Shown: positions 1-64,000 of the stretch, piece by piece
How positions within the stretch are numbered: the first letter of the stretch is position 1
Layout: each line of letters begins with the position of its first letter
Source of the DNA: a virus
IMG/VR virus record: IMGVR_UViG_3300013233_000109
Span: 1-64,000 of that record
Reading direction: 5' to 3' (one strand)
Length of the DNA stretch: 64,000 nt
Program-made: the position numbers and the translations under genes
The notes under the pieces: model-generated
Database searches by the model: none
What the model was told of the DNA's origin: nothing
Seen by the model: only the letters and a program-made list of their open reading frames with translations

Positions 1-2
1 CA

Positions 3-167
3 CAACGTGGCGCATTCCGTGCTAATGAAATGGTTGTAGTAGGTACTACTTATGATCGCTTACTAGCATTTTTGAAGAGTGTACTGCCTGCAGCTGAAAC
101 TACAGAAGACGCAGATGGCACAGACGAAGCATCAGATGAAGTAGCAGACGACACAGCTGGAGAATAA
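3..167 (+). CDS. 3' end of a hypothetical phage protein (truncated by window edge)
   Basis: Open frame QRGAFRANEMVVVGTTYDRLLAFLK...AGE* ends at TAA 165-167, directly before the ATG at 169; acidic C-tail. Confidence 0.7.
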   Translation, partial: QRGAFRANEMVVVGTTYDRLLAFLKSVLPAAETTEDADGTDEASDEVADDTAGE

Positions 168-168
168 C

Positions 169-840
169 ATGGCGGCATTTGTTAAGCACATTGGAAAAAT
201 TCAAGACCGCAAGGTTGCGATTATTTATAGAAAGGTACCGGACGAAGACCATATGTGTCTAGTAGCGTACCCGGATACTTTGCCTAAAGCATTTCATGAT
301 GCTATTATGCAAGTAATCGAAAGCGCGCCGGGGCAACAAGCAACAGATTTATCAGATGCGTTGTTTCGCAATCTATTACCGGATGGTCGACCTATTTTGC
401 AAACAATGCATAATGAAGGTATGATCAAGAAAGTTAAAACTAACGAAGTAGTTGTTACCCCTAACGCTACTAGTCACGTTAGATTAGATGAGCTAAATTC
501 TATTATGGATTCTATGGAAGCAGGTGATGAAGCTAATAAGAAACTAGCTGATTTAGATGCGAATGCTGGCATGGAGAAGAATGTTGCTAATCAGATGTAT
601 AATTCTAGTGCTGATCTATCAGATGAAGGTATTGCTGCTGAACGTCTAGCACAATCTAATAAACTTGTAGCTGAGGCAGAAGCAATGATTGCTGAAAGTA
701 AACGCTTGCAAGCTGAAGCGTACGATCTTGACGCATCGCTAAAACCAAAGAAGGCTACTAAGAAGAAAACTGCCAAGAAGAAGGCTACTAAGAAGAAGGC
801 TACTGCTAAAAGTGCTAAAAGTGCTAAAGCTGCTGATTAA
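169..840 (+). CDS. Hypothetical phage protein with Lys/Ala-rich (histone H1-like) C-terminal tail
   Basis: 223-aa ORF, GGAG SD upstream; ends KPKKATKKKTAKKKATKKKATAKSAKSAKAAD. Confidence 0.8.
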   Translation: MAAFVKHIGKIQDRKVAIIYRKVPDEDHMCLVAYPDTLPKAFHDAIMQVIESAPGQQATDLSDALFRNLLPDGRPILQTMHNEGMIKKVKTNEVVVTPNATSHVRLDELNSIMDSMEAGDEANKKLADLDANAGMEKNVANQMYNSSADLSDEGIAAERLAQSNKLVAEAEAMIAESKRLQAEAYDLDASLKPKKATKKKTAKKKATKKKATAKSAKSAKAAD

Positions 841-1151
841 TGAGCATTATGTTAGATGAAATATATCTAGATCAATGGGAAGAAATCATCGGCGCGGTTG
901 ATAAGACGCATATTCCTATGCGCCTTATTAATCGTATTGCTATTAATACAGACACAGCTACTTCTGAAAATGAAATTAATGTAATGGATTTACGGCGACT
1001 AGGTTATGATGACGATCTTATTAAAGAGATTGTGTCAGAAACAATACTAGAACTAGACACCGCTAATACATTAGATTATTTCTTGGACGTAGATTATATT
1101 GCTAAAACCGCACAAGTTCACACAGATTTGATATTGCGTGAGCTGCATTGA
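840..1151 (+). CDS. Hypothetical acidic protein
   Basis: 103-aa ORF overlapping both neighbours (TAATG upstream, TTGA downstream). Confidence 0.75.
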   Translation: MSIMLDEIYLDQWEEIIGAVDKTHIPMRLINRIAINTDTATSENEINVMDLRRLGYDDDLIKEIVSETILELDTANTLDYFLDVDYIAKTAQVHTDLILRELH

Positions 1152-1612
1152 AGGCTATATTAGCTTGTGACAAACACGGGGGCATTGGACTAAACGGTTC
1201 AATGCCGTGGCCTAAGCAGAAGAAAGATTTGCAACGTTTTAAAGATCTTACACTAAACACACAGATTTTAATGGGAAGAGGGACGTGGGAAGCCACTGGC
1301 ATGCCTAAACCTTTACCTGATAGAACTAATGTAGTGCTTAGCAGACAAGATTTGAACTTACCGGAAAATGTTGAACAGATTAAATCACTGAGTGATTTAA
1401 ATGATTTGGCATTTTCTATTAATTGGGTTATAGGTGGGGCTAAGGTTTTTGAAAGTACATTTGACTTACTTGACGAAATTCACTTAACACACTTATACAA
1501 AGAATATGAATGCGATACTTATATCTCCATCGCTACTATCAAAGAACATTTTGAACTAGCATCGTCTACTATTTGCTTGACGCATGCTTACGAAATTTGG
1601 AAACGAAAATGA
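1148..1612 (+). CDS. folA: Dihydrofolate reductase
   Basis: Motifs GGIGLNGSMPW, DLQRFKDLT, MGRGTWE, PLPDRTNVVLSR, VIGGAKVF, CDTY. Confidence 0.95.
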   Translation: MKAILACDKHGGIGLNGSMPWPKQKKDLQRFKDLTLNTQILMGRGTWEATGMPKPLPDRTNVVLSRQDLNLPENVEQIKSLSDLNDLAFSINWVIGGAKVFESTFDLLDEIHLTHLYKEYECDTYISIATIKEHFELASSTICLTHAYEIWKRK

Positions 1613-2607
1613 AACAATACTTAAACGATCTCCGTACTATCTTACAACACGGTGAGAAACGCTCTACGCGGTCCGGCGATACTTTATCTATATTTGGATT
1701 ACAGACTCGATATAATCTCAAAGAACGATTTCCTGCTGTTACTACAAAAAAATTAGCATGGAAATCGGTAGTGGCGGAATTGCTGTGGTTCCTTGAAGGT
1801 AGCGGGGATGAGCGTCGGCTAGCGGAGATTTTACACGGTACTAGAGATAATAATAAAAAAACTATATGGACTGCTAACGTTAATGCTGATTATTGGAAGG
1901 GCGAAAATGGCGATGCTGGACGAATATATGGCGTACAATGGCGGAAGTGGCGGAGTACTAAACTATACGGTAAGTCTGAATCAGACGAGCTTATTCTAGG
2001 ACGACACGAATATATCGACCAAATCGCTAATCTCATTGAGGGGATTAAAACTGATCCTACAGGAAGACGGCATATAATTAGTGCGTGGAATCCTAGCGAT
2101 TTGGATAATATGGTGCTACCGCCTTGCCACGTGCTTTCGCAATTTTATGTGATGCCGTATACATTAGATCAGCGTATAACTATTTTTAAAGAATTATATC
2201 CTACTATTGGCACTGATTCTATTCAAAGCGGTTATGGCAATGTTGAGGATTTATTAGATGCGTATAATATACACAAGGGAAAACTAAGCTGCCAGATGTA
2301 TCAAAGATCCGGGGATTTTTTCTTGGGAATCCCGTTTAATTTAGCAAGTTATTCGCTATTAACGCATATGATTGCGCAAGTATGCGATCTCAATGTTGGT
2401 GAATTTATTCATACTATCGGGGATGCGCATATATATTGCAATCATATTACGCAAGTTAACGAGCAGCTAAATAGATCAGTGTACGACGATTTTGCTAGTG
2501 TACAGCTTAATCCAGATATTAAAGATATTAACGATTTTACTATGAATGATATTACATTGCGAAACTATAAGCATCATCCTGCTATTAAGGCAAGTATGGC
2601 GGTCTAG
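1609..2607 (+). CDS. thyA: Thymidylate synthase (start revised to ATG 1609, ATGA overlap with DHFR stop)
   Basis: Motifs ELLWFL, GRIYGVQWRKW, RRHIISAWNP, LPPCH, YQRSGDFFLGIPFN, HTIGDAHIY, C-terminal MAV. Confidence 0.97.
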   Translation: MKQYLNDLRTILQHGEKRSTRSGDTLSIFGLQTRYNLKERFPAVTTKKLAWKSVVAELLWFLEGSGDERRLAEILHGTRDNNKKTIWTANVNADYWKGENGDAGRIYGVQWRKWRSTKLYGKSESDELILGRHEYIDQIANLIEGIKTDPTGRRHIISAWNPSDLDNMVLPPCHVLSQFYVMPYTLDQRITIFKELYPTIGTDSIQSGYGNVEDLLDAYNIHKGKLSCQMYQRSGDFFLGIPFNLASYSLLTHMIAQVCDLNVGEFIHTIGDAHIYCNHITQVNEQLNRSVYDDFASVQLNPDIKDINDFTMNDITLRNYKHHPAIKASMAV

Positions 2608-2657
2608 TAAGTTATTGATTTATATAGGGTTATTGCTAAATGCGAATAATTAACATC

Positions 2658-2698
2658 AACCACTAAGTCTTTGAATTTAAAGGATTTAGTGGTTTTTT
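2658..2698 (+). terminator. Intrinsic terminator after thyA, between convergent operons
   Basis: AACCACTAAGTCTTT-loop-AAAGGATTTAGTGGTT stem (G.U pairs on + strand) followed by a T-run. Confidence 0.8.
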
Positions 2699-2752
2699 AT
2701 TTCGCTGTAGAAATGTTTTGTGTGTGTTGACACGTTTAACTGCACGGTACCG

Positions 2753-4342
2753 CTAGTTATACTTATTATCGTAATAATCGTTAAGCCATTTCCACTCGTA
2801 TGTTTTAAACAATTCTTTTTCATCTCCGTTAACTTTTTTGTAGTATTCCATCGCGTCAGTATATCCATTATACGTCCAGTTGTGATGAGTTGTCTTAGAC
2901 CATTTTAATAAGTGATATTCGGCTTCGGTATTACCCTTAGCTGTAGATGTTGCTGCTACTAATTTGATCACTTCGCGGAATGCGGTTCGCCATGCAGCCC
3001 ACGGTTCGTCGGCATAATTTACTGTTCCTGATAACAATGGTACTACTGTATGTTCTTGTGCTAAACTAAAGTCTATACCTTTGCCGGTATGCTGCAGTAC
3101 TAAATTTTTATTGAAACAAATCATACCCATGTGGCCGTATGTGTCATCTGTTATTGGATTATACGCATTAAATATATAATGTTTTGACTGTTGCAATCTA
3201 TCTGGCTGCCATTCCCAGTTGAAGTCATCACTTACTTTTAACTTAGCATAAGCAATAAAGAACCACGGAGTCGTTGCTTTCTTTGCGCATGCTATATAAG
3301 CTGCCAATCGCCCAGTGACATTACTTACTTGATGTACTATATTAGCACTATCTTCTGTGATACTTAATAGATGACGGTAATGATCATCGGCGTTGGATTC
3401 GCCGTTGCTCATAAACACAATGTCCATTGGCTTGTCATTATACGTTTCTCCGTATATCTTGTTAATATACGGATGATCGTATATTTCGCACTTAATACTA
3501 GTTAACGCATCCTTAGGCACAATCACTGTACTGCCACTTTTGCTTAGCGGAGTAACTGCTCTTGTTTCGCGACGCCATAGATTTACTGTTGGTAAATTCT
3601 TGAACTCGTTGCGATCTTCTATTGTGCTAGTGTATATAGCTAGTGGACCTTTGAAATAAATTTCAGGTACCGCTTCGGCATTTGTATCGTACTGATGCAA
3701 TATAACAGGAGGTTTGAATCTAGGTACTACAGTATCTTGAAAACATATTGTATCGTACCATTCTAATAATTCTGCTTGTGCTATCTGCTTATTAAATTCT
3801 GCTACGTTTACGAAAAATGTATCACCGAATTTTTGCTCGTTGCTAGGGAATACGTGAAGCATTTTATCTTGCCATTCGCTTGGATGCCAAGTGAAATCAA
3901 ACTCGCTGTAATCGCATACCGAATTTATTATCCATATATAATCTTCTGTGGATTTTGATACTATACGTTTTAATGTGCCTAGGTAATCATTAACAAATCG
4001 TGTTTTTGACACTGTGTAAGCGTCTGTAAGCCGAGATAACTGGTCATTTAGCTCTTGATTATCGTGATCTATGTATACTATATTATATGGCGTTGTGCGT
4101 GGTACCACTGGATGCGAATAATTCTTATCTGTTGCTTCGTGTTTAGGTACTAGTGTTGTTCTACTATTTTCTTGGTGCTGACTTGGCCATATGTGTACTT
4201 GCTGCGATTCCCATGGTGGTGGTTCCCATAGTAAATCAAATTCGCTGTAGTCGTTGTGATTATCTAATATCCAGCAGAAGCGTGTCCTGGATTGTGACCT
4301 TGCTTCTTCTATGGTGGTTGGGTGGTAAAATATATCAAACAT
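2753..4342 (-). CDS. Glycosyltransferase(GT-A)-like protein with internally repeated modules
   Basis: C-terminal domain (MDIVFMSNGE...AWRTAFREVIKL) is paralogous to 16101-17024; the DYSEFD..W.P..W module recurs. Confidence 0.55.
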   Translation of the reverse strand: MFDIFYHPTTIEEARSQSRTRFCWILDNHNDYSEFDLLWEPPPWESQQVHIWPSQHQENSRTTLVPKHEATDKNYSHPVVPRTTPYNIVYIDHDNQELNDQLSRLTDAYTVSKTRFVNDYLGTLKRIVSKSTEDYIWIINSVCDYSEFDFTWHPSEWQDKMLHVFPSNEQKFGDTFFVNVAEFNKQIAQAELLEWYDTICFQDTVVPRFKPPVILHQYDTNAEAVPEIYFKGPLAIYTSTIEDRNEFKNLPTVNLWRRETRAVTPLSKSGSTVIVPKDALTSIKCEIYDHPYINKIYGETYNDKPMDIVFMSNGESNADDHYRHLLSITEDSANIVHQVSNVTGRLAAYIACAKKATTPWFFIAYAKLKVSDDFNWEWQPDRLQQSKHYIFNAYNPITDDTYGHMGMICFNKNLVLQHTGKGIDFSLAQEHTVVPLLSGTVNYADEPWAAWRTAFREVIKLVAATSTAKGNTEAEYHLLKWSKTTHHNWTYNGYTDAMEYYKKVNGDEKELFKTYEWKWLNDYYDNKYN

Positions 4343-5859
4343 TACGAAATAGCCGTGAATACTTTAACACCGTATTCTTTTTCAAAGCGTTTAGCATCAC
4401 TGCGATCATTTACCATTGGTTCACCTCTTATGTTTAGTGACGTATTTAATAAAATTGGACATCCTGTTTCTTTGTACCATGCTTCTAGTAGCTTCCTAAT
4501 ATCGCTGCCGTCATCTTGTACTGTTTGTACTCTACTAGTAAAATCCTCATGCACTACAGCCGGGAATTGATCCGGCTTGCGACATTTAGCAGTCACTTGC
4601 ATATAATCACTATCGCTAAATCCTCTGGGCATAATAAAATATTCATGCACATGCTCAGCTAAAATCATTGGAGCAAATGGTCGGAACTTTTGCCTGCGTT
4701 TAATCTCGTTTACTTGATCTTTAATCTCATCGCCGCGCGGATCTGCTAACAGCGATCTGTTACCTAGCGCACGTGGTCCGAATTCTGCTTTCCCTGATGC
4801 TACACCTGCGATTTTATGTTCTTTTAGGTGCTCTACTATTTTATCCACTGGCAATTTACTACCAATGTTATACCCGTGAAATGCATTGTTCCAGTTTATT
4901 TTCTTACCATATGCTAGTGCTGCTGCGCCTAAGCTAGAACCTGCATCGCCTGGATTAGGCATTATCCATATATTATTGTAGTACTTTCCGATTAGTCTGT
5001 TAGCACTACAATTCAATGCTACTCCGCCCATGAATACTAAATTGCCACTAATATCATAATGTTTTGATTTCGCGATTACATTACTAATCATTTGTTCGAC
5101 TACATATTGCGCGCCGGCTGCTACATCAAATTCGTTAATATTTTCATCTTGTAGCGATTCTATACCGATGTGTAAATTATCATTGAACGTAGGTGGATCC
5201 ATTGTATCTACTAGATCTCTTAGTATTTTATTAGCGGACCGGTCGACTTTTCCATATGCTGCCATTCCCATTAAAATATATTCTTCATCAAGGGGGCGGA
5301 GTCCTACAGATTTTGTAACCGCACTGTAGAATAATCCTATGCTGTTAGGGTATTTTTGACTCCACATTTTTTTATACTGTGCGAACCCATCTTTATTGTA
5401 ATGTGCCTGCCATATGCTGATTGTATCCATTTCGCCAATGGCATCAATTACTACTACTGTAGCAGCACTATATTTACTAGTCTGGAATCCTGCTGCTGCG
5501 TGTGATTTGTGATGCGTGTAACTTACTACTTTTGAATTATCTAGTAGGCGACGATGATCTACGAAATGTTCTTTTAATGTTGTGCGGAGTGTTAGATGTT
5601 TATCCACTTCTTGCCCAGCACGTAATTGTCTCCACTTTTTTAACCAGTGATTTTCGTAATATGCTATAGTACCTATTTGGCCTAACGAATTAGCATATGA
5701 TATTATTTCGCTACCTACCTCTGGATCGTGCTTCTTTTTTGTAAATCGTTCGCTGTGACTAGCGAATACAATATCCCCTGTGTTAGGATTTATTACTGTA
5801 ATACCGGCATCATGGTAGCCGGCACTGATTCCTAGAATATTTTTTTTAGAAATGGTCAT
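4342..5859 (-). CDS. O-carbamoyltransferase (NodU/CmcH/TobZ family)
   Basis: Motifs ILGISAGYHDAG, HHKSHAA, VIDAIGE, MGMAAYG, GGVALNC, GDAGSSLG, EFGPRALGNRS, KRRQKFRPFAP, LLNTSLN. Confidence 0.93.
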   Translation of the reverse strand: MTISKKNILGISAGYHDAGITVINPNTGDIVFASHSERFTKKKHDPEVGSEIISYANSLGQIGTIAYYENHWLKKWRQLRAGQEVDKHLTLRTTLKEHFVDHRRLLDNSKVVSYTHHKSHAAAGFQTSKYSAATVVVIDAIGEMDTISIWQAHYNKDGFAQYKKMWSQKYPNSIGLFYSAVTKSVGLRPLDEEYILMGMAAYGKVDRSANKILRDLVDTMDPPTFNDNLHIGIESLQDENINEFDVAAGAQYVVEQMISNVIAKSKHYDISGNLVFMGGVALNCSANRLIGKYYNNIWIMPNPGDAGSSLGAAALAYGKKINWNNAFHGYNIGSKLPVDKIVEHLKEHKIAGVASGKAEFGPRALGNRSLLADPRGDEIKDQVNEIKRRQKFRPFAPMILAEHVHEYFIMPRGFSDSDYMQVTAKCRKPDQFPAVVHEDFTSRVQTVQDDGSDIRKLLEAWYKETGCPILLNTSLNIRGEPMVNDRSDAKRFEKEYGVKVFTAIS

Positions 5860-6025
5860 CTCTGTTTTTTAAATCCTTTATTATTGTTTCTCTCTCAGTG
5901 TCGGTTATATTTAACCACTGTGCTACTTCAGTTTTAGTGCGTTTACATCCGACGCAATATCCGGTGCGAATGTCAATGCGGCATAATCCTATACACGGTG
6001 AGGTTTCTAGTGCATGCGGCATCAT
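5846..6025 (-). CDS. DUF1289-like small Cys-rich (predicted Fe-S) protein, 59 aa, absent from the ORF track
   Basis: Hand translation MMPHALETSPCIGLCRIDIRTGYCVGCKRTKTEVAQWLNITDTERETIIKDLKNRDDHF*; SPCxxxC...CxGCxRT..E..W pattern; overlaps both neighbours. Confidence 0.8.
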   Translation of the reverse strand: MMPHALETSPCIGLCRIDIRTGYCVGCKRTKTEVAQWLNITDTERETIIKDLKNRDDHF

Positions 6026-6141
6026 CGGTACGTAAATGGATCGCGCTTCTTGAGCTCTTTGAGTTTCTTTCTGTAGCGTAATTCTAGTTTAATTTTTCTA
6101 TAAAGTTTTGCTATTGGATTGTTTTTCCATATGTTTTTCAT
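6022..6141 (-). CDS. 39-aa basic peptide, absent from the ORF track
   Basis: MKNIWKNNPIAKLYRKIKLELRYRKKLKELKKRDPFTYR*; ATGA overlaps at both ends imply translational coupling. Confidence 0.7.
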   Translation of the reverse strand: MKNIWKNNPIAKLYRKIKLELRYRKKLKELKKRDPFTYR

Positions 6142-7241
6142 TTTGCTAGTGCCTCAATTTGTTGTTCTTTGTAATCACTGTCGCTCCAGTGATATGGATA
6201 TTCTGCGTAATTATCTTTAGTTTTTATACTACTTACATCTAAGTATTTAAACAATTTCTCCCATATTATAGAATAATCAGTAGTGCCAAATGAACGTTCT
6301 AAATCTACTTGGCCTACTTGCGGGTGACCTATTGTTAGCGATTTATCATCTGGATCAAATCCGTTGTTAATTAACCATTTTTTAAAGTTAGCTAATTCAG
6401 TTTTCATGAATTCGTATTCGCCTGGGTTATTGGCCCATTCAATATCAAAGTCACCAGCGGCTTCGGTTTGCGAGCTCAATGTTGTAGTAGTTAATTTGTC
6501 TATATCTTGGCCTTCTTCATCCTGAAATACCTCCCAGTGATGTTTGCCAATTGCTTTGTTTACGCCAACAAACACACCGCCTAGTGGTCTAGCTAAGGTA
6601 TCTACTCCGAATGATTCGTAATCTGATTCTGTTAACTTAAACCGCGGTGCTTGTAAATAACACATTAACTGACTTGGACGCATCCATTCAGGCGCATATT
6701 CTTTCTTGCGATAGCTTAACGCCCAGGATTCAAATTCGTGGCATAATAGATTTAATTGCCTAATGTTCCATTTTGTGTTTGCATCTGCGTTATTATAGAA
6801 TACTGACATATTATTGCTTGTTCCTTGCAAATCTTCAAAGTATTTGTGTAACTGATTCATCTTATCGTGTACTAGTTTGCGGCCGGGCAGTCCGTCGCCG
6901 ATAGCACCGTTGTGATCTTGTATACAGTTTTCCATACTAAAATGATCATCTATTGAATATCCCAAGTCTGCGTTGTTTATGGCATCGCATGTGACGTTCA
7001 TTTGTGCTGTTAGCATTTCTCCATTGCGGGCGTACTCTGGAATGCCGAAAAATTGATAGTTTTTTTCTAAGTGTAGCTTATTTTTAATAATATCGTTAAA
7101 CGCATTGTACCATTTTACGCTCAGTGGATCAGTGTATACGTCAATATACACTGGCATTGTTTCGCTAGTGTCTCTATTTTTTAACGTCATTACTATTGTA
7201 TCAGTTAATTCCTTGGTACCATTCATGTGCTTCGCTGTCAT
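6138..7241 (-). CDS. Hypothetical protein in the radical-SAM operon
   Basis: 367-aa ORF overlapping neighbours; His/Glu motifs LHKYFE, LCHEFE, GKHHWEVFQDE. Exact start uncertain. Confidence 0.75.
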   Translation of the reverse strand: MTAKHMNGTKELTDTIVMTLKNRDTSETMPVYIDVYTDPLSVKWYNAFNDIIKNKLHLEKNYQFFGIPEYARNGEMLTAQMNVTCDAINNADLGYSIDDHFSMENCIQDHNGAIGDGLPGRKLVHDKMNQLHKYFEDLQGTSNNMSVFYNNADANTKWNIRQLNLLCHEFESWALSYRKKEYAPEWMRPSQLMCYLQAPRFKLTESDYESFGVDTLARPLGGVFVGVNKAIGKHHWEVFQDEEGQDIDKLTTTTLSSQTEAAGDFDIEWANNPGEYEFMKTELANFKKWLINNGFDPDDKSLTIGHPQVGQVDLERSFGTTDYSIIWEKLFKYLDVSSIKTKDNYAEYPYHWSDSDYKEQQIEALAK

Positions 7242-8532
7242 TGTCTTTTAATATCTCTGCTAATGTGCTGTCGCCTGGGCGGATTGCTTCTATTTTTTCT
7301 ATACGTGTCTTGCCTTTTATTGCACCTGCTTTATATGTATCGCTAAATTCTTCCTCGAACACAGGGCGGCTCCACAAATTATTCATCATATCTATTATTG
7401 ACTGCTGCTTGCTAGAATATCCTTTGGCATTGGCATAATCTAAGAACTCTTTAATTATACGATGTAATATGCTTTTGGGCAATGATAATGGTGACATTAA
7501 TATATCTGGGCCAAATGCGAACGTTATCTTGCTTAATATTGTAGTGTTTAATTCCTTGGATAGATTAAACATATTTTTTAACTCGAATAATCCTGGCAAT
7601 GTTAACGTAAAATCTAATCGCATTTTACGAGGGTGGCCATTACTTAATTCTTGCCCTTGTTTGTAATATGCTAGGAACTGATTGTAATCTAGTCCTGTTC
7701 TAATGTACTCTCCTATTTTGCCCGTGCCGTCGATGCTAGCACATATCTGCCAATCTCGTATATTTGGTAATATGTCTGTGAATAAATTAGTGCCTTTGTA
7801 TTCTATTCTTGATAAATTAGTATTATAACGTGCGTATACTTTGTGTCCGTCATTTAATTCTACAATGCGATTCATATACTTCCAGTGCTGCTCGAACATC
7901 AAGGGCTCGCCGCCTACCCAGTATATTTCCTCAATGCGATGTTCCTCTACGGCGTTGCTGAATTCTTGTTCGATCTGATTGTCTTGAAACGTTGATATTT
8001 TTTTGCGAACGTCGGGCTTCATCCAGTTATTTTTTGGATTATCGTAATTAATCATGCCGTGCTTGCGTTGCTCACTTTCCCAGGAGCTACTTAGCATATC
8101 CCCGCATTGGCGGCATTTGAAGTTGCATAGATTACTAAAGCGATAATCCCAGCTCACTGTTTTTAGTGTTGTGTATCCGTGTTCGTTCGTGTTATCCCAT
8201 ATACTATCGTATTTGTGATTAAATAGTCTATCAAAATATGTCCGGTAAACGTCAGTGTTAAGTAGTTTGTCATTGCATACTTCGCACTCTGACAATGTCT
8301 CACCTGCCATCATGCGCTTGCGTACTGATTTCATGTGCTCGCTGTTCCAGTGTTCCTCTAGCGATTGCGGATTGTATTGCCCGGTGCCTGTTGCGGTGTC
8401 TATGTACTGCTCGAATGATTGCGCTGGCTCACGTGACGCGCAACACATTCTGCGCTCTGTTTGTGGTGAGAGATAGGTGTGTGTCCACGGTGCTAGACAT
8501 AATGTTGATGGCTTATCTAGGGGCTTTTTCAT
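7201..8532 (-). CDS. Radical SAM protein with N-terminal SPASM/twitch-like domain (type A)
   Basis: CLAPW, MCC, ECEVC; SNLCNFKCRQC (CxxxCxxC); GGEPL; YNTN. Confidence 0.9.
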   Translation of the reverse strand: MKKPLDKPSTLCLAPWTHTYLSPQTERRMCCASREPAQSFEQYIDTATGTGQYNPQSLEEHWNSEHMKSVRKRMMAGETLSECEVCNDKLLNTDVYRTYFDRLFNHKYDSIWDNTNEHGYTTLKTVSWDYRFSNLCNFKCRQCGDMLSSSWESEQRKHGMINYDNPKNNWMKPDVRKKISTFQDNQIEQEFSNAVEEHRIEEIYWVGGEPLMFEQHWKYMNRIVELNDGHKVYARYNTNLSRIEYKGTNLFTDILPNIRDWQICASIDGTGKIGEYIRTGLDYNQFLAYYKQGQELSNGHPRKMRLDFTLTLPGLFELKNMFNLSKELNTTILSKITFAFGPDILMSPLSLPKSILHRIIKEFLDYANAKGYSSKQQSIIDMMNNLWSRPVFEEEFSDTYKAGAIKGKTRIEKIEAIRPGDSTLAEILKDNDSEAHEWYQGIN

Positions 8533-9724
8533 ATAATACCTTATATAATTCTCTATGCGTTGTTTCTAAGCTAACACCGCGGCGGTTATCTAGCTGATTT
8601 ATATTTTGTAGCAATTCTACCTGCGATACTTTTGCTGGCGCTTCTATGAATTTTGCTATAGAATTGAACTCTCGCTGTACTGCTTCTGTTTGATTGCTTG
8701 GCACTGTTAATCTTGCTTTTGCTACTTGCTTAGCTAGTGGTGGGAGCGATTGTATGCAGTTATGCGGGGCGTCGTGTAACATATTCCAGTGTACTAAATC
8801 AAAATCTGCAAAATGTTCCCATGATGTGATGTCATGCAGATACAATACATTGTATATATTTATAGTGACGCATAACTGTAATGCTATATTTTTTGACGTA
8901 TTGCGCAAAATCATGAACTTTTTTATGTTGCGATTTACTTCATCCCAGCTAGCATTTGTACGCTCGTATTCAAATCGTTTCCCTACGTTATCAATACTAA
9001 ATGCGATTTCAACGTGCTTAAAATGTTCCCATACTTTAATGTATTCTTCCGGCCATTGTGTGCCGTTGGTATTGTAATGTATGCTAACATGCTTGGCCCT
9101 ATTACTATCTACTAGGCGCTGTAAGTACTGAAAATGTTCTTTAATTAAGAATGGTTCGCCACCTGTGAATTCTAAGTATTCTATTTGTGGACTAAGCTGA
9201 TCTAATTCGTTCCAGAATGCGCTTGCGTTGCGTGGCCATTGCCCGTGCTGTTTCATTTCATAATGAAAGCTTTTCTTTTTATCCCCCGTGACAAATCTTA
9301 GCTCTTCTCCGGCAAAGTTACTTGAACTCCAGCTACCGCATATACGACATTTTAAATTGCATATATTTCCTAGTTTTAAATCTAAAAATGATAGCGTATT
9401 ACTTTCTGTTGACCATTCTGATTTAGCAATAATGTCGCTAAGTCTATTTTGTGTATTTTGTCGCTTGCTAGTTCTACCGCTGTCTTCTTCATCCCAGCAC
9501 TTTCTGCAAGTCTTAGGGCGATTTCCTAGTAAAAATTGACCACGTAATTCTGTCATGTAGTTACTATCTTGGATGTCGGCCAACGATGCGGTGTTTAAAT
9601 CAAATTTATCGCCGTAGTTATCTACTATCTCATCGTCAGCTAAACAGCATGGGCGCACTGTTCCTATTGGGCTCGCTTCAAGTGATAACCACGGTAGAAC
9701 GCAAAATGTTTTATTTGGTATCAT
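8513..9724 (-). CDS. Radical SAM protein with N-terminal SPASM/twitch-like domain (type A)
   Basis: CVLPW, RPCC, CRKCW; GNICNLKCRIC; TGGEPF; YNTNG; FSID. Confidence 0.9.
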   Translation of the reverse strand: MIPNKTFCVLPWLSLEASPIGTVRPCCLADDEIVDNYGDKFDLNTASLADIQDSNYMTELRGQFLLGNRPKTCRKCWDEEDSGRTSKRQNTQNRLSDIIAKSEWSTESNTLSFLDLKLGNICNLKCRICGSWSSSNFAGEELRFVTGDKKKSFHYEMKQHGQWPRNASAFWNELDQLSPQIEYLEFTGGEPFLIKEHFQYLQRLVDSNRAKHVSIHYNTNGTQWPEEYIKVWEHFKHVEIAFSIDNVGKRFEYERTNASWDEVNRNIKKFMILRNTSKNIALQLCVTINIYNVLYLHDITSWEHFADFDLVHWNMLHDAPHNCIQSLPPLAKQVAKARLTVPSNQTEAVQREFNSIAKFIEAPAKVSQVELLQNINQLDNRRGVSLETTHRELYKVLYEKAPR

Positions 9725-11352
9725 AAATCTTTTAACTCTGGTATGCCTTCAAAGAATATCTCGTTGCGTATACTATCTAACTCTTCTATGCGTTTACGAA
9801 ACTCCGGCAATAAATGTGTATTGTCTGTTGCATCTAGAAATGTTATTGCGCTCTCGAATCCTGTAGTGGCACGATTTAATCTGTCCTTGCCTGCTAGCCA
9901 TTTGATGTGATCATCAAATGATTTGCGTATTTTATCTTTGTATGCTGGCGTAGCTATGTCTATTCTATAATGTGGAGGATCTTGTAATATATTCACATTC
10001 AGATCTTGCGGCTTTAATAACCCTTTTTCTACCCAATCCTTGTGAAAGTCGGCTACGTGTAGCGCATTCATTATGCTCACTGTCGGGCTGATGTAGAAAT
10101 CTACGCATGGGCATACTTCAAGCATACGTCTTCTATTTGCTTCTACATCAGCCCATTTAGTACCTGTTCGTATATACTCTGCGTGGGTGCCCATTGCATC
10201 CAAACTCGCACCAACACTAACACTATCAAACTTTTTCCAGTAATCAAATACATCCCGATCTTTCAGTTTAACTTGAGTAAAGTTAGTGTTGTATATCAAC
10301 CGTACATGAAACATCTCGCGACGTTCTAGTTCGTCTAGAATCTTGTAATGCTCTTCCATTGTCAGTGGTTCACCACCCGCAAAGTATATCTGTTCAACAT
10401 GCTCGATGTGTTCCATTACTTGTTCAAACATGTCTGTTTTGTATTGTCCGGCATAATTTAATGCGGTGTGCTTGTCGCCCCAGGTATTATCACCATGCAG
10501 CTTACTTAACGCAATCTGATCTTTATACCACGAGCTGCTGAATATATGCCCGCAACTTCGACAGCTTAAATTACATAGATTTGAGAATCTTACGTCCCAG
10601 TATGTCATCTCAAATCTATCTAGGTGGCCGTCTGCTTTTGTTTCTGCTACACGTTTTATATGATGCCCGTGGTGCTTATTAGCTGATTTCCTACCGCTAA
10701 AGAACCCACTTGCTTCTTGCTCGTAGCATTTGCTGCACATCGGGTTATCTGTATTAGACATCATATCTACTCGTAATTGTTTCATTTTTAGCGAGTTCCA
10801 TATCGTAGCTAAGCTATTTTCTTTTGTATTACCTACGCTACCGACTTTCATATCACTGTGACAACACGGCCATGTTTCGCCAGTTGGAAAAGTATGCAGG
10901 TGATTCCACGGATATATACAGAATGTTTTACTTTGTGTTAACATAAATTCTTCGTCGCTAGTTAACTCTGATAACGCAATACCTAGTGGTAACACAGAAT
11001 TATATGTTTGTCTTAATTCACTTGCTGCTACAATTATTGTGTCAGTGGCTAGCTGTACTTCGCAATGCGATTCAAATTTATTGTTTGTTACTATTATTAT
11101 AAAACATGGCGTAATGTCAACTTCGGCTATAAGCGATGCTAGTGTACTATATAAATTAGCATCGCCTTGCACTAACAGTGATATTATTACACGCTCAGAT
11201 GGTGTGTACGTTGATCTATGTGCGTTTAATAATTGTGTGCGTAACCATTCGTACCTGGCGTATATGGGCTGCGCAAACCAATTATCAAGATTTATTGTAG
11301 CTACTATATCATATTCGCTATTTAGTGTTGCTACTATTTGTGATTTATTCAT
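9721..11352 (-). CDS. Radical SAM/SPASM-twitch protein (type A) with ~130-aa N-terminal extension
   Basis: CIYPW, WPCC, CSKCY; SNLCNLSCRSC; AGGEPL; YNTN; ASLD. Confidence 0.9.
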   Translation of the reverse strand: MNKSQIVATLNSEYDIVATINLDNWFAQPIYARYEWLRTQLLNAHRSTYTPSERVIISLLVQGDANLYSTLASLIAEVDITPCFIIIVTNNKFESHCEVQLATDTIIVAASELRQTYNSVLPLGIALSELTSDEEFMLTQSKTFCIYPWNHLHTFPTGETWPCCHSDMKVGSVGNTKENSLATIWNSLKMKQLRVDMMSNTDNPMCSKCYEQEASGFFSGRKSANKHHGHHIKRVAETKADGHLDRFEMTYWDVRFSNLCNLSCRSCGHIFSSSWYKDQIALSKLHGDNTWGDKHTALNYAGQYKTDMFEQVMEHIEHVEQIYFAGGEPLTMEEHYKILDELERREMFHVRLIYNTNFTQVKLKDRDVFDYWKKFDSVSVGASLDAMGTHAEYIRTGTKWADVEANRRRMLEVCPCVDFYISPTVSIMNALHVADFHKDWVEKGLLKPQDLNVNILQDPPHYRIDIATPAYKDKIRKSFDDHIKWLAGKDRLNRATTGFESAITFLDATDNTHLLPEFRKRIEELDSIRNEIFFEGIPELKDL

Positions 11353-11353
11353 C

Positions 11354-11602
11354 CTAACTCCATTTTAATTGAAACATTGGTAAACTTGATTCATTTGTTA
11401 ACTCTACTATCATCCCGGTGCGAACTCCTGTGTTTGTTTCTGCTAGCCATTTGTCTAACACATCTTCATTTAATGCCCAGTAGCGCCAATCGCGTAATAA
11501 TACAGCGTTGCTGCTCGCCACAAGCATAAAACGTGTTATAGACTCGTGTACCATTCTGCTAAATCGTTCTATTGATCGTCGTAGCTTGTAACTTATGTGC
11601 AA
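11354..11602 (-). CDS. Small hypothetical protein (start uncertain)
   Basis: Fills the operon gap; ends FQLKWS just before the SD of the next gene. Confidence 0.55.
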   Translation of the reverse strand: MHISYKLRRSIERFSRMVHESITRFMLVASSNAVLLRDWRYWALNEDVLDKWLAETNTGVRTGMIVELTNESSLPMFQLKWS

Positions 11603-12227
11603 TTGTTTGACAAGACCATTCCGTGTATAGTTTACGCACTAATTCAAGGTTTAACGCTAGCCCCATAATGAGATTTATTTTTTTAATTTCTGCCAGAAAT
11701 AACGTAACGTTAGCGAAACTCTCGTACGGGAAGTTGATTTCCTCTTTTATTTGGGCCATGAGCGGGTGTTTTGATAATCGCTCAATTGCACGCTTCTCTT
11801 TATTTATATCTAGCGAGTATCCTTTAACACGTTGATTATCAAGTAACTTCTGCTCGTCACTTCGACTCACCGAAATGTTAATTATATATTTCCAAAATAT
11901 ACTTCCGTACAGTACGTCGATGTCATTATCTAAGTCAGTTGGATGTTGAGGCATGATTAGGCCTAGATTGGAGCTTTCGTACATATGAAATGGTATATGC
12001 CCGTAGTGACCGGATATTATTGTAATTTCGTTACTGTGCCATTTGCCGTTACTAGTGTGGAATGATAACGAATGATTAATAAACCGTTGGGATTCATTTA
12101 CTTTATTTCGGTAATCAGTTTGTGTATTGCATGCATCACCGATAACTGTTTTTTCACTTAGTGTTAATGCCTTATATAACAAGTTTCCTGAACTACCAGG
12201 TAAATATCGAATCAATGCTAATAACAC
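11559..12227 (-). CDS. Hypothetical protein with sulfotransferase/P-loop-like N-terminus
   Basis: AGGAG SD plus GTG start; YLPGSSGNLL motif resembles YPPGAYGHYI in 49896-50771. Confidence 0.55.
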   Translation of the reverse strand: MLLALIRYLPGSSGNLLYKALTLSEKTVIGDACNTQTDYRNKVNESQRFINHSLSFHTSNGKWHSNEITIISGHYGHIPFHMYESSNLGLIMPQHPTDLDNDIDVLYGSIFWKYIINISVSRSDEQKLLDNQRVKGYSLDINKEKRAIERLSKHPLMAQIKEEINFPYESFANVTLFLAEIKKINLIMGLALNLELVRKLYTEWSCQTIAHKLQATTINRTI

Positions 12228-12249
12228 TATTGCAACTCCTGCGATTCTT

Positions 12250-13605
12250 TCATAAGTTCGTGTACCATTCTGCTAAATCCGGGAAGGTTTCTTTGAAGTT
12301 TTTGCCTCTGCGTTTATCGTATTGTTCGAAGAATTTTTTAAAGTCATTGTGCAATGATGGCATATCAAATGTTCCATCGTGCGGTGTCTTTACTACATCT
12401 AAATAATCTATTAATCGCTGTAATTGATTTAATTCCATTTGGTGTAGCAGTTTATTATCTTTGTTAGTATCTAACCACTTTTGCAGGTCTTCTTTGTACT
12501 TAGTTCTTATATTGTCGGGCAGGATTAATGCGCTCTGGAATGATGGAAAACGTAATATGTTCAACGAGAACGTTGGATAATCTTTGCCATGCGTTTTCTT
12601 TATGCGTAATACATAATTTAAGAAATCTGGTAGTGTGTCTAAACATAACGCATTCACCGTGCACATCATGTGAAATCCTTGTACGCTGCCTTTTGTTAAT
12701 ATTTTATCTACGTTTCCTGCCCACCGATCCCATACTAAACCATCTCGGATATATTCTGCTTGCTCGAACATGCTCTCATTGCTAGTGTATAACTGGAAGT
12801 TTTTTATTCCGTGACTAGCATCTATTAGCTTATCTATTAACGCATCTTTGGCACCTAGATTGGTATTTATAGCAAACTGCATATCTGTTTTCTTCTTTGT
12901 AAACCATTCTAATAATCTAAACGTGTGCTTTGACATGAGTGGCTCACCACCTGTTAAACGTAGTTCTTGTAATGATTCGTGGAGGTCAGATTCCCACCAT
13001 TTAAAGAATGCTTCTACGTACGGATTTGTTTCATCTTTAGCGAATGGTTCTGCGCTGTCGTGCGTGTGTGTAAAGTGATTACGACCGTCACTTACTAAGT
13101 CCACAAACGGTCCGTTGACTTTTAAATCTTTGACCCATTCTGTACTAAATGCAGGATTACAATAGCTGCAACTAAAATTACATGTGCGGTCAAAAGCAAT
13201 TTCCAAAGTCTTAAGATTAACGTCGGTTGATTCTGCTTCCATTTTTGAAACGTATTCTACGTCTTTGTCATCATAAATTACACTCTTATATACTCTGTCA
13301 GATATATTATCGCGGCCGATGTCTTCGACTTTCCAGCAGTACTGACATCCTGCTGGGCGTTCGTTGTTTTGCATCTGCTTGCGTTCTGCTTTCTTTTGCT
13401 GTGTGTTGTGTATTGCTGCTGGATTATCTTTAATTTCATTAATATTTATTTGATGTGGTAGTGGATGATGGCAGCTGGTTGTTTGTCCACTTCCTAGCCA
13501 TATAGTGGCATTATACCATTTAGCTAAGCAAAGAGAAGTACTGTATGAATTAAGATAATCTCTTATTTCTAGATCGGTTTTTCTTGTTTCTTTTCTTAAA
13601 CTCAT
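12250..13605 (-). CDS. Radical SAM/SPASM-twitch protein (type B)
   Basis: CLAKW, SCHHP, GCQYCW; RTCNFSCSYC; TGGEPL; INTN. Confidence 0.9.
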   Translation of the reverse strand: MSLRKETRKTDLEIRDYLNSYSTSLCLAKWYNATIWLGSGQTTSCHHPLPHQININEIKDNPAAIHNTQQKKAERKQMQNNERPAGCQYCWKVEDIGRDNISDRVYKSVIYDDKDVEYVSKMEAESTDVNLKTLEIAFDRTCNFSCSYCNPAFSTEWVKDLKVNGPFVDLVSDGRNHFTHTHDSAEPFAKDETNPYVEAFFKWWESDLHESLQELRLTGGEPLMSKHTFRLLEWFTKKKTDMQFAINTNLGAKDALIDKLIDASHGIKNFQLYTSNESMFEQAEYIRDGLVWDRWAGNVDKILTKGSVQGFHMMCTVNALCLDTLPDFLNYVLRIKKTHGKDYPTFSLNILRFPSFQSALILPDNIRTKYKEDLQKWLDTNKDNKLLHQMELNQLQRLIDYLDVVKTPHDGTFDMPSLHNDFKKFFEQYDKRRGKNFKETFPDLAEWYTNL

Positions 13606-14750
13606 TTACTGTGCCCCGGGATATTGTCCTCAATTAAGAATTTTAGTTCATCTGGTACAGCTAACTTATTCCGTAAACTGAATTGCTTAAAGAATGATTG
13701 CTGATCTGTTCTAAGATCGTTATTGTACACTGTATTAGTTAACAGATTTATTATAATTTGCAGTAATTCCGATTCATCACTGCTCTTGTGTTTAACGCAA
13801 TCTAGTATCGATTGCGCTTTTATTTTTTCAGAGGGGGTTAAAATCTCAAAACTGTTAACACGCGGTGTTTTGCAATTCTCTAAGCTCCACAAAATTCTTC
13901 CGGGATATTGTTCCTTTATTTTATATATATATTTATGTAACTCGTTAAGACCCCATACTGTGTGTGCTGTTATCAATGACAGGAACCTTATTTGGACTGT
14001 TGTATTATCTAATAGCCAGTGTAAATTACTATTGAATAAATTAAAATCAAATCCTGCACGAATGTACGATGTAATTCCTGGGCTAGCATCTATACTTGGC
14101 TGAATTTCAATAATTGCGTCTTTTGATAACAGTGTGTTTATAATCTCTTTGCTTTTAAAGTTAAGATTAGTGGCTACCCGGACGGTAAGACCATCTATGT
14201 CAATTTGATCTATCAACTCGCTAAACAACGGAGTAATAAATGGTTCGCCACCTAATATAGTTAGCATACTAGCTGGTTTATTGCTATTATAATAAGATAC
14301 TAACTTATTAAGGAGCGAACCGGTGTTGCTATGTATAAAATTTAGTTGGTGTGCGTCAAATTTTATGTCGTACGGACCATTTGTTTTAAGGTCTCCTTCC
14401 CACTGCGAACTAAAAGCAGAATTACAGTAAGCACAAGTAAAATTACACAGGTTTCCTATGTTGAGTTGCAAACGATCAATTGCTAAACTCCCGGCCCACT
14501 CTCTGAGTTTAATATGCCGCATTGATTCTTTTCCATTCTCTTCAGTCTTCCAGCAATAATTGCATGACGCGTCCTTAATTCCTGCTAGCAAATTGCTACG
14601 CTGATGTGCTAACGTGTTAGCTACATCTTCGCCCTGCACAGGGATTGCTAGTGCTCGGCAACACCCGTACAAGTAATTTGACCGCGGGTTGTATACCACT
14701 TCTTGCCACTTTGCTGGGCAAAATGAATGCTTGTTTTTATCTGTGAGCAT
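13602..14750 (-). CDS. Radical SAM/SPASM-twitch protein (type B, divergent; start revised to ATG 14750)
   Basis: CPAKW, GCC, SCNYCW; NLCNFTCAYC; LGGEPF; the ATG is preceded by TGTAAATA. Confidence 0.88.
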   Translation of the reverse strand: MLTDKNKHSFCPAKWQEVVYNPRSNYLYGCCRALAIPVQGEDVANTLAHQRSNLLAGIKDASCNYCWKTEENGKESMRHIKLREWAGSLAIDRLQLNIGNLCNFTCAYCNSAFSSQWEGDLKTNGPYDIKFDAHQLNFIHSNTGSLLNKLVSYYNSNKPASMLTILGGEPFITPLFSELIDQIDIDGLTVRVATNLNFKSKEIINTLLSKDAIIEIQPSIDASPGITSYIRAGFDFNLFNSNLHWLLDNTTVQIRFLSLITAHTVWGLNELHKYIYKIKEQYPGRILWSLENCKTPRVNSFEILTPSEKIKAQSILDCVKHKSSDESELLQIIINLLTNTVYNNDLRTDQQSFFKQFSLRNKLAVPDELKFLIEDNIPGHSK

Positions 14751-16107
14751 AGTATTTACATTCTTCCCAAAATGTTTGTAACTCCGGAAAATAATCCAGG
14801 AAATTTTCATTGTGTCTATTATCTGCTTCTTTGAAGAAATTATAGAAATTTGCTTTCTTTTGTTCTACATTATCTGTGCTATTACGCATCCACGCAATGT
14901 CTCTGTCTAAGCGGGCTATTTCGTAATCTTTGAATCCATGATAGCGATTAGCACTTGTTTCTATGTTATCTTCCATGAACATTTTAATTTTTTCTAACTC
15001 AGCAGTGTATTGCTCAGGTAATATTTGCATACTTTGCCACTCAGGTGTACGCAATACTGGCGTGTCAAACCACACACGCTGATAATCTTTGCTATGTGTT
15101 TTGCGTAATAATAAAATACCTTCTATTAATTTGTTGAGATTTTGGATAGATAGATTATTCATTGTTATTATAAATGTAATACTACTGTAATTTGGCACTT
15201 CTGTCAAGTACTGATTTACTCTTTCCCATAATAAATCAAAATCTAGTCCGTGGCGTATATATTCTGCTTGCTTGCCCCAGGTGTCTACAGAGACGTATTG
15301 CATAAAATGTTCTATCTTCCCTGTAGTTAATTGCTTAACATATCCTAGGTACTTATCCCATAACTTTTGCTCCACTGATAAATTACTTGTTACGTTTAAG
15401 TGTAGATCGCTCTTTGGATTTGCTAATACATAATCAAATACTTTATATGTGTTTTTATCCATTAATGGCTCACCGCCTGTCATTCTAAAATGTATTAAAT
15501 CTTTATATAGTTCCGGCCACCATTCCCAGAACGCATTAACATACGGGTTATCTTCGCTATGTGGAATTACTCTGCGTTTGCCTGTGAAATATTGCGGATC
15601 GTTGTGCGGGGGTTGTGTCGGGTAGGCTCCGTGCTGCTTAACTTCTCCCATCCACTTAGAGGAAAACTGCGGGGAGCAATATGAACAGGCTAAATTACAC
15701 GCATTATTAAAATTAACCTCAACATACGACGGCGTTGTGTTGGCTAGCGGATTAGCTACTATGGTATCAAAATCTTTTGCTGCCCATGGCTCGCCTGATC
15801 TATAATGTCTGTCACTTAGCTTGTTATTATCTTCCATATCCCAGCAATAGCTACATTCTGCAGGGCGTTCGCCATTGATCATTTGCTTGCGTGCTACTGC
15901 TTTTTCTTTAGTGTTATGCAGGGCGCTCGGATCTAATTTTATATCATCTATGCTAATTTGATGTAAAGGGGGGTGATAGCAACTATTATTAAGTCCGGTG
16001 GGCAGATGTAAGCTTAGTTGTTTCCACTTAGCTAAGCACATGCTAGGGCTCACGGTTGCTAGCTTTTCCTTGGCTTTTTCTGCGTCGCTTAGAAACTTAC
16101 TTACCAT
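14737..16107 (-). CDS. Radical SAM/SPASM-twitch protein (type B)
   Basis: CLAKW, SCYHP, ECSYCW; NACNLACSYC; TGGEPL; VTSN; VSVD. Confidence 0.9.
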   Translation of the reverse strand: MVSKFLSDAEKAKEKLATVSPSMCLAKWKQLSLHLPTGLNNSCYHPPLHQISIDDIKLDPSALHNTKEKAVARKQMINGERPAECSYCWDMEDNNKLSDRHYRSGEPWAAKDFDTIVANPLANTTPSYVEVNFNNACNLACSYCSPQFSSKWMGEVKQHGAYPTQPPHNDPQYFTGKRRVIPHSEDNPYVNAFWEWWPELYKDLIHFRMTGGEPLMDKNTYKVFDYVLANPKSDLHLNVTSNLSVEQKLWDKYLGYVKQLTTGKIEHFMQYVSVDTWGKQAEYIRHGLDFDLLWERVNQYLTEVPNYSSITFIITMNNLSIQNLNKLIEGILLLRKTHSKDYQRVWFDTPVLRTPEWQSMQILPEQYTAELEKIKMFMEDNIETSANRYHGFKDYEIARLDRDIAWMRNSTDNVEQKKANFYNFFKEADNRHNENFLDYFPELQTFWEECKYYAHR

Positions 16108-17024
16108 CCTTCTTGGTTCCGTATCACGTCGATTTCGCGCACGGTTGCTCCTTTATTATGCCAGTTAGATTGATAGTGATGCTTAAAGAAAGCACTAGCA
16201 CTAGCGTCAGGCGTTATGATGGGAAGATCTAGCTGTGTTTTTAATTCCCTGCCGATTTCTAGTAACATTGTTGGTAAATCAGTTACTTGCGATTTGTAAA
16301 TCTCTGCTAGCTTCGCAAAATCTTGTACATCTTTATAATCCCAATCACTTAACATAGTCATTTGTGTTCCCATACGTGCGCCAAGTTGCGCGTACAAGCC
16401 GTATTCAACATCGCTGCCTACATTGTGCCATATGCTTAAATGATCCATATTACGTTTATGCACACTATCTTTAAAATCAATCAATGATGGTTTTGTTCCT
16501 CTATTTAAACACATTTTTACGCCTTCACGGAAACCTGCGCGCCATGCGTGAAACTTGCTGCCGTTTGGGTATGTTGTGCTATAACAATCATGCATTGCCC
16601 AGTACAGGGGGTCAAAACAAAACTCTACATCAGTATCATCGCTGCCATCGGATGCTTCATGTGTTTTCATATTATATATAAAGTCTTTAGTCCAGCAACT
16701 AATTCCGCCATTACCATACATTAATCCGTTAATGTGGTTTCTTGCACGCCAACGATACACTGCTTTATTGTACTGGTCGTCTTTGATATCTAATACTAAA
16801 TTAAAAAAGTACGGGTCGGGAAGATTGTCGCCATCGATTAAAATAAATCTGTCGGTTGTACTAGCGTCAGCTGCGGCTTTATGTGCGGCATCGCTACCCT
16901 TGACTCCGTCTACTCTTGTGGCCCATGGAATCATGTTTTTTATTTTTACCCAGTATTCTTCCTTCTGTGGCTCGTCATAACTTAAATAGATACAATCCAT
17001 GTCTGCGATATCAATCTGTCTCAT
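16101..17024 (-). CDS. Glycosyltransferase GT-A-like protein
   Basis: DCIYLSYDEP, RVDGVKGSDAAHKAAA, FILIDGDN (DxD), YGNGG, AWRAGFREGVK. Confidence 0.65.
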   Translation of the reverse strand: MRQIDIADMDCIYLSYDEPQKEEYWVKIKNMIPWATRVDGVKGSDAAHKAAADASTTDRFILIDGDNLPDPYFFNLVLDIKDDQYNKAVYRWRARNHINGLMYGNGGISCWTKDFIYNMKTHEASDGSDDTDVEFCFDPLYWAMHDCYSTTYPNGSKFHAWRAGFREGVKMCLNRGTKPSLIDFKDSVHKRNMDHLSIWHNVGSDVEYGLYAQLGARMGTQMTMLSDWDYKDVQDFAKLAEIYKSQVTDLPTMLLEIGRELKTQLDLPIITPDASASAFFKHHYQSNWHNKGATVREIDVIRNQEGW

Positions 17025-17364
17025 ACGTTTTTGTTTCCCATTGTGTTGTCGAATTATTATCTATTAGTGTAATGTCAGTATCGTTAGTACTAACGCCATT
17101 TGTGCTCGGTACTAATTTACCTATCGAAATTAAATTTTTCTTGTGAATTTCACCATCTTTAATAAAGATATTTTTGTCGCCTATAGCAAATTGCTCAGGT
17201 GTTATTGTTATATAATCACCTTCTAATTCCTGCATAGAATATGTTACTGTTGATGCTGTATAATATAATCTAAAAAATATACTCTGCTTAACAGGGGTAT
17301 TAATTAATTTTTCTGCTTCTCTGAAGAATTTATCATCTAATGTTGTGTTTGTTATATTGTGCAT
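17011..17364 (-). CDS. Hypothetical protein
   Basis: 117-aa ORF overlapping neighbours in the operon. Confidence 0.7.
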   Translation of the reverse strand: MHNITNTTLDDKFFREAEKLINTPVKQSIFFRLYYTASTVTYSMQELEGDYITITPEQFAIGDKNIFIKDGEIHKKNLISIGKLVPSTNGVSTNDTDITLIDNNSTTQWETKTYETD

Positions 17365-18148
17365 TAATTACCTCGCTAAATTGTTTTATATTATAATGAA
17401 ATGGATACTGCTGATCTATTGTGTTAATTCTTATATTCGATCCACTAAATTCATAAATCATTTCTTTGGTCCAGTCTTCGGATTGCAGCCAATTTATTCG
17501 CCCTTTCATATGTATCAATGTTGGATAGCTAGTACTTGGTAATGTTACAGTATCTACTCCAATCGCTAGTGCTGCTAACGCATAAACTAAATCTGTAGTT
17601 CCGTGATCTGTTTTGCCTAGCTTTATTTTTGTCTGTACTTCTTCCCAATTCTCAAATAATTCACGTACTGTTGCGAAGAATTTTGCTGCGGTTTTGCTAA
17701 ATCTCCAGTACGTTATAGCATTGTATACGTCCGGTAATTTGTTGGCGTCAAATATTTTTCTATAATGGCGCTCGGTTGTTAGCTCATTTTTGTAATTACG
17801 TGCGCCTATTGTTAATACTACATCGCGTTTCCGTAACATTGTCCACCAGTGATCTATACTATGCGGAATTATCATATCTGCTTCGATTTTTATTGTCTCG
17901 CGAAATGGACTTGCTGCGAATACTTGCCAGTCATTTGCGTACGGATTTTCAGTGTTAACTGGATAGGGGAATTTTATTATGTAATCAAAAATAGTATTAT
18001 CTATGGTATCATTTGTTAGTATTGCTATTTTTGCAGCAGGGGTGTGAATCTTTATACTTCTTGCACACGCTATCGCACAATTAACGTAATCTACATCCGC
18101 TGTATTACTTGCTACTATTAAATATCCTTGCTCAGCTAATATCGGCAT
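17333..18148 (-). CDS. Glycosyltransferase GT-A-like protein
   Basis: GYLIVA..YVNCAIACARSIK, SPFRETIKIEADM (ExD), YNAITYW, DLVYALA, FHY; paralogue of 18132-18956. Confidence 0.7.
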   Translation of the reverse strand: MPILAEQGYLIVASNTADVDYVNCAIACARSIKIHTPAAKIAILTNDTIDNTIFDYIIKFPYPVNTENPYANDWQVFAASPFRETIKIEADMIIPHSIDHWWTMLRKRDVVLTIGARNYKNELTTERHYRKIFDANKLPDVYNAITYWRFSKTAAKFFATVRELFENWEEVQTKIKLGKTDHGTTDLVYALAALAIGVDTVTLPSTSYPTLIHMKGRINWLQSEDWTKEMIYEFSGSNIRINTIDQQYPFHYNIKQFSEVINAQYNKHNIR

Positions 18149-18956
18149 TTATCATATCCTCCATTGCGAATTTATTTAAACAGTGAAAATCTGTTGTTAC
18201 TATCGATCGCATTAGTCGCATTTTGTTCCTGGACCATTTTTCATATGTTATCTCAAATTCAGTGTCAGATAGCTGTGTGGCGTATATGTCGTTTAATGCT
18301 GTAGGCAAATGCCAGGGGATGGTTGGTATTGCATCTAGTCTGTGACCGTGCATTATTGATTGCGCTATACTTACTGCATAATCATTCCTGTACGGTAGTG
18401 AATTAAATTTATATATATTACTGTAGAATTTATAATTATCTTTTATCATTGTTATTGTATCGAACATTTCTTTTGCGAAGTCACTTTTGCGGAAATATAA
18501 TATAGTTGCCCAGTAATGTGGCATTTTTGTTTGGCCAAATGTTTGATACGCCGATAAACTATTTTTACTGGCTACATCGTATACATTCCTGTGACAGAGA
18601 AAATCATGTGGATTATTAAATAATTTGTTTAGCTGATCTGAATTAACAATGTAATCACTGTCGATTACTACTGTTTCGTCATATGGGCTAATGTCGTATG
18701 CTTGGTATCGGTTTACATTGTACCAGTGATCTATTTTATCTTTAGTGTGTATATCGAAATTACGCTTAGATTTTGTCTCTGCTTCGGCTATTACTATATT
18801 ATGTTTAATATTTTTATCAGCTAGTGAGTTTGTATCTGTTACTATTGTTGTCGGCTTATCTAAGAAGCGCGAAATGCGATCTGCTACCCACACTGCTTGC
18901 GATAAATAATCTAATGTTTTATTATTAAATGCGAATATTAAAAAGCCTTGGCTCAT
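18132..18956 (-). CDS. Glycosyltransferase GT-A-like protein (start revised to ATG 18956)
   Basis: GFLIFAFN..YLSQA, SPYDETVVIDSDY (DxD), YWATILYF, YRNDYAVSIA, FHCLNK; ATGA overlap with upstream gene. Confidence 0.72.
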   Translation of the reverse strand: MSQGFLIFAFNNKTLDYLSQAVWVADRISRFLDKPTTIVTDTNSLADKNIKHNIVIAEAETKSKRNFDIHTKDKIDHWYNVNRYQAYDISPYDETVVIDSDYIVNSDQLNKLFNNPHDFLCHRNVYDVASKNSLSAYQTFGQTKMPHYWATILYFRKSDFAKEMFDTITMIKDNYKFYSNIYKFNSLPYRNDYAVSIAQSIMHGHRLDAIPTIPWHLPTALNDIYATQLSDTEFEITYEKWSRNKMRLMRSIVTTDFHCLNKFAMEDMINADIS

Positions 18957-19249
18957 CGTTGCTTCTGTAATGTTTCGTATTCTGCGTGCCATGCGTTCAA
19001 TTGTTCTTGATACCGCATTGCTGCTTCGGTGTGTAATTCGCTTGGTTTAACTTTACATGGATTTCCGTACTCGTCGAGTAATACAATTTCTCTTGCTGTT
19101 CCGTACACTAGCGTTAATGCTAATATTTCAGGGCCGGCTTTCCACATGCCCTCAAATGCTGTAAATAGCATTTTTGCTTCGTATTTTTCCGTAAGTGTTT
19201 GCTTTGCTGCTTCGTGGTCGAATCGTGCTTTTATTGTGTCTGCTATCAT
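18953..19249 (-). CDS. Hypothetical protein, first gene of the modification operon (start revised to ATG 19249)
   Basis: MIADTIKARF...; the longer TTG start in the track lies inside the promoter spacer. Confidence 0.7.
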   Translation of the reverse strand: MIADTIKARFDHEAAKQTLTEKYEAKMLFTAFEGMWKAGPEILALTLVYGTAREIVLLDEYGNPCKVKPSELHTEAAMRYQEQLNAWHAEYETLQKQR

Positions 19250-19273
19250 ATTAGTATTTACACCTCTTTTACT

Positions 19274-19302
19274 AGTATAACATAATTTGATACGCAAGTC
19301 AA
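19274..19302 (-). promoter_or_regulatory. Sigma70-type promoter for the GT/radical-SAM operon
   Basis: TTGACT-17 nt-TATACT on the minus strand. Confidence 0.75.
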
Positions 19303-19331
19303 AATAAAAGAGCTATAAAAGCCCTTTTATT
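19303..19331 (-). terminator. Intrinsic terminator ending the tail-fibre transcription unit
   Basis: AATAAAAGGGC-TTTTATA-GCTCTTTTATT on minus strand (G.U only in this orientation), running into TTTTATTTT. Confidence 0.75.
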
Positions 19332-19356
19332 GTATTACTGTATTGCTAGCTAGATA

Positions 19357-20310
19357 CTATGCTTGTGATACGGTAGCATTTACGTTAGTAGGTGTTCCCC
19401 ACGAATTAGCAATTGATGTTGTGCTAGGTTGGCGTAAATCACATTGTGATGTTAGCGTTCCACCTACTATATCTAAAGTTGCGTTAAAAGCTTCGTCTGC
19501 TGCTGCGTCAACAAATTGTACTTCAAATACTACGTTGTTACTTGCTGTTGATTTAACAAATATCTCAATATAGTTAGCAGTATAAGGAGCAGTATCGGCA
19601 AATTGCTTAAATATTGATACGTTTGAGGCTGTTATATCCGCAATGCCTGTTGCTGCTGCGATGGTTGCTGTTCCGGCACCGCCTATTTTATTAGTGCCAG
19701 TGTAAGCAACACCTGCTATAGTCGCTGTATCAATTCCTAGCGAATATACAATAGTACCTGCTTGCGTACACAAGTCGGTCCATTCGGTATTTTTGTTATT
19801 TACTGTTCCGCCGCTTCGTGCAGTATTAATTGCTATTGTGCCGCCTGCGTTAAAGAAACTTTGCAGGGATTCGCCATCTGTGAATGTAGCAGTATGTGTT
19901 AAAATTGTGCTTGTTGTCCACTCTCCGGTTATTGTTGCAGTATCTGTAATTGCTGCACCTTGTGCTGCTGCGTTTGATGTGTTAGCAAAAACTGCATCTA
20001 CGTTTGCTTGCATTGCTGCTATAGCTGAAATTGTTGTTCCTGCTGTTGGCGCTGCAACCGCAGTAAGGGTAGTACCTTGATGCGTTGCTATTGTGCTAAT
20101 GCGGTTTACTAAGTCTGCCCACTGTGTAGCTGATATTGTTGAACCAACTGATGTAGCTGCTAATGTGCCAGATTGCCCGTAGCCTTTAGCTCCGGTGCCT
20201 GCTCCCCATATAGTGTTTACGTTTGCTACAGCATGATTAACTGCTGCTCCGCCTTGTACAAAAGTATTGTATTCTGCGCTGTTGATTGTTTGACCTGATG
20301 CGTATGACAT
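19357..20310 (-). CDS. Virion structural protein (tail-fibre/baseplate associated)
   Basis: Thr/Ala/Gly-rich; GYGQ, ISATQWADL, FFNAGG, KNTEWTDL; sits after the fibre genes. Confidence 0.7.
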   Translation of the reverse strand: MSYASGQTINSAEYNTFVQGGAAVNHAVANVNTIWGAGTGAKGYGQSGTLAATSVGSTISATQWADLVNRISTIATHQGTTLTAVAAPTAGTTISAIAAMQANVDAVFANTSNAAAQGAAITDTATITGEWTTSTILTHTATFTDGESLQSFFNAGGTIAINTARSGGTVNNKNTEWTDLCTQAGTIVYSLGIDTATIAGVAYTGTNKIGGAGTATIAAATGIADITASNVSIFKQFADTAPYTANYIEIFVKSTASNNVVFEVQFVDAAADEAFNATLDIVGGTLTSQCDLRQPSTTSIANSWGTPTNVNATVSQA

Positions 20311-20330
20311 ATATTATTTTCCTATTTAAA

Positions 20331-21773
20331 TTAGTTTATGCGTACAATCGCTTCGACTGTACCTTCTGTTACTGTAGATTTATTTTCTAAAGATCTACCT
20401 ATAACGTTAAAAGCAGTTATTTCATTAATACTTGCTGCTCTTGCGAGACCGTTTCCTGCTGAAACTAATCTATCACCTTTGTTTATTTCACCTACTACAC
20501 GAACTGGAACTCGACCACTTAGCGCAACTGGTGGATGTGTTTCATTTGAGCCTGCTTCGCTATTCATCAAGTAAGCTACGTTTGTGCTTATTACACCAAA
20601 GACATTGTCTGTTAAATCTGATTGTACAGCTTGTATCTCTGCTGTTCCACCTAATTCAACCACTGTTCCGGGTGCAAGTACTTCGTTAGATTCAAATCGT
20701 TCAGCTAAATCAGCATACTGTGCTGTTGTTGCTGTGCCTTGGAATATGTTTGCAAATAAATCACCCGACACATCACGTGATGCTACTGTTAATGCGACTG
20801 CAGCTGAATTGCGTGTCTGACCATCTAACAAATCAGCATCTAATCCTGACCCACTACCATCAACAGTTTTAATTGATGCTAGTAGTTGTGCTGCTGTTTG
20901 CCCTACTGTAGCAGCATCGACATAACTTTTGTTAGTAGCATCTGTTGAATTAACTGGATTGCCTACATTAATTACTTGATTCCCACTTAGATTTAAGTCT
21001 GCTACTAGTGCCACAGATCCATCTGCTAATAAAGCTGTTGAGTTACCAACTACATTGCTAACTTGTGTATCAACATATAGCTTAGTTGCTGCGTCTGTGT
21101 CGTTAGCTGGGGCATTAAGTCCTGTTAATTCCCCGGCACTAGTGCCTGATATATTTTGTAAATTTACAATACCTGTAATAGCATCGGCACGTACTATGCG
21201 ATCCGTCTCAAATGTCGCACCACTTAGCGGATCAATTAATGATTCTGCTGCGGTAGCTGTACCTTGAAAACGTGGGTCAAGCCCGGCGCCTAGCGCATCG
21301 TCAGCTGCTAGCGTGATGCCTGTTTTTATTGTTGTAAAACCCGAGACACTCACTGATGGGGTAAATTCGGCATCTGGGCTAATAATGGCAACTACTTTAT
21401 TTCCTGTTACAATTTTTACAATATCGTGCGGCACTGATGATGTATCTAATATTTCCTCATCTAACACACCGGTTGCTAAGTTAATAGGGCGAACTGGTAC
21501 GAACCCAGCTACACCGTCTGATACGTTTAGTTGTTTATTTACAGTGTCGTACCATAATTGCCCTTCTATTGGGTTTGCTGGTGGTGTGATGTTCGCATGT
21601 GACTCCAGTAATCTAACGAAGTTCTCGTTAAATACTTCACCGTAATTAGCAGTATTTTTACCAATTAAAGTGATGCTAGTAGTAGAGTCTGCTTTGCCGT
21701 CTGCTAAGATGCCGTCTGTGCTATTTCCTAGTACAAGTGGAGCACCACTGGTTTTGTTTATTATATAAGCCAT
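20331..21773 (-). CDS. Tail fibre 1 with C-terminal autoproteolytic/chaperone-like (Peptidase_G2-like) domain
   Basis: LIGKNTANYGE..NENF..LLE..P.NP.EGQLWYD N-terminus; DA.(N/T)K.YVD repeats; DGSGSGLDAD; YADLAERF..PGTVV..GVIST..PVALSGRVPV..KGDRLVS. Confidence 0.8.
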   Translation of the reverse strand: MAYIINKTSGAPLVLGNSTDGILADGKADSTTSITLIGKNTANYGEVFNENFVRLLESHANITPPANPIEGQLWYDTVNKQLNVSDGVAGFVPVRPINLATGVLDEEILDTSSVPHDIVKIVTGNKVVAIISPDAEFTPSVSVSGFTTIKTGITLAADDALGAGLDPRFQGTATAAESLIDPLSGATFETDRIVRADAITGIVNLQNISGTSAGELTGLNAPANDTDAATKLYVDTQVSNVVGNSTALLADGSVALVADLNLSGNQVINVGNPVNSTDATNKSYVDAATVGQTAAQLLASIKTVDGSGSGLDADLLDGQTRNSAAVALTVASRDVSGDLFANIFQGTATTAQYADLAERFESNEVLAPGTVVELGGTAEIQAVQSDLTDNVFGVISTNVAYLMNSEAGSNETHPPVALSGRVPVRVVGEINKGDRLVSAGNGLARAASINEITAFNVIGRSLENKSTVTEGTVEAIVRIN

Positions 21774-21800
21774 GAATTTTTTCCTGTTATTCGTTGTTTG

Positions 21801-21808
21801 TATTTATG
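21801..21808 (-). promoter_or_regulatory. T4-like late promoter (CATAAATA)
   Basis: Lies ~28 nt upstream of the fibre-1 start; the same motif precedes many structural genes. Confidence 0.7.
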
Positions 21809-21828
21809 CATTTCTAATACTAAGCATA

Positions 21829-22038
21829 TTATGTCGGTGGATTAATATCAGCTTTCATTACTGCTAAATTGTTAGCAAAATCAACTTCTACCGCATTTTC
21901 CATTGTTGTGTTTATGTAGGTTGTATATTCTAAGTATTCCGGAGTTAGATTTTCTTCACTAGTGAATATAATTTCTACTCCGTCGCTATCTCGTGTCACG
22001 CCAATGATATTATCATTAACCATTATAAATGTATACAT
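21829..22038 (-). CDS. Small hypothetical protein (possible fibre accessory)
   Basis: 69-aa ORF coupled (TAATG) to the adhesin gene. Confidence 0.6.
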   Translation of the reverse strand: MYTFIMVNDNIIGVTRDSDGVEIIFTSEENLTPEYLEYTTYINTTMENAVEVDFANNLAVMKADINPPT

Positions 22039-22910
22039 TATACTGCTACTCCTCGTCTATCGCCATTAACTAACCACGTAACAAAACTCGCACCGTCAAC
22101 ATAAGCTCCGGCTCGACCAGTATGCCCGGTAGAATTGAAATTACCACCGTATATGCCGTTTTGCCCTAGTGCGCCACCTGTTGCTGGATATGTGTTGCCG
22201 TGTGTGCCAAGTCCGCCGGCAAATTTTGTGCCTCTGGATCCGTAACCAGCAGCTGATGGATAGCCGAAACCGCCGTAACCTGGTACTGAACCTGCTCCGC
22301 CACCGCCGCCGATGGAGTTACCACCGCTGCCATCGCCGCCAGCTCCGCCACCACCACCACCGGCTATTAGATTATTATTAGTAATCGATGTGGTTAGTTG
22401 TATAAGTAGCGCGTCGCCGCCGGCATAATGACCGCCGCGTAAACGTGTAGTAGCATTGGGCGTGAGGTAGGATCCACCACCACCACCTGCTCCTATTACT
22501 TCACCGTTGTTGATTATTGTTAATGTGGATCCTGCTGGGAAGGTGCCCGATGTTATTGCCGGGCCTGCTATTGTTTGTAATCTATTTTGATTTACACCGC
22601 TAACTGATACAGCTGACCCTACTACTACACCGGCGTTTATTGTTAATGTTACTGCTGTTGGGCCGGGTAATGCAGCACCGTATAATGCTGTGGCTGCGGA
22701 GAATACGTTATAATTGTTTGTATTGGCGGATATTACTAAATTAAGTGAGATTACACTGGACTCACCGTAGAAGTCACTCCACTTTATTGTGCCCGACGCT
22801 GGTAAACCTGAGGACGCACCGTAGTACTCTGTTGGCGAAAATGGATTTGTGCCGCCGAATTCCCCTGTGATATCAGCTGTATTGATCGGCCCTGTTGTTT
22901 GTAATGTCAT
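22038..22910 (-). CDS. Glycine-rich tail-fibre tip adhesin (T-even gp38-like)
   Basis: N-terminal MTLQTTGPI..EFGG..LPASGTIKWSDFYG; IINNGEVIGAGGGGG, IAGGGGGGAGG, GGGGAG polyglycine motifs; follows an S74-type fibre. Confidence 0.78.
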   Translation of the reverse strand: MTLQTTGPINTADITGEFGGTNPFSPTEYYGASSGLPASGTIKWSDFYGESSVISLNLVISANTNNYNVFSAATALYGAALPGPTAVTLTINAGVVVGSAVSVSGVNQNRLQTIAGPAITSGTFPAGSTLTIINNGEVIGAGGGGGSYLTPNATTRLRGGHYAGGDALLIQLTTSITNNNLIAGGGGGGAGGDGSGGNSIGGGGGAGSVPGYGGFGYPSAAGYGSRGTKFAGGLGTHGNTYPATGGALGQNGIYGGNFNSTGHTGRAGAYVDGASFVTWLVNGDRRGVAV

Positions 22911-22911
22911 A

Positions 22912-24399
22912 TTATTTTTTTAATGCTGCTACGTCTGCTTGAAGCTCTTTAATGGCCTCGATTAATAAACCTACTAAGTTTCCATACGCTACTGATTTTA
23001 ATCCACTCTCGGATGTTGTAACCACCTCCGGCAATACTGCTTCAATTTCTTGAGCAATGACCCCGGCGTAGCGTTTATTATCATTGATGTCGTTTCTTGT
23101 AAATGTTACACCGTTAATTTTACCTAGTTTTGCTAATGCATCAGGTATTGTTTCTATATTATCTTTTAAAGATCTGTCGGAGAATGCTGTGATATCACCT
23201 GTCGAGACAATTGATCCAGCTACATTCACTACTCCTGTTAATTGTGGATTTGCTTTGTTAGCTTTTAGACTCAAATCTGTTTGTAATGCAAATGCTGTGG
23301 AATCTAATCCATCTAATGTGTCAGCATCTAGTCCTGATCCGCTACCATCTACTGTCTTGATTGCTGTTAAGATTTGCGCTGCTGTTTGCGTTGCTGAATC
23401 AACATAACTTTTGTTTGCGGCATCTGCTGAATTAACTGGATTACCTAAGTTAATTAATCTATTATTGTTGAAACTTAAATTGCCGGTTACAGGAATAGTT
23501 CCATCTGCTGCAACTACTGTTGCAATTTCAGTATCGACATAACTTTTGTTTGCAGCATCTCCTACATTTAATGGATTACCTACATTAATTATCTGATTGT
23601 TACCTAGGTTGAAATCAGCTGCCATTGCTACAGATCCGTTAGCAAATAATACACCCGACAGCTGGCTTGCTGCTATAGCAGATACGATTTCTGTGTCGAC
23701 ATATAATTTGTTTGCTGCGTCTGTATTGCTTGCTGGTGTGTTAAGTCCTGTTAGTTCTCCAGCATTGGTGCCTGATATATTCTGCAAATTAATAATCCCA
23801 GTCGTTACGTCAGCACGTACTATGCGATCAGTTTCAAAGATTGCTCCGTTTACTGGGTCAATCAATGAATATGCTGAATCAGCGGTGCCGGTTAATGTAG
23901 GGGTTATTCCTAGTGCTAATGAATTATTAGCTACTAACTGAATGCCAGGGGATATTGTTGGAAATCCTGCTATGCTTACTGCTGGAGTAAATTCAGGGTC
24001 TGGGCTGATTATTGCTACAATTTTTCCACCAGCTATAATTTTTACTATCTCGTGCTCTGCTGATATTGTATCTAATATCGTTTCATCTAGTACCCCTGTT
24101 GCTAAATCAAGTGGGCGGACTGGCACGAAACCATTTAATTCATCGTATACATTTAATTGTTTTTTTGTTGTATCAAACCATAATTGCCCAGTTAATGGGT
24201 TTGCTGGTTCTGTTACATTAGCATTAGATTCTAGTAACTTAATAAAATTCTCATTGAATGCTTCGCCGTAATTGGCAGTATTTTTGCCAATTAATGATAC
24301 ACTCATTGACGAGTCGGTTTCGCCATCTTCTAATACCCCGTCGACACTGTTAGTAAGTGTTGCTGGCACTCCGTTGGTTTTGTTTATTATGTACGCCAT
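22912..24399 (-). CDS. Tail fibre 2 with Peptidase_S74-type intramolecular chaperone
   Basis: N-terminus paralogous to fibre 1; GDITAF/SDRSLKDNI..ALAKL..INGVTF..GVIAQEIEAVLPEVV..KSVAYGNLVGLLIEAIKEL. Confidence 0.88.
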   Translation of the reverse strand: MAYIINKTNGVPATLTNSVDGVLEDGETDSSMSVSLIGKNTANYGEAFNENFIKLLESNANVTEPANPLTGQLWFDTTKKQLNVYDELNGFVPVRPLDLATGVLDETILDTISAEHEIVKIIAGGKIVAIISPDPEFTPAVSIAGFPTISPGIQLVANNSLALGITPTLTGTADSAYSLIDPVNGAIFETDRIVRADVTTGIINLQNISGTNAGELTGLNTPASNTDAANKLYVDTEIVSAIAASQLSGVLFANGSVAMAADFNLGNNQIINVGNPLNVGDAANKSYVDTEIATVVAADGTIPVTGNLSFNNNRLINLGNPVNSADAANKSYVDSATQTAAQILTAIKTVDGSGSGLDADTLDGLDSTAFALQTDLSLKANKANPQLTGVVNVAGSIVSTGDITAFSDRSLKDNIETIPDALAKLGKINGVTFTRNDINDNKRYAGVIAQEIEAVLPEVVTTSESGLKSVAYGNLVGLLIEAIKELQADVAALKK

Positions 24400-24423
24400 G
24401 AATTTTTCCTGTGTTTATGTGTG

Positions 24424-24431
24424 TATTTATG
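24424..24431 (-). promoter_or_regulatory. T4-like late promoter (CATAAATA)
   Basis: Same spacing and leader (ACAGGAAAAATTCATGGC) as upstream of fibre 1. Confidence 0.7.
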
Positions 24432-25068
24432 CTGCTGATAGTGATGTTAAAGTCTGTATTCTCACTGTGTAATCTATTTGTATCTGTCTGTTTAATGATT
24501 TCTGCACTGGATGAAAAACAACATGCGTAATTAAACGTGGATTGTTAACATCGCCTGTATATGATTTAAGCCCTAACTCGTCGAATACAAATTCGCCATC
24601 TAGCTGCGTAGCATTATCAAATGCTTGCTGGCCACTTGGTTCTCCGTAATCTAAAAGACACGACACAAGTATATCAGTGTACACTTTGCCGCTAGTGTGT
24701 AACACTGTTAAATTGTTGCGAGTGGTGTCGGTGTTTGCAGTTGAATTGTCATCTACTACTTTACTATAGGTTTCGCTATACAAATCGGCATTTTGGCCTG
24801 TGCTGTTAGCTGGCAAATAAGTAATAACACCAGTAGGATCTACTGTTGTACCACCGTTTCCGAACGACATTTGATATATGTGACCAATGCCCTTATTTGC
24901 TAACATTTCAGCTAGTGATTCACTGAAATTCTCGTGATGTATAGCATTTTTCTTCTCTAGTATTACTTCACCGGTGGTTGGATCTGTGATTTTAATATGC
25001 CCCTGCACATGAAAACCAGCATGCTCGTTAACTGGCTTACTTTCTTTAGACTCTTTCTTATCATTCAT
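24427..25068 (-). CDS. Virion structural protein (baseplate-associated); start probably ATG 25068
   Basis: GHIKITD..KKNAIH.ENFS, FGNGG, LDYGEP.GQ, FVFDELGL, THVVFHPVQKSLNR; GATAAATA just upstream. Confidence 0.75.
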   Translation of the reverse strand: MNDKKESKESKPVNEHAGFHVQGHIKITDPTTGEVILEKKNAIHHENFSESLAEMLANKGIGHIYQMSFGNGGTTVDPTGVITYLPANSTGQNADLYSETYSKVVDDNSTANTDTTRNNLTVLHTSGKVYTDILVSCLLDYGEPSGQQAFDNATQLDGEFVFDELGLKSYTGDVNNPRLITHVVFHPVQKSLNRQIQIDYTVRIQTLTSLSAA

Positions 25069-25085
25069 GTTCTTATTTATCACTT

Positions 25086-28000
25086 TTAAATACCTTCATT
25101 TTTAATGAATAATGCTTGCTCCGAGAACTGATCTTCTAGTCTCGGTATTTTAACATTAAAGTCGTACGGTTCAGCTCCGAACCCGACTTCCTCTGGTGGT
25201 GCTAAGTTAATAACAATATTATTAATTATAACAATATTATCATTAAATGGATCAAAACCTAAATTATTAATTTCATACCAGCTATTTGCATAACTTATAA
25301 TATCTATGTACATAATGTCGGTTGGTGTAAACACACCTGGGTCACCAATAAATGATAACTCTATATCCGGTAATAAATTAGCTCTATTAAACCCACTAGC
25401 TGCTGGATCTTTGACATCCAATGGCTTAGTGCCTACTGCTTTAGTTTGAAATCTATTAAATTTTGCATCATTTAACTTAATTGATAATTTGCCTGTTCTA
25501 CCATTAAATCCAGGTAGTACTAAGCTGTATCGTACTTTACCACGCGGAGCTGGCTCTTGTATGAAATCATTTACTGTAAATTCTAGTGCTGTTAATACTG
25601 TAGTTTTTACTGGCACTTGTGTTTCTCTATTAGCATTATAAATTAGACTACCTGCTAAATGGCCGGTGTCGCTTGCTCCGGGTACCGCCTCGGCATCTGC
25701 CGTTAGCAATACGTTATCGGCTGTAATACTAGTGTCATTTACTGTAAATTGTTCTGGCGTTGTGATCATTGTTCCGGTGCCGGCTGTTCCTCTGCGTAAA
25801 CCATATAATGTAGTAGGCGTTTTATTTAAATATGTAATACGTTCGCCGTTTATTGTTATTATTCCGAATAATCCTTGAGATGGTACTGGCGTAAATAAAT
25901 TACTAGTGTCATCTACGTGTATCACCTCATCGCTAGCATACAACGGTGATGATAGTGTTGCTTCTACTGTTGGATGTAGCGTGTAATGCGCATAATTGCC
26001 TCGCATATCTTGGAAATATCTAAAATCTACGGTCCTGGCATCTGGCGCTTCTATGAAATTACCTTGGTCGATTGTCCCGAATCGTGTACGCACTGTTAAT
26101 AATAATGTGTCAAACATTTGCCCGGGCACTAATTCTTCCGGAGCGTGTGAACTGTACGTGTCTACAAATCCGCCACCTACGACGTCAACGTCCGATGGGC
26201 GAGTGCCGTTATATTCATCTAGCGAGTCTGAATATCCAACTATTGAATACTCATTATTTGTATACACTGTGTTATCTAATATATTTTGCCCGGGGAATTT
26301 ACTAGCATATTCGGCATCTAATATATTCTCGTTAAATGTTGGGAATCCAAGATTATCTAATGTTACGTTATCGTACTTACCGAAATCATACGGTGTTAAA
26401 TCGTAGCCATCTATTGTATTAAAATCTACACCGTTTATTTGAACTCCTGGGTATTCTAGTCCATTTATTAGCATCGGTATGTTCAAACCTTTATCGTTAG
26501 CTCCTGGCTCGTAAAATCCCTGTGTTCTGTCCATTCCGCTTAACTCTTCTATATCAACTAACGTATGTTGCGATGGTATAAATTTTTCATCATTTATATT
26601 TAATAAGCCCGAGTTTACTGTGTATACACTACTGTTATATTTTACTAAAATTTCATCGGATATATTATCAAAGGCGATGGTATCAAACGGAGCCGTGTCG
26701 TATCCTGTTGATATTTGCGAACTACTATTAATTCTAGCTAATCTATCTGCACTGGCATTTTCTTCTATTTTTATATAATCAGCTTCGTTTAGTGGCCATG
26801 TATATACATTCGTATTGTATTCATACCTATCATACTTAATGGTTGTTGTAAATGATCTAACTAAATCATTTTTCGTTACTATTCTAGCTGTTGCGTCTAA
26901 TCCATTACCTCCCTCGATTAAAACAGTTGGTGTAGTTGTAAATCCGCTGCCCTGGGTTTCGATGTAAATACTTGTTACTAATCCATCGCTATCTATTCTT
27001 GCTTTAGCAACAGGCAGAATGTTAGCGTCACCAGTGATGGTTATTGTGGGTATTTCTGTATAATTAATGCCAGGGTTAATTAGTTCTATACTATCTATAA
27101 TAATCTGCCTGTTATTAAACCATTGATTATGCGGGTATGCTGACCATATGCTATCGCTTGCTAGTGTATTGCTATCTTCTGTTAATAATAATGCTCCGTC
27201 GTCTAATACTGGACTAATAAATTTGCTGTATGGAGCACTGTATATTGACGGACAATCGAAATCTGTAATTACATTGTCATTTAAATCTGTTGCTGTGTAC
27301 GATAATTTAAAGTCTTTGATTTTTGTATGATACGGTTTTACTTCGTTTATATAATCTATTACATAATCTTGGTTGTCTTTGTTAAACACAGCATACGGCA
27401 ATAATTCGCGTACTTTGTGATTAACATCTATTAGACTAGTTTTATTTAACCAGTGCACATTTTCTTGCTCTGACAGGATATAATTGAATACTGATATTAA
27501 CAATATATTACGCTCAATTTTTAAATCATTAGTTAGTATTTCTTCGTTAATTGATTTTAATATATTACGCAATTCGCTAAGAGGTTCTTCGTCGAACTTC
27601 TGTACTTCGTATACTTCAAAATCGTACCCATAACGTAATAGGCTGTAATCGTACAAGGCCGCACTAAATTCTAGTGTGCCATCTTGGACTGCTACTCTGG
27701 TCCAGCTATTGTTGCTATATTGATATAATTCCCATTTACTGGCACTGTTGTCTAATACTTTAACAAATGTTACTACATTAAAATCAACCGAGTCTAGCTC
27801 ATTGATTGTTTGTACAGTTAATTGTATTTTCTCAGATTTGGAGCTGGCTGTTTTATACCAATCTACTGTTTTCCAGAATCGCGTAGTATCAAAACTCTGC
27901 ACTCTTGTTAACTTTAATATTTTTGCGGGGGTTACCTCGTGTATTGTCCAGAATCCGCCCACTGATTCATTTGATACTACTAAGTATTTGAACCCTGCTG

Positions 28001-31000
28001 GTACTAACGCTAAATTCTGAAATTCGAGTTCTGTGAGATCTTGAACTTTTATGTCATATGTAGTAGGTGATGGCAATGGCTCCTCGGTCTTTAAAAGAGG
28101 GTACACTTTGTTTTCAGCTGCTGGCGTTGTTATTAGTATCGCATTCACTTTTAAGATGTAATTTTTTAACGCTGCTAGTCTGTCTTTAAACATTGTCTGG
28201 CGTGGGCGGAAATTGACACCGTAACGCTCGCTAGCATTTAATTTAATATCCGGCACTTTGTTACCTTGCGTGTCGGCACCTACAAAACTATCTAATAGCT
28301 TTTTGTATAATCCTGCTGGTAAGAAATCTGTCTTGTGATTTTCTCTAATTAATTCGTATTCTTGGAAAATATTTGCGTCATTTTTAACATTGTCGAATTC
28401 TACGTGAAGCACTGTCTCATTATCTATGTACTTTGATTTTGTATTATATAATCCTACTGTGTTTTTATTAATTATTGCTGCATACGCGATGCCAGACGAT
28501 GATGGGCTCTTAATATACGATGCTATTGCTGATGGGCTTAACGTTTTTTCGCTATTAGTTAGAATCGTGTTGCCGTTTTTTACCCAATAATAATACGTTG
28601 TCTCTATTACAGTATCTTTAATTTCACTAAGTGATACAAAATTTGTAGTATCTAACACATCTCCGGCAAATAGGGTAGGTGGCACTTTACTCTCAGTCCA
28701 TTGATATACATCTACTGAGCTTCCTTTAAACACTGATCCCCATAGATTTGCTGCTACATTAACATCCTTTTGGAAGTAATCTACAAATCTAACAGTACTG
28801 ACATCCCACCAGATTTGACCTACATTCGCTTTGCTCCACAATATGCCCGAGGTTGCTGATCCGTATACTGCTGGATCAGTTGGCGTAATATAATCTAAGT
28901 TTTGTTGGGCAGCTCCTAATATCTTGCCGTTCAATGGGTCAATATAATCTAATCTGCTTAGTATGTCTTCTGACGAGTTGCTGTAGAGATACATAGCATT
29001 AATCATATTAATATCAGTTTGCGGTTGTTGTGATCTAATTGATTCCCAGTTACGTGCTTGGCTGCTAGCACTATATAATGTAATATGGCTGCCCGGTGTA
29101 CTTACTATGATGTCGCCGTCTACTAACGTAGCTTTATTACCGTACAGCGAATTTGACGTTACTGTTGTATTGTATACTTGTTGTCCAAATGCTAACTTGC
29201 CAGCACTAAATTCAGTAACGTCTTGTAATATATCGTAGGTGTAAATTGCTCCGGATTTTTCAAAAGCATCGACTAATCTCATTGATTTACCGTCAAATGT
29301 AGTACTTCTATTATCAATTGGCGCCAGCTTCTGTGTAGTTCCTGCGCTGCTAACTAGTAAATGATTTTTATTAATATCAATTTCTACAATTTTGCCAAAA
29401 TTAGCATTAATTTCGCTAATAGGCGGACGGATGATCTGTGCTGCGTCGTATACTGTAAAGTTCAAATCGCTAAATGCGAACCCAATACCTGGCAACACAT
29501 CTAGCTTACTAGCAAGCGATGTTAATAACTTATTCTTTAATTCGATCATTATCTGATTATTAAATAATCGAGATGTTACATTAGGTATGTTTTTAGCATT
29601 GATATTATCTACTAGATCACTTAATGTTGTTCCTACAAATACATCAATATTATTAATACGGATAGTATCTGTTGCTGTTAGTGATGTGGTAAAATTTGAT
29701 ATTATATACCCGTTCATTCTAGCAGTGTTTATATAGCGTGTTACTGTACCTTCGTTTATGTTCTGTGTACTGTCTGTTGGTGAGCCGATATATAACGAGC
29801 ACTGTGAATTACATAAACTTACACTTTCACCAAATGATGAACCTGTTGTTCCTACGATTGTAGCAATTTCAACGTAATCATTAATGTCGACTTCTAAGAA
29901 ATCGCCTACTACCGGATTAGCTAATGTTATTACATTTGCTGCTGCTATATAATCTTCTGTGACTATATTATTAATATGAATTGCTCCGTTGCTGTAATTT
30001 CGCAAGGTGGTGTACGATGGCATATTAGCTTCGACTACAAAACGTTCAACTACTCTACTATACACGCGGACGGTATCGGTGTTGTCACCTAATACAATCT
30101 GACTAGCATTATCTGATACATCGATTGCTGTTACATTTGTTAACGGGATGGTGCCTTTATTTTCGTATTTCAGTATATTATTTAAATTGTATCCTGTTAC
30201 TTCGATTCCGTTACTAACAAAGAACCACCTATTGTCTGCGCTAAGTGCTAGTATCTCACCATTAGCATAGGGGATAGTTTCTACCAATGAATAATCAATA
30301 GCTTTTTCTGATTCTACGCGAGCTATTATTTGTATTTCTGTACTAGTTAATACAATCGCAGTAGTGTCGTTAAATTTAATATCGATTGCTGCTATTGCAA
30401 ATTGTTCCTTTAATACTAACCCTGTAGCTTTTTTAGTATAAGCATACACCGTGGTGTCATCGGCTACAAAGGCTCCGGTGGTGCCAGTACCTTGTGCTAC
30501 TATTTTTCCGTAATTATTATTAATAACAGGGGGTTGTGTTGTTTTACTTTCTGCATATAAATCTTGCTTAGCATATACGTGTGATAAATTATCGTTAGTG
30601 TCTACCCATACTTTATCTGTAGAGAATAATTTGTTATCTAAATCTGAATTAGCAATATCGCTCGGAGTGCTTACTCTACTAGATGTTAATAGGAAAATAT
30701 TACCAGTATTTTCTATTTCGATTTGCTCAGCATCTAATGAGCCGGCTATTACTATCTTATAATCACTTAATATAGATGTTATGTTGTGAGCTCCATTTAT
30801 TTGCGGGTCAACGTACTTAATTATTATTTTATCATCTGTTACTAAAGTGTGTGGCGAATTAACGTCTATTGTAATCGTTCCATCTAGATTATCACTTACT
30901 CTGATTATTTCAGGGTTAATGTGTTTAGTGCGATAAACATTCCAGCTATAATCATTGTCTTTTGCTACCCATATAGTAGATCCGTCTACAATGTCATTAA

Positions 31001-34000
31001 CTTGCGATGTTATCTCAGACAAATCATTTAAACTAAAGACTGAAAATGATACTTCGTTTTCTGTCACAAATCCGGCTGTTGGTAACTGGATGTCTTCGTT
31101 GTTGCCTTTGCGCATTGGATATATGTTGTTAGTGCTATGTTTAACACTTTGATTAAATATATCACCGACTAATATTTGCTGAGAAGCAGCACTAATTCCA
31201 TTGGTTATTTGCACTGTTGACGGATTGTCGTTTAACTGGGTTTCGTCTAGCTGTACCTCGACATAGCCCCTGCTATTTGTTGCTCCGTATTCGGCACGTT
31301 TAACTGCCCAGTTTTCAAATATTTCGTAATCTGTTACTGCGTTGTTTATTGTTGTATTGCGGAATAAATCTAAACTACTTGCGGTTCCTTTTGATTTAAC
31401 AATATCTTGATAAACATTAACTTGCGATATATCGCTTAAATCTAAGCTAGTTAGGTATTCACGTGGGCGGAATCCAATTAACCCTAGTGAGAACAAATCG
31501 TTGTCTTTTTCTAAATTAGCTGTTTTGCTATTATAGAACTGCAGCATCTCATTAGACTTAGTTGCTAAATTTGGCAGGGCACCAGTGGCTACGTTAGTGT
31601 AATCTATTTTAGCCCAGCTGCTTAAATTAAATAATTCTGATGGTGATACTTTTTCTAAAGCAGCATATACACTGTTTTTATAGCGTATCATCTCACCTTT
31701 GTTATAACTACTTGTAGATGCCCATTCTGCTACATTATCATCATTTAACAGAAATCCCTGGGCATCTACTTGGCCGTTCCAATCTGTACTAGTGAATCCT
31801 ACTAATTTAACTCGTGTTTGTCTAACCCCGGTGACCGGATCGTATATCAGATCACTAAAGATACTAGTGTTATCGAGTACTAATATATGCTCAAAACTAG
31901 TTAAATTAAAGTTTAAATAACTAATGATTTTGTCATTAATAGTTGATATTTTAAAGTTATTTTCAATTCTATCAACTACATAATCGCTTGGTAATAATAA
32001 TTGTCTGTTTTGATCTTGTGGCTGCTCATTTACTGCCATATTTAATAAGCTATCTACTACAGTAAACTCGCGTTCAAATTCAAGTGCTTCGGCTGCTGGA
32101 TTTAAATTAATTATAGCACTATCGCCCCATCCTTGGTCGCTCCAGTATGTGAACTCCGACGCCATTGATGTCCAATTTACTTCGACGTTATTCTCTGTAT
32201 TCTCAAAACGTAGCCCGCGCTCACTTAGGTAAGCTCCATAACTTATTATGAAATCTACCACAGCATGTTTGTTTGTAAATACATAACCATACGGTATATA
32301 CGCAATACGATTACTAAATGTTTGTGGTATACGGATAGTAGTAGCATCGCGTGACGTATTGCCTACTACTATCTTTTTAAACTTTCCACCGCTAAGTGAC
32401 TGTCTAATTTTAAAGTATGGATCTGTGTTGCTGTTGCCGTATACCGCATATCCGTCTTGTACTTTTTGTACTGTTATAGCCGAATATACTACTTCGTCAA
32501 ATGGCTGATTTTTATGTACTAATAAATTGTAACTCTCATCTGGCAGCAATAACGAATTATTTAAACTATCTGGGCTACTTCTGTCAGTGAATACTTTTAA
32601 ATTGTCTTTGTCTGTGAACGCTGCCATTCTGTAACATAAGCTAACATCTAAATTAGCTAAAACGTTAGATAGTTCGGCTGAGCTATTATAACCGTAGAAT
32701 TTGTTATAATCGATAATCCAGTTTACATAACTATTTTTATTTGTGGTACTAGCAATCTCTAATTCTTTAACATTTAATCTGCTTCTGCCATCTAATAGAT
32801 ACTGATTGTGCTCTTCACTGAATTTATATCGATCTCTATCTGCGTTTAAACTAAAATATTGTGCTGGTTTTGTTAGCGATAATAAACGTTGAACCGCAAA
32901 TGGCCACGCACTACTTTTTCTGAATGCACTTTCTGCAGGACTTTGATCACCTACTTTCCAAGATTGCTGAAAATCAAACGCACTATGTGCTGCTACTACA
33001 TTCTCTAGCGGGGATAATAATCTACCTTCGCTATCAACTGGTATGATTTCTAATAATTGCGGGCGGATGTATTTTTCGGCAATATACGGAGCTACCGGAT
33101 CTTTAATTAATCCTAGTGCTAAATCGTCCCATAGTACTAAGTTACCGCTTGTATACGGTGCAGGGCCATATTGCTGCTGCCACCATATCGGCTCTAGCGA
33201 TAATCCTAGCATCTCCCACGGGCGTGTATGCGGGGAATCAGTGTCGTATAAATGATTGTAAATACCGCGCCAGTTTCCCTTTAATATGTTTCCGTCTAAT
33301 TTGTTTACTGATTTGCTGTAATTTTTAGTTTTGTCGTTGGTACTATCAAATGCTTGCGTTACATAATCTATTTTATTCCAGCCTAACCAGGATACTAGCG
33401 ATGGCGTTAATATTTCTGTTATTTCCGAGTCTGTATAATCAGTGGTGCGGAATTGTCCTGGGTTTATATCGTTGAACGATAGTGGTGTATCGCTGTTAAC
33501 TTTGATATTATTAAAAATACGTTTCTCAAATTCTAATAATACATCATCGCGTATGTCATCGAATGCCACTGTGATACTACCGTCGTGTCCTCTAATGACA
33601 TTAACTGGTGTTACATAAGTGTCATCTAGATATTTCACTGGTTTATATTTTTGGTACATTCCCATTTTAGTAGGCGTACTTGGAATGCCTGATGCTACAG
33701 TGCTATTATACTCCATGAATAATATAACGTCGTCAACTACTAAATCTACTAAAAATGTTACGTTGGGGCTGTCTGCACTTACTGTGTAGTCAATATCTTT
33801 GAGCAATATAGTGTCATTTAGATAAACTAATAATGCTTTATTATTTGCTTGTGTAAAATCAAATATATTTACTGTGTTGAATGTTTCCGAACTGATTGCA
33901 GTCACTAAGTGCTGTGTGGCTTCAAAATCTGTGCCGCTTGGAATCATGTCGCTATTATAAAACGCGCTTGTTGTGCTTTTTCCTACGTTGATTTCAGTTA

Positions 34001-37000
34001 ATGCTTGCTCTAGTATTTCTGCCGATGATAATTCAAAGACATCGTGCTTGGCTACCCAGTCCACTAATTGATTTTTAAACTTTTCATAGGCGCGTGAACT
34101 GAATTTTATAGAATCGTAAAAATTATATTCATTTTTGCGTATAAATGTTGATGCTAATGCTACTGGTGCCGATTGCTGAATTATATTTAATCCATATGAC
34201 GGAACTTGACCTAGGTCTCGCAAATTATTGGCACCGTTGATATTACCACTAAAATCTAATATGTTTTGTGCTAACGTAATATAGTGATTCCGTATTGTTC
34301 CTAGTGTTAATTCACTTGTATTTCCGTTAAAAACGTTCTGCGACAGATTCTGCGGCACTTGGTAATAACCGTTGCTGCTAGCGGTGTTGCTTATTATTAA
34401 TACTTCGACAGGTGTGCCGATTGCAATATTATTGTTTAACGTTATTAATGTTGAATCTGTTATAGATAATGTGTAGTTATCTGTTGTAACAAATTGATTA
34501 TCGGCAATCACTTTAATTGCAGGGGTCTTTAAATCAATGGTCGGAGTAATGTCCACTACTAGTGGCTTTCCTTCGTAAATATAATTAAATATTTGCGGGA
34601 TATGTGCTATTTCAGCACTTCTGACCCACCCGGTATGCGATGTGTAGTCAGTTATTGTTTGGTATGTTCTAGCAAAGTGCTTGCTTAAATTATCGCTAGT
34701 GCTTGCAGTAACACTAACATAATCAAAACTATCAGTATATAAATCATTTTTAAATGTGATATCGCCTAGGTTACCGATATTTAAATACTTTAGTGGAAAC
34801 CCAAGTACTGTATCATTTTGGCCGGCACCTATAGCATAACTAAATAATTTTGTGCCGATAAATGTCGATGCTGTGTACCGATCTCTATTAGCTAAGCTAA
34901 TACCGTCAGTGTCGAATAAATCGAATAATGGTGGCTGATTTACTTTCGTTTTTTCCTGTGATGGTAACCACGTGCTGTTAGCAAATACATATGATTTGCC
35001 TATTAACGTAGTACCGGAGGTTGTTAATATGTTATGTCCTTCGCTAGTGGCGCTGTCATCTGCTAGCGTTAATACTATTGTTTCATTTCCGTCAGCATTT
35101 AAATCCTCATATGACACTACGAATATTTTGTCTCGGACTGTGGAATCTGTGTCTGCTGCAAAAATAATGCGTGTATTATTTGCTAATTTATAGCCATCTA
35201 CAAAATACCCGGGATTTGTTGCTAATCCATTTATATTGCTTAGCGCATCTGTTTCTGTAAAATCTATTACGTCGACTGGTGTTTTGCCTTGTGTGCCGTG
35301 ATTAAATAGTTTTAAGTTGGCTTCAAATTCTAAGATAGGACGGTTGGCTCTAAAATTATTGTCTGTTACTACTACAGTATTATTATATTCTGCTGTTTTT
35401 GTTATAACATCAATGTGCGTCCAACGATTAGAACGTGACCACGCATTTCTGTCATTGCTAGCTTTGTTTATTGTTATATAATCAGATGTTAATGGCGCAT
35501 CTAAACTGCCGTTATATCCTATTGTATCAAACGGTGATGCTTCGTAAGTATCTAGTATACTATCCGTAAATGGTTCTGGTGTGATGAATTCCGACACTGG
35601 TAATAATTTTATTGCGGTTCCTACACCTTCGATGTAATATTCTACGTCTTGATATTCTTGTGGACTGGTTTGTCCTCTGAATTGTACTTTTAATCCGTTA
35701 GTAAATACAACGCCGTTTGCTGATGTGTATACTTTTTTACCTAGTATCTCGTCAATGAATAATACTGCAGACTCATCTTGATCTACTATATTAATCTTTC
35801 CAAACATTCCTGGATTTGATGAATCTTGATAATATAATGTATCTAGTGTTGCTGTTAATACAGGCACACGTTCGAAGAAGCCTTGGCTGTTTTTAAAGAA
35901 ATCAACATTGCTGTATGTGTCGCCGTGTGTTATTGTTACTTTTTCTAATGTGTTAACTGTTTTAAACGGTAGTAAATCTACGTATGGATTTTCGCCGTTG
36001 ATATCGTATACTAAATTAATCTTAAATATTTGATATCTATCATTCAGATTGTTTATTTCGCTAAATGTTTCAAATGTATTTGAATCGTAACTATCATTAT
36101 TAAAGCGTGTTTGATTTACCCAGCCGGTGTTTGTTCCTAATCCGGTGGTATTATCTAAAAATATTATTGTTTTTCCTTGTAAATCACCTATGTTATTGAT
36201 ACCGTTAGTCAATGATGATACTAAAACATTATTAATGTCGTTATATTTTAAATCTGATGCTAGATCAACTGTTCCTATGTATGTTAATGTTCTGTAAAAT
36301 TCTTGCGAGGTAACGTCTGGTACGTGAAATTCTAATATGCCAGCTGGTGTTCCGTTATTAATAACACCGTCTATGTCACGTGACGTGATGTTACTAGCGT
36401 ATGATGTGCTGCCAGATGTGCCTGGCTCGGTTTGAATATATAGATTTCCCGTTGATGTAAATGTATAATTTCCACTGCGAACTAATGTTATTGTTGGGTT
36501 TTCGCCTGCTATGTCTGCAATGTTATACGTGTTTGATAATGTGTTTTGATTAAAATTAAATTCATCACTTAAAAATATGTCTGTGGCTCCGACATCAACA
36601 CTATCCGGTCCTTGCGGCAGCCAGTAATACTGTGAGTAATTTACAAACTTGTCAAAATCAACAAATGGTGACCAACTGTATGTTTCGCTGCTAAATAGTC
36701 TGTCGTGATTTTGTACATCGGCACCTTTTGTTTCTAATCCGTCAATTAACCCTGGGTATGTTAATACATCCTGTGTGTTATTGTTGCTGTCGTTAAATAT
36801 AATTCCAGGTTCAAGTTGATAATTGGCTCTTGTAACGTCATTTTCTACTATATAAGTATCGGTGCTTGATACACTAGGTCCTGTGCGCTTACCTACAAAT
36901 CCTTGTGTGCGTTTAATCTTTGGTTCTTGTATTAATTGATCGAACGTTGATCCGAGAAACTTTTTATTAGTACTAGTTTGAAAGATCTCTGGAAGAAAAT

Positions 37001-37025
37001 CTACACTGCGTATTCTATCAGCCAT
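25086..37025 (-). CDS. Giant 3979-aa virion protein (putative baseplate wedge, gp7-like position)
   Basis: Uninterrupted 11.9-kb ORF directly after the gp6-like gene; FLPEIFQT..NKKFL..TFDQL, YQLEP, DFDKFVNYSQYYW, YINEVKPYHTKI. Confidence 0.75.
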   Translation of the reverse strand: MADRIRSVDFLPEIFQTSTNKKFLGSTFDQLIQEPKIKRTQGFVGKRTGPSVSSTDTYIVENDVTRANYQLEPGIIFNDSNNNTQDVLTYPGLIDGLETKGADVQNHDRLFSSETYSWSPFVDFDKFVNYSQYYWLPQGPDSVDVGATDIFLSDEFNFNQNTLSNTYNIADIAGENPTITLVRSGNYTFTSTGNLYIQTEPGTSGSTSYASNITSRDIDGVINNGTPAGILEFHVPDVTSQEFYRTLTYIGTVDLASDLKYNDINNVLVSSLTNGINNIGDLQGKTIIFLDNTTGLGTNTGWVNQTRFNNDSYDSNTFETFSEINNLNDRYQIFKINLVYDINGENPYVDLLPFKTVNTLEKVTITHGDTYSNVDFFKNSQGFFERVPVLTATLDTLYYQDSSNPGMFGKINIVDQDESAVLFIDEILGKKVYTSANGVVFTNGLKVQFRGQTSPQEYQDVEYYIEGVGTAIKLLPVSEFITPEPFTDSILDTYEASPFDTIGYNGSLDAPLTSDYITINKASNDRNAWSRSNRWTHIDVITKTAEYNNTVVVTDNNFRANRPILEFEANLKLFNHGTQGKTPVDVIDFTETDALSNINGLATNPGYFVDGYKLANNTRIIFAADTDSTVRDKIFVVSYEDLNADGNETIVLTLADDSATSEGHNILTTSGTTLIGKSYVFANSTWLPSQEKTKVNQPPLFDLFDTDGISLANRDRYTASTFIGTKLFSYAIGAGQNDTVLGFPLKYLNIGNLGDITFKNDLYTDSFDYVSVTASTSDNLSKHFARTYQTITDYTSHTGWVRSAEIAHIPQIFNYIYEGKPLVVDITPTIDLKTPAIKVIADNQFVTTDNYTLSITDSTLITLNNNIAIGTPVEVLIISNTASSNGYYQVPQNLSQNVFNGNTSELTLGTIRNHYITLAQNILDFSGNINGANNLRDLGQVPSYGLNIIQQSAPVALASTFIRKNEYNFYDSIKFSSRAYEKFKNQLVDWVAKHDVFELSSAEILEQALTEINVGKSTTSAFYNSDMIPSGTDFEATQHLVTAISSETFNTVNIFDFTQANNKALLVYLNDTILLKDIDYTVSADSPNVTFLVDLVVDDVILFMEYNSTVASGIPSTPTKMGMYQKYKPVKYLDDTYVTPVNVIRGHDGSITVAFDDIRDDVLLEFEKRIFNNIKVNSDTPLSFNDINPGQFRTTDYTDSEITEILTPSLVSWLGWNKIDYVTQAFDSTNDKTKNYSKSVNKLDGNILKGNWRGIYNHLYDTDSPHTRPWEMLGLSLEPIWWQQQYGPAPYTSGNLVLWDDLALGLIKDPVAPYIAEKYIRPQLLEIIPVDSEGRLLSPLENVVAAHSAFDFQQSWKVGDQSPAESAFRKSSAWPFAVQRLLSLTKPAQYFSLNADRDRYKFSEEHNQYLLDGRSRLNVKELEIASTTNKNSYVNWIIDYNKFYGYNSSAELSNVLANLDVSLCYRMAAFTDKDNLKVFTDRSSPDSLNNSLLLPDESYNLLVHKNQPFDEVVYSAITVQKVQDGYAVYGNSNTDPYFKIRQSLSGGKFKKIVVGNTSRDATTIRIPQTFSNRIAYIPYGYVFTNKHAVVDFIISYGAYLSERGLRFENTENNVEVNWTSMASEFTYWSDQGWGDSAIINLNPAAEALEFEREFTVVDSLLNMAVNEQPQDQNRQLLLPSDYVVDRIENNFKISTINDKIISYLNFNLTSFEHILVLDNTSIFSDLIYDPVTGVRQTRVKLVGFTSTDWNGQVDAQGFLLNDDNVAEWASTSSYNKGEMIRYKNSVYAALEKVSPSELFNLSSWAKIDYTNVATGALPNLATKSNEMLQFYNSKTANLEKDNDLFSLGLIGFRPREYLTSLDLSDISQVNVYQDIVKSKGTASSLDLFRNTTINNAVTDYEIFENWAVKRAEYGATNSRGYVEVQLDETQLNDNPSTVQITNGISAASQQILVGDIFNQSVKHSTNNIYPMRKGNNEDIQLPTAGFVTENEVSFSVFSLNDLSEITSQVNDIVDGSTIWVAKDNDYSWNVYRTKHINPEIIRVSDNLDGTITIDVNSPHTLVTDDKIIIKYVDPQINGAHNITSILSDYKIVIAGSLDAEQIEIENTGNIFLLTSSRVSTPSDIANSDLDNKLFSTDKVWVDTNDNLSHVYAKQDLYAESKTTQPPVINNNYGKIVAQGTGTTGAFVADDTTVYAYTKKATGLVLKEQFAIAAIDIKFNDTTAIVLTSTEIQIIARVESEKAIDYSLVETIPYANGEILALSADNRWFFVSNGIEVTGYNLNNILKYENKGTIPLTNVTAIDVSDNASQIVLGDNTDTVRVYSRVVERFVVEANMPSYTTLRNYSNGAIHINNIVTEDYIAAANVITLANPVVGDFLEVDINDYVEIATIVGTTGSSFGESVSLCNSQCSLYIGSPTDSTQNINEGTVTRYINTARMNGYIISNFTTSLTATDTIRINNIDVFVGTTLSDLVDNINAKNIPNVTSRLFNNQIMIELKNKLLTSLASKLDVLPGIGFAFSDLNFTVYDAAQIIRPPISEINANFGKIVEIDINKNHLLVSSAGTTQKLAPIDNRSTTFDGKSMRLVDAFEKSGAIYTYDILQDVTEFSAGKLAFGQQVYNTTVTSNSLYGNKATLVDGDIIVSTPGSHITLYSASSQARNWESIRSQQPQTDINMINAMYLYSNSSEDILSRLDYIDPLNGKILGAAQQNLDYITPTDPAVYGSATSGILWSKANVGQIWWDVSTVRFVDYFQKDVNVAANLWGSVFKGSSVDVYQWTESKVPPTLFAGDVLDTTNFVSLSEIKDTVIETTYYYWVKNGNTILTNSEKTLSPSAIASYIKSPSSSGIAYAAIINKNTVGLYNTKSKYIDNETVLHVEFDNVKNDANIFQEYELIRENHKTDFLPAGLYKKLLDSFVGADTQGNKVPDIKLNASERYGVNFRPRQTMFKDRLAALKNYILKVNAILITTPAAENKVYPLLKTEEPLPSPTTYDIKVQDLTELEFQNLALVPAGFKYLVVSNESVGGFWTIHEVTPAKILKLTRVQSFDTTRFWKTVDWYKTASSKSEKIQLTVQTINELDSVDFNVVTFVKVLDNSASKWELYQYSNNSWTRVAVQDGTLEFSAALYDYSLLRYGYDFEVYEVQKFDEEPLSELRNILKSINEEILTNDLKIERNILLISVFNYILSEQENVHWLNKTSLIDVNHKVRELLPYAVFNKDNQDYVIDYINEVKPYHTKIKDFKLSYTATDLNDNVITDFDCPSIYSAPYSKFISPVLDDGALLLTEDSNTLASDSIWSAYPHNQWFNNRQIIIDSIELINPGINYTEIPTITITGDANILPVAKARIDSDGLVTSIYIETQGSGFTTTPTVLIEGGNGLDATARIVTKNDLVRSFTTTIKYDRYEYNTNVYTWPLNEADYIKIEENASADRLARINSSSQISTGYDTAPFDTIAFDNISDEILVKYNSSVYTVNSGLLNINDEKFIPSQHTLVDIEELSGMDRTQGFYEPGANDKGLNIPMLINGLEYPGVQINGVDFNTIDGYDLTPYDFGKYDNVTLDNLGFPTFNENILDAEYASKFPGQNILDNTVYTNNEYSIVGYSDSLDEYNGTRPSDVDVVGGGFVDTYSSHAPEELVPGQMFDTLLLTVRTRFGTIDQGNFIEAPDARTVDFRYFQDMRGNYAHYTLHPTVEATLSSPLYASDEVIHVDDTSNLFTPVPSQGLFGIITINGERITYLNKTPTTLYGLRRGTAGTGTMITTPEQFTVNDTSITADNVLLTADAEAVPGASDTGHLAGSLIYNANRETQVPVKTTVLTALEFTVNDFIQEPAPRGKVRYSLVLPGFNGRTGKLSIKLNDAKFNRFQTKAVGTKPLDVKDPAASGFNRANLLPDIELSFIGDPGVFTPTDIMYIDIISYANSWYEINNLGFDPFNDNIVIINNIVINLAPPEEVGFGAEPYDFNVKIPRLEDQFSEQALFIKNEGI

Positions 37026-40000
37026 TTAATTATTACCTGTTTGTATGTTACTAGCAGTTAACGCATCAATTATGATAATGTCGTCTACTGTTGCGGCGCT
37101 TGTGAATATCTCATTTGGCTGTGATTTTATTTCATATAAATCACCAAATGAGTTTAATGGATCTTTTGATGTAATAACAATTGACGCTACTACATCACCT
37201 AATTTAGTATGCAAATACGATGATAATTCACTAAAATAGAATGTGTCACCGAAGTCCCAAATACTTATGTCAAAATAATCATTAACTGCTAAAATTATTC
37301 TGCTTTTAATCTCGCTGTCGCTTGTATTTGAATTTGCTACTTTAACTACTTTTATATATGCTTGTAATGCCGTAGCTGACTTGCTGCCGATGATTGGCTT
37401 AAATTTAACACTGTTTAATATAACGTTATCGCTTATCATTCTATGTTCTTGTAACTTCCGATATGCTACTTGTAATGAATCAGATGATGGTACCTCCGGT
37501 TCTGACACGGTGTTAGTACTGTCTTGAATATATCTCGTAAATTCATCATAATATGCTGATGTTACTACATAGATGTCGATTATGTTAGATACACCTGGAT
37601 TAATTCTGCGTGTGTTTGGACTGTTGTGCTTATACTGAAATTGCACATTGCCTCTGCCGACTTTAGCAGATAAGTTTGTACGCTGCGTTAATTTAACTGT
37701 TTCGACATTGCTGAATAATTCGTAAAATGTTCCTTCACTGGTGGCGTAAAATACTTGGCCGGTTGCGTACTCGGTTTTTACTCTTGCTATGGCATCTAAT
37801 GTTGCGTATTCTGTGTTTATTGTGCCGGGCTCTAGCGGCAATGTACGCTCTAGATTATCAAAATCGATGGTGTCCTCAAAAAATACATTTTTAGTCTCAG
37901 GCGTTATTAGTGGTGACACAAAAGTATTAAAAAAGTCTGGGTCGTCTGCGATGCCATCACTATCGATATCTGCGAAACTTACTTCTAAATCGAAATCATT
38001 AACGAAACCATCCGATTCAACTGATTGTGCTATGATATCTAGCGTAATATTGGTTGGCAAAGAACTGCTATTAAGCAGCGTTGGATCAGGTAAACCATTT
38101 GTTTTTAGAATCTTTATATAATCATTTACTGTCTTTCCTTTCTTTATATCGAATATTTTTGTTGTTTCGTCATGGAAGAATCTTGTTTCTGATACGCTAG
38201 CAAAGTGGTAATTTAGTGTACGCGCTGTTACTGTATACGTGTTTTCGCTAGCTATAAATTTTATTACCCAGCTACTTTCGCTACTAATCGCATTATCGAA
38301 TGTAGCAATAGATGATTCTGCTACGTTATTTAAATCAATTTCGTACCATGATGCTGTTTCGTTATTGTAGCCTAAGCCGAAATCTTCGTAAGCTTCAATT
38401 TTTAAAACTATTGAGCTTTCTATATCTGCTGCTATGTTGGAGTTAAATGGTAGTATAGATTCGACTGCTACTGCGCCGGTTGGCACAAAGTTGTTTAGTA
38501 CCACCGGCCCGATGCCATCTGCTAAGTTACCGGCACCAAAGTTTGTGCCGTCAAATATTTGTGATTTTATACCGGCCCATATCTCTAATTTATCGCTCGG
38601 TGATGTCACTGGTCCTTCTTGTACTTTGTTATTCTCATCAAAATGACTCGGGACTCCAAATAATACAGGTGGTGTAAACTTTACTAACGCACCCGGTACT
38701 ATATATTTGTTACTAGTGCTAGTATATGTACCTAGTGGCGTAGGGCTGCTATTTACATCACTAAAGAAACCAGTTGTTTCATTTGTTATTGTAGTACTTT
38801 GATTCCAACTTGTATCGGCTGCTACTGCAAATCTATTAAAATTAGCATAATAGAAATGTAATATACTACGCCCAGATATTAGCGGCTCGACTTGGTTGTT
38901 AATTACAGACTGAATATCGTTGCGGTCGTTAAACGTAAAATTAAATGATTTTTCGCTAGTGTCTTGGTATAATAGTCCGTCATCGCCAAATGTATTAATG
39001 CTGCTAAACTTTCCTGTTGGATCTACTAAATCTAAATAGCGACTTGCTCCGATGTTACTTCTGTTTACTGCTTTACTTTTTATTATGCTGTTAAATGTAG
39101 CAAATGGGAAGTTATTATAATCTTCGCCATTTACCATTCTATTTTGTGTGTAATAGCGGGCTGGTGCTCTGCGTTTAATATCACCGAGTGTTTCTCTATT
39201 TTTAGCATTAGAGACTGACACTGTTAAAGACACTGTGAATGTTGCTGTTTCTGTTCTTCCTGTTTTACTAATATAATTTAGTGCCACTTCGACATTCTGT
39301 ATCTCGCTTGTATCGATTACATATTCTAATCCGTTGCTGCTTCTTACTTGCGCTCTATAATTGCCAATTGGCTGTTCTGAAAATACTCCATCTCCAAAAT
39401 TTAAAGTAATTTGATCATTTGTTCTACTAGTTAAGCTATATAATTTGCGTTCCGTGGCATCTGTTTGATCGTTATTAGAAGCATATATATTTTCAACTTG
39501 ATTCCATTGTTCTATAATACCATTAGTATCTTTAAATAACCACACATCATTTTCGTTGATCCCTGATATATCAATATCAACTGATCTATTAGATATTCTA
39601 TCACTTAGTGAGAAATCCTGTGTTGCTAATGTTCCTTGCTTAAAGAAGAAAAAATATCCTGTATTTGGACTAGCAAAACCTAAATTGTCATCTCTGAATA
39701 GTAAATTTAATGCTCCATTGGTTACTGGAGTTGGCTCGTATATATAATTAGTATTTTGTGAGGTACCATTGACTATTTCAAAATCCATTGCTACGCCATC
39801 TACAGTGGAATTAAATGGTATTACTGGTAAGAATCCATCGGCCATGTTAATTTCATATTCGTCGGTTTTGACCCCAACTACTTCTTGTGAATTGCCTGGC
39901 TTACCTATACGCTGACTGTTTACTAATACCGCATTTAATATTGTTGCGAACTGTTCTTGCCAATCATCATTTGTTACATCATCCCATTTTATTGTTGTAT

Positions 40001-40415
40001 TGCTAATGCTAAGCTGATTGTAGTCTGATAATTTTTCTGTAGTTTTTACAGATACTAACTTCAAATATCCAGCTGCTGATTCATTGCGCTTTGGCGTGTA
40101 GCCTACTAATTTAGCTAAACGCTCAACGCTGTCTCTACGTTCTGCTGTATCTAGGAAATTTTCACGGGTGTTTAAATCATTTCTGAATGATAATGATTGC
40201 CCCATGAACGCCATTAAATCTAATATTGCTACAAATTCCGAGCTCTCAGTATAATCATTGAAACTCTCTGGGTGGTGCTGACGTAAATAATCAACGAAGG
40301 TTTTGCGAATTGTTTCAAAATTATAAGACTGGAAATCTGCTTCTTTATACGTTTTGTATATGCGTTTCCAATCTTCTGTTCCGAAAAGTGCCGACTGTCT
40401 TGATGTTGTTGCCAT
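37026..40415 (-). CDS. gp6: Baseplate wedge subunit (gp6-like)
   Basis: NFETIRKT, FNDYTESSE..LDLMA, ENFLDTAERRDSV.RLAKLVGYTP, FGDGVF, ETLGDIK.RAP..Y.TQNRMV..EDY. Confidence 0.85.
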   Translation of the reverse strand: MATTSRQSALFGTEDWKRIYKTYKEADFQSYNFETIRKTFVDYLRQHHPESFNDYTESSEFVAILDLMAFMGQSLSFRNDLNTRENFLDTAERRDSVERLAKLVGYTPKRNESAAGYLKLVSVKTTEKLSDYNQLSISNTTIKWDDVTNDDWQEQFATILNAVLVNSQRIGKPGNSQEVVGVKTDEYEINMADGFLPVIPFNSTVDGVAMDFEIVNGTSQNTNYIYEPTPVTNGALNLLFRDDNLGFASPNTGYFFFFKQGTLATQDFSLSDRISNRSVDIDISGINENDVWLFKDTNGIIEQWNQVENIYASNNDQTDATERKLYSLTSRTNDQITLNFGDGVFSEQPIGNYRAQVRSSNGLEYVIDTSEIQNVEVALNYISKTGRTETATFTVSLTVSVSNAKNRETLGDIKRRAPARYYTQNRMVNGEDYNNFPFATFNSIIKSKAVNRSNIGASRYLDLVDPTGKFSSINTFGDDGLLYQDTSEKSFNFTFNDRNDIQSVINNQVEPLISGRSILHFYYANFNRFAVAADTSWNQSTTITNETTGFFSDVNSSPTPLGTYTSTSNKYIVPGALVKFTPPVLFGVPSHFDENNKVQEGPVTSPSDKLEIWAGIKSQIFDGTNFGAGNLADGIGPVVLNNFVPTGAVAVESILPFNSNIAADIESSIVLKIEAYEDFGLGYNNETASWYEIDLNNVAESSIATFDNAISSESSWVIKFIASENTYTVTARTLNYHFASVSETRFFHDETTKIFDIKKGKTVNDYIKILKTNGLPDPTLLNSSSLPTNITLDIIAQSVESDGFVNDFDLEVSFADIDSDGIADDPDFFNTFVSPLITPETKNVFFEDTIDFDNLERTLPLEPGTINTEYATLDAIARVKTEYATGQVFYATSEGTFYELFSNVETVKLTQRTNLSAKVGRGNVQFQYKHNSPNTRRINPGVSNIIDIYVVTSAYYDEFTRYIQDSTNTVSEPEVPSSDSLQVAYRKLQEHRMISDNVILNSVKFKPIIGSKSATALQAYIKVVKVANSNTSDSEIKSRIILAVNDYFDISIWDFGDTFYFSELSSYLHTKLGDVVASIVITSKDPLNSFGDLYEIKSQPNEIFTSAATVDDIIIIDALTASNIQTGNN

Positions 40416-40443
40416 TTATTATATTCTCTTCTTAGTTAAATAC

Positions 40444-40451
40444 TATTTATG
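40444..40451 (-). promoter_or_regulatory. T4-like late promoter (CATAAATA)
   Basis: Intergenic, upstream of the gp6-like gene. Confidence 0.7.
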
Positions 40452-40472
40452 AAGATGAATAAACGGCTCACT

Positions 40473-40847
40473 TTATACGATATTTAAAGATTCTGCGTTT
40501 TGGTCAAATACTAAAGACATATTCTCGACACTTTGATTAGGTAATACTGTTACTGCTACTTCTGCTATTACTGTATTATGTGATGATGTTATTGTTAACG
40601 ATTCGAGATTTAATCTTGGATCGCCGTTGATTATTTTTGTAATTTCTGCTTCCACTGCTTCGAGAATCTCATCTACTAGTGGGTCAAATACATAGTTCCA
40701 TATTTCCGTGCCTACATCTGGGCGGCCGGGCATACTGCCTGCTCTTATTAAGAAAGCATTAAGTAAATCTCGCTTTATTAAATCAAAATCTGTTAATGTG
40801 AATTTCTTTACTTGCCCTATTGTGTTTAATCCTCTGAATGTTGCCAT
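40473..40847 (-). CDS. gp25: Baseplate wedge/sheath initiator (gp25-like)
   Basis: LIKRDLLN....G..P.RPDVGTEIW.YVFDP..I..DPR pattern. Confidence 0.85.
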   Translation of the reverse strand: MATFRGLNTIGQVKKFTLTDFDLIKRDLLNAFLIRAGSMPGRPDVGTEIWNYVFDPLVDEILEAVEAEITKIINGDPRLNLESLTITSSHNTVIAEVAVTVLPNQSVENMSLVFDQNAESLNIV

Positions 40848-43360
40848 TAGAAATAATCCTCGTTAAATGTGTTTGTACCTACGCCTATAGCACCTGTTAC
40901 AGTTGATGTTAAATCATTTGATACGTTGCTTGCTAGTTCTGCTAAATTCTTAAACGCTCCTGGCGCTAAGCTTGCTAATTCTGCCTGCAGTGGTTGTGTT
41001 TTTGACCCTAGTCCTTCTGCTTGCTTAACTAACGCACCTATGTCTACTGCCCCTGTTAGTGATTTTGCTGTATTTGCTAGCTGAGTTACGTCTGGCATTA
41101 ACTTATCGCCAATTAAATCATTTTGTATAGCATCTAACGCTGAGCGATCTACTGTTCCTACTACGCGCTTGACACCCGACGCTATAGCATCTGAGGCTAC
41201 AGCTGCCTGCTCTGTCACAGATGCTGCTATAGGTGCAGCTTGCTCAGCAAATCCTTGACCTGCTTGCTTTAATGAATCTATTACACCGCCAGCAGTAATG
41301 TTATTTAACACCCCGCCTGCTTTAGATACCGCTAATTCAGCAGCGTGAGACGCGGTGCCTGCGGTGCTATTGATCCCGGCTAATACATCATTGCTTATCG
41401 ATGTGGTATTGCCTGATGCCCACTTGCTGATTGTACTCGCACCTGCTTCGAAGCTCGCTGCTATCATTGGCATAGTATCTGTTGCTGATTCTAATCCTGT
41501 TAGTACTCCTGCTTGTTTAAATGAGGTGTATGCTTGCTCCATTGCTTGCTGCGCTATTGCTGTCTGTGCTGGTAAACTTGATGTTAAATCTGCTAAGCTA
41601 TTTATACCGCCTTTTCCTGTAAATAGCGAATTATCTGCTAATGCTGATAGTTGTGCTGTTATTGTTGTCAATTTTGATACTACACCTTGAACTATTGTCC
41701 CAGCAGCTTCTAGATTTGCTACTGGTATGCCTAGCTCGCCTACACCTTTTATTATACCACTGCTTGCTGCTACTGCTACTTCTTCTTTACGTGCTGCTAC
41801 TGCCGCTGTTGTTTGCGCTGCTGATACTGGGCCTACTGCTTTAGCTGGAGCGTTTTTTGCCTGTGTTGCTGCTTTTGCTACTGTCACTTTAGTTACTGGC
41901 GGTGTTGCTTTTACAGCATCAATTACTTGTTGTGTCTGTGGTTTTGCTACTGCAGGGGATAATGTCGGCACGAATGCTATCCCCTCAGGTACACCGGTGT
42001 TATGCTCAGGGTATGGTTCGTGTGTTGGCGCCCTCGAGACTATGGTTTTATTTATTTTTGCTTCGCTTACTCGCCAGCCTGTTATGTCACTAAATTCAGT
42101 CTCAGGTAGTAATGATGGTTCGTGATATTCTGTTTTCTTTACTTTACCAGGATCGTATGTGTTTAAATCTATTCTACTGCCTTTTATTGCTACATTAGCA
42201 GTGGCTCTTATGCGTGTTTGTAATAAACTGTCGCAATGAATAAATCCGTCTGATTTTACTGTTAATTTCTTTTCGCTATATAATGCTACGTGTTCTTTGC
42301 CAATGATATCGAATCTTTTTTCACATTCTTGCTTAATGTTTTCTTTAGCATAGAAATTAATGTTTTTATTACTATGCATGTTAATGTCTTTGTCGGCGTG
42401 AATGTTTATTTCGCCTTGACTACGCAAATTAATACTATTAGAACTATATACGTCCACTGTTCCTTCGTTGCCAAATTCTAGCCATGTTTGCCCATTCGCA
42501 TGTGCTATATACAGTGCTGCGCCACTATCAGACATTGTAATTTGATGCCCTGTTGCTGTGCGTAGGCGGATCAATCTGTCGTTATCTTTAATGTCACCAT
42601 CGTCCATTACAAAACTATGGCCGCCTTGTCGTGTTTTTACCGCTTTGTTGCTGCCTTCCTTGACACGTTCTCTACCGGGGGTGCTGATGCCGTATGCGTA
42701 TGACGGGCTTTCGCGTTGCGCTGACGATCCGATTGGTCCGCGTATTGTGTCGCTTATTGTGCCGGCTTGCCACATCTGTGTTGCTGATAATGTGTGTAGT
42801 GGTTTAGGTAGATTCTTGAAATTTGGGTTGTTCATATTCTTATCTGAACGATTAATTTCGCAAGTTGGCAGCTGTGTATTGGCATCTGTGTTGAATGCTA
42901 ATCGCTGTTTCTCTGTGTTAAAGATTACAGTGTCTGCCGCTTTCGCACCAACTGCCGGTATCATGTGATTCATTTGAGGCTGTGGTATACACCCAACATA
43001 ATAACCTTGACTTGGGTCGCCATTGACAAAGAAACAAAGTACTTCTACTCCAAGATCCGGCGTAGTGAACCACATACCATATGAATGCGCATTTTTATTA
43101 AAATCTGAATCAGAGGTATCATTTAAATCATGCGACGTATTGCCATAGAACGGTGACAGGTATCGTACATCGCGCCATCCGCTCTCATCATTGCGATTCT
43201 GATTTCCTCGTGTTTTTAGCCATACACTTACTCTCCCTGTTCTGTTAGCATCTATATTCGCCATCACGATCCCAACATATGGCCCGTGTTCTGCTCTGTT
43301 GCCGTTACCGACATCATTGTATATATTTGCACCAGTGTTAGTGCCGTGCATGTTATCCAT
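40847..43360 (-). CDS. Baseplate central spike (gp5/VgrG-like) with extended C-terminus
   Basis: OB-fold region GIV..NID..RTGRVSV..PDLGVEVLCFF; GHSFVMDD, IRLRTATGHQITMSD, beta-helix repeats. Confidence 0.8.
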   Translation of the reverse strand: MDNMHGTNTGANIYNDVGNGNRAEHGPYVGIVMANIDANRTGRVSVWLKTRGNQNRNDESGWRDVRYLSPFYGNTSHDLNDTSDSDFNKNAHSYGMWFTTPDLGVEVLCFFVNGDPSQGYYVGCIPQPQMNHMIPAVGAKAADTVIFNTEKQRLAFNTDANTQLPTCEINRSDKNMNNPNFKNLPKPLHTLSATQMWQAGTISDTIRGPIGSSAQRESPSYAYGISTPGRERVKEGSNKAVKTRQGGHSFVMDDGDIKDNDRLIRLRTATGHQITMSDSGAALYIAHANGQTWLEFGNEGTVDVYSSNSINLRSQGEINIHADKDINMHSNKNINFYAKENIKQECEKRFDIIGKEHVALYSEKKLTVKSDGFIHCDSLLQTRIRATANVAIKGSRIDLNTYDPGKVKKTEYHEPSLLPETEFSDITGWRVSEAKINKTIVSRAPTHEPYPEHNTGVPEGIAFVPTLSPAVAKPQTQQVIDAVKATPPVTKVTVAKAATQAKNAPAKAVGPVSAAQTTAAVAARKEEVAVAASSGIIKGVGELGIPVANLEAAGTIVQGVVSKLTTITAQLSALADNSLFTGKGGINSLADLTSSLPAQTAIAQQAMEQAYTSFKQAGVLTGLESATDTMPMIAASFEAGASTISKWASGNTTSISNDVLAGINSTAGTASHAAELAVSKAGGVLNNITAGGVIDSLKQAGQGFAEQAAPIAASVTEQAAVASDAIASGVKRVVGTVDRSALDAIQNDLIGDKLMPDVTQLANTAKSLTGAVDIGALVKQAEGLGSKTQPLQAELASLAPGAFKNLAELASNVSNDLTSTVTGAIGVGTNTFNEDYF

Positions 43361-46300
43361 TAATTATCATCTCCGTTTAAGAATCTATCGGCACCATCGT
43401 CTGATATCTCGATACCGTTGAACGCTTGCTTTATATCATCGCCTGTGTCTTCTACTACTGTTACTGCATTATTTATAAAGCGTCCTGCTCCATCAAATAA
43501 ACTAGCTGCTACATTCGAGATAGGTGCGGTTACATCTTTAACGACGTTGGCGGCACTTGAGAAAGCCGCTGATACATTCTCTGTTAAGTCTACTGGATCT
43601 ACTCCTACTGGGCTAGCAGTAACCGTGGTAAGATTTTCTTCGGCTTCAGTGGGTAGTGTTGTATTTTGTAGTGGTTTTGTAGCTACTGGACTACTTATTA
43701 CTGCGGTTTTGCTATTAGCTGTATTCATACCGCTCATTTCTGCTGCGGTTGTTTTATTATTTTCTTCGCGCTGAACGTCATTTGGCGCACCGAATGTGCA
43801 ACCTTCGGGTATAAACATTAGCGTTCCGCTTAATCGTTGTGTGAATGCTCCGCCGGTTAGTTCTGTGGTTATTGTGTTAGCCCTGTATATAAATGAGTGC
43901 TGAGATAATCCCGGCTGGCCTGTTGCTAAATCGTATCCTGTGTTTCCTGCTTTAACATCTGCTAATCCTGTGTATAAATCGTAATCTGTTATGGTATTGA
44001 AATTTATAGCGAAATATACCTCAGATACATCGTAATTTATCGACCCATCGTCTAAGAACGGTTTGTGATTAAATGGGCCTCCTATATTTTGTTCCGGACT
44101 ATAAAATAATTCACTTTGTGCTATAAAGTCTGGGTCACCTACGATGTCAATCTCTACTACCGCTTGATCGCCCGGAGAATATAATTCGCTTGCTGCTGCA
44201 GCTGATGGATCGTTGCTACCTAATTCGCCGTTTTCTGTATATGATGCTGTCGCTTCCATTGGGTGTAGTGTCTGTATAGTTCGTGCGTCGTGGGTTTTCC
44301 TATTAGGGTCTTGCGGCTTGTCGGCTGTGCCAAATGCTGTATAATACAAATAATTGTAATCTTGTGAGAACTTTATGACCTCGGTGTTTTCGCCGGTAAA
44401 CCAGTAATCAAACTTTTTGTGAATATTAAAACATTTATTATTCTCAAAATTATGAATTGATACACTGTCTACTTTGAACGCAGATATGTGATATGTGATT
44501 TTTGTAGCATAAACGTTCCGTATATCATCTTTCTCTAATTGCTCTACTTGTGTTCTTATTTTAAACCAGGTTAGATTTTGTCTGTCTTTGGGTATTAGCT
44601 TGCCGCTATTTTCGTCAGTTGCTTTATCGTATTGATCAGTGATAAACGTGCTATTGCGCATTATAGTATCGATTACTCTAGTAATTTTTTTACCAGCATT
44701 ACTCTCAAATCGTCGTTGATTTGTTAATGCTGCTACATCGGGGTCATCGCGTGCTGGATCATCTACTTTGTGTATAGGTGTAGCATTAAGGTTTTGAGTG
44801 CCCGGCTTTATTACTGTTATTTTGTCAGGGTCTATTTTTACCATCGTGTCTGTTTCGTCAAACTTTATTTCATACAGATCTTTTTCTTTGATTAATTTCT
44901 TGTCGTACAAATAATCTTGCCTGGCGTTAAGTGCTTCTGCTAAACCGTATATATTCTTATTACCGCTTTTGTTAGTAGGATGATTGCCAACGAGCACATC
45001 GCGTAATGTTCTCCCTTGCACCTTTGTATTAGCTGGTACTCCGCCGTGAACAAAATCAAGCGGGGCATTACTATTAGGGCAGACTGCTTCGCAGCTATAA
45101 TCTATTTTGTTACTGTCTAAGCGAAATGATGCTTTAGTAAACATAAATGGGATGAATTTTTCTGACACTGCTTGTCGATCGCTTAATGTTTCTGACGTTT
45201 CTAGATCACTTGCGCTAATCTGATTGCCTTCTGCGTCGTAACCGTAAAATCTTACAACCATTAAATAGTTTTGTGCTACATAATTTATATTTTCTGTTGT
45301 GTTTTTAGTAAAATCTCGGACTAATCCTTGTAAGTTTTCAAGAAATGTTAACCCAGCGGGTTCCGTTATGGTGAATTTCATTGTGAATACATTATGCGGG
45401 GCTTGTGTTGCTGACCCACTTACTAATCCTTCAAACTGAATATGATCTATATAATAATCTAATGGGAAATTTTCTGCACGTTTTGCTCCAAAATTATGTG
45501 TGTTAGCAGTGCCGGGCTTTGCGCTAATGCCGCCACTTTGCATGAATAATGTTAGCCCCTCAACTGATTTAGTGCCGGATCGCATTAACTCTCTGTACTC
45601 GGGATTGCTTAAAATATATAAACTAATACTATATGTCATTGTCGCAAATGCTTTAAACGGATTTGGCTTTGGTTCCCAGGTGCTGTTGAACACTGTAGCA
45701 TCCTCTGGTGATATTTTTCCTTTATTATTTAAAATCGCAAGTGACTCGCTTTCTTCAGCAGGATCAATGCTAGCGTTAGCAAACCTTTGTTTATTTTGTA
45801 CGCCAGGTTCTGTGCTAGCTGCTGGTGCTATAGTATCTGTTTTTTTAGCATTGGCTAGCGTGTCTGCTGATAATGTTGCTGAGGTGGATGCTGTATTACT
45901 AGGTGGATTATTTGGTGCCGATGATGCTTTTGCTGCATTGCGACCTATGTTTGCGTATTCGTCATTGGACGTGTCGTACCCATCGTAAGATACAACCCCA
46001 TTGTTGAATAATTCACTTGCACCGCCGGCTCCGGATATATGTGCTGCTGCAGCAAATGCGGCTATGTCTGCTTCACTGGATGCAGATGTTAACGCACCTA
46101 GTGATTTTCCTTGACGAAGATTAAATGCTACATTATTATCAAATGCTGTATTTTGTATGCTTTCGCTTTCTAAGAATGCTGATAAATTTGTGGCTCCGTT
46201 TTTGCCTGTCCATACACTAGGATTATTTAATACTGAATTGCCACCGAGTGATGCGCCGGGCGTTATGTATCCATTTGTTTCTAATGCTGACGCGCCAAAT

Positions 46301-46419
46301 TGAAATTTACCAACATATCCTAGCGTATTTACTACTGAGATATCCCCGGAGCTTTCTCTTTGTCCTATAGCTTCGCGTAATTGTGATTGCGTACCCGACG
46401 ATAATTTACTTATTGCCAT
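43360..46419 (-). CDS. Baseplate hub protein with N-terminal lysozyme/SLT-like domain
   Basis: IGQRESSG..N.LGYVGKFQFG N-terminus; hub-like FTITEPAGLTF, IDIVGDP, YRAN.I....GGAFTQRL. Confidence 0.7.
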   Translation of the reverse strand: MAISKLSSGTQSQLREAIGQRESSGDISVVNTLGYVGKFQFGASALETNGYITPGASLGGNSVLNNPSVWTGKNGATNLSAFLESESIQNTAFDNNVAFNLRQGKSLGALTSASSEADIAAFAAAAHISGAGGASELFNNGVVSYDGYDTSNDEYANIGRNAAKASSAPNNPPSNTASTSATLSADTLANAKKTDTIAPAASTEPGVQNKQRFANASIDPAEESESLAILNNKGKISPEDATVFNSTWEPKPNPFKAFATMTYSISLYILSNPEYRELMRSGTKSVEGLTLFMQSGGISAKPGTANTHNFGAKRAENFPLDYYIDHIQFEGLVSGSATQAPHNVFTMKFTITEPAGLTFLENLQGLVRDFTKNTTENINYVAQNYLMVVRFYGYDAEGNQISASDLETSETLSDRQAVSEKFIPFMFTKASFRLDSNKIDYSCEAVCPNSNAPLDFVHGGVPANTKVQGRTLRDVLVGNHPTNKSGNKNIYGLAEALNARQDYLYDKKLIKEKDLYEIKFDETDTMVKIDPDKITVIKPGTQNLNATPIHKVDDPARDDPDVAALTNQRRFESNAGKKITRVIDTIMRNSTFITDQYDKATDENSGKLIPKDRQNLTWFKIRTQVEQLEKDDIRNVYATKITYHISAFKVDSVSIHNFENNKCFNIHKKFDYWFTGENTEVIKFSQDYNYLYYTAFGTADKPQDPNRKTHDARTIQTLHPMEATASYTENGELGSNDPSAAAASELYSPGDQAVVEIDIVGDPDFIAQSELFYSPEQNIGGPFNHKPFLDDGSINYDVSEVYFAINFNTITDYDLYTGLADVKAGNTGYDLATGQPGLSQHSFIYRANTITTELTGGAFTQRLSGTLMFIPEGCTFGAPNDVQREENNKTTAAEMSGMNTANSKTAVISSPVATKPLQNTTLPTEAEENLTTVTASPVGVDPVDLTENVSAAFSSAANVVKDVTAPISNVAASLFDGAGRFINNAVTVVEDTGDDIKQAFNGIEISDDGADRFLNGDDN

Positions 46420-46420
46420 A

Positions 46421-46723
46421 TTATATTCCTAGCACTGAGCGTAATGTGTCTATGTGTGGTAACTTTATTGCTGTTCCTAGTTTAAAATCTATTAGCGGAT
46501 TAACTAAAATATTTGGATTCCGCATTGCGAATACCCACCATAAATCAGCACTATTATATAAATCGTATGCTAATAAATCTGGACGTTTATCGTATGTTGC
46601 GTTTATTGTGAATAAAACATCATCGGCTAATTTTGGAATACTTCTATTTTCCATGGTATCTAAATAGAAATCTGTTATAGGAGTGCTTAGATGCGCACTA
46701 GTTTGTCTGTATTTCATTACCAA
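46421..46723 (-). CDS. gp53: Baseplate wedge LysM-like protein (gp53-like)
   Basis: RPDLLAYDLY.SADLWWVFAMRN..L..P..DF..G..IKLP. Confidence 0.85.
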   Translation of the reverse strand: MVMKYRQTSAHLSTPITDFYLDTMENRSIPKLADDVLFTINATYDKRPDLLAYDLYNSADLWWVFAMRNPNILVNPLIDFKLGTAIKLPHIDTLRSVLGI

Positions 46724-47796
46724 AATCCTTTCTTTAATAAACTGCCGTTAGCATATTCTTTCAAGCTAAATTCATTACTAACTTGATCTCTTGTTTGTAT
46801 AGGCAGCATTGAGAAATTTATGTCTATCTTTGTAGGCACATACGTTTTACTGTTATATATTTTTGTTAAATCATTAACATCGCCCGAGCTATTAGATGCA
46901 TTTGCAGATGCTAATGACGGGACTGCCCCTTTATTAGCACCGGCTCCAGTTAATCTGCTTATAACTGATCCTACTAAATTACTTCCGATGCTGCCGCCTG
47001 CTTCGACTCCAGCAGTTGCAAAAAAGTCTGTTGGATTAGCTCCATCTGGTACACCGGCAGCTATATAATCTACGTCGTTGGGCATATTATAATTTACCAT
47101 TGTGATTACTGCTGGGTGATCTTTAAATTGATATTCCCCTAGTCCTTCTAAAAATACCAATGGTGGTGGCATCCCGCGTTGTGTGTCTTGTCCGTAAAAC
47201 ATTTTTGTACACGATCGTAAGAAGTGCAGTGCTGCTAACATATAATTAGCTTCTTTTGTGTCTTGTGCTGTAAATGTTGCTGTTACTAATAATTCAATAA
47301 CGTTACTGCCTTTGTAGAAATATCCCCTGTAATTACTATGTGTTAGATCGTAATTCTCATAATTAGCATTATATTGTACTGCTATCTGTGGAGTATACGG
47401 AAATATCAATCCTTGTGTTTTTGCTAGTGGCGCTAATATACCCGGGTTTGGGTCACCGTAAAGGTACTTTGCCCCTTTAGCTAGTTTTAATTTAACACGC
47501 CAATCGTTACTAGGCACGCCAATAGCGGCACCATCTGGGGGAGTGATATTAACTGGCTCATTTGCTACATCAATTGGCGAACCTATAACCGACACTGGCT
47601 CTGGAGCCGCAAATGTCTGCGCGGACTGTACGGCATCTGCTAAGTTTGCTGGATTACTGAAATTTTCAGTTCCTAAATTAGTACTTTGACCAAACCCACC
47701 TGTTACTATACTATTAGTAGCAGGCACGGTTATTCCTAGTGCTGCTTCATCTGGGAATGGGGATAATTGCGGTTCGTTCTCTACTGGTATTGGCAT
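46717..47796 (-). CDS. Baseplate/tail-tube junction protein (gp48/gp54-like)
   Basis: DWRVKL, GLIFPYTP.I, HSNY, HFLRS.TKMFYG, PPP, YNMPNDVDY; location in the baseplate module. Confidence 0.6.
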   Translation of the reverse strand: MPIPVENEPQLSPFPDEAALGITVPATNSIVTGGFGQSTNLGTENFSNPANLADAVQSAQTFAAPEPVSVIGSPIDVANEPVNITPPDGAAIGVPSNDWRVKLKLAKGAKYLYGDPNPGILAPLAKTQGLIFPYTPQIAVQYNANYENYDLTHSNYRGYFYKGSNVIELLVTATFTAQDTKEANYMLAALHFLRSCTKMFYGQDTQRGMPPPLVFLEGLGEYQFKDHPAVITMVNYNMPNDVDYIAAGVPDGANPTDFFATAGVEAGGSIGSNLVGSVISRLTGAGANKGAVPSLASANASNSSGDVNDLTKIYNSKTYVPTKIDINFSMLPIQTRDQVSNEFSLKEYANGSLLKKGFW

Positions 47797-47801
47797 AATC
47801 G

Positions 47802-47809
47802 TATTTATG
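47802..47809 (-). promoter_or_regulatory. T4-like late promoter (CATAAATA) heading the baseplate operon
   Basis: Only 5 nt before ATG 47796. Confidence 0.7.
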
Positions 47810-47847
47810 ATGTTATATAATCTGCGTAGTTTATAATCTACAAGTGG

Positions 47848-47876
47848 TTGACCATTTTGCTGTACTATGCTATACT
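47848..47876 (+). promoter_or_regulatory. Sigma70-type promoter for gp55-gp47-gp46
   Basis: TTGACC-17 nt-TATACT, then AGGAGA SD and ATG 47899. Confidence 0.8.
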
Positions 47877-47898
47877 AACACATAGGAGAAAACTAATA

Positions 47899-49899
47899 AT
47901 GGCTAGAAAAAAGAAATATCTCAATAATTCGGATATGCTTAAAGAAATACATTTAAGTAAGATTTCATACTGTAAATTTGCCGATAAAGCAAATGATCAT
48001 CAAGAAGATTATATAGTAGAATCAGTAGAAGCAATTAATCAAACAGCGAATGTGCAAGTTTCAAAAGATGAAGCAGGTGAACCTATTATGGGCGATGTGC
48101 CGGTGATTGAGTTAGCTAGAGCTGCTAGAGCTAAGCGGTTAACTAAACTAGATATTCCTACACTAGTAGAGGATGTGTTAGATACTGATCTTGTTTTTCG
48201 TGTTATGACCACTGAACACATACCACTGGTTCCAAAGAAAAAAGCTAAAAAGAAACCAATCGTTAAGAAATCTGAAGTAGTAGCATTATTTGAGGATTTA
48301 ATGGATGAGGTGCCGCTAAAGGAAAATGAAGCTATAATTGACGACGAGGTGGTTGAGATGGTTCCTATGCGTTGTAAATTCCCACCGTTTTTCCACTATC
48401 GCATAGATGAGCAACAAAAACCTTATATTGTAGGGAAATCGCACTGGAAAGGTAACAGCATAGATGATGGGGAATTTTCTATGGAGCATGGGCAGACCAC
48501 CGGGAATCTTGCTATGATGTATATTAAATTATGCGAACGCTACGGCACTAGAAGTAACTGGCGCGGTTACTGCATTCCAGACAATGTCGAAGCACTAACA
48601 AAGAGAGGATGGTTATCCGAGAGCGACATTAATACAGATGATGAAATTTTATCGTACGATGACGGTAACATGCGGTGGAGTGCTATTAAATCTATTTTTA
48701 GAGATCATAATTACAACGGAATGATGCACAGTTTATCAAACATGCACATGGATTATCTTGCAACACCCGGTCACAAATTAGTAACCAATAGAGGTTTAGT
48801 GCCAATTGAATACGTTTTAGGGTCAGACCGTGTTATTTTAATGGGCGAAGCAGAGGAAACATCGTTTAGTCAGATTTATTCCGACGCATTTGTTGAATTA
48901 TTAGGATGGATTGTAACCGAAGGGACTTATCAATTGCCAAAAAAATCTATTCAAATTTACCAAAATGCTGGCCCTTACGCCGACAGAATTCGTAATTGTT
49001 TAATTAAATTAGATTATGGATTTAGCGAGGCACCGCACGGTAAAAGTGGTGTTAATATATGCTTCTCATTGAGAAGACCGGCTTCGGCAGAAATATTCAA
49101 AATATTGCCAGAAAAGAATTTAAACATGGACTTTATTACATCACTTACCCGTGACCAAAGATTTATACTAATCGATACTATGATTGACGGTGATGGGCAT
49201 CGCCTAAAAAATTATAAAGGATCGCCAAGTAGACGATATGATCAAAAATGCAGTACGCACATGGATTTATTTCAAGCGTTATGTTCGATTTCTGGCTACC
49301 GAACACACAACTACAAAAGACTTATGGAAAATTATAGTAAAACCGGGCACATTACTATGAATCGATTAACTTTTTTGTCTAAAAATAAAAATACTACAAA
49401 CGCAGGAAGTATTGACTTCAATGGTGGTTTAGTTAAAAACCGTGGTGTTAATATAAAAAATAAACATAATCACCCTAACAAACCTACTACTCCGTATCAA
49501 GGTACGGTTTGGTGTCCTGAGACTGAATATGGGTGCTTCTTAGCAAGACGCAATGGCAAGGTTTATTTAACCGGCAATACTTACAATGACGAAATGCAAG
49601 GACAAGCATTACTACAATTATCGCAAATTGGCTTGCAATTTAACGAATTAAAATCGCAGAATCCATTTGCATATTATACTGCCGCAGTGACGAATAGTTT
49701 TACCCGGGTGCTGAATATTGAGAAAAAGATGCAAATGATACGTGATGATATTTTAGAGGCAAATGGGCTATCGCCTAGCTGGACTAGACAATTTGAGAAT
49801 GATAAGACGGATACTAAGTATCTAGACGACCATGGTATCTTAAAGGAAGATGATTCGTGTGAGGCTGGTGACGTTAAGGTTATATACGAGGAGAAGTGA
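47899..49899 (+). CDS. gp55: Late-transcription sigma factor (gp55-like), intein-containing
   Basis: KYLNN.DML N-terminus; removing the intein restores RSNWRGY/TYNDEM..ALLQ....F..KSQNPFAYYT....NSF.RVL..EKK; next to gp47/gp46 as in T4. Confidence 0.88.
   Translation: MARKKKYLNNSDMLKEIHLSKISYCKFADKANDHQEDYIVESVEAINQTANVQVSKDEAGEPIMGDVPVIELARAARAKRLTKLDIPTLVEDVLDTDLVFRVMTTEHIPLVPKKKAKKKPIVKKSEVVALFEDLMDEVPLKENEAIIDDEVVEMVPMRCKFPPFFHYRIDEQQKPYIVGKSHWKGNSIDDGEFSMEHGQTTGNLAMMYIKLCERYGTRSNWRGYCIPDNVEALTKRGWLSESDINTDDEILSYDDGNMRWSAIKSIFRDHNYNGMMHSLSNMHMDYLATPGHKLVTNRGLVPIEYVLGSDRVILMGEAEETSFSQIYSDAFVELLGWIVTEGTYQLPKKSIQIYQNAGPYADRIRNCLIKLDYGFSEAPHGKSGVNICFSLRRPASAEIFKILPEKNLNMDFITSLTRDQRFILIDTMIDGDGHRLKNYKGSPSRRYDQKCSTHMDLFQALCSISGYRTHNYKRLMENYSKTGHITMNRLTFLSKNKNTTNAGSIDFNGGLVKNRGVNIKNKHNHPNKPTTPYQGTVWCPETEYGCFLARRNGKVYLTGNTYNDEMQGQALLQLSQIGLQFNELKSQNPFAYYTAAVTNSFTRVLNIEKKMQMIRDDILEANGLSPSWTRQFENDKTDTKYLDDHGILKEDDSCEAGDVKVIYEEK
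48571..49578 (+). mobile_element. 336-aa intein with LAGLIDADG homing endonuclease
   Basis: Block A CIPDNVEALTKRGW, block B ATPGHKL, LAGLIDADG motifs LLGWIVTEG and LIDTMIDGDG, block F/G VWCPETEYGCFLARRNGKVYLTGN followed by Thr(+1). Confidence 0.93.
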
Positions 49900-50771
49900 T
49901 GGTGAGGAGCGATTGTGTTCCTATTATATATCCGCCTGGGGCGTACGGGCATTATATATTTTGGATATTAAATAATTTTACAGAGCGCGGGAACGGAACT
50001 AATAAAACTGTACCATTTGACAAATACGGTGGGTCACACGGTCAAATTAAAAGCAAAACCTTTTGTAAAATAGAAGAGTTACAATTTAATAGCATGAAAA
50101 AACAAAGGTTTTTTCATGCTCATTGCGTGCAGCGGCAAGACATTCCAGTGCATGCTACACAATTTAATATTCTTAATAATTGGTTTAGTAAATGGATTAT
50201 TGTTGCAACAGATAAATGTATGTTAACAAGGTATAATAATCTGTTCGAAAAAGCAACAAACTGCGATATTGATGTATTTTCGTCGATTCTGCCAACTGTG
50301 ATGATAGATAGCACAATGTCAGTGTTTGAAGTCAGGGAAATGCTAAGTTATAAATTATTTTACCCGGTTCCTTGGATATCTAGCAACAACATACCTGGAT
50401 CTTTTGATTTAAAACCAGGCTATTTATTATATGATTTTGAAAATACATTAAATAAATTATGTGCTTATTTAGATACTACTATTTCAAGTGATGATATGCT
50501 GTTTTTGATTAAAACGCACAAAACATTCATGTCATTGCAGCAACATTTACATAAAGATGAAATAGTCGCTAAATTTTTAACAAATTTCAAAGAGGGTTTA
50601 GATGTGCCATTACCTGATAATTTAAGTATTATAGATGAGGCGTACATACAACATTATTTGCGAGATACATTACACTTAGAGATAAAATGCGATGGGCTAG
50701 ATGTATTTCCAAGCAGCACAACAAAATTAAGAGAGATAACATATCCAGCGGAGGATTTAATACGTGAGTAA
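49896..50771 (+). CDS. Hypothetical protein with sulfotransferase/P-loop-like N-terminus
   Basis: IIYPPGAYGHYIFWIL, PF...GGSH, REMLSY, LSIIDEAYI; overlaps both neighbours. Confidence 0.6.
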   Translation: MMVRSDCVPIIYPPGAYGHYIFWILNNFTERGNGTNKTVPFDKYGGSHGQIKSKTFCKIEELQFNSMKKQRFFHAHCVQRQDIPVHATQFNILNNWFSKWIIVATDKCMLTRYNNLFEKATNCDIDVFSSILPTVMIDSTMSVFEVREMLSYKLFYPVPWISSNNIPGSFDLKPGYLLYDFENTLNKLCAYLDTTISSDDMLFLIKTHKTFMSLQQHLHKDEIVAKFLTNFKEGLDVPLPDNLSIIDEAYIQHYLRDTLHLEIKCDGLDVFPSSTTKLREITYPAEDLIRE

Positions 50772-51777
50772 TTTATTTAAAAAAGCTATGGTTTTCACAG
50801 ACATGCATCTAGGTTTAAAAAACAATAGTGAACGGCATAATAAAGATTGTCTAGCATTTGCTACGTGGATGGTCGCGAAAGCTAAGGAGGAAGGTTGCGA
50901 AACTTGCTTGTTTTTGGGGGATTTTCACCACCATCGTGCTAGTATTAACTTACAAACATTAAACTACAGTCTTAAAGTATTAGAAATGTTAAGTAATAAT
51001 TTCAAGAATACTTATTTTATCCCGGGCAATCACGATCTATATTATAGAGATAAGCGTGATATACACGGGGTTGAGTGGGCAAAGCATTTACCTAATATTA
51101 CTATTGTAAATGATTGGTTTAAGGAAGGTGATGTTGCTATTGTGCCGTGGCTAGTCGGGGATGATTATAAAAAGCTTACTACTATTAAAGCAAAATATAT
51201 GTTTGGACATTTTGAACTGCCGCACTTTAAAATGAATGCGTTAGTAGAGATGCCGGATCACGGTACTGTGAAATCTGCCCAGATGGCTAACGTAGGACAC
51301 GTATTTAGCGGGCATTTCCACATGAGGCAGCAACGTGAGAATATTACTTACATCGGAAACTGTTTCCCTCATAATTTTAGTGACGCCGGTGATGACCAGC
51401 GTGGATGTATGATTTTAGAGTGGGACAAAGAACCTACGTTCTACAAGTGGGACGATCAGCCTCTTTATCAGAATATTAATTTAAGTGATTTAATCGACAA
51501 AGGTGAAGACATATTAAAACCTAATATGTCAGTCAGAGTGCAGCTGGATATTGATGTAAGTTACGAAGAGGCTAATTTTATCAAAGAGACATTTAATGAT
51601 AAATTCGGATTAAGAGAGATTAGTTTACAAGCGATTAATCAGAATGAATTTGAGGATGATAACAACGAATCTATTTCATTTAATAGTGTAGATACTATCA
51701 TTAGCGAGCAGATTACTGCTATAGACAGTGATATGTATAAGCCGGCATTATTAATGGATATATACAATAATTTATAG
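50764..51777 (+). CDS. gp47: Recombination endonuclease subunit (Mre11/SbcD-like)
   Basis: Metallophosphoesterase motifs TDMHLG, LGDFHH, GNHD, GHFE, SGHFH. Confidence 0.93.
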   Translation: MSNLFKKAMVFTDMHLGLKNNSERHNKDCLAFATWMVAKAKEEGCETCLFLGDFHHHRASINLQTLNYSLKVLEMLSNNFKNTYFIPGNHDLYYRDKRDIHGVEWAKHLPNITIVNDWFKEGDVAIVPWLVGDDYKKLTTIKAKYMFGHFELPHFKMNALVEMPDHGTVKSAQMANVGHVFSGHFHMRQQRENITYIGNCFPHNFSDAGDDQRGCMILEWDKEPTFYKWDDQPLYQNINLSDLIDKGEDILKPNMSVRVQLDIDVSYEEANFIKETFNDKFGLREISLQAINQNEFEDDNNESISFNSVDTIISEQITAIDSDMYKPALLMDIYNNL

Positions 51778-51841
51778 TTCAAAACATTAGGAAAACTTTA
51801 AAATTGGTAGTATAATTAATGTTTAACAATAAGGAATTTCA

Positions 51842-53752
51842 ATGATTAAGATACGTAATCTCACCTGCAAGAACTTTATGTCCGTAGGTAACGCTAGTCA
51901 AGCTGTGAATTTCGACAGAAGCGATTTAACCCTTGTGCTGGGGGAGAATTTAGATCTCGGTGCGAATGGTTCTAAAAATGGTACGGGAAAAACTTCTCTG
52001 ATTAACGCACTAAGTTATGCTTTTTACGGTGAGGCGCTTACTAAGATACGTGTTAATAATCTCATTAACAAGACTAACGAAAAGAATATGCTTGTTAGTG
52101 TTGAATTTGATATCAATAATGATGAGTACAGAATCGAACGTGGACGCAAACCTAATTTATTAAAGTTTTACAAAAATAACCAAGACTTAGATGATGCACA
52201 GGATGATGCGCAAGGTGATAGTAGAGAAACACAAAAGGAAATTGAAAAATTACTAAATATAAGTCACGATATGTTCAAGCATACTATCGCGCTAAACACA
52301 TACACCGAGCCCTTTTTATCTATGAAGGCGAATGATCAAAAGAATATCATTGAGCAATTATTAGGTATTACCGTTTTAACAGAAAAAGCAGAATTATTAA
52401 AAGATGTTACCAAATTATCTAAAGAAGGAATTAAAGAGGAAGAATTTCGAATATCGGGACTTATTAAAGCCAACGAGCACATTGAAGAGCAAATATCAAA
52501 TCTGGAACGACGTCAGCGTATATGGCTTAAACAAAACACTTCCGACCAAGCAGATATAACGTCTGCTATTAGCGCGCTCACTGGCGTTGATATTAATCTA
52601 GAAATTGCTGCACATACAGCTAACGCAGAAGCTATTATTAATGCTGATAAAATTAATACTGCTGAGAAATTTGATATCGATAAATGTAATGCTGAATTTG
52701 CTTTACAACAAGATCAAGAGAAAGCTGAATTAACTAAACATACGTTAGCAGTTAACGAATGTAATAAATGGATTGACCGTATAGAACGCGATAATAAAAC
52801 ACTAGCACGTAATGTAACCGGCTTACAAAAGGATATTGATTTAATTAAAGATCATAAATGTCACGCTTGTGGGCAGGATTTGCACGATGCTAAGCAAGAA
52901 GAAAACATAGCGTTCAAGGAAAATGAATTACAGAAGATTGCGTTACAATTACTTACTAATCAAGAACAAGAGATGGAACATAAGCAAACACTAGCAGATT
53001 TAGGTGAGGCTCCGCTTGCTATTCCGGACGTGAACGATACTAGAGATTATGCGCCAGTTTTACCTAAAGTTATAGAAACTTTTTATAAAACGGTAAATGA
53101 GGCACATGAGCATAAATCCTCGCTCGCTACGCTCACAGCACAATTAGCTACGGTGAAGGCAGCGGTGGATCCGTACAGTGACCAGATTACAGAAATGGCC
53201 GAATCTGCTTTACAGGATGTAGATTATACTGAGATGAATCGTTTAACTGAATTAAACGCACATCAGACATTTTTGCTTAAACTTTTAACTAGCAAAGATA
53301 GCTTTATTCGTAAAAAGATTATTGAACAGAATTTAAATTATCTCAATGGGCGATTAACACATTATCTTAGCGAAATTGGGTTACCGCATACTGTAAAATT
53401 CTTATCGGATTTGTCCGTGGAGATTACAGACCTCGGTAGAGAATTGGATTTTGACAATCTAAGCAGGGGCGAGCGTACTAGACTTATTTTATCACTATCG
53501 TGGTCATTCAGAGATGTACTCGAAAGTATGTACAGTCATATTAATTTGATGTTCGTAGACGAATTAGTAGATAATGGTCTAGATACCACTGGCGTGGAAG
53601 CTGCCATTAAGATTTTAAAGGGCATGGCGAGAGAACGTAATAAATCTGTATGGCTAGTGTCGCATAGAGAAGAATTAATAAGTCGTGTTAATAACACGAT
53701 GAAAGTTATTAAAAGTAATGGCTTTACTAGCTATGAAGGGTTAAACGAATGA
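51842..53752 (+). CDS. gp46: Recombination ATPase subunit (Rad50/SbcC-like)
   Basis: KNFMSVGN, Walker A NGTGKTS, zinc hook CHACGQ, signature LSRGER, Walker B FVDE, VSH. Confidence 0.95.
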   Translation: MIKIRNLTCKNFMSVGNASQAVNFDRSDLTLVLGENLDLGANGSKNGTGKTSLINALSYAFYGEALTKIRVNNLINKTNEKNMLVSVEFDINNDEYRIERGRKPNLLKFYKNNQDLDDAQDDAQGDSRETQKEIEKLLNISHDMFKHTIALNTYTEPFLSMKANDQKNIIEQLLGITVLTEKAELLKDVTKLSKEGIKEEEFRISGLIKANEHIEEQISNLERRQRIWLKQNTSDQADITSAISALTGVDINLEIAAHTANAEAIINADKINTAEKFDIDKCNAEFALQQDQEKAELTKHTLAVNECNKWIDRIERDNKTLARNVTGLQKDIDLIKDHKCHACGQDLHDAKQEENIAFKENELQKIALQLLTNQEQEMEHKQTLADLGEAPLAIPDVNDTRDYAPVLPKVIETFYKTVNEAHEHKSSLATLTAQLATVKAAVDPYSDQITEMAESALQDVDYTEMNRLTELNAHQTFLLKLLTSKDSFIRKKIIEQNLNYLNGRLTHYLSEIGLPHTVKFLSDLSVEITDLGRELDFDNLSRGERTRLILSLSWSFRDVLESMYSHINLMFVDELVDNGLDTTGVEAAIKILKGMARERNKSVWLVSHREELISRVNNTMKVIKSNGFTSYEGLNE

Positions 53753-54283
53753 TTACTTATAGTAGATATCTATAACATTAAACTCAGTGTATAGCTTATC
53801 TAATAATTTTGTTAATTTTTGAGATTTTGGATACACTGGTACTTTCTTCTTGGGATACTTTACTTTAAATAATTTAATCATTTTATTAAACGTTGATTTT
53901 TTTATTTTTGGCTTCTTTGGAACTTCGCTCGGGTGAATAAAATAATCACCGTCCTCTGTATACGCACCGGCTTCTAGGTAATCTGCTAAATTACGCAAAT
54001 AGGTTGGCAAATCTGTTGGGTGTTTTGAAGTATCGGCACTATAATAACGTTTCCAATTGTTAGTGATCTTCCCTTCCATTGCATTTGCCCTGAATTCAAT
54101 GGCGTTGCGTATAGTTCCTTTATCAGTGGCATACGGTTCCGATTTTAGTTTATGTATATGATCTAGTGCCATTTTTTCTACCGGGACAGGAATTCCAAGC
54201 AAGGGGCAGATGCCGTTATTTTCCTTGTGAAGTTTTTCTTTAAGAATTTTAATATCCTTTTGTTTAAGCTCTTTAAATGCCAT
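53753..54283 (-). CDS. Endonuclease VII-like (gp49 family) His-Me nuclease
   Basis: Pattern N.G.CPL...LDHIH...G.IR....N.MEG...LRNLADYL..HP matches the EndoVII layout; TATAAATA at 54289-54296 precedes the ATG. Confidence 0.7.
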   Translation of the reverse strand: MAFKELKQKDIKILKEKLHKENNGICPLLGIPVPVEKMALDHIHKLKSEPYATDKGTIRNAIEFRANAMEGKITNNWKRYYSADTSKHPTDLPTYLRNLADYLEAGAYTEDGDYFIHPSEVPKKPKIKKSTFNKMIKLFKVKYPKKKVPVYPKSQKLTKLLDKLYTEFNVIDIYYK

Positions 54284-54322
54284 AGTAGTATTTATATGGT
54301 GTTAAATAAGTAGCAATAATAC

Positions 54323-54351
54323 TTGACAGATGAGTTATTATCTACTATAAT
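54323..54351 (+). promoter_or_regulatory. Perfect-consensus sigma70 promoter facing a non-coding region
   Basis: TTGACA-17 nt-TATAAT; no + strand ORF of 60 aa or more until 55265. Confidence 0.88.
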
Positions 54352-54357
54352 ATATGT

Positions 54358-54812
54358 ATATTAAGAAAAAATAGTTATCGAGATTTACGTGATAACTACT
54401 ATTACAAAACAAACATAAGCATGGCAGTACGCGGTTGATTTCTGCCAATCAAGACACTCACTGTAACACGGGGTTTCCGCTGATTAATCGAGTTTTTGTT
54501 GCTCGCTTTAACACACTACCCGAAAGGGCGCCATTAAAATTAAGACCTGAATGTGCATTGTAGCAGTCAGACAATCTTTGCTTTGTGTTATCGGAATGGT
54601 TATTTCTTAGAAATAAGAAGTATTTTAGTGAGTGGGACGTCAAGACGCCATCTAATTTATTAGATACAGTTACCCCACAATGCATTATCATTAGCTTGGG
54701 TATATAAGCTGATAATGTATACGTTGTAGATTAAATTCTAGATTCACATGTAATGGAGAGAACGTTAACCTGCTCCCCTCTAGCGATAGAGTTATGCTAT
54801 ATACCCTGTGGC
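54358..54812 (+). ncRNA. Candidate large structured non-coding RNA, family not recognised
   Basis: Nested long-range helices, two GNRA tetraloops (CCC-GAAA-GGG, CTCTA-GCGA-TAGAG) and a 9-bp loop-to-downstream pairing; lies behind the consensus promoter. Ends are approximate. Confidence 0.72.
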
Positions 54813-55188
54813 TAAATCTTTAAAGAACTTTTCTTTTGATTTCGTATCATTTAGTAGTTTGATTCTGTGGCTTTAAAATCTTTTAAAATTGCTTTAAAAA
54901 ATGAAGTTCTCATTTAACTCTCAGTTCAGGTCTGCCTACTATTCACTACGTTCATAGCAGTCATTGATTCATCTCATCTGAGCTGAGAATCATCGATTTA
55001 CTTCTTTATTTCTTTTAGCTGATATATAAGCAAAAACATATACATCTCTCATATAACAGTCAAAATATATTACAATATCTAAATTAATTAATTCTGAAAG
55101 AATGCTGTACGAGTTAATGAAATTAACGATGTATTCATTCTATACGAGCACAGCGAAGTATAGACATGAAAGAGAATTGCTGCCACAG
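54806..55188. other. Candidate replication-origin-like element
   Basis: AT-rich tract; CTGTGGC twice plus one inverted copy; opposite-facing hairpins with tandem GA/GA mismatches and 3-nt loops. Confidence 0.45.
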
Positions 55189-55264
55189 TATATCATTAAA
55201 CTCTAGTAATGACTAAAGCATCAAGAATATTATTAACCTGTGTTTAAACACCATAAATACAAGT

Positions 55265-55561
55265 ATGAATATAAATGACTTAAAAGGCTCGAGCGATATC
55301 TATTATTTAGGTAGGGCAATGTGGAAAAAACAAGAAAGTGCTACATGGCAAAAGAAAGTTAAAAAATTAGCTAAGACTACTAAAACTCACTGGTCTGGAA
55401 ACGCAAGCAATGCCGATGCGTTCAGTGTTTCAAAATCATATAAATTATTCAATGAAAGCACTAACAAAGTAGTAGCAACCATAACAGAATCTGAATTAAA
55501 AATGCTAAAACACGCTAGTGTAAAAATACGCTCGGAACGTGACGGGATCTTAGACTGGTAG
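55265..55561 (+). CDS. Hypothetical basic protein, late and apparently leaderless
   Basis: 98-aa ORF; CATAAATA at 55252-55259 lies 5 nt before the ATG. Confidence 0.65.
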   Translation: MNINDLKGSSDIYYLGRAMWKKQESATWQKKVKKLAKTTKTHWSGNASNADAFSVSKSYKLFNESTNKVVATITESELKMLKHASVKIRSERDGILDW

Positions 55562-55614
55562 CTAAATACCGACCTACCACAAAATACATCATTTTTGTAA
55601 GGTAGTGATATTTC

Positions 55615-55851
55615 TCAAAAGTACGGAAGCCCACTCTTTTCTGTCGTTTTCATATTCTCTTTAGATAGTTTAGCGATCATATCGCGTTCTGCTGCAGATA
55701 AATTCAAACAATCGTTGTATTGAATACCACCACGCATAGCCCAGGTTAGGCTCATAGCGTTCTCTTTAATGATATTACATTCCTTTTCTAAGTCATCAAC
55801 ATAAGCGGAAATAGCCTCGGCATCGAGGGCCAATAACTTTACTCGAAAAAA
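55615..55851 (-). CDS. Tail-chaperone C-terminal extension, probably reached by -1 frameshift
   Basis: The -1 frame is open from the T TTT TTC heptamer: FFRVKLLALDAE..W.MRGGIQY...L...ER..ENMKTTEKSGLPYF; the TTG start has no SD. Confidence 0.65.
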   Translation of the reverse strand, partial: FFRVKLLALDAEAISAYVDDLEKECNIIKENAMSLTWAMRGGIQYNDCLNLSAAERDMIAKLSKENMKTTEKSGLPYF

Positions 55852-56672
55852 GACGTCATATCCAGTGTAAACGGCTGTTCGTACTTATGTCCGCAATCAT
55901 CACACGTAATAGATAATGGTTTAAGATCAGTTTTAGCACGCTCGCTAACAATATGAGATTTGATACCGTTGTAAATAGCTCTCTCACAATTCTGTAGATA
56001 CGCTAAAATATGTTCTGGATCATCCACTACGGCACCCGGTACAGCTATATTACTAATATTTTTCACAAGCGTATCTAGTGTGTATTTAGAGACTTTTTTA
56101 AATGCGTCCGATAACAGTTTAATACGCTCCTTCTCAGGAAGTGTATCATCTTGCTTAACAATCATTTGCTGTAATTGCTGTTCTTCAAATTGAATCTGAT
56201 TATTCTCATTCATCTCGAAATAAGTTAACGGTTTAAAAGTAACAGAAATATCACCAGCATCAAACGTATTATGATAATCTGGCGAATGTAAATTATCTAG
56301 CACATCGTGTAAATTTAGTTCATAATCGGACATTTCGTTGCATTCGGGGCAAGTAGTGCTAATCTCCATATTATGTGAGAAGCTAGCTATACGTATCGCA
56401 GCTAATATAGCAGTAATATCAATGCTCGGCATTTGCCACGGATCAATTATACTAGGAATACAGCTTTTAATAACATCAACTAGTGCTGAACCATTGAATA
56501 GTGCATCTGGGGTTCGATAAGTAATTTCGTCCAATGATGTCATAGGATAAACAGGCAGTTCTTTCGTCTCGGGCATATCTAACGTACCCTCGGGATAAAA
56601 GCTACCTTTGCTCGGTAGTGCTAGGTGTATTGCTGGTTTGCGGAAGTAGCCCGCTAGTGGATTTTCATTCAT
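55839..56672 (-). CDS. Baseplate hub/tail assembly chaperone (gp26-like)
   Basis: LPSKG, PMT..DE, AIRIAS, CPEC and CDDC Zn motifs, C-terminal LDMTSFF; divergent from the tape-measure gene. Confidence 0.75.
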   Translation of the reverse strand: MNENPLAGYFRKPAIHLALPSKGSFYPEGTLDMPETKELPVYPMTSLDEITYRTPDALFNGSALVDVIKSCIPSIIDPWQMPSIDITAILAAIRIASFSHNMEISTTCPECNEMSDYELNLHDVLDNLHSPDYHNTFDAGDISVTFKPLTYFEMNENNQIQFEEQQLQQMIVKQDDTLPEKERIKLLSDAFKKVSKYTLDTLVKNISNIAVPGAVVDDPEHILAYLQNCERAIYNGIKSHIVSERAKTDLKPLSITCDDCGHKYEQPFTLDMTSFFE

Positions 56673-56683
56673 TTTTTAATGTC

Positions 56684-56710
56684 CATAAATAGTGTATATG
56701 AGTATTTATA
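56684..56710. promoter_or_regulatory. Pair of opposing late promoters
   Basis: CATAAATA (+, 56684-56691) toward tape measure; TATAAATA (-, 56703-56710) toward chaperone. Confidence 0.7.
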
Positions 56711-56722
56711 GGGATAAAACAC

Positions 56723-58975
56723 GTGGATGATATAAACGACCAAGCTGAAGAATTCATCGAGATGATGACTGAAATGTTGCGCGATCCGCAAGTATCAGCA
56801 GCTGAATTAAATAGCAAATTCAGAGAATTATCATCTGGCTCCGGGAATACTAGCAGCAATCTTCAAAAGTTAGGCGATGCTGCTGACGAGTTAACAGGCT
56901 CGATGTCGCAAACATTGAAAGCATTAGGATCCGGTAATACAGAATTCACACAGCTAAATGGTCTAGTAGAGTCGGTTGGATCAGCACTTTCTGGGCTGCT
57001 AGGAAAAATACCACTAGTAGGAGTGGCACTCGAAGCAATGGGCGAAGGTGCCACTGAAGCATTTACTTATGCTATAGAACAAGCACAAATGGGCTATTCA
57101 TCATTTATTGAATTAAGTAAAGCTGGTGTAATCGGAGCCGAAGGTGTAACAGGATTAGGTCACGCAGCCGGGCAAACTGGCATACCGCTAGCAACATTAA
57201 CAAAACTATTAGGCGAAAACACAAAAACAATGGCAATGTTTGGCGGATCTGCTTTAGCAGGTGCCAAACATTTCACTGATACTATGACAGTAATGCGCAC
57301 AGGAGTAGAAACTGAATTGCGTAACCTAGGTTTCTCAACTGAAGAAATCGGCGAAACTATAATAGAATTTAAGAAACAACAAATAATGCTTGGACTACGC
57401 AGTAGTATGTCTGACAGAGAAACCGCTTTAGCAGCCAAAGAACTAGGCATAGAATTAGACTTAGTTGCTAAGTTAACAGGTGTTAGCAGAAAAGAGCAGC
57501 TGGGCATGCGAGAAGCAGCATTATCCGAAGCGAGATTTAACTCATCTTTGCAACTAAAGTACACAAAAAAGCAAGGAGACAACCTCCAGGCGTTTAACGC
57601 TAAATTACTAAGTTTAGGATTAGATGGTGTAGCTAATGGTATGCGAGATTTAACATCGGGATTTATTACAACCGAGGCGTCTCAGCAATTATTCATATCA
57701 TCAAGTGGCAAAGCAGCAGATATAATTAACAGTGTTGCCAAAGGATCGATATCATTAAATAAAGGAATAGAGCAGTTACGATTAGCCACTAAAGGAACCT
57801 ACCAAGCTCAGCTTAATTTATCACTAGCATCAGGTGACCAAGCAGGTGTATTTATTAAACAAATCGAAGCATCAAAATTGCAAGGTGCCTCGTCAACTAA
57901 ATTAGCCGAAATAGACGCAAAAATAGCACAAGATAAACAAAAAAATTCAAAAACAACAGATAAAAATACTAAGAAATTAAACTCGTCTGTAGTTAACCTT
58001 GAAACTACAGCAGCAAGAATAAATGAATTATTTCTAACCACAGCAGCTGGACCTATTGCGATCAAATCATTTAGCGACGGTCTTGACTTACTAACCGCTA
58101 AGATTAGCGATATTCTCGGTATTGAAAATAATACGCGAACACAAATCGAACAACATGCAGCTATGGCATCATACGGAGTTGATCGGGTTAGGGGCGAAGA
58201 TATTCAAAGTACAAGTAGTATTACTAATGAACAACAGCAAATTGTAAACGCATCCAATAGTTTAAAATCATCAATTGAGTTAATGACGCAACAACTAGCA
58301 GATGAAAAAGAAAAAACTAACGCAAATTCTAGTGTCATTAAAGGATTAACAGAAGGGATAGAACAACAGCGACAGACATTGCTGCAAGTTAGTGTTAAAA
58401 AAGCTAACTTCGAAGAAACAAGTAAAAAATCAGCCTACGAAATATTTAGTAAATTTGCAGCCGAAAATAGAAAAAACGATATATTTCATTCAACTGAAAT
58501 GAAATCGTTTATCAGCGAAGCAGGGCTGTCAGGCTCATACGGCCCTGAGAAACAAAAAATAATGGAATCCATAATACAAAAATCAATGGATCGCGGAGAA
58601 GAAGGTATATGGACTAAAAATAAAAGTTGGCTTGAGAAGAATATCAACAATGATTATAATATGCCTAGTAGTGTAATCAAAGCACTGCAAGGAGTCAAGG
58701 CACTAGGTGTATCAGCGCCAAAGTCAGTTATAGAGAAGCAAGAAAAACACAAAATTGAAATAATCAAAGATGCCACTAAAGCAGCTACACAAGCAACACA
58801 AGCAAATAACACGCAACCTAACGATATGCTAGCAAAAGAAATGAAAGAAGCTAATAAAGAATTGATATCAAATGGCAAGCAAAATATAACAATGTTATCT
58901 ACGCTAGATAGAACCGTGAGAGACTTAGTATTAGCAACTAACAAGCAAACACAGCTAATTGGCAATATCAGTTAA
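56723..58975 (+). CDS. Tape-measure-like protein
   Basis: 750 aa, Ala/Gly/Leu-rich helical; LRNLGFS.EE, LD.VAKLTG.SR; adjacent to the chaperone. Confidence 0.7.
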   Translation: MDDINDQAEEFIEMMTEMLRDPQVSAAELNSKFRELSSGSGNTSSNLQKLGDAADELTGSMSQTLKALGSGNTEFTQLNGLVESVGSALSGLLGKIPLVGVALEAMGEGATEAFTYAIEQAQMGYSSFIELSKAGVIGAEGVTGLGHAAGQTGIPLATLTKLLGENTKTMAMFGGSALAGAKHFTDTMTVMRTGVETELRNLGFSTEEIGETIIEFKKQQIMLGLRSSMSDRETALAAKELGIELDLVAKLTGVSRKEQLGMREAALSEARFNSSLQLKYTKKQGDNLQAFNAKLLSLGLDGVANGMRDLTSGFITTEASQQLFISSSGKAADIINSVAKGSISLNKGIEQLRLATKGTYQAQLNLSLASGDQAGVFIKQIEASKLQGASSTKLAEIDAKIAQDKQKNSKTTDKNTKKLNSSVVNLETTAARINELFLTTAAGPIAIKSFSDGLDLLTAKISDILGIENNTRTQIEQHAAMASYGVDRVRGEDIQSTSSITNEQQQIVNASNSLKSSIELMTQQLADEKEKTNANSSVIKGLTEGIEQQRQTLLQVSVKKANFEETSKKSAYEIFSKFAAENRKNDIFHSTEMKSFISEAGLSGSYGPEKQKIMESIIQKSMDRGEEGIWTKNKSWLEKNINNDYNMPSSVIKALQGVKALGVSAPKSVIEKQEKHKIEIIKDATKAATQATQANNTQPNDMLAKEMKEANKELISNGKQNITMLSTLDRTVRDLVLATNKQTQLIGNIS

Positions 58976-58997
58976 TAAATCTTAAACGTTTTAAATC

Positions 58998-59005
58998 CAT
59001 AAATA
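58998..59005 (+). promoter_or_regulatory. T4-like late promoter (CATAAATA) for portal/head genes
   Basis: Intergenic, upstream of SD TAGGA and ATG 59039. Confidence 0.7.
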
Positions 59006-59038
59006 GCAATAACATATAAAACATTTAGGATTTTAATA

Positions 59039-60748
59039 ATGGCTAGTAAAAGCAAAACCGGGTGGAAAAAGTATTTCAAAGTAGCAAACTCCGCAGGGAC
59101 AATGAGCCCAATTAGTGGATCACTGCAGCAAAACAGCGCAACATTTCGCAATTATCAAAGTAATCTGCCAGAAGTATACACCGGTCACCCAAACCGCCTC
59201 GAACGATATAACCAATACGAGACAATGGATATTGATAGTGAGATTAATGCTTGTCTAGATATTATTGCTGAATTTAGTACGCAAATAAACGAACAAAACA
59301 ATACAGCATTTGATATAACATATAACGAAAAAGCCTCAGACAACGAAATAAAAATTCTAACCGATAACCTAAAACAATGGGTCAAATTAAATCAATTTGA
59401 CAAAAGAATGTTTAAATTATTCCGTAATACAATTAAATACGGTGATCAAGTATTCATACGCGACCCGGAAACATTCGAATTAAGCTGGGTAGAAACTAAT
59501 AAAATAATACGTGTGATTGTAAACGAAAGCGAAGGCAAAAAACCTGAGCAATATATTGTTCAGGACATTAATCCAAATTTCGAAAATCTAACAGTAGCAG
59601 CAAAAACAACAAGTGATTTCCAAAGTAACCCAGTAGGTGGTGGTTATACAGCTCCACAAACTATATCACAAACAGGCGGTGGTGAACAAGGTGGATCACG
59701 TTTCACAGCCGGTCCAACAGAATCGTGTATTGACGCCGAGCATATTATTCATTTAAGTTTAACCGAAGGACTAGATTATCACTGGCCGTTTGGACAATCG
59801 ATATTAGAAAACATATTTAAAGTATATAAACAAAAGGAATTACTCGAAGACGCTATTCTAATATATCGTATACAGAGAGCACCAGAGCGTAGAGTGTTCT
59901 ATATAGACACAGGAAATATGCCAAGTCATTTAGCGATGGGGTTTGTTGAGCGTGTTAAAAATGAGATATACCAGCGTAGGATACCGTCACAAAGCGGTGG
60001 GCAGAACGCAATGGATGCTAGTTACAATCCAATTTCAATGAACGAAGACTATTTTTTTCCCCAGAACGCAGACGGAAGAGGCAGTAAAGTAGACGTATTA
60101 CCGGGTGGACAAAACCTATCCGAGATTGATGATCTACGTTATTTCAACAACAAAATGGCACGTGGACTACGTGTGCCAAGTAGTTATCTACCTAGCGGAC
60201 CAGATGACAGTGCTGATTCAAGCAGCCATGGTGATGGACGCTTAGGGACAGCACTAATACAAGAATTTAGATTCAATCAGTACTGTGAACGTTTACAAAA
60301 TCACATTATAACTAATTTAAATGAAGAATTTAAGATGTTCTTACGTTGGAGAGGATATAATATAGATGCTAGTATATTCGATTTAGCATTCAACAAGCCG
60401 CAGAACTTCGCAAGTTACAGACAATCAGAGTTAGATACAGCACGTATTGGTAATTTCGGTAGTGTAGCAGAAGTGCCGTATTTGTCTAAACGTTTTGCGT
60501 TACAGCGTTTTATGGGACTAACAGAGGCAGAAATGTTGGAAAATGAGGAATTGTGGAGAGCAGAAAATCTCGAGCAAGATGCTACAGAAGCAGCAGGAGC
60601 CGATATGCGCAGTGTAGGCGCAGGCCCAGGGGATTTCGCAGCAGATGCCGAAACAATGGATGATTTTGATGCGGATGATTTAGATGACGAGATGGAAGAT
60701 TTCGATGCTGACATTCCCGGACCAGTAGATGACGCAGAGGAATCATAA
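59039..60748 (+). CDS. gp20: Portal vertex protein
   Basis: LLEDAILIYRIQRAPERRVFYIDTGNMP, EDYFFP, LPGGQNL.EIDDLRYF, LRVP.S.L, E.RF. Confidence 0.95.
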   Translation: MASKSKTGWKKYFKVANSAGTMSPISGSLQQNSATFRNYQSNLPEVYTGHPNRLERYNQYETMDIDSEINACLDIIAEFSTQINEQNNTAFDITYNEKASDNEIKILTDNLKQWVKLNQFDKRMFKLFRNTIKYGDQVFIRDPETFELSWVETNKIIRVIVNESEGKKPEQYIVQDINPNFENLTVAAKTTSDFQSNPVGGGYTAPQTISQTGGGEQGGSRFTAGPTESCIDAEHIIHLSLTEGLDYHWPFGQSILENIFKVYKQKELLEDAILIYRIQRAPERRVFYIDTGNMPSHLAMGFVERVKNEIYQRRIPSQSGGQNAMDASYNPISMNEDYFFPQNADGRGSKVDVLPGGQNLSEIDDLRYFNNKMARGLRVPSSYLPSGPDDSADSSSHGDGRLGTALIQEFRFNQYCERLQNHIITNLNEEFKMFLRWRGYNIDASIFDLAFNKPQNFASYRQSELDTARIGNFGSVAEVPYLSKRFALQRFMGLTEAEMLENEELWRAENLEQDATEAAGADMRSVGAGPGDFAADAETMDDFDADDLDDEMEDFDADIPGPVDDAEES

Positions 60749-60756
60749 ATAATACT

Positions 60757-61002
60757 ATGAACGATTTAACTAATTTAAAAAAGAATGCAGGAATAACAGA
60801 ATCAAACGTAGATTTAAATCCTATTGTAGCAATTATACCAAACGGTAACGGACATGCAGACACTGGATTACCGTTAGATGGAAAGACTCCATTGTATTTA
60901 ATGCGAGATAGCGATGTAAACGGGTTAATTATTTCAACTGACCCGATTACGCCTGAATTGCAATCTAGATTAATTAAACAACATAGTAAGTGGCAGAGAT
61001 AA
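60757..61002 (+). CDS. Small late protein, candidate internal head protein
   Basis: Own CATAAATA (60744-60751); N-terminus LKKNAGITE resembles the scaffold C-terminus IKKLAGL. Confidence 0.6.
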   Translation: MNDLTNLKKNAGITESNVDLNPIVAIIPNGNGHADTGLPLDGKTPLYLMRDSDVNGLIISTDPITPELQSRLIKQHSKWQR

Positions 61003-61226
61003 TGATACTCACAGAATTATTTGACCCTGCTATTGAGGGCTATCAGTCAACAGATGACGATAACAGTCAGCAACAATCTTACAACATGAGAAAAACACGA
61101 TTGACATTAATGCAGCTTAATAAGATGCGCAATATCAATGACGTGCGAAACTATGAAATGAAAGTAAAGTTAAAATCAATCCAAGCACAATACGGCGCAC
61201 AAGCAGAAAGCGACGAGCCATTCTAG
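61002..61226 (+). CDS. Small head-associated hypothetical protein (start probably ATG 61002)
   Basis: MILTELF..RKTRLTL.QLNKMR..QYG; TAATG coupling to the upstream gene. Confidence 0.7.
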   Translation: MILTELFDPAIEGYQSTDDDNSQQQSYNMRKTRLTLMQLNKMRNINDVRNYEMKVKLKSIQAQYGAQAESDEPF

Positions 61227-61344
61227 AATCCCTCTAAAAAACCCTTTATTGGCCTTTTTTCGTTATAAAAACCCACTATAATAGTGTAACCTGTTAAATA
61301 AGACTATAACAAGTTATAACACACTAAATTTAGGAGATGGTTAA

Positions 61345-62178
61345 ATGAACAAGTTTGAGAAATTAATTGAATACGTCATTAATGACGAAACAGCAAAAGC
61401 GGAAGAATTATTCCATGATATCGTAGTTGAGAAATCACGCGGTATTTACGAAGGTCTTATGGATATGGAAGAGATGGGTGGCGATGCTGCTGATTCATAC
61501 CAGTCAGATATTTCAGCAGACGAAATTGGCGAAGGCGAAGATGATATGGAAATGTCAGCAGAACCAGAAATGGGCGACGAATACGCAGATGACGAAATGT
61601 CAATGGACGGTGACGTATCAGATGAAAACATTGAAGATCGTGTTGTAGACTTAGAAGACAAGTTAGACGATTTAATGGCTGAATTCAACGAGATTATCGG
61701 CGGTGACGAAATGTCAGCAGAACCAGAAATGGCAATGGGCGACGAGTATGCAGATGACGAAATGTCAATGGAACCTGAGATGGAACCACAATACGAGTCA
61801 GCAGACGAAGAATGTGATGATGATGCTGAAGAAGTTACAGAAGAAGACGAAATTGATGAAGCTAACGAACTAGATGAAAACGTTTCTTTAACTAAAGTAA
61901 CTAAAGGTATTTCTAATAGCTCCGAAGCCGAAGGCACTAACAAAACATCAGTTAATGCTAACAACAGCGGTGCTAAAAATTCATCAGCTAAACCAGTTAC
62001 TACCGGCACAAAACCAGCAAATGGCCAACCAACACCATCATACACAGCTGGAACTTCAACTACAGAGCCAAATGAATCAAAGGTTAAAGAACCTAAGAAG
62101 AAAGGTGAAGAAGGCGCTACTAATAAGAAAAGCGTAATCGAAGGCAAGCAACGTAAAACACGTAAGCGTAAAGTTTAA
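61345..62178 (+). CDS. Acidic prohead core/scaffold-like protein with basic C-tail
   Basis: AGGAG SD; very Asp/Glu-rich; lies between portal and protease like T4 gp67/gp68. Confidence 0.7.
   Translation: MNKFEKLIEYVINDETAKAEELFHDIVVEKSRGIYEGLMDMEEMGGDAADSYQSDISADEIGEGEDDMEMSAEPEMGDEYADDEMSMDGDVSDENIEDRVVDLEDKLDDLMAEFNEIIGGDEMSAEPEMAMGDEYADDEMSMEPEMEPQYESADEECDDDAEEVTEEDEIDEANELDENVSLTKVTKGISNSSEAEGTNKTSVNANNSGAKNSSAKPVTTGTKPANGQPTPSYTAGTSTTEPNESKVKEPKKKGEEGATNKKSVIEGKQRKTRKRKV
61549..61772 (+). repeat. Direct repeat (~59-65 bp, two copies) inside the core protein gene
   Basis: Copies at 61549-61607 and 61708-61772 encode EMSAEPEM(AM)GDEYADDEMSM. Confidence 0.85.
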
Positions 62179-62189
62179 CGGTAACTGCT

Positions 62190-62825
62190 ATGAGTTATTT
62201 GAAAGAGAACCTATCATTTGATGCTGCTAAGATTGTCTTAGAATCAGATGGCGATGGTGGCAAAGATTTATACATGAAAGGTATTTTCATCCAAGGGGAT
62301 GTTAAAAATGCTAATCAACGTGTATATCCAGTCAATGAAATCAAATCAGCAGTCGCAACACTAAACGAGCAAATCAAAGGTGACTATTCCGTGTTAGGCG
62401 AAATAGATCACCCAGACGATTTAAAAATCAACCTAGACAGAGTATCGCATCTAATCACAGAAATGTGGATGGACGGTGCTAATGGCTACGGTAAATTAAA
62501 ACTACTACCGACACCAATGGGCGAAACAGTTAAGGCTATGCTAACAGCAGGCGTTAAATTGGGCGTTTCATCTAGAGGCAGCGGCAACGTAAATGAATCT
62601 AACGGTTATGTTAGTGAATTTGAAATCGTCACAGTAGATATCGTTGCTCAACCAAGCGCACCCGGCGCATATCCAGAAGCTATATACGAATCTTTAATGA
62701 ATGTTAAAGGTGGGTATAAGGCATTAGGAATTGCTAAGGAAGTGAGTGAAGATATACGTGCTCAAAGATATTTAAAGTCAGAATTAATTAATGTAATTAA
62801 TAGACTAAAATGGGATAAAAGCTAA
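62190..62825 (+). CDS. gp21: Prohead protease
   Basis: GIFIQGDVKNANQRVYP, GEIDHP, INLDRVSH, TPMG, GVSSRGSG, DIVAQPSAPGAY. Confidence 0.95.
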   Translation: MSYLKENLSFDAAKIVLESDGDGGKDLYMKGIFIQGDVKNANQRVYPVNEIKSAVATLNEQIKGDYSVLGEIDHPDDLKINLDRVSHLITEMWMDGANGYGKLKLLPTPMGETVKAMLTAGVKLGVSSRGSGNVNESNGYVSEFEIVTVDIVAQPSAPGAYPEAIYESLMNVKGGYKALGIAKEVSEDIRAQRYLKSELINVINRLKWDKS

Positions 62826-62900
62826 ACACTAGCTTAAAGATTTTGCCGCAAGGTGAAAATGCTTATTGAAAAATAAGTTATATTATAGGAGATAAACATT

Positions 62901-63995
62901 ATGTTAGACGCGATTAAACAGTTGCTAGATAACAATGTCATTAACGAAGATACTTCAGTTGAGATCAACGAAGCTTGGGAAAGTAAACTTTCCGAAGCAA
63001 AAGTTGAACTTAAAGCAGAACTAAGAGAAGAGTTCGCAATGAAGTACGAGCATGACAAAACAACAATGGTTGAAGCTCTTGACAAAATGGTAACTGAAGG
63101 TTTAAACCACGAGATTAAAGAATTTGCTGAAGAGAAACAAAATTTAGCAGAAGATCGCGTTAAGTTTAAAAAGCAAATGAATGAAAATTCAACAAAATTT
63201 AATCACTTCATGACAGCTAAGCTAGCTGAAGAGATTAAAGAATTGCGCAAAGACCGTCAGATCCAAAATGAAGGCATGGAAAAATTAGAATCTTTCATTG
63301 CTAAACAACTAGCTAAAGAAATTAACGAATTCGCAGAAGATAAACGCGATATTGTTGAAACTAAGGTTAAGTTAGTAGCAGAAGCAAATAGTCAATTAAC
63401 TAAGTTAAAAGATCGTTTTGTTGCTGAAAGTTCTAAGAAAGTTCAAGCTCACATTAATGTTAAGCTGAAAGAAGAATTAACATCTTTGAATGAAGATATT
63501 AAAGCAGCTCGTCAAAATAGTTTCGGACGTCAAATTTTTGAAGCATTTAGCTCAGAATTTACAAATACGCATTTGAATGAAAATGCTATTATCCGTAACT
63601 TAAAAGGCAAGCTACAAAAGCAAGCTAAAACTATTAAAGAATCGAGAGTTACTGAAGCTAAACTAACAGTATTAGCAGAAAGTAAGAATAAAGAAATCCA
63701 ACGTATTAAAGATACTAACACACGCAGCGAAACATTAACTGACTTGTTAAGCCCTTTAAACGAAGATAAAGCAAAAATCATGAATAGCTTATTAGAAAGT
63801 GTGCAAACTTCACGTTTACAAAATACTTTTGAAAAGTACTTGCCATCTGTTATGGCTAACGATACAAAAGCTAAGCCAAAAGCTAAGCTAACTGAATCAG
63901 TTAGACGCACATCAGAAGGTAATAAGACTGCCAAGCCACAAAACACTGATACAACAAATATTGTTGATATTAAGAAATTGGCAGGGCTTAAATAA
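62901..63995 (+). CDS. gp22: Prohead scaffold protein
   Basis: Long coiled-coil Glu/Lys-rich ORF after gp21; AGGAG SD; FGRQIFEAF..EF; ends DIKKLAGLK. Confidence 0.8.
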   Translation: MLDAIKQLLDNNVINEDTSVEINEAWESKLSEAKVELKAELREEFAMKYEHDKTTMVEALDKMVTEGLNHEIKEFAEEKQNLAEDRVKFKKQMNENSTKFNHFMTAKLAEEIKELRKDRQIQNEGMEKLESFIAKQLAKEINEFAEDKRDIVETKVKLVAEANSQLTKLKDRFVAESSKKVQAHINVKLKEELTSLNEDIKAARQNSFGRQIFEAFSSEFTNTHLNENAIIRNLKGKLQKQAKTIKESRVTEAKLTVLAESKNKEIQRIKDTNTRSETLTDLLSPLNEDKAKIMNSLLESVQTSRLQNTFEKYLPSVMANDTKAKPKAKLTESVRRTSEGNKTAKPQNTDTTNIVDIKKLAGLK

Positions 63996-64000
63996 ACAGT

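Follow-up and report, generated by a model that had tools for sequence, protein, structure and literature searches.

A phage operon with six N-twitch radical SAM genes, transferase genes and a carbamoyltransferase gene: a proposed soluble pathway for building and editing a glycan

The Mimivirus fibril clusters and the glycosylation of mycobacteriophage virions are known cases of viral glycosylation, and a 2023 study by Freeman and colleagues is said to be connected with virion glycosylation by virus-encoded enzymes. To our knowledge, and in the literature searched, no radical SAM (rSAM) enzyme or carbamoyltransferase occurs in these systems or in that of the chloroviruses. Like them, and like chlorovirus PBCV-1 with its A64R enzyme, the operon described here has virus-borne soluble transferases beside structural genes, and relatives of this phage also carry rare-sugar synthesis genes of their own. 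It differs in that its virion glycan is a proposal.

Two other kinds of system are comparable. According to the available text of PMC7491314, mycofactocin formation combines a precursor peptide (MftA), an rSAM enzyme (MftC) and a glycosyltransferase (MftF). The operon likewise encodes a short conserved peptide that carries a Tyr close to the C-terminus, as well as rSAMs and glycosyltransferases, but no sequence relationship was found, and the operon has no RRE protein, peptidase or flavoenzyme. Phage clusters for glycosyl-hypermodification of DNA, as far as described in the available text of two sources (Pyle et al., preprint; Lee et al., 2026, PMC13326640), share with it GT-A-like enzymes and sugar-nucleotide genes, sometimes near structural genes. 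By the same accounts those clusters depend on a ThyA-type hydroxylase/hydroxymethylase or on a C5-methyltransferase plus dioxygenase, which this phage and its relatives either lack or have in canonical form; in their available text, neither source mentions 'radical' or 'carbamoyl'.

The window, i.e. the whole 64-kb stretch of DNA analysed, belongs to a giant uncultured phage, in which the operon lies just behind the tail-fibre genes. The operon consists of 18 co-oriented, tightly packed ORFs on the minus strand between positions 2753 and 19297 (Table 1), of which 16 encode at least 75 aa and two are small (59 aa and 39 aa). Adjacent ORFs overlap by 1-74 nt or are separated by gaps of 1-22 nt, in agreement with the first-pass annotation of about 17 co-oriented, mostly overlapping genes.

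Table 1. Features of the operon and its borders, with positions in the window
Feature	Position	Strand	Remarks
Ser/Thr-rich fibre-like protein, 317 aa	19357..20310	-	directly upstream of operon; context
Terminator-like hairpin	19303..19331	-	between fibre gene and operon
Sigma-70-like promoter	19274..19302	-	TTGACT, 17 nt with TG, TATACT
Small conserved protein, ~98 aa from ATG at 19249	18953..19249	-	listed from TTG at 19297
GT8-like transferase A, 286 aa	18132..18992	-	phrog_1903; 30/49 loci
GT8-like transferase B, 271 aa	17333..18148	-	phrog_1903, E 1.2e-6; 31/49 loci
Small conserved folded protein, 117 aa	17011..17364	-	30/49 loci
DxD transferase, 307 aa, new family	16101..17024	-	N-terminal half GT-A-like
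N-twitch radical SAM 1, 456 aa, core paralogue	14737..16107	-	NF033640, 328.8 bits
N-twitch radical SAM 2, 402 aa, lineage-specific extra copy	13602..14810	-	NF033640, 148.1 bits
N-twitch radical SAM 3, 451 aa, core paralogue	12250..13605	-	NF033640, 318.8 bits
222-aa protein without assigned family	11559..12227	-	weak Atlas lead only
82-aa ORF, doubtful gene, this genome only	11354..11602	-	no match in 49 loci
N-twitch radical SAM 4, 543 aa, core paralogue	9721..11352	-	NF033640, 390.9 bits
N-twitch radical SAM 5, 403 aa, core paralogue	8513..9724	-	NF033640, 336.9 bits
N-twitch radical SAM 6, 443 aa, core paralogue	7201..8532	-	NF033640, 288 bits
367-aa conserved protein	6138..7241	-	predicted cyclophilin-like barrel with helical insert
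Near-invariant basic peptide, 39 aa	6022..6141	-	ends KRDPF(I/T)Y + one residue
DUF1289 small Cys-rich protein, 59 aa	5846..6025	-	PF06945, E 2e-18, 66.4 bits
TobZ/NodU/CmcH-family carbamoyltransferase, 505 aa	4342..5859	-	Carbam_trans_N + Carbam_trans_C
529-aa protein	2753..4342	-	duplicated N-terminal domain; C-terminal domain related to 16101..17024, without its DxD
Hairpin, 15-bp stem then T run	2658..2694	.	between operon end and convergent thyA

The six CxxxCxxC enzymes noticed at first pass are all matched by the NCBIfam model NF033640 (N_Twi_rSAM), five of them above its cut-off of 170 bits; radical SAM 2 falls below it. The CxxxCxxC and GGEP motifs and four N-terminal cysteines are kept in all six, radical SAM 2 included. 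The matches are full-length and, as in the family at large, the auxiliary-cluster (Fe-S 'twitch') domain precedes the CxxxCxxC core; radical SAM 4 has a 140-aa N-terminal extension, and its match covers residues 141-542. No characterized member of NF033640 was found in the literature searched. What sets the operon apart is the presence of six copies together. In complete relatives (8-14 matches per genome) copies are also scattered in unrelated contexts, which counts against the pathway proposed below. BtrN is a 'twitch' enzyme with a single auxiliary cluster. The operon rSAMs show weak profile similarity to BtrN, BlsE, MoaA and viperin, which act on sugars or nucleotides, but with E values of only 0.003 to 0.56 and with the domain order reversed; their best PDB match, 8VPO, is a peptide-modifying SPASM enzyme aligned over the core only.

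Synteny was surveyed in 49 related IMG/VR loci. Radical SAM 1 has orthologues (at least 45% identity) in 38 of these, and radical SAMs 3, 4, 5 and 6 occur in 40, 41, 38 and 34, respectively, whereas relatives of radical SAM 2 are confined to L009 and L032 (36-38% identity). The rSAMs are mutually only 20-27% identical and are therefore old, distinct paralogues. Orthologues of radical SAM 4 are either ~427 aa or 557-573 aa long, and for radical SAM 5 the database holds over 7,600 relatives with E values no higher than 1e-5. All five core enzymes are found together in 31 loci; 22 of these also have the DxD transferase, the 367-aa protein and the carbamoyltransferase, and 18 the full set. The co-occurrence raised with the first-pass annotation is thus present, and since the module recurs in related phages it is not a chance arrangement. 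A reduced form lies behind the fibre genes of the cultured Ralstonia phage RsoM2USA, one gene of which is 53% identical to radical SAM 3. No description of the module was found in the literature searched, which fits the earlier remark that no characterized pathway has this composition.

Transferases A and B are paralogues; a profile built from both has 19 PDB matches, every one a glycogenin (best E 0.026). The highest-ranked Foldseek match of the DxD transferase is PBCV-1 A64R, and GlyE is also among the matches (row 35). Glycogenin and GlyE are examples of GT8 enzymes that glycosylate proteins. From these profile and fold matches the three soluble transferases are predicted to be of GT-A/GT8 character; the first reading of the operon had described GT-A-like proteins. 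The 529-aa protein, present in seven of the 49 loci, is related to the DxD transferase at BLASTP E 0.001 and has AKL at the DxD position in all six aligned sequences. The carbamoyltransferase, present in 26 loci, exceeds the Pfam cut-offs for Carbam_trans_C (168.1 bits) and Carbam_trans_N (122.9 bits), belongs to phrog_1601 (E 1.6e-100) and matches PDB carbamoyltransferases, GdmN, NovN and TobZ among them, at E 6e-44 to 3e-30, so that its earlier assignment to the NodU/CmcH type holds. It is not a NodU equivalog, scoring 120 bits where the cut-off is 1000, and is shorter than TobZ (505 versus 576 residues). It also differs from TobZ, NodU, CmcH, GdmN and NovN in that its gene is preceded by the conserved 39-aa peptide; on two bacterial MAG contigs, too, the peptide stands immediately before a carbamoyltransferase homologue.

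The company of these genes in other genomes points to sugars. Inserts in the operons of relatives encode an NAD epimerase/dehydratase, a DegT aminotransferase, a NeuD/VioB-type acetyltransferase, an RfaE/TagD-like nucleotidyltransferase, an FkbM methyltransferase and a cupin. Others would support rSAM chemistry: MetK SAM synthetase (433.9 bits, above cut-off), an MTA/SAH- (5'-deoxyadenosine-)type nucleosidase, FdxA ferredoxin, a ferredoxin reductase and a SUF-type Fe-S assembly protein. Bacterial rSAM homologues sit in (surface-)polysaccharide loci; on Bdellovibrionota chromosomes they adjoin genes for GT2, UDP-sugar dehydrogenase, DegT, carbamoyltransferase and an ABC-2 exporter. In Vibrio phage K566, a separate phage, two GT8 genes, both Pfam-significant, are interleaved with four such rSAMs. 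Directly observed are the gene content, the intact motifs, the membership in families, the synteny and the sugar-enzyme company.

The best explanation overall, close to an even call, is a phage-encoded, entirely soluble pathway in which a short glycan is built and then edited by radical chemistry, with a virion acceptor likeliest. We infer each of the reactions, the order in which they run and the acceptor. The two GT8-like transferases and the new DxD GT-A-like transferase would transfer the sugars of nucleotide-sugars to a cytoplasmic acceptor. The five conserved N-twitch rSAMs, with one extra here, would then each carry out a different H-atom abstraction on the sugars, candidate reactions being oxidation, epimerization, deoxygenation and C-C bond formation. 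The TobZ-type enzyme would O-carbamoylate a hydroxyl, and lineage-specific genes may supply further decorations. The sugar-pathway part is quite probable: the earlier idea of a cluster-like pathway for making and tailoring a glycan gains from the GT-A/GT8 character, the co-occurrence, the sugar-nucleotide inserts, the homologues in polysaccharide loci and K566.

Our best guess for the acceptor, a somewhat doubtful one that depends mainly on position, is a virion protein, and first of all the Ser/Thr-rich fibre protein whose gene lies immediately upstream. If it is right, the particle would bear a variable sugar coat. None of 16 window proteins, and five of 692 ORFs in relatives (all five of 101-112 aa), have two or more TM-like segments, which favours a soluble acceptor. 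That the module comes after fibre genes not only in the window but also in relatives and RsoM2USA favours a virion acceptor, as does the existence of protein-glycosylating GT8 enzymes together with the Ser+Thr content of the upstream fibre-like protein (25%, the highest of 25 window proteins compared). This protein gave no family match; in 25 of the 49 loci an orthologue of it sits immediately ahead of the module. Gram-negative GT8 enzymes commonly act on the LPS core, which counts against a virion acceptor. Position is also weak evidence, since DNA-glycosylation clusters lie in structural-gene neighbourhoods as well (Pyle et al., preprint, available text).

The first-pass annotation had favoured virion proteins from position and from late-promoter motifs; position still speaks for them, and the motifs do not. 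TATAAATA is not enriched (8 found versus 14.4 expected). CATAAATA, the apparent late motif of this phage, stands before eight structural or neighbouring genes, but its sole copy in the operon is inside a coding region and none is at the operon start. There, a sigma-70-like promoter (10/12 consensus match; such matches are common by chance, with 76 found against 67 expected) lies behind a hairpin with a stem of 12 bp (-12.7 kcal/mol, z -4.6; equalled by none of 200 shuffles), so that late co-expression with the fibres is at most putative. GC-rich hairpins occur at the same site in many relatives, and a TGT(T)ATAAT-like element at the same promoter site in a subset of them.

The main rival, which we consider unlikely, is remodelling of the host envelope, in which the soluble GT8-like enzymes and rSAMs would modify the LPS core or another lipid-linked glycan on the inner side of the membrane; superinfection would be blocked, or progeny kept from sticking to debris. 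TM segments are not required by those bacterial GT8 enzymes that work on the LPS core, the promoter would allow early expression, and the bacterial homologues lie in surface-polysaccharide loci. The K566 rSAM/GT8 block adjoins genes annotated as PagP and matching LpxC (E 1.3e-40), which points to LPS and away from a virion acceptor, but this adjacency is confined to one distant phage lineage. The phage operons have no initiating phosphoglycosyl transferase, flippase, polymerase or exporter, and envelope remodelling leaves the fibre-gene link (window, 25/49 loci, RsoM2USA) unexplained.

Improbable, in our view, is a product centred on the 39-aa peptide as precursor or acceptor, which the rSAMs would cross-link or oxidize before glycosylation and carbamoylation, so that the phage would make a glycosylated RiPP or a cofactor in the manner of mycofactocin. 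Peptides are frequent substrates of twitch and SPASM enzymes. The 39-aa peptide is encoded in 32 of the 49 loci, with L27, L30, D34, P35, F36 and Y38 invariant (hence D-P-F-x-Y), and its codon differences (1977 synonymous versus 417 non-synonymous) indicate strong purifying selection. It persists in the distant L056/L057 cluster beside seven N-twitch rSAMs, where neither the 367-aa protein nor the carbamoyltransferase is detectable by BLAST. The glycan pathway assigns it no role, which counts against that model. However, no RRE/PqqD domain or peptidase was found among the window's proteins, the peptide is very basic with a wholly invariant C-terminal half, unlike most precursors, its place before the carbamoyltransferase in the two bacterial contigs fits a small subunit equally well, and a glycan accords better with the wealth of accompanying sugar-nucleotide genes.

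Still less credible is a free secondary metabolite, a diffusible pseudo-oligosaccharide or nucleoside-like compound acting on host or competitors. The usual acceptors of GT8-like enzymes are macromolecules, neither an exporter nor a self-resistance gene was seen, and the conserved fibre-gene link would go unexplained, although the closest solved carbamoyltransferases (TobZ, GdmN, NovN) tailor antibiotics, the weak rSAM similarities include BtrN and BlsE, and all proteins are soluble.

The diagnostic positions of ThyA, in E. coli numbering, were taken from the available text of PMC13326640 and mapped by motif; at these the window ThyA retains the Leu-x-x-Cys, Asp and Asn that are canonical for true thymidylate synthases. 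Hypermodification of DNA, with the transferases glycosylating a modified base and the rSAMs and carbamoyltransferase decorating the sugar, is very improbable by known routes. Phage GT-A/GT-B enzymes put diverse glycans on 5hmC from clusters that can adjoin structural genes (Pyle et al., preprint, available text), arabinosylated 5-hydroxycytosine is known (PMC13326640, available text), and thyA and dhfr adjoin the operon end, but thyA adjacency recurs in only two of the 49 loci, and of five large module-bearing relatives (two of them 91% and 100% complete) one has a ThyA-family gene, four have ThyX, none has a C5 DNA methyltransferase (search control positive in 9/14 genomes) and none has Tet/JBP (a weak result, the control being silent).

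The 222-aa protein had been called sulfotransferase-like; this is a weak lead, its nearest named Atlas clusters being DUF2972 (0.94) and Sulfotransfer_1 (0.92), with no NCBIfam or PHROG match, no Pfam match even at E 10 and no orthologue in the 49 loci. The 82-aa ORF gave no family match in Pfam searches. The first ORF of the operon has no match in Pfam, NCBIfam or PHROG; its orthologues occur in 27 of the 49 loci, with alignments that begin at about residue 12-22, and AAGAGG precedes its ATG. The 117-aa protein is conserved in the manner of a globular protein and unlike a precursor peptide. The small Cys-rich protein noted at first pass proved to be a DUF1289 protein, found in three of the 49 loci.

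The gene array that the first-pass annotation had described as an operon is present in the window, with six radical SAM genes and a carbamoyltransferase gene among its members. It comprises 16 ORFs of at least 75 aa and two small ORFs, all on the minus strand, and neighbouring genes either overlap by 1-74 nt or are separated by gaps of 1-22 nt. The source record is 72,894 bp long (CheckV completeness 21%), and T4-type core genes in the window encode a portal, a prohead protease, baseplate proteins, a gp55-like late sigma factor, SbcCD and endonuclease VII. Jumbo myoviruses, PA5oct and Atu_ph07 among them, have portals about 50% identical to this one. No phage record matched when the entire region was searched with megablast. 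T4 gp55 is far shorter than the late-sigma-like protein of this phage, where gp55-like matches cover residues 17-247 at one end and 577-656 at the other.

Positions of the operon, of selected genes and of candidate signals in the window
Feature	Position	Strand	Remark
Canonical thymidylate synthase (ThyA)	1573-2607	plus	about 40 residues inserted at roughly 194-233, between the two conserved halves
Hairpin	2658-2694		between operon end and convergent dhfr and thyA
Operon	2753-19297	minus
Carbamoyltransferase	4342-5859	minus	505 aa
39-aa basic peptide	6022-6141	minus	start overlaps stop of 367-aa gene; C-terminal half near-invariant
Unknown protein	6138-7241	minus	367 aa
222-aa ORF	11559-12227	minus
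Sixth radical SAM enzyme	13602-14810	minus
DxD transferase	16101-17024	minus
GT8-like transferases	17333-18148, 18132-18992	minus
Tail-fibre genes	19357-24399		directly upstream of operon
CATAAATA	21801-21808, 24424-24431, 40444-40451, 47802-47809	minus
CATAAATA	55252-55259, 56684-56691, 58998-59005, 60744-60751	plus
Virion structural protein (phrog_10938)	25086-37025	minus	3979 aa; between baseplate and fibre genes
Late-sigma-like (gp55-like) protein	47848-49899	plus	683 aa

The six radical SAM enzymes are related to NCBIfam family NF033640 (N_Twi_rSAM), for which the curated cut-off is a whole-protein score of 170 bits. Five of them pass it (288-390.9 bits), the sixth falls under it with 148.1 bits, and all six match full length. 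They share just 20-27% identity with each other. Invariant in all six are C122, C126 and C129 of the CxxxCxxC motif, G188, G189, E190 and P191 of a GGEP motif, and the N-terminal cysteines C8, C26, C73 and C76. A Pfam SPASM match lies N-terminal to the radical SAM core in three of the six copies (residues 12-87, 8-77 and 145-210), and the window enzymes are predicted to carry an auxiliary Fe-S domain of the twitch/SPASM-like type ahead of the core. In score, in both motifs and in this N-terminal domain, they resemble NF033640. The best PDB match, 8VPO, is of the peptide cyclopropyl-synthase type and covers the core only; it was uninformative.

Enzymes of this kind are numerous. A database search with one window copy alone found more than 7,600 relatives. 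Complete genomes of related phages hold 8-14 NF033640 matches per genome, scattered outside the main operon. In the complete relative genome G002 (328,292 bp with terminal repeats; for example, loci L132-L136), there are 14 matches, 11 of them over the cut-off. Six lie outside the main operon among replication, recombination and packaging (terminase) genes, and their surroundings gave no clue to the target. A T4-like environmental genome with 12 radical SAM genes appears in a marine survey (PMC5332604). Searches of the literature, supplements aside, returned neither a description of the module nor a function for NF033640.

Judged by its sequence, the 505-aa protein is a carbamoyltransferase of the TobZ/GdmN/NovN/NodU type. 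It matches Carbam_trans_N with 122.9 bits (cut-off 24) and Carbam_trans_C with 168.1 bits (cut-off 27), and its PDB homologues start at E 6e-44. Its score of 120.1 against the NodU equivalog NF041651 (cut-off 1000 bits) places it in the wider family and not with NodU itself. The two GT8-like proteins matched no Pfam family even at E 10; with a joint profile of the two, all 19 PDB matches were glycogenins (best E 0.026), over the DxD region. In the DxD transferase, a candidate for the Rossmann-like GT-A fold, residues D64, G65 and D66 do not vary among 18 sequences; they stand at the end of a predicted strand (residues 59-64), a putative DxD metal/nucleotide-sugar binding motif following a beta strand. 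PDB profile searches with this protein and with the 367-aa unknown gave nothing usable. The latter also lacked a usable Atlas match, a Foldseek match at E <=0.001 and a tblastn match among phage records. Seven of its relatives (P0202, P0208, P0216, P0219, P0231, P0234 and P0261) are 712-775 aa long, and the roughly 400 residues that they add at the N-terminus matched no Pfam family. The 222-aa ORF had been called sulfotransferase-like, and the searches do not support this label: there was no Pfam match at E 10 and no NCBIfam match, the Atlas sulfotransferase lead reached a score of only 0.92, with 135 shared features, and no similarity was found to the Sulfotransfer_3-like protein of G002.

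Conservation of the module was assessed in 49 loci obtained by scanning IMG/VR with one radical SAM protein, an orthologue of a core copy being defined by at least 45% identity across at least half the length. All five core orthologues occur in 31 of these loci; in 22 of the 31 they are joined by the DxD transferase, the carbamoyltransferase and the 367-aa unknown, and in 18 of the 22 by the pair of GT8-like genes and the two small proteins as well. Of the other loci, most are truncated at a contig end or a flank limit, and eight (L050-L057) are distant. The module keeps the same gene order in relatives and follows fibre genes there too. Other parts are far more restricted: the sixth radical SAM enzyme has relatives in two loci only (L009 and L032, 36-38% identity), the 529-aa protein was found in seven of the 49, the DUF1289 protein in three, and the 222-aa and 82-aa ORFs in none.

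A reduced module occurs in the cultured Ralstonia phage RsoM2USA. It lies 3' of the fibre genes and consists of two GT8-like genes, a DxD transferase (37% identity), one radical SAM enzyme (39%) and a second DxD-family protein. At a separate site in the same phage, a radical SAM gene (53%) adjoins genes for a carbamoyltransferase (45%) and DUF6071 proteins. The available text of the RsoM2USA paper covers abundant virion bands only, and the words 'radical' and 'carbamoyl' are absent from it. DUF6071 genes stand beside N-twitch radical SAM and carbamoyltransferase genes at 11126-15134 of the RsoM2USA locus L008, at 13934-14671 of the bacterial island L124 and at 985-1686 of the G002 locus L132.

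The company that these genes keep supports sugars, by association, as the substrate class. Among 103 ORFs within the operon of 19 relatives, together with neighbouring genes, there are NAD epimerase/dehydratases, DegT/PseC-like aminotransferases, NeuD/VioB-type acetyltransferases and, in five loci, a 138-aa nucleotidyltransferase resembling RfaE domain II and TagD. FkbM and class I methyltransferases, cupins, and B12-dependent and other radical SAM enzymes were also found. Further genes would support the radical SAM chemistry itself: MetK in five loci (433.9 bits, over its cut-off), an MTA/SAH-type nucleosidase in eight, a SUF-type Fe-S assembly protein in three, and FdxA ferredoxin and ferredoxin reductase in module-bearing relatives. 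Bacterial relatives of the radical SAM proteins (33-50% identity) come mostly from Bdellovibrionota MAGs, some on megabase contigs. In five of six loci examined, their neighbours include GT2, UDP-sugar dehydrogenase, AsnB-like, PMT_2, UDPGP, DegT, carbamoyltransferase, ABC-2 exporter and more radical SAM genes. On bacterial MAG contigs L120, L131, L085, L117 and L124, chromosomal N-twitch radical SAM genes sit in polysaccharide-type loci, and L131 has six in a row-like cluster. Vibrio phage K566, of a different lineage, interleaves four N-twitch-like radical SAM genes with two Pfam-passing GT8 genes and a GT4-like gene (L007, 8732-20011). Vibrio phage K567 likewise has four such radical SAM genes together with GT8 genes. 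Several independent kinds of context support the earlier suggestion that the operon builds and tailors a glycan. We infer the target and every reaction of the pathway.

With regard to the acceptor, a crude hydropathy scan found at least two TM-like segments in none of 16 window proteins and in 5 of 692 ORFs of relatives, all of 101-112 aa. The same scan gave no sign in any operon of a polytopic protein that could act as initiating transferase, flippase, polymerase or exporter. This makes a self-contained lipid-linked polysaccharide pathway unlikely and a cytoplasmic acceptor probable. A virion protein would fit. What points to it is the conserved position behind the fibre genes, the 25% Ser/Thr content of the fibre-like protein directly upstream of the operon, and the existence of known GT8 enzymes that glycosylate proteins. 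Host LPS stays the main rival because the K566 block adjoins phage-encoded PagP and LpxC homologues.

Glycosylation of DNA by known routes is a weaker rival. Neither a ThyA homologue with dCMP-type or hydroxylating substitutions nor a C5 methyltransferase paired with a Tet/JBP dioxygenase was encountered in the sequences compared. The window ThyA is canonical at three diagnostic positions, mapped by motif and numbered as in E. coli. These positions tell true thymidylate synthases from dCMP hydroxymethylases/hydroxylases (PMC13326640). Of five large module-bearing relatives, two of which are 91% and 100% complete, four rely on ThyX and just one holds a member of the ThyA family. A C5 DNA methyltransferase turned up in none of them (the control was positive in 9 of 14 genomes), nor did a Tet/JBP enzyme, a weak point as its control was silent.

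Position near the fibre genes is itself a weak guide to the target, given where promoter-like elements lie and given that DNA-glycosylation clusters occur near structural genes, according to a preprint (Pyle et al.). The late-promoter motifs claimed for the operon were not recovered: neither the T4 late motif TATAAATA nor TAAATAC shows enrichment. The element CATAAATA is probably this phage's late promoter core. It is no commoner than chance predicts (9 copies against 9.0 expected), and eight of the nine immediately precede fibre, baseplate, portal or neighbouring genes. The sole copy in the operon lies within a coding region. At the start of the operon lies a 12-bp hairpin (z -4.6) followed by TTGACT-17-TATACT, and a subset of relatives shows hairpins and TGT(T)ATAAT-like elements at the same spot.

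If sugar decoration, most plausibly of virion proteins, is the correct reading, a very common uncultured group of giant phages devotes 16-30 kb to it, together with as many as 14 radical SAM genes in a genome, and uses undescribed chemistry. Some would also supply their own SAM synthetase, by-product nucleosidase, ferredoxin and Fe-S assembly genes. The large uncharacterized NF033640 family would gain its first functions. Chloroviruses, giant viruses and mycobacteriophages are known to encode glycosylation, and radical sugar editing would be added to this viral repertoire. A hypervariable surface or host-interaction determinant would also be pinpointed in jumbo phages. The reduced modules of cultured phages make the question directly testable.

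Two roles are conceivable for the 39-aa peptide, as a small subunit or as a substrate. A small ORF ending KRDPF(I/T)Y is present in 32 of the 49 related loci, with six invariant positions among 26 distinct sequences. Over the last 17 codons, 1977 pairwise differences are synonymous and 417 non-synonymous, which shows that the peptide is translated and under strong constraint. Were it the true substrate, the five to six radical SAM paralogues would cross-link or oxidize its DPF(I/T)Y end, and the transferases and carbamoyltransferase would then decorate it, to give a glycosylated cofactor or effector made by ribosomes from a phage gene. To our knowledge, this kind of molecule is known from no virus. 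We consider that outcome improbable. Among RiPP traits, a candidate precursor peptide is present, and neither PqqD nor a peptidase Pfam match was found in the window proteins. In most cases the peptide gene stands after the 367-aa gene and before MetK or the carbamoyltransferase, and it recurs in the distant L056/L057 cluster. On two bacterial MAG contigs (L124 and L128), it lies directly 5' of a carbamoyltransferase homologue of 41-44% identity.

What the first reader, a model, noticed from the sequence alone, without database searches (positions are those of the whole stretch)
54323..54812. Unrecognised ~400-450-nt pseudoknotted RNA behind a perfect sigma70 promoter
Seen: TTGACA-17-TATAAT fires into ~900 bp with no credible ORF. 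The transcript folds into a nested multibranch domain. CACTCACT(54455-62)/AGTGAGTG(54627-34) encloses TTCCG(54475-79)/CGGAA(54592-96), which encloses TAACACA(54509-15)/TGTGTTA(54584-90). Internal hairpins include CGAG..CTCG, CCC-GAAA-GGG, CTGA..TCAG and TTATTTC-TTA-GAAATAA. A long hairpin at 54677-54727 exposes GGGTATATA(54698-706), the exact complement of TATATACCC(54798-806), which gives a 9-bp pseudoknot or switch. A second GNRA hairpin, CTCTA-GCGA-TAGAG, lies at 54778-91, and CATAA(54414-18)/TTATG(54792-96) could close the fold. The GNRA loops and G.U pairs read correctly on the promoter strand. Inference: a highly expressed phage ncRNA. It could be a ribozyme, a protein scaffold or decoy, a partner of the divergent EndoVII-like nuclease, or a replication pre-primer. 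I do not recognise it as tmRNA, RNase P, 6S or a group I/II intron.
Basis: partly seen in the sequence, partly recalled or inferred. Interest (0 to 1): 0.88.

Follow-up and report, generated by a model that had tools for sequence, protein, structure and literature searches.

The report
Likely divergent Polynucleobacter-1-type phage RNA
A gene-free kilobase behind a perfect bacterial-type promoter in an uncultured T4-like phage lies where more than a hundred related phages carry a large folded RNA of unknown function, and it probably holds a heavily altered copy of that RNA, not a new kind.

Summary
The sequence facts hold. TTGACA-17-TATAAT at 54323-54351 is the only 12/12 promoter match in 64 kb. 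The proposed nested, pseudoknotted fold is not better than chance: MFE z is -0.9, and perfect 7-9-nt inverted repeats are as frequent as in shuffles.

The gap has no Rfam hit and no homologue in any collection I could search, so covariation could not be tested.

The gap lies in the gp46 | orf72-gp26 slot, on the gp46 strand. In 111 related IMG/VR loci that slot carries a covarying RNA of about 450-500 nt. Its first third is Rfam Polynucleobacter-1 (RF01718). This scan has already described that full-length RNA on other genomes.

Every profile test for membership was negative (the Rfam model, two models of my own, two nhmmer profiles). A post hoc structural descriptor of the family's three-way junction hits the 64-kb window once, at 54509-54590 on the + strand. 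It hit nothing outside family RNAs in 2.6 Mb, and 2 of 3000 shuffles.

Best reading, confidence 0.5: a strongly diverged, promoter-driven derivative of that slot RNA. Rivals are a decayed relic, an unrelated leader of orf98, and a DNA-level element. Interest is moderate.

The parts
54323..54351 (+). Sigma70-type promoter, TTGACA-17-TATAAT; predicted start near 54358
   Evidence: 12 of 12. It is the only 12/12 site on either strand of 64 kb. The start site is inferred from the usual spacing and has not been mapped.
54372..54398 (+). AT-rich leader hairpin (8-bp arms TAGTTATC / GATAACTA)
   Evidence: A perfect inverted repeat, so it reads the same on both strands. Its role is unknown.
54423..54446 (+). 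Hairpin GGCAG-14 nt-CUGCC, at the place of family P1 (86 nt before P4; about 83 nt in L036)
   Evidence: Sequence and the fold. It is compatible with the family layout, but hairpins of this kind are common by chance, so it is not evidence on its own.
54489..54505 (+). Hairpin CGAG-9 nt-CUCG directly before P4, at the place of family P3
   Evidence: Sequence and folds. Compatible only.
54509..54590 (+). Three-way junction. P4 is 54509-54515 with 54584-54590. The junction letters ACUA are at 54515-54518. P5 is CCC-GAAA-GGG at 54519-54528. P6 is 54547-54550 with 54567-54570 and has a 16-nt loop. An alternative P6 is 54530-54535 with 54550-54556.
   Evidence: The descriptor of the family junction hits only here in the window, both strands searched. 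It hit 2 of 3000 shuffles and nothing outside family RNAs in 2,626,192 bases. The minimum-energy fold of this segment alone gives exactly P4, P5 and P6, though z is only -0.23. The alternative P6 is my reading of the sequence.
54600..54720 (+). Run of local hairpins: 54600-54616, 54635-54649, 54650-54665, and the long hairpin 54680-54720
   Evidence: The window 54600-54719 has z -3.7 on + and -2.5 on -. The long hairpin alone has z -3.0 on + and -2.8 on -.
54778..54791 (+). GNRA hairpin CUCUA-GCGA-UAGAG
   Evidence: The window 54760-54879 is structured on the + strand only (z -2.9 against -0.45).
54806..54872 (+). Two identical 8-mers CTGTGGCT (54806-54813 and 54865-54872), 59 nt apart; a possible counterpart of the family's twin boxes
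   Evidence: Spacing in the family is 44-66 nt, mostly 50-59. Taken alone it is weak: 66 of 2000 shuffles give such a pair.
55182..55188 (-). Third, inverted copy of CTGTGGC at the far side of the AT-rich half of the gap
   Evidence: 3 of the window's 7 copies lie within 54806-55188. Its role is unknown.
54287..54306 (-). Late-promoter-like leader (TATAAATA) of the EndoVII-like gene; the left arm of an inverted repeat that brackets the gap
   Evidence: (I8: 54295-54306 with 55244-55255, 92% complementary) and the sequence. The T4 late-promoter consensus is recalled, not tested.
55244..55264 (+). Matching leader (CATAAATA) directly before the 98-aa ORF; the right arm of the same repeat
   Evidence: It suggests that orf98 has its own late promoter.
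55265..55561 (+). 98-aa orphan ORF downstream of the gap
   Evidence: It has no relative among 5.8 billion clusters except itself, and none in IMG/VR.
55574..55605 (.). Hairpin between the convergent orf98 and orf72; the first terminator-like structure downstream of the promoter
   Evidence: z -1.75. No intrinsic terminator was found on the + strand inside the gap.
53753..54283 (-). EndoVII/HNH-like nuclease gene, divergent from the candidate RNA
   Evidence: phrog_423 at 7.5e-22; Pfam Endonuclease_7 at 23.0 bits, just under its 23.6 cut-off. Copies 81-83% identical lie beside the divergent RNA of L012 and L013.

Best explanation
The gap is this phage's version of the 'slot RNA' that related T4-like phages encode between the recombination-nuclease gene gp46 and the convergent orf72-gp26 baseplate genes. 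That RNA is about 450-500 nt, and its first third is the Rfam motif Polynucleobacter-1.

In this phage host RNA polymerase would start at the perfect sigma70 promoter, near 54358, and transcribe the + strand. Nucleotides 54423-54590 would be a much altered core: P1- and P3-like hairpins, then the P4-ACUA-P5-P6 three-way junction with lengthened junction strands. Local hairpins, one of them GNRA-capped, and two identical 8-mers follow up to about 54872.

The RNA would act as a folded RNA, not as a message. As in the family, what it binds is unknown, and it lies beside a small nuclease gene.

Shown here: the promoter match, the absence of ORFs, the slot and strand, the family's covariation, and the junction match. 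Inferred: transcription, the ends of the transcript, homology rather than convergence, and any function.
For: 1. Slot and strand. The pattern taken from the family's P6 loop found 117 IMG/VR stretches. I dropped 6 as chance hits, which left 111 loci. Of those, 89 have a neighbour related to a window protein: gp46 in 76 and gp47 in 57, upstream on the RNA strand; orf72 in 63 and gp26-like in 61, downstream on the opposite strand. This is the window's own gene order.

2. The family is a real RNA on that strand. In the junction 98.7% of cells pair, 10 of 15 pairs change on both sides, and 0 of 500 shuffles reach that. Its G-U pairs read correctly only on this strand. In the 3' extension 16 of 20 predicted pairs show compensatory changes.

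3. The nearest relatives, L002/L012 and L013 (gp26-like 58% identical, nuclease 81-83%), carry a divergent form in the same place, also divergent from the same nuclease gene. nhmmer places them in the family at E = 8e-12 and 4e-12.

4. The junction descriptor has one hit in the window, both strands searched, at 54515. It hit 2 of 3000 shuffles of the gap, 74 of 108 family cores, and both L002 and L013. Over 2,626,192 bases of fetched loci it made 83 hits at family RNAs and 0 elsewhere.

5. The letters of the window's P4 and P5 recur at the homologous place in family members: TAACACACTACCC in the L036 type and ACTACCCGAAAGG in L121. The pattern made of the window's own P4-J-P5 start and its P4' strand found 7 IMG/VR stretches. 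All 7 have the 59-nt span seen in L036. Six are loci already collected by the P6-loop pattern, and the seventh lies on a contig that holds others.

6. On the + strand 2 of 3 tetraloops are GNRA, against a background of 29 of 1016.

7. Two identical 8-mers lie 59 nt apart, 3' of the core, as in the family's twin boxes.

8. This is the only 12/12 sigma70 site in 64 kb.
Against: Every unbiased profile test failed.

- RF01718 gave nothing at its gathering score on the whole window, nothing at E<=10 on 54200-55350, and nothing in the whole 72.9-kb record.
- My core model R1 gave no hit in the gap at E<=10 over the window, and only AT-rich noise when the gap was searched alone.
- My junction-only model R2 did not list 54509-54590 among its 10 hits.
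- nhmmer with the full-length phage profile and with the bacterial-form profile found nothing in the gap.
- Smith-Waterman scores against four family RNAs equal those of shuffles, z about -0.2.

The family's most constant letters are missing. GAGGTAnCGGnnnACCGCCT has 0 matches at up to 3 mismatches. AAGGCTAAA has no match in the gap at up to 1 mismatch. The 16-nt P6 loop agrees at only 9 of 16 positions by my count.

The descriptor was written after I had seen the window. Its junction lengths were widened and the P6 loop letters were left out so that the window could fit, so its p-value is optimistic.

Shared 13-mers alone mean nothing: 783 of 2000 shuffles share 13 or more letters with the family. 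The 8-mer pair alone is weak: 66 of 2000 shuffles, and about 25 such sites in the window.

L012 and L013 keep their RNA better than their proteins. An ortholog under the same constraint should still be recognisable, which favours decay or replacement.

The folds are thermodynamically ordinary. There is no transcript evidence and no + strand terminator inside the gap.
Confidence: 0.5

Rival explanations
1. Decayed relic. The lineage once had the slot RNA and lost the need for it. What is left is a drifting, AT-enriched remnant in which only the junction is still recognisable. The promoter serves the orphan orf98, or nothing.
For: The family's constant motifs are lost and all profile searches fail. 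Fold energies are ordinary, and junction strands are lengthened by 14 and 12 nt by my reading. Sister phages keep their RNA highly conserved, so so large a change suggests released constraint. No terminator lies before orf98.
Against: A 12/12 promoter, unique in 64 kb, lies about 65 nt upstream of the P1-like hairpin. P4, P5 and P6 are all still perfectly paired. GNRA loops occur on the + strand only. Phage genomes seldom keep a kilobase of dead DNA (general knowledge).
Confidence: 0.2
2. Unrelated sequence. The gap and orf98 came in as one foreign cassette: promoter, long leader, orphan gene, terminator. It replaced the ancestral RNA. The junction match is coincidence, and any structure serves as a 5' leader of orf98.
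For: Neither the gap nor orf98 has a relative anywhere I could search. Similarity to L012 and L013 stops about 25-30 nt upstream of the nuclease start codon and resumes at orf72. The first terminator-like hairpin after the promoter is at 55574-55605.
Against: The descriptor's false-positive rate is 0 in 2.6 Mb, and its single window hit is in the right slot on the right strand. orf98 has its own late-promoter-like leader that mirrors the nuclease gene's. A 900-nt leader is unusual for a phage (general knowledge).
Confidence: 0.15
3. DNA-level element. A strong promoter is followed by AT-rich DNA and repeated protein-binding sites, as in the transcript-primed replication origins of T4 (oriF, oriG; recalled from the literature), or as in an operator region.
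For: Of the window's 7 copies of CTGTGGC, 3 lie in 54806-55188, two direct and one inverted, around a core of 28-29% G+C. Most helices are perfect inverted repeats that read the same on both strands. GCTTTAAAA(T) is repeated about three times at 54870-54899.
Against: No initiator gene or iteron array was identified. GC and AT skew follow gene orientation and show no turn specific to this place. This reading does not explain the junction match or the slot. I had no test for origin function.
Confidence: 0.07
4. Unannotated small protein genes fill the gap.
For: ORFs of 34-77 aa exist.
Against: Of the 4 gap ORFs scanned, 0 match PHROGs at E<=1. tblastx of the gap against 149 loci plus the rest of the window gave nothing below E = 0.3. 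Three of the four + strand ORFs start with TTG or GTG, and I saw no ribosome-binding site by eye.
Confidence: 0.03

Closest known systems
Polynucleobacter-1 RNA motif (Rfam RF01718; Weinberg et al. 2010, Genome Biol 11:R31, PMC2864571). I saw the search listing and the one table row that names it: RNA 'y', cis-regulatory 'y', switch '?', Burkholderiales and fresh water/estuary.
   Same: Three-way junction: a closing helix, the junction letters ACUA, a short CC...GG hairpin, then a second hairpin. In phages it occupies the same genomic slot and strand.
   Different: The window scores below every threshold with the Rfam model and with my own models. Its junction strands are 14 and 12 nt longer and its P6 loop letters differ. 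By the family's own criterion it is not a member.
The full-length 'twin-box' phage form of that RNA, described earlier by this scan on other genomes (e1-3440727, e1-5401479, e1-5987928 and others) and seen again here in 111 IMG/VR loci.
   Same: Length class (the family is about 450-500 nt; the window's candidate is about 450-650 nt). Position after gp46, with a small nuclease gene beside it. Two identical short words 50-60 nt apart in the 3' part.
   Different: The canonical form follows a SegE-like GIY-YIG gene on the same strand (77 of 100 loci). A sigma70 consensus upstream is rare: 1 of 77 distinct upstream regions at 12/12 and 1 at 11/12. The window has an EndoVII/HNH-like gene in divergent orientation and a perfect promoter, and it lacks the AAGGCUAAA and GAGGUAC...CCGCCUC motifs.
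The divergent subfamily in L002/L012 and L013, the window's nearest relatives
   Same: The same neighbours (EndoVII-like gene, orf72, gp26-like), the same orientation, and a weak or absent Rfam score: 17.3 bits in L002.
   Different: L002 and L013 are still recognised by the family profile (E about 1e-11), keep the constant motifs, are G+C-richer by eye, and have TATAAATA upstream, not a sigma70 site. No sequence similarity to the window gap was found.
Large phage-associated RNAs of unknown function such as GOLLD and ROOL (recalled from the literature; both are in Rfam)
   Same: Several-hundred-nucleotide structured RNAs carried by phages, with no known role.
   Different: No Rfam match of any kind in the window. 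Nothing was tested beyond that.

Membership tests
Polynucleobacter-1 RNA (RF01718) | Score at or above the curated gathering score (37 bits) of the Rfam covariance model | tested here: not met
   There were 0 hits in the window at gathering scores. RF01718 was not among the 4 hits at E<=10 on 54200-55350, and the 72.9-kb record gave 0 matches. Positive controls scored 46-101.5 bits in L003, L010, L032, L064, L106 and 8 genome loci.
Polynucleobacter-1 RNA (RF01718) | Three-way junction P4 / ACUA / P5 (CC...GG) / P6 / P4' | tested here: met
   The descriptor hits 54515 only. It hit 2 of 3000 shuffles and nothing outside family RNAs in 2.6 Mb. The family junction covaries. The descriptor was written after I had seen the window.
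Polynucleobacter-1 RNA (RF01718) | 5' hairpins P1, P2, P3 and the GGGAYGGAA linker | tested here: inconclusive
   Hairpins at 54423-54446 and 54489-54505 lie at the right distances, but such hairpins are common by chance. I saw no linker match, and the core model R1 gave nothing.
Full-length phage form (twin-box RNA) | Profile similarity over the roughly 450-nt RNA | tested here: not met
   nhmmer with a profile of 80 family segments gave L032 3e-67, L003 7e-61, L013 4e-12 and L002 8e-12, and no hit in the window gap. Smith-Waterman z was about -0.2.
Full-length phage form (twin-box RNA) | Constant motifs: P6 loop AUAUGCCUNCAUACAA, linker AAGGCUAAA, hairpin GAGGUAnCGGnnnACCGCCU | tested here: not met
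   The P6 loop agrees at 9 of 16 positions by my count. The loop does vary in genome-borne members.
Full-length phage form (twin-box RNA) | Position between gp46 and the convergent orf72-gp26 genes, on the gp46 strand, beside a small nuclease gene | tested here: met
   The nuclease is of another type (EndoVII/HNH, not GIY-YIG) and faces the other way.
Full-length phage form (twin-box RNA) | Two identical short words about 50-60 nt apart in the 3' part | tested here: inconclusive
   CTGTGGCT occurs at 54806 and 54865, 59 nt apart. In the family 68 of 75 distinct 3' parts have an identical 7-mer pair. But 149 of 278 random 230-nt window pieces also do, and 66 of 2000 shuffles give a G+C-containing 8-mer pair.
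Any structured RNA | Compensatory base changes in homologues of this very sequence | not testable with these tools
tmRNA, RNase P, 6S, group I/II introns, known ribozymes, GOLLD/ROOL | Match to the Rfam model | tested here: not met
   no tRNA or tmRNA, and the 4 sub-threshold Rfam hits are unrelated junk at 17-23 bits.
T4-type transcript-primed replication origin (oriF, oriG; recalled) | Promoter followed by a DNA-unwinding element from which a persistent RNA-DNA hybrid primes synthesis | not testable with these tools
   A promoter and AT-rich DNA are present. No computation here can show origin activity.

The most novel reading that the evidence does not exclude
The slot RNA and the small nuclease gene beside it are a functional pair: the RNA is the nuclease's homing target, regulator or guide. 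In this lineage both partners changed together. Canonical RNAs go with a minimal GIY-YIG nuclease. The divergent L002/L013 form and the far more divergent window form go with an EndoVII/HNH-like nuclease. The window RNA would then be a retargeted, early-expressed version whose remaining constant part, the ACUA three-way junction, marks the functional core.
Probability: 0.1. Interest if true: 0.8.

Novelty: new variant of a known kind. Interest (0 to 1): 0.4.

Why it matters
The full-length Polynucleobacter-1-type RNA is one of the commonest conserved non-coding elements of uncultured aquatic T4-like phages, and nobody knows what it does. If the window's version is expressed and functional, it is a natural deletion-and-replacement experiment. 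It keeps the three-way junction and perhaps the paired short words. It has lost the otherwise constant loop and linker letters, and it has acquired a consensus host promoter. That would narrow down which parts matter, and it would give a construct that E. coli-type RNA polymerase should transcribe without phage factors. If it is only a relic, it shows that the RNA is dispensable in at least one lineage, which also limits the possible functions.

Tried and rejected
Searches for homologues of the gap itself found nothing usable.

- blastn (distant mode) against 50,697 phage records: no match.
- blastn with word size 7 against loci around the relatives' gp26-like and nuclease genes: no match inside the gap.
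- tblastx and relaxed blastn against 149 loci plus the rest of the window: nothing below E = 0.3 and E = 0.004 respectively, and the hits are scattered AT-rich matches.
- Exact IMG/VR patterns: a 23-mer gave 0 hits. A 17-mer gave 6 hits with no similarity beyond the word.
- Anchors: orf98 gave 0 relatives in IMG/VR and only itself among 5.8 billion clusters. gp26-like in JGI metagenomes gave 11 loci, the best 45% identical, none a close relative. L022 and L024 from that set have other genes after orf72 and no such slot.

Sequencing runs. No RNA holder is listed for the stretch. Run X1 is a microbial-mat metagenome whose kind ('DNA?') is guessed. When laid, it gave one 251-nt contig identical to 54449-54688, ending in adapter letters, at word depth 12.7. 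Nothing else covered 53600-55900 except two 37-nt pieces at 81-84% identity. The RNA run X2 (5 million letters) and X3 gave nothing. The contig could be one duplicated fragment or the window's own source sample. I draw nothing from it about expression or about RNA ends.

Thermodynamic tests I set aside as uninformative. A genuine family RNA (L032) scores z = -0.74.

Shared k-mers with the family are rejected as evidence on their own. The search for sigma70 or TATAAATA sites upstream of family RNAs showed no common promoter: the best match was 9 of 12 or fewer in 74 of 77 distinct upstream regions, and TATAAATA occurred in 0 of 77. RNAalifold on a MAFFT alignment of 60 full-length family segments gave no useful consensus. 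The R1 hit at window 4576-4716 on the minus strand (19.6 bits) lies inside a 505-aa ORF, and I take it as a false positive.

Literature. 'Polynucleobacter-1' and 'RF01718' each return only Weinberg et al. 2010 in the held library. A search on T4-like, noncoding RNA, gp46 and structured RNA returned 6 papers, none of them about this RNA judging by title and abstract start. Supplements were not opened. Those of Weinberg 2010 may say more about the motif's neighbours.

I made no structure prediction, protein-complex prediction or atlas search, because no protein question was open.
Full report
What is there. The window is part of a 72.9-kb IMG/VR record of an uncultured T4-like phage, estimated 21% complete. 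Around the finding the genes are gp47-like and gp46-like (SbcC/Rad50-type, 51842-53752, +), an EndoVII/HNH-like nuclease (53753-54283, -), a 981-nt gap, a 98-aa ORF (55265-55561, +), a 72-aa ORF (55615-55833, -), a gp26-like baseplate hub gene (55839-56672, -) and a long tail protein gene. The gap starts with TTGACA-17-TATAAT at 54323-54351. That is the only 12/12 match on either strand of the 64 kb. No ORF in the gap is credible: the longest is 77 aa on the minus strand, the + strand ORFs are 34-42 aa, and 0 of 4 scanned match PHROGs at E<=1.

Is the fold more than chance? Mostly not. The 476-nt candidate has z = -0.92 on the + strand and -1.25 on the minus strand. The proposed multibranch domain 54455-54634 has z = -1.39 and -2.33. 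Perfect inverted repeats of 7, 8 and 9 nt are as frequent as in dinucleotide shuffles: 154, 113 and 390 of 1000 shuffles reach the observed counts. The 8-bp outer helix and the 9-bp pseudoknot therefore carry no weight. In a sliding scan only 54600-54719, 54760-54879 and 55120-55239 fall below z = -2.5, the last two on the + strand only. The gap averages z = -0.77 on + and -0.72 on -, against -0.13 and -0.09 in the flanks. The test is weak, though. A genuine, covarying RNA of the family described below scores only z = -0.74 (L032), while another scores -2.85 (L002). One strand-specific signal exists: 2 of the 3 tetraloop hairpins on the + strand of 54352-54830 are GNRA, against 29 of 1016 in the window and 0 of 4 on the minus strand.

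Databases. Rfam 15 gives nothing at gathering scores in the window and four unrelated sub-threshold hits in the gap. ARAGORN finds no tRNA or tmRNA. The gap has no DNA match among 50,697 phage records, none in IMG/VR by two exact patterns, and none in any locus I fetched. orf98 is an orphan too. The anchor-protein scan of JGI metagenomes found no close relative; the best was 45% identical.

The slot. The nearest relatives are L002/L012 and L013 (gp26-like 58% identical, nuclease 81-83%). They have an ORF-free stretch at the same place. It is more conserved between them than the flanking genes and has obvious compensatory changes, for example TTACTT/AAGTAA in one against TCCACC/GGTGGA in the other. 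Rfam gave a weak Polynucleobacter-1 hit there (17.3 bits) and strong ones in more distant relatives: 80 bits in L003 and L010, 101.5 in L032.

A pattern from that motif's P6 loop found 117 IMG/VR stretches. I dropped 6 as chance hits (L044, L045, L066, L073, L103, L145), leaving 111 loci. Of these, 89 have a neighbour related to a window protein. gp46 (76) and gp47 (57) lie upstream on the RNA's strand. orf72 (63) and gp26-like (61) lie downstream on the other strand. In the 50 loci that hold both gp46 and orf72, the distance from stop to stop is 963-4673 nt. In 77 of 100 loci with enough upstream DNA, a 142-aa SegE-like GIY-YIG gene fills the first part and ends just before the RNA.

Conservation and covariation run about 330 nt past the 141-nt Rfam motif. 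In that extension 16 of 20 predicted pairs have compensatory changes. In the P4-P5-P6 junction 98.7% of cells pair, 10 of 15 pairs change on both sides, no shuffle of 500 reaches this, and the G-U pairs fix the strand. The slot therefore holds a real RNA of about 450-500 nt on the gp46 strand. That is the strand and place of the window's candidate. This scan had already described the full-length RNA, with two identical short words in its 3' part, on several other genomes. In the held literature only the 141-nt motif is named, in Weinberg et al. 2010.

Is the window's gap a member? By every unbiased measure it is not. The Rfam model fails. So do a core model from 54 sequences (R1), a junction-only model with a curated structure (R2), nhmmer profiles of the phage form and of the genome-borne form, and Smith-Waterman against shuffles. 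The family's constant motifs are absent.

One test is positive. I wrote a descriptor of the family junction with these parts: a closing helix of at least 6 bp; ACUA; a CC-initiated hairpin of 3-4 bp; a 4-bp hairpin with a 14-18-nt loop; then the closing strand. The junction lengths were widened so that the window could fit, and the P6 loop letters were left out. It finds 74 of 108 family cores, and L002 and L013. It hits the 64-kb window once, both strands searched, at 54515 on the + strand, and 2 of 3000 shuffles of the gap. Over 2,626,192 bases of fetched loci it makes 83 hits at family RNAs and none elsewhere.

The letters agree as well. TAACACACTACCC and TTTGTGTTAT are identical to the P4-J-P5 start and the P4' strand of the L036 type. 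ACTACCCGAAAGG equals L121. The stretch after P5 (CGCCATTA) equals the start of P6 in the genome-borne form. Shared 13-mers are not significant by themselves: 783 of 2000 shuffles do as well. What counts is that they fall at the homologous place. A pattern made of the window's own two P4 strands found 7 IMG/VR stretches, all with the 59-nt family spacing. Six are loci already collected, and the seventh is on a contig with others.

Two further traits are compatible with membership but weak. Hairpins lie at the P1 and P3 positions, with nearly the family's P1-to-P4 distance (86 nt, against about 83 in L036). Two identical 8-mers lie 59 nt apart, 3' of the core. I noticed the repeated word before reading the earlier notes about twin boxes.

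Reading. The prior from synteny is strong, and the descriptor has a very low false-positive rate. Set against the post hoc design and the failed profile searches, I put about 0.6 on the junction being homologous. I put 0.5 on the fuller statement that the gap encodes a diverged, promoter-driven version of the slot RNA. The transcript would start near 54358. Its end is unknown. There is no + strand terminator in the gap, and the first terminator-like hairpin is at 55574-55605. The RNA may therefore be processed from a longer early transcript that also covers orf98. orf98 and the nuclease gene each have a late-promoter-like leader, and the two leaders form an inverted repeat around the gap. The sigma70 promoter is thus not needed for orf98 late in infection. 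What the RNA does is unknown, as for the whole family. I take it to act as a folded RNA that binds a partner through the junction. That is inference.

Rivals. A decaying relic (0.2) explains the lost motifs, the ordinary stability and the contrast with the well-kept RNA of L012 and L013. It does not explain the perfect promoter or the intact pairing of all three junction helices. An unrelated cassette with a long leader of orf98 (0.15) explains the orphan status of both the gap and orf98, but it needs the junction match to be coincidence. A DNA-level element (0.07) is suggested by three CTGTGGC copies around a 28-29% G+C core and could coexist with the RNA. I could not test it. Small proteins (0.03) have no support.

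Novelty and limits. This is not a new class. It is most likely a strongly divergent variant of a catalogued but unexplained family whose full-length phage form this scan has met repeatedly. It fails the family's formal membership criterion, so I do not file it as a member. Its value is as an outlier that may mark the indispensable core, or as a case of loss.

Noticed in passing
L106:9446-9950 (minus strand); likewise L032:1300-1740 and about 110 other loci: The Rfam Polynucleobacter-1 motif (141 nt) is only the 5' third of an RNA of about 450-500 nt that fills the space up to the stop codon of the convergent orf72. The 3' part has its own covarying helices (16 of 20 pairs) and constant motifs. 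Earlier notes of this scan say the same.
   Followed up: partly
L106:9950-10378 (minus); L032:1756-2184 (minus): A 142-aa SegE-like GIY-YIG domain protein (Pfam PF19835, E about 1e-33) lies directly upstream of the RNA on the same strand in 77 of 100 family loci with enough flank. The window, L012 and L013 have an EndoVII/HNH-like gene facing away from the RNA. Nuclease type and RNA form change together, but relatedness of the phages could explain that.
   Followed up: partly
L002:7238-7790 (minus); L013:4173-4750 (minus): This is a divergent subfamily. The core is enclosed by an 18-bp helix that uses the otherwise single-stranded AGGCUAAA motif, there are extra insertions, and TATAAATA lies upstream.
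   Followed up: partly
L165:3118-3203 and L184; window 54554-54561 with 54677-54684: A possible pseudoknot between the P6 loop and the downstream linker. Canonical members can pair GCCU(U) with (A)AGGC. L165 and L184 have GCCUAUU in the loop and AAUAGGC downstream, 7 bp. In the window the P6 loop has an 8-nt perfect complement 116 nt downstream. About 2.7 such 8-mer pairs are expected by chance in the region.
   Followed up: partly
L160, L162, L169-L172, L176-L181, L187 (genome contigs, several named Polynucleobacter): Genome-borne RF01718 members (86-98.5 bits in the 4 of this form that were scanned) share the P4-ACUAUCC...GGACG module but have a short P6 (7-nt loop) and a different 3' continuation. 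The family's constant core is therefore the junction and P5, not the P6 loop.
   Followed up: partly
L049, L052, L062 (and L156), all on one 327,256-nt IMG/VR contig: At least three separate stretches of one giant-phage contig carry the P6-loop pattern, so that genome may hold several copies of the RNA.
   Followed up: no
window 54287-54306 and 55244-55262: The gap is bracketed by an imperfect inverted repeat. On each side it is the leader just before a start codon (nuclease gene, orf98) and contains TATAAATA or CATAAATA, which look like T4-type late promoters; that consensus is recalled.
   Followed up: partly
window 54806-55188: CTGTGGC occurs three times here (two direct, one inverted) out of 7 in the window. 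GCTTTAAAA(T) is repeated about three times at 54870-54899.
   Followed up: partly
window 54449-54688: Run X1 holds one 251-nt contig identical to this stretch, ending in adapter letters, at word depth 12.7, with nothing on the flanks. The cause is unknown: it may be a duplicated fragment or the source sample.
   Followed up: no
L014-L017: Copies of the EndoVII/HNH-like gene, 63-78% identical, lie in unrelated contexts with no similarity in their upstream 1.7 kb. The gene therefore looks mobile.
   Followed up: partly
window 55265-55561: orf98 has no relative in 5.8 billion protein clusters except itself.
   Followed up: yes
L047, L048, L036: A few canonical family RNAs do have a sigma70-like site just upstream: 12/12 in L048, 11/12 in L047, and a TATAAT about 40 nt before P1 in L036. 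Most (74 of 77 distinct upstream regions) reach 9 of 12 or fewer.
   Followed up: partly

What the first reader, a model, noticed from the sequence alone, without database searches (positions are those of the whole stretch)
54806..55188. Opposite-facing GA-sheared/triloop DNA hairpins after the RNA: a possible RNA-primed origin
Seen: the minus strand at 54939-54957 reads CTAT-GA-AC-GTA-GT-GA-ATAG. The plus strand reads TAC-GA-GTTAAT-GAA-ATTAAC-GA-T-GTA at 55108-55133 and CTATAC-GA-GC-ACA-GC-GA-A-GTATAG at 55140-55163. One architecture (stem, tandem GA/GA, short stem, 3-nt loop) thus faces both ways across an AT-rich core where T-richness turns to A-richness. CTGTGGC occurs at 54806 and 54865 and inverted at 55182. 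Known: sheared GA pairs and GNA triloops stabilise ssDNA hairpins; T4 origins use promoter-driven R-loops; ColE1 uses a long structured pre-primer RNA followed by a primosome site containing GAGCGCAGCGAG. Inference: promoter, structured RNA and hairpins together may form a ColE1-like, RNA-primed bidirectional phage origin.
Basis: partly seen in the sequence, partly recalled or inferred. Interest (0 to 1): 0.75.

Follow-up and report, generated by a model that had tools for sequence, protein, structure and literature searches.

The report
Conserved G·A hairpin tail after phage RNA
The hairpins are real, and one of them is this phage's copy of a hairpin signal that giant T4-like phages keep just downstream of a large non-coding RNA gene; it may mark where DNA copying starts, but that is not yet shown.

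Summary
The window is a fragment of a jumbo T4-like phage related to PA5oct and Rak2/121Q.

The plus-strand hairpin at 55139-55164 is the local form of a strand-specific hairpin (stem / G·A G·A / 2 bp / 3-4 nt loop). In relatives a second hairpin abuts it. A model of the pair matches 73 of 100 related loci, once each, always on the RNA-sense strand. 14 of its 16 pairs show compensatory change.

It always follows a promoter-driven structured RNA. The scan met this "twin-box" RNA, partly Rfam RF01718, many times before on other DNA. The two direct CTGTGGC(T) copies fit that family's twin boxes.

The opposite-facing hairpin, the inverted CTGTGGC and the long AT-rich core are not conserved as such. 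Skew says nothing.

In PA5oct a paralogous RNA annotated from RNA-seq ends 41 nt before its hairpin copy. In 121Q a plus-strand terminator-like site lies upstream of the hairpin and a minus-strand one downstream. ColE1 has almost the same hairpin core downstream of RNA II.

My readings are a single-stranded-DNA initiation signal of an RNA-primed origin (0.4) or an RNA-level boundary element (0.35). Neither is proven.

The parts
54323..54351 (+). Sigma-70-type promoter-like site (TTGACA-17-TATAAT) that fires into the gene-free gap; context for the hairpins
   Evidence: 12 of 12 consensus positions. A 12-of-12 site stands at the same place in PA5oct. By eye, its paralogue at 12.8 kb also has TTGACA-17-TATAAT.
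54358..54872 (+). Putative structured RNA (context). It is probably a divergent member of the jumbo-phage 'twin-box' RNA family. The 3' limit is set here at the second twin box and is inferred.
   Evidence: Same syntenic slot as the RNA of relatives. There is no Rfam match at E<=1 and no nhmmer match to the relatives' profile. Membership rests on position, the promoter, one shared 13-mer with L005 and the twin boxes.
54806..54813 (+). First copy of the 8-mer CTGTGGCT (twin box 1)
54865..54872 (+). Second copy of CTGTGGCT, 59 nt after the first (twin box 2)
   Evidence: In relatives an exact direct repeat of 6-9 nt lies upstream of the hairpin in 60 of 61 modules. Its spacing is 48-61 nt in 51 of those 60, and the word differs between phages.
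54813..55107 (.). AT-rich spacer, T-rich then A-rich on the plus strand
   Evidence: It is about 235 nt from box 2 to the first plus-strand hairpin, against 14-50 nt in most of the 60 relatives scored. Spacers of about 85-250 nt are seen in L003-L005, L017, PA5oct and 121Q.
54936..54960 (-). Minus-strand hairpin: 7-bp stem with one G-T, tandem G·A, 2-bp stem, GTA loop
   Evidence: The model R1 gives 13.4 bits, E 0.58. No orthologue was found in relatives; 12 of 61 have only a small mirrored core, mostly without an outer stem, 6-31 nt upstream of their plus-strand hairpin.
55108..55133 (+). Plus-strand hairpin with G·A pairs at the base of a 6-bp stem and a GAA loop
   Evidence: The same type (short outer stem, tandem G·A, long inner stem) is seen in L003-L005, L017 and 121Q.
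55139..55164 (+). Plus-strand hairpin: 7-bp stem, tandem G·A, GC, 3-nt loop, GC, G·A plus bulged A. This is the local copy of the conserved hairpin HP1.
   Evidence: R1 gives 17.0 bits, E 0.05 at 55128-55211, second best in the whole window with filters off. Only the first hairpin of the model aligns; the second is replaced by an insertion.
55182..55188 (-). Inverted copy of CTGTGGC
   Evidence: An inverted copy of the twin-box word is found in only 4 of 60 relatives, so it is probably incidental.

Best explanation
The hairpin at 55139-55164, and probably its neighbour at 55108-55133, is this phage's copy of a conserved, strand-specific hairpin signal. The signal belongs to a repeated unit of Rak2/PA5oct-like jumbo phages: promoter, long structured 'twin-box' RNA, A/T-rich spacer, hairpin(s).

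I think it most likely works as folded single-stranded DNA of the non-template (RNA-sense) strand. The steps I infer are these. Transcription of the upstream RNA opens the duplex, possibly through an RNA-DNA hybrid anchored by the twin boxes. The displaced strand folds into G·A / GNA-capped hairpins that resist single-strand-binding protein. The hairpins then serve as an entry or priming site for a helicase or primase. That would make the unit an RNA-primed origin with a single-strand initiation signal, as in ColE1.

Shown: the element exists, is conserved with covariation, is strand-specific and travels with the RNA. Inferred: that it acts as DNA, and that it starts replication.
For: 1. Conservation. 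The RNAalifold consensus of 60 distinct modules has 16 pairs, 14 with compensatory changes. The model matches 73 of 100 loci at E<=0.01, one per locus, always on the RNA-sense strand. It matches once in each of three 337-347 kb genomes. Most matches are training sequences.

2. Paralogues in PA5oct. The hairpin is duplicated with an identical 32-nt core, while its 16-17 bp outer stem is rewritten with full compensation.

3. The hairpin seems to lie outside the RNA. PA5oct ncRNA004 is annotated from RNA-seq at 246116-246734 and is a paralogue of this RNA. It ends 41 nt before its hairpin copy. In 121Q a plus-strand terminator-like site lies about 100 nt upstream of the hairpin, and the minus-strand terminator of the convergent operon lies downstream.

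4. DNA-like loops. 31 of 61 second-hairpin loops are GNA triloops. 18 of the 31 G-initial first-hairpin tetraloops (of 36 tetraloops in all) are GNNA but not GNRA. There are no UUCG loops. 40 of 61 modules hold an exact GCG(N)NAGC word. Such DNA mini-hairpins melt at 76.5 C against 39 C for the RNA form. They occur at the G4 complementary-strand origin, RSF1010 ssiA and N4 promoters (PMC13037366, passages and section 4.2 read).

5. No G-U excess. There are 14 G-U against 18 A-C cells out of 960.

6. ColE1 (NC_001371). It has the same stem / GA / GC / GTA / GC / GA / stem hairpin at about 1327-1345, on the RNA II-sense strand about 580 nt beyond RNAI. Its 11-nt core is identical to that of L009, L011 and L014. 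In ColE1 the hybrid displaces the non-transcribed strand and exposes helicase/primase sites (PMC4412123, PMC3167613, passages).

7. Twin boxes co-vary as identical direct repeats without a complementary partner: 60 of 61 have the repeat and 4 of 60 an inverted copy. This is what RNA pairing with template DNA, as with the ColE1 rG/dC stretches, would produce. That last step is inference.
Against: There is no experimental or read-depth evidence of initiation.

Cumulative GC and AT skew in the 72.9-kb contig and in a complete 347-kb relative simply follow gene orientation.

The hairpin is on the same strand as an adjacent RNA and directly follows it, so base rates favour an RNA element.

In the compact freshwater clade the A-rich 5' flank and the weak T-run after the second hairpin look like a bidirectional terminator between convergent genes.

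In 121Q copy 4 the hairpin lies between a promoter-like site and a gene start, that is, in a 5' leader. In the window, L004, PA5oct and Phosso a plus-strand gene follows.

The G-U test is weak. The best-supported hairpin inside the RNA also has few G-U pairs (5 G-U, 3 A-C of 264 cells).

GCG(N)NAGC words are common in coding background, and none of the window's three hairpins carries an exact one.

The phage model scores the ColE1 hairpin at only 6.6 bits (E 6), so this is resemblance and not homology.

In 121Q the plus-strand terminator-like hairpin lies between the twin boxes, so it may be an internal RNA hairpin and not the RNA's end.

RNA-seq-based ends are approximate.
Confidence: 0.4

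Rival explanations
1. RNA-level element. The hairpins are transcribed and act in RNA. They could be the 3' tail of the twin-box RNA (end formation or protection against exonucleases), a processing or insulating boundary between the RNA and the next gene, or a 5'-leader stabiliser of the downstream mRNA.
For: The hairpin is always on the sense strand of the RNA and directly downstream of it. It lies 14-50 nt after box 2 in most of the 60 relatives scored. It travels with the RNA in every paralogue examined: 3 units in PA5oct and 4 in 121Q.

No plus-strand terminator-like site separates RNA and hairpins in the window.

A plus-strand gene follows in the window (55265), L004, PA5oct, Phosso and 121Q copies 2-4. 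In 121Q copy 4 the hairpin sits between a promoter-like site and a ribosome-binding site.

Tandem G·A in a Y-GA-R context is stable in RNA too (recalled).
Against: PA5oct ncRNA004, annotated from RNA-seq, ends 41 nt before its hairpin.

Loops are mostly GNA or non-GNRA GNNA, with no UUCG, and there is no G-U excess.

The second hairpin is followed by a real T-run in only some relatives. The window and PA5oct locus 1 have none.

A mirrored core on the other strand in 12 of 61 relatives and in the window has no obvious RNA role, unless it is an alternative pairing partner.
Confidence: 0.35
2. Plain bidirectional transcription terminator or insulator between convergent transcription units, with no further role.
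For: In the compact clade the module sits between the RNA (plus) and convergent minus-strand genes. Its A-rich 5' flank becomes a T-run after the hairpin on the minus strand, and a short T-run follows the second hairpin on the plus strand.
Against: It occurs once per 337-347 kb genome in 3 of 3 genomes, so it is not the phages' general terminator.

The purine-purine mismatches and G...A loops are conserved on one strand only.

In the window there is no A-run, no second hairpin, no terminator-like site and no convergent gene next to it.

121Q has separate terminator-like sites on both sides.
Confidence: 0.08
3. Only the hairpin at 55139-55164 is a conserved element. The minus-strand hairpin at 54936-54960 and the inverted CTGTGGC are chance features of an AT-rich spacer, so there is no designed 'opposite-facing' pair. 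This can hold together with any reading above.
For: Minus-strand hits of the finder in relatives lie inside a conserved 110-aa coding frame and are not homologous. Only 12 of 61 relatives have a mirrored 11-nt core, mostly without an outer stem. The inverted twin-box word occurs in 4 of 60. Shuffles of the window give about 1 such hairpin by chance. The closest relatives are too distant to align the spacer.
Against: The minus-strand hairpin is the fourth-best match of the family model in the whole window (13.4 bits). It folds on the minus strand but not on the plus strand (-3.3 against -0.5 kcal/mol). Mirrored cores are about three times commoner than background upstream of the hairpin: 15 against 5.2 expected. 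L080 has a mirrored core with the same inner stem as the window's.
Confidence: 0.55
4. Hairpin-forming sites that are cut by the phage's SbcCD-like gp46/47 nuclease or by its junction resolvase. The cuts would create breaks that seed recombination-dependent replication.
For: The primary copy always lies next to the gp47-gp46-resolvase genes. T4-like phages replicate mainly from recombination intermediates (recalled).
Against: The paralogous units in PA5oct and 121Q lie elsewhere in the genome. The conserved strand-specific G·A and G...A features are not needed for a cruciform or palindrome target. There is no direct evidence.
Confidence: 0.05

Closest known systems
ColE1/pMB1 origin: RNA II pre-primer followed by the single-strand initiation site ssiA (n' primosome assembly site)
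   Same: Both have a promoter-driven long structured RNA. Both have a hairpin on the RNA-sense (displaced) strand downstream with the same build: short stem, tandem G·A, GC, GNA triloop, GC, G·A, stem. The ColE1 record has it at about 1327-1345, with an 11-nt core identical to that of loci L009, L011 and L014. ColE1 RNA II has two identical G-runs (seen at 928-933 and 1175-1180). One of them must pair with the template dC stretch (PMC4412123, passage). The phage RNA has two identical co-varying boxes.
   Different: There is no sequence homology: the family model gives 6.6 bits on ColE1. No RNAI-like antisense RNA was found (no Rfam hit). The host is a T4-like phage with its own replication genes. 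The phage hairpin lies 14-235 nt after box 2, against about 150 nt after the ColE1 switch point. That the ColE1 hairpin lies inside ssiA is recalled and was not checked here. No R-loop or priming is shown for the phage.
Single-strand initiation signals and DNA mini-hairpins (G4 complementary-strand origin, St-1/alpha3, RSF1010 ssiA/ssiB, N4 virion-RNA-polymerase promoters)
   Same: Both are strand-specific stable hairpins capped by a G...A sheared pair. GCG(N)NAGC words occur in 40 of 61 relatives' modules. In the phages two or three hairpins stand side by side. RSF1010 has two signals on opposite strands (PMC13037366, section 4.2).
   Different: The window's own hairpins have no exact mini-hairpin word. 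No cognate primase or polymerase is identified. A T7/N4-type RNA polymerase domain was not found in 4 genomes, but the control was silent. Activity is untested.
T4 oriF/oriG: middle-mode promoter plus downstream DNA unwinding element, R-loop primed
   Same: Both are in a T4-like phage and have a promoter followed by an AT-rich stretch. In T4 the primase can prime on the displaced non-template strand (PMC4412123, passage). The units are multiple per genome in 121Q (4) and PA5oct (3), as T4 has several origins.
   Different: T4 origin transcripts are not long conserved structured RNAs, and no conserved hairpin signal is described for them (recalled). The promoter here is a perfect sigma-70 type and not a MotA-type middle promoter. 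The AT-rich stretch is not conserved in the compact clade.
Polynucleobacter-1 RNA motif (Rfam RF01718; Weinberg et al. 2010, PMC2864571, table row seen only)
   Same: The RNA upstream of the hairpin in locus L067 matches RF01718 at 91 bits, E 3e-18, about 250 nt before the hairpin.
   Different: The Rfam model covers only a 141-nt front part of one subtype: 1 of 7 loci scanned matched. It does not include the hairpin tail. The window does not match at E<=1. The function is unknown in the paper's table.
PA5oct ncRNA004 ('putative lncRNA', Lood et al. 2020, PMC7318152; passages and Table 1 read)
   Same: It is a paralogue of the RNA in the syntenic PA5oct gap (83% identity over 122 nt). It is followed by a copy of the same hairpin. 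It is evidence that this RNA family is transcribed.
   Different: The paper does not mention the paralogy, the hairpins or any origin ('origin of replication' occurs 0 times in the text). The syntenic copy at 75.8-76.7 kb is annotated there as four tiny ORFs.

Membership tests
Jumbo-phage hairpin tail (HP1-HP2 module; defined here, unpublished) | HP1: 4-8 bp covarying outer stem, tandem G·A in a Y-GA-R context, 2-3 bp inner stem, 3-4 nt loop, often a bulged A | tested here: met
   55139-55164 has a 7-bp stem, GA, GC, 3-nt loop, GC, GA and a bulged A. R1 gives 17.0 bits, E 0.05, with filters off over the whole window.
Jumbo-phage hairpin tail (HP1-HP2 module; defined here, unpublished) | HP2: a 6-9 bp perfect hairpin abutting HP1 (61 of 61 relatives) | tested here: not met
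   The model aligns only HP1, and a 31-nt insertion replaces HP2. A second G·A hairpin (55108-55133) stands 5 nt upstream instead.
Jumbo-phage hairpin tail (HP1-HP2 module; defined here, unpublished) | Lies on the sense strand downstream of the promoter-driven RNA, in the gap between gp46/resolvase and the baseplate hub | tested here: met
   Synteny; promoter.
Twin-box jumbo-phage RNA family (scan's name; front part = Rfam RF01718 in one subtype) | Two identical 6-9 nt direct repeats about 48-61 nt apart near the 3' end, upstream of the hairpin | tested here: met
   CTGTGGCT at 54806 and 54865, spacing 59. An 8-mer repeat at such spacing in a 1-kb AT-rich gap is not rare by chance, so this is suggestive only.
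Twin-box jumbo-phage RNA family (scan's name; front part = Rfam RF01718 in one subtype) | Sequence or structure similarity of the RNA core | tested here: not met
   No Rfam match at E<=1. No nhmmer match to the 44-sequence profile, although L003, L004, L006, L009, L010 and L014 match. Only a 13-mer is shared with L005.
ColE1-type RNA-primed origin | Persistent RNA-DNA hybrid processed to a primer (RNase H / Pol I) | not testable with these tools
   Needs DRIP or primer mapping. No RNA run holds the stretch.
ColE1-type RNA-primed origin | Antisense RNA I control | tested here: not met
   The Rfam scan of 53500-56000 finds no RNAI, whereas ColE1 gives RNAI at 73.8 bits.
ColE1-type RNA-primed origin | Hairpin initiation site on the displaced strand downstream of the RNA | tested here: inconclusive
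   The architecture is the same as the ColE1 hairpin at about 1327-1345. The function of the phage hairpin is untested, and the model score on ColE1 is not significant.
Single-strand initiation signal / DNA mini-hairpin | Exact GCG(N)NAGC mini-hairpin word | tested here: not met
   None of the window's three hairpins has it. 40 of 61 relatives' modules do.
Single-strand initiation signal / DNA mini-hairpin | Strand-specific primer synthesis on single-stranded template | not testable with these tools
   Needs an M13 origin-defective assay or in-vitro priming.
T4 oriF/oriG type origin | Promoter followed by an AT-rich unwinding element | tested here: inconclusive
   A perfect sigma-70-type promoter. 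AT-rich stretches of GC 0.22-0.25 begin about 460 nt downstream, after the RNA. A MotA-type promoter was not looked for.
Intrinsic (rho-independent) terminator | G+C-rich hairpin followed by a T-run | tested here: not met
   No plus-strand terminator-like site in 53500-56000. The candidate at 54960-55000 folds no better than shuffles (z 0.23).
N4-type hairpin promoter | A phage-encoded N4/T7-like RNA polymerase that reads hairpin promoters | tested here: inconclusive
   PF00940 has 0 matches in 4 genomes, but the control genomes were silent too. The 3979-aa protein matches only a 'virion structural protein' family. The PA5oct abstract says it relies on host RNA polymerase.

The most novel reading that the evidence does not exclude
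The promoter / twin-box RNA / hairpin units are the replication origins of Rak2/PA5oct-like jumbo phages. They would be single-copy in the freshwater clade and number 3-4 per genome in PA5oct and 121Q. In this reading the large conserved RNA (including the orphan Rfam motif Polynucleobacter-1) is a ColE1 RNA II-like pre-primer. Its first box re-pairs with template DNA at the second box to lock an R-loop. The G·A / GNA hairpins on the displaced strand are the loading or priming signal for the lagging strand. A further possibility is that the mirrored core seen in some phages, and the window's minus-strand hairpin, serve the opposite fork.
Probability: 0.3. Interest if true: 0.85.

Novelty: new variant of a known kind. 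Interest (0 to 1): 0.6.

Why it matters
To my knowledge (recalled, not searched), origins of replication have not been mapped in jumbo T4-like phages. The Rfam motif Polynucleobacter-1 is listed without a known function in the one paper found.

If these units are RNA-primed origins with a dedicated hairpin signal, a plasmid-type initiation logic (ColE1 plus ssi) would be at work in 300-kb phages. Several observations would then be explained: the multi-copy 'lncRNAs' of PA5oct, a use for the extraordinarily stable G·A mini-hairpins, and a handle for building phage-dependent replicons.

If the hairpins act in RNA instead, they define a new conserved boundary motif of a widespread phage RNA.

Either way the question is now directly testable in cultured phages of E. 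coli (121Q, PBECO4) and Pseudomonas (PA5oct), which carry the same element.

Tried and rejected
Nucleotide searches. Searching the 981-nt gap against 50,697 phage records gave no match. Blastn against the first 16 loci gave only 13-20 nt words.

Skew. Whole-contig and whole-genome skew was run as an origin test. The minima coincide with gene-orientation switches (about 47.8 kb in the window; 140-190 kb block in G001) and not with the element. This is uninformative and not negative, because skew tracks transcription here.

Expression. No RNA holder is listed. One DNA run shares 0.11 of the words, and an RNA run of the same sample shares next to none. I did not lay reads.

Closer relatives. The metagenome scan with the hub protein gave at most 45% identity, so short-range conservation of the spacer and of the minus-strand hairpin could not be tested.

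Plus-strand terminator at 54960-55000. Rejected (z 0.23; not listed).

PA5oct hairpin at L001 about 6770-6800. It looks terminator-like by eye but fails the scan's T-run rule.

Minus-strand 'G·A hairpins' about 190-1200 nt to the right in relatives. Rejected as coding, because they lie inside a conserved 110-aa frame.

Hammerhead and kink-turn readings of HP1. Considered and dropped. CUGA is not conserved, and the bulge is on the wrong side of the G·A pairs (rules recalled).

N4-type promoter reading. No polymerase domain was found, but the control was silent.

Downstream small ORFs (window 55265-55561, L004, PA5oct gp337). No family at E<=0.001, and only noise at E<=1.

G-U against A-C test. 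It gives no clear verdict, because the control hairpin inside the RNA is equally poor in G-U.

Host islands. I scanned genome contigs with a 19-nt RNA-core pattern to look for islands carrying RNA plus hairpin. 48 stretches came back. Only 3 hold the module, in two MAGs that may contain binned phage contigs. The claim in earlier notes that Polynucleobacter islands and small phages carry the RNA was not tested.

Literature. 'Polynucleobacter-1' gave 1 paper, of which only a table row is relevant. 'PA5oct' plus 'non-coding RNA' gave 12 papers. 'RaK2/121Q/non-coding RNA/intergenic' gave 6 papers, none on this element. Supplements (PA5oct promoter and terminator tables S3, S4) were closed and could bear on where transcripts end.

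Rows dropped. A2 used 60 of 62 distinct module sequences. L011, almost identical to L009, and a false hit at L075:617-683 were left out. A3 used 44 of 53 upstream stretches; L006, L009, L010, L011, L014, L019, L036, L072 and the false L075 hit were left out.
Full report
WHAT THE WINDOW IS

The 64-kb window is most of a 72,894-bp linear virus contig with no terminal overlap. CheckV puts its completeness at 21%.

The genes around the finding are T4-like:
- a gp55-like late sigma factor
- gp47 (SbcD-like)
- gp46 (SbcC-like)
- an endonuclease VII-like gene on the minus strand (53753-54283)
- the 981-nt gene-free gap (54284-55264)
- a 98-aa ORF
- a gp26-like baseplate hub
- a 750-aa protein
- a gp20 portal

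The best protein matches are jumbo phages: Pseudomonas PA5oct (gp46 47%), Sinorhizobium Phosso and Agrobacterium Atu_ph07 (about 40%), and the Rak2/121Q group (about 34%). PA5oct, Phosso and E. coli phage 121Q all have the same gene order. Each has a 0.8-1.5 kb gap without credible genes between the resolvase gene and the hub.

THE OBSERVATION

Under strict rules written after the fact, they are the only three such hairpins on either strand of the window. About one is expected by chance (1.12 +/- 1.07 in 100 shuffles), and all three lie within 226 nt. Their nearest-neighbour DNA folding energies are modest.

CTGTGGC is not enriched in the window as a whole (7 against 4.28 +/- 1.89), but 3 of the 7 copies are in the stretch. 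The switch from T-rich to A-rich is real. A perfect TTGACA-17-TATAAT site at 54323-54351 points into the gap. No Rfam family matches it at E<=1.

CONSERVATION

I fetched 14 loci through gp46 and 80 through the hub protein from IMG/VR.

A canonical hairpin core with an outer stem of at least 4 bp is present on the window's plus sense in 71 of 96 loci examined. That gives 62 distinct sequences, one of them a false hit.

The element has two abutting hairpins.
- HP1 has a 4-8 bp outer stem, tandem G·A, an inner stem, a 3- or 4-nt loop, and G·A again. The inner stem is GC in 46 cases, AC in 9, GT in 3 and GCT in 3. A bulged A is present in 37, no bulge in 21 and a bulged T in 3.
- HP2 has a perfect 6-9 bp stem in 61 of 61. 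Its loops are GTA (13), GCA (10), GAA (8), GTTA (5) and others.

The bases flanking each GA are always pyrimidine before and purine after.

The RNAalifold consensus of 60 distinct sequences has 16 pairs, 14 with compensatory double changes. A covariance model (R1) matches 73 of 100 loci at E<=0.01. It matches once per locus and always on the sense strand of the upstream RNA. Most of these are training sequences or their duplicates. It matches exactly once in each of three genomes of 337-347 kb (two complete with terminal repeats, one 95% complete). So it is not a general terminator.

In the window, with filters off, the model's second-best hit is 55128-55211 (17.0 bits, E 0.05, HP1 only) and its fourth is the minus-strand hairpin (13.4 bits, E 0.58). 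The top hit, at 19275, looks unrelated.

The window's closest relatives are L003-L005 and L017, with hub identity of 55-58%. They, PA5oct, Phosso and 121Q carry variants in which the G·A pairs sit at the base of a longer stem or on top of a 14-17 bp stem. The window's hairpin at 55108-55133 is of that type.

WHAT IS NOT CONSERVED

- Minus-strand hits of the finder in relatives lie inside a coding frame.
- A small mirrored core lies 6-31 nt upstream of HP1 in 12 of 61 distinct modules. It is tandem GA, GC, 3-nt loop, GC, GA on the minus strand, mostly without an outer stem. The count was 15 hits in 8,974 nt against 5.2 expected.
- It could equally be an RNA partner of the HP1 core. In L080 it has the same inner stem as the window's minus-strand hairpin and would pair poorly with its own HP1.
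- The opposite-facing idea therefore has a faint echo, but it is not a family rule.
- The long AT-rich spacer is special to the window-type, PA5oct and 121Q lineages. In the compact clade only 14-50 nt separate the RNA from HP1 in most loci.

THE RNA AND THE CTGTGGC COPIES

Upstream of the module, relatives share a highly conserved region of about 400 nt. In L067 its front part is Rfam RF01718, the Polynucleobacter-1 motif, at 91 bits; 1 of 7 loci scanned matched. The one paper that names this motif only lists it, and its function is unknown.

After I had found the paralogues described below, the scan's earlier notes told me this family had been met many times on other DNA. They call it a 'twin-box' RNA that carries two identical co-varying words.

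I tested that claim. An exact 6-9 nt direct repeat lies upstream of HP1 in 60 of 61 modules. Its spacing is 48-61 nt in 51 of the 60. More than a dozen different words occur, each identical within its locus. An inverted copy is found in only 4 of 60.

The window's CTGTGGCT pair (54806 and 54865, spacing 59) fits this pattern. Phosso (an 11-mer, spacing 66), 121Q and PA5oct paralogue 2 have such pairs too.

The window's RNA core itself is not detectably similar to the family. Its membership is therefore inferred from position, promoter and boxes.

PARALOGUES AND THE ONE PIECE OF EXPERIMENTAL ANNOTATION

The 121Q gap matches 71 phage records, at 4-5 places in each of the 40 listed records but five Klebsiella ones (1-2 places).

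121Q has four same-direction copies of the RNA. Hairpins with GNA triloops follow each within about 30-110 nt. The strict finder flags copies 1 and 4; copies 2 and 3 were read by eye.

PA5oct has three units. The one at 246 kb is the published ncRNA004, which the record annotates from RNA-seq as 246116-246734. Its HP1 copy starts 41 nt after that end. It shares an identical 32-nt core with the syntenic copy but has a rewritten, fully compensated 17-bp outer stem.

In 121Q copy 1 a plus-strand terminator-like site lies about 100 nt before the hairpin, and the minus-strand terminator of the hub operon lies about 100 nt after it. That plus-strand site lies between the twin boxes, so it may be an internal hairpin of the RNA.

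In 121Q copy 4 the hairpin lies between a promoter-like site and a gene start.

DNA OR RNA?

For DNA:
- The loops are of the G...A type whatever lies between. 31 of 61 HP2 loops are GNA. 18 of the 31 G-initial HP1 tetraloops (36 tetraloops in all) are GNNA but not GNRA. There are no UUCG loops.
- 40 of 61 modules hold an exact GCG(N)NAGC word. According to a 2026 review, such words form DNA mini-hairpins melting at 76.5 C against 39 C for RNA. The review places them at the G4 complementary-strand origin, RSF1010 ssiA and N4 hairpin promoters (PMC13037366).
- G-U pairs (14) are no commoner than A-C (18) among 960 cells. Predicted pairs of the upstream RNA have 311 G-U against 20 A-C.
- The PA5oct and 121Q layouts described above point the same way.

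Against, or for RNA:
- The control is weak. The best RNA hairpin also has only 5 G-U against 3 A-C.
- The mini-hairpin word is common in coding DNA and absent from the window's own hairpins.
- The element is always sense to the RNA and next to it.
- In the compact clade its A-rich 5' flank and the short T-run after HP2 look like a bidirectional terminator between convergent genes.
- A plus-strand gene often follows.

THE ColE1 COMPARISON

It is flanked by a 3-bp stem with one bulged base. It is on the strand opposite to RNAI (645-749 minus). That places it on the RNA II-sense strand, about 580 nt beyond RNAI.

Its 11-nt core is identical to that of L009, L011 and L014. The phage model does not score it significantly (6.6 bits).

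Two papers, of which I read passages, describe the ColE1 mechanism. The ColE1 hybrid displaces the non-transcribed strand and exposes helicase/primase sites. An rG stretch of the RNA must pair with a dC stretch of the template. Pol I extension exposes ssiA (PMC4412123; PMC3167613). Two G6 runs are visible in the ColE1 sequence.

Twin boxes that must stay identical, without a complementary partner, are what RNA-to-template pairing would produce. That is inference.

VERDICT

The bidirectional, opposite-facing design and the inverted repeat are not supported.

The element is a conserved, strand-specific hairpin tail of a widespread jumbo-phage RNA unit. I put 0.4 on a single-stranded-DNA initiation signal of an RNA-primed origin. 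I put 0.35 on an RNA-level boundary element, and the rest on terminator-only or other roles.

Nothing in print describes it, as far as my searches reach. The scan has seen the RNA, and in two notes its hairpin tail, before on other DNA.

The decisive experiments are simple and can be done in 121Q/PBECO4 and PA5oct.

Noticed in passing
window 47848-49899 (+): The gp55-like late sigma factor is 683 aa long. Its PHROG matches fall in two separated stretches (residues 17-247 and 577-656), as if a large insert split it.
   Followed up: no
window 53753-54283 (-); L001 5170-5667; L059 (oriented) 1553-1981; L127 8018-8509: The gene slot just upstream of the RNA holds different nucleases in different phages. 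It is endonuclease VII-like in the window and 121Q, RusA-like in PA5oct, 'Holliday junction resolvase' in Phosso, and a 142-aa GIY-YIG/homing-endonuclease-like protein in the freshwater clade.
   Followed up: partly
L067 7749-7883 (-): The RNA upstream of the hairpin module matches Rfam RF01718 (Polynucleobacter-1) at 91 bits. This orphan motif is therefore the front part of a jumbo-phage RNA. Only 1 of 7 loci scanned matched, so the Rfam model covers one subtype.
   Followed up: partly
NC_071039.1 246116-246734 and 12.8-13.5 kb; NC_025447.1 near 90.3, 192.8, 247.5, 326.5 kb: The RNA is multi-copy in cultured phages, with 3 units in PA5oct and 4 same-direction copies in 121Q. One PA5oct unit is the published ncRNA004. 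The syntenic PA5oct copy (75.8-76.7 kb) is annotated as four 38-50 aa hypothetical proteins instead.
   Followed up: partly
window 19275-19340 (+): This is the best hit of the hairpin model in the window (19.3 bits, E 0.011). It lies in a short gap between two minus-strand genes. It lacks the G·A core and looks like an A-rich flank plus a terminator-like hairpin, so it is probably unrelated.
   Followed up: no
L160 672-887 (+), L169 3999-4207 (-), L153 103-324 (+): Contigs of 148 kb and 183 kb binned into a Haliscomenobacter MAG, and a 1.7-kb Flavobacteriales MAG contig, carry the RNA core word plus the hairpin module. They may be jumbo-phage contigs binned with bacteria.
   Followed up: no
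L011 (and L009), upstream of its hairpin: The twin-box word of L011 is GCCACAG, the reverse complement of the window's CTGTGGC. The window has GCCACAG once, at 55182-55188. This may be coincidence.
   Followed up: no
window 25086-37025 (-): A 3979-aa ORF matches a 'virion structural protein' family over residues 836-1763 and three further stretches. I saw no sign of a polymerase domain.
   Followed up: no
L002 7774-8160 (+): In Phosso the first gene after the hairpin is annotated ribonuclease HI. That is suggestive for an R-loop reading, but it was seen in one phage only.
   Followed up: no
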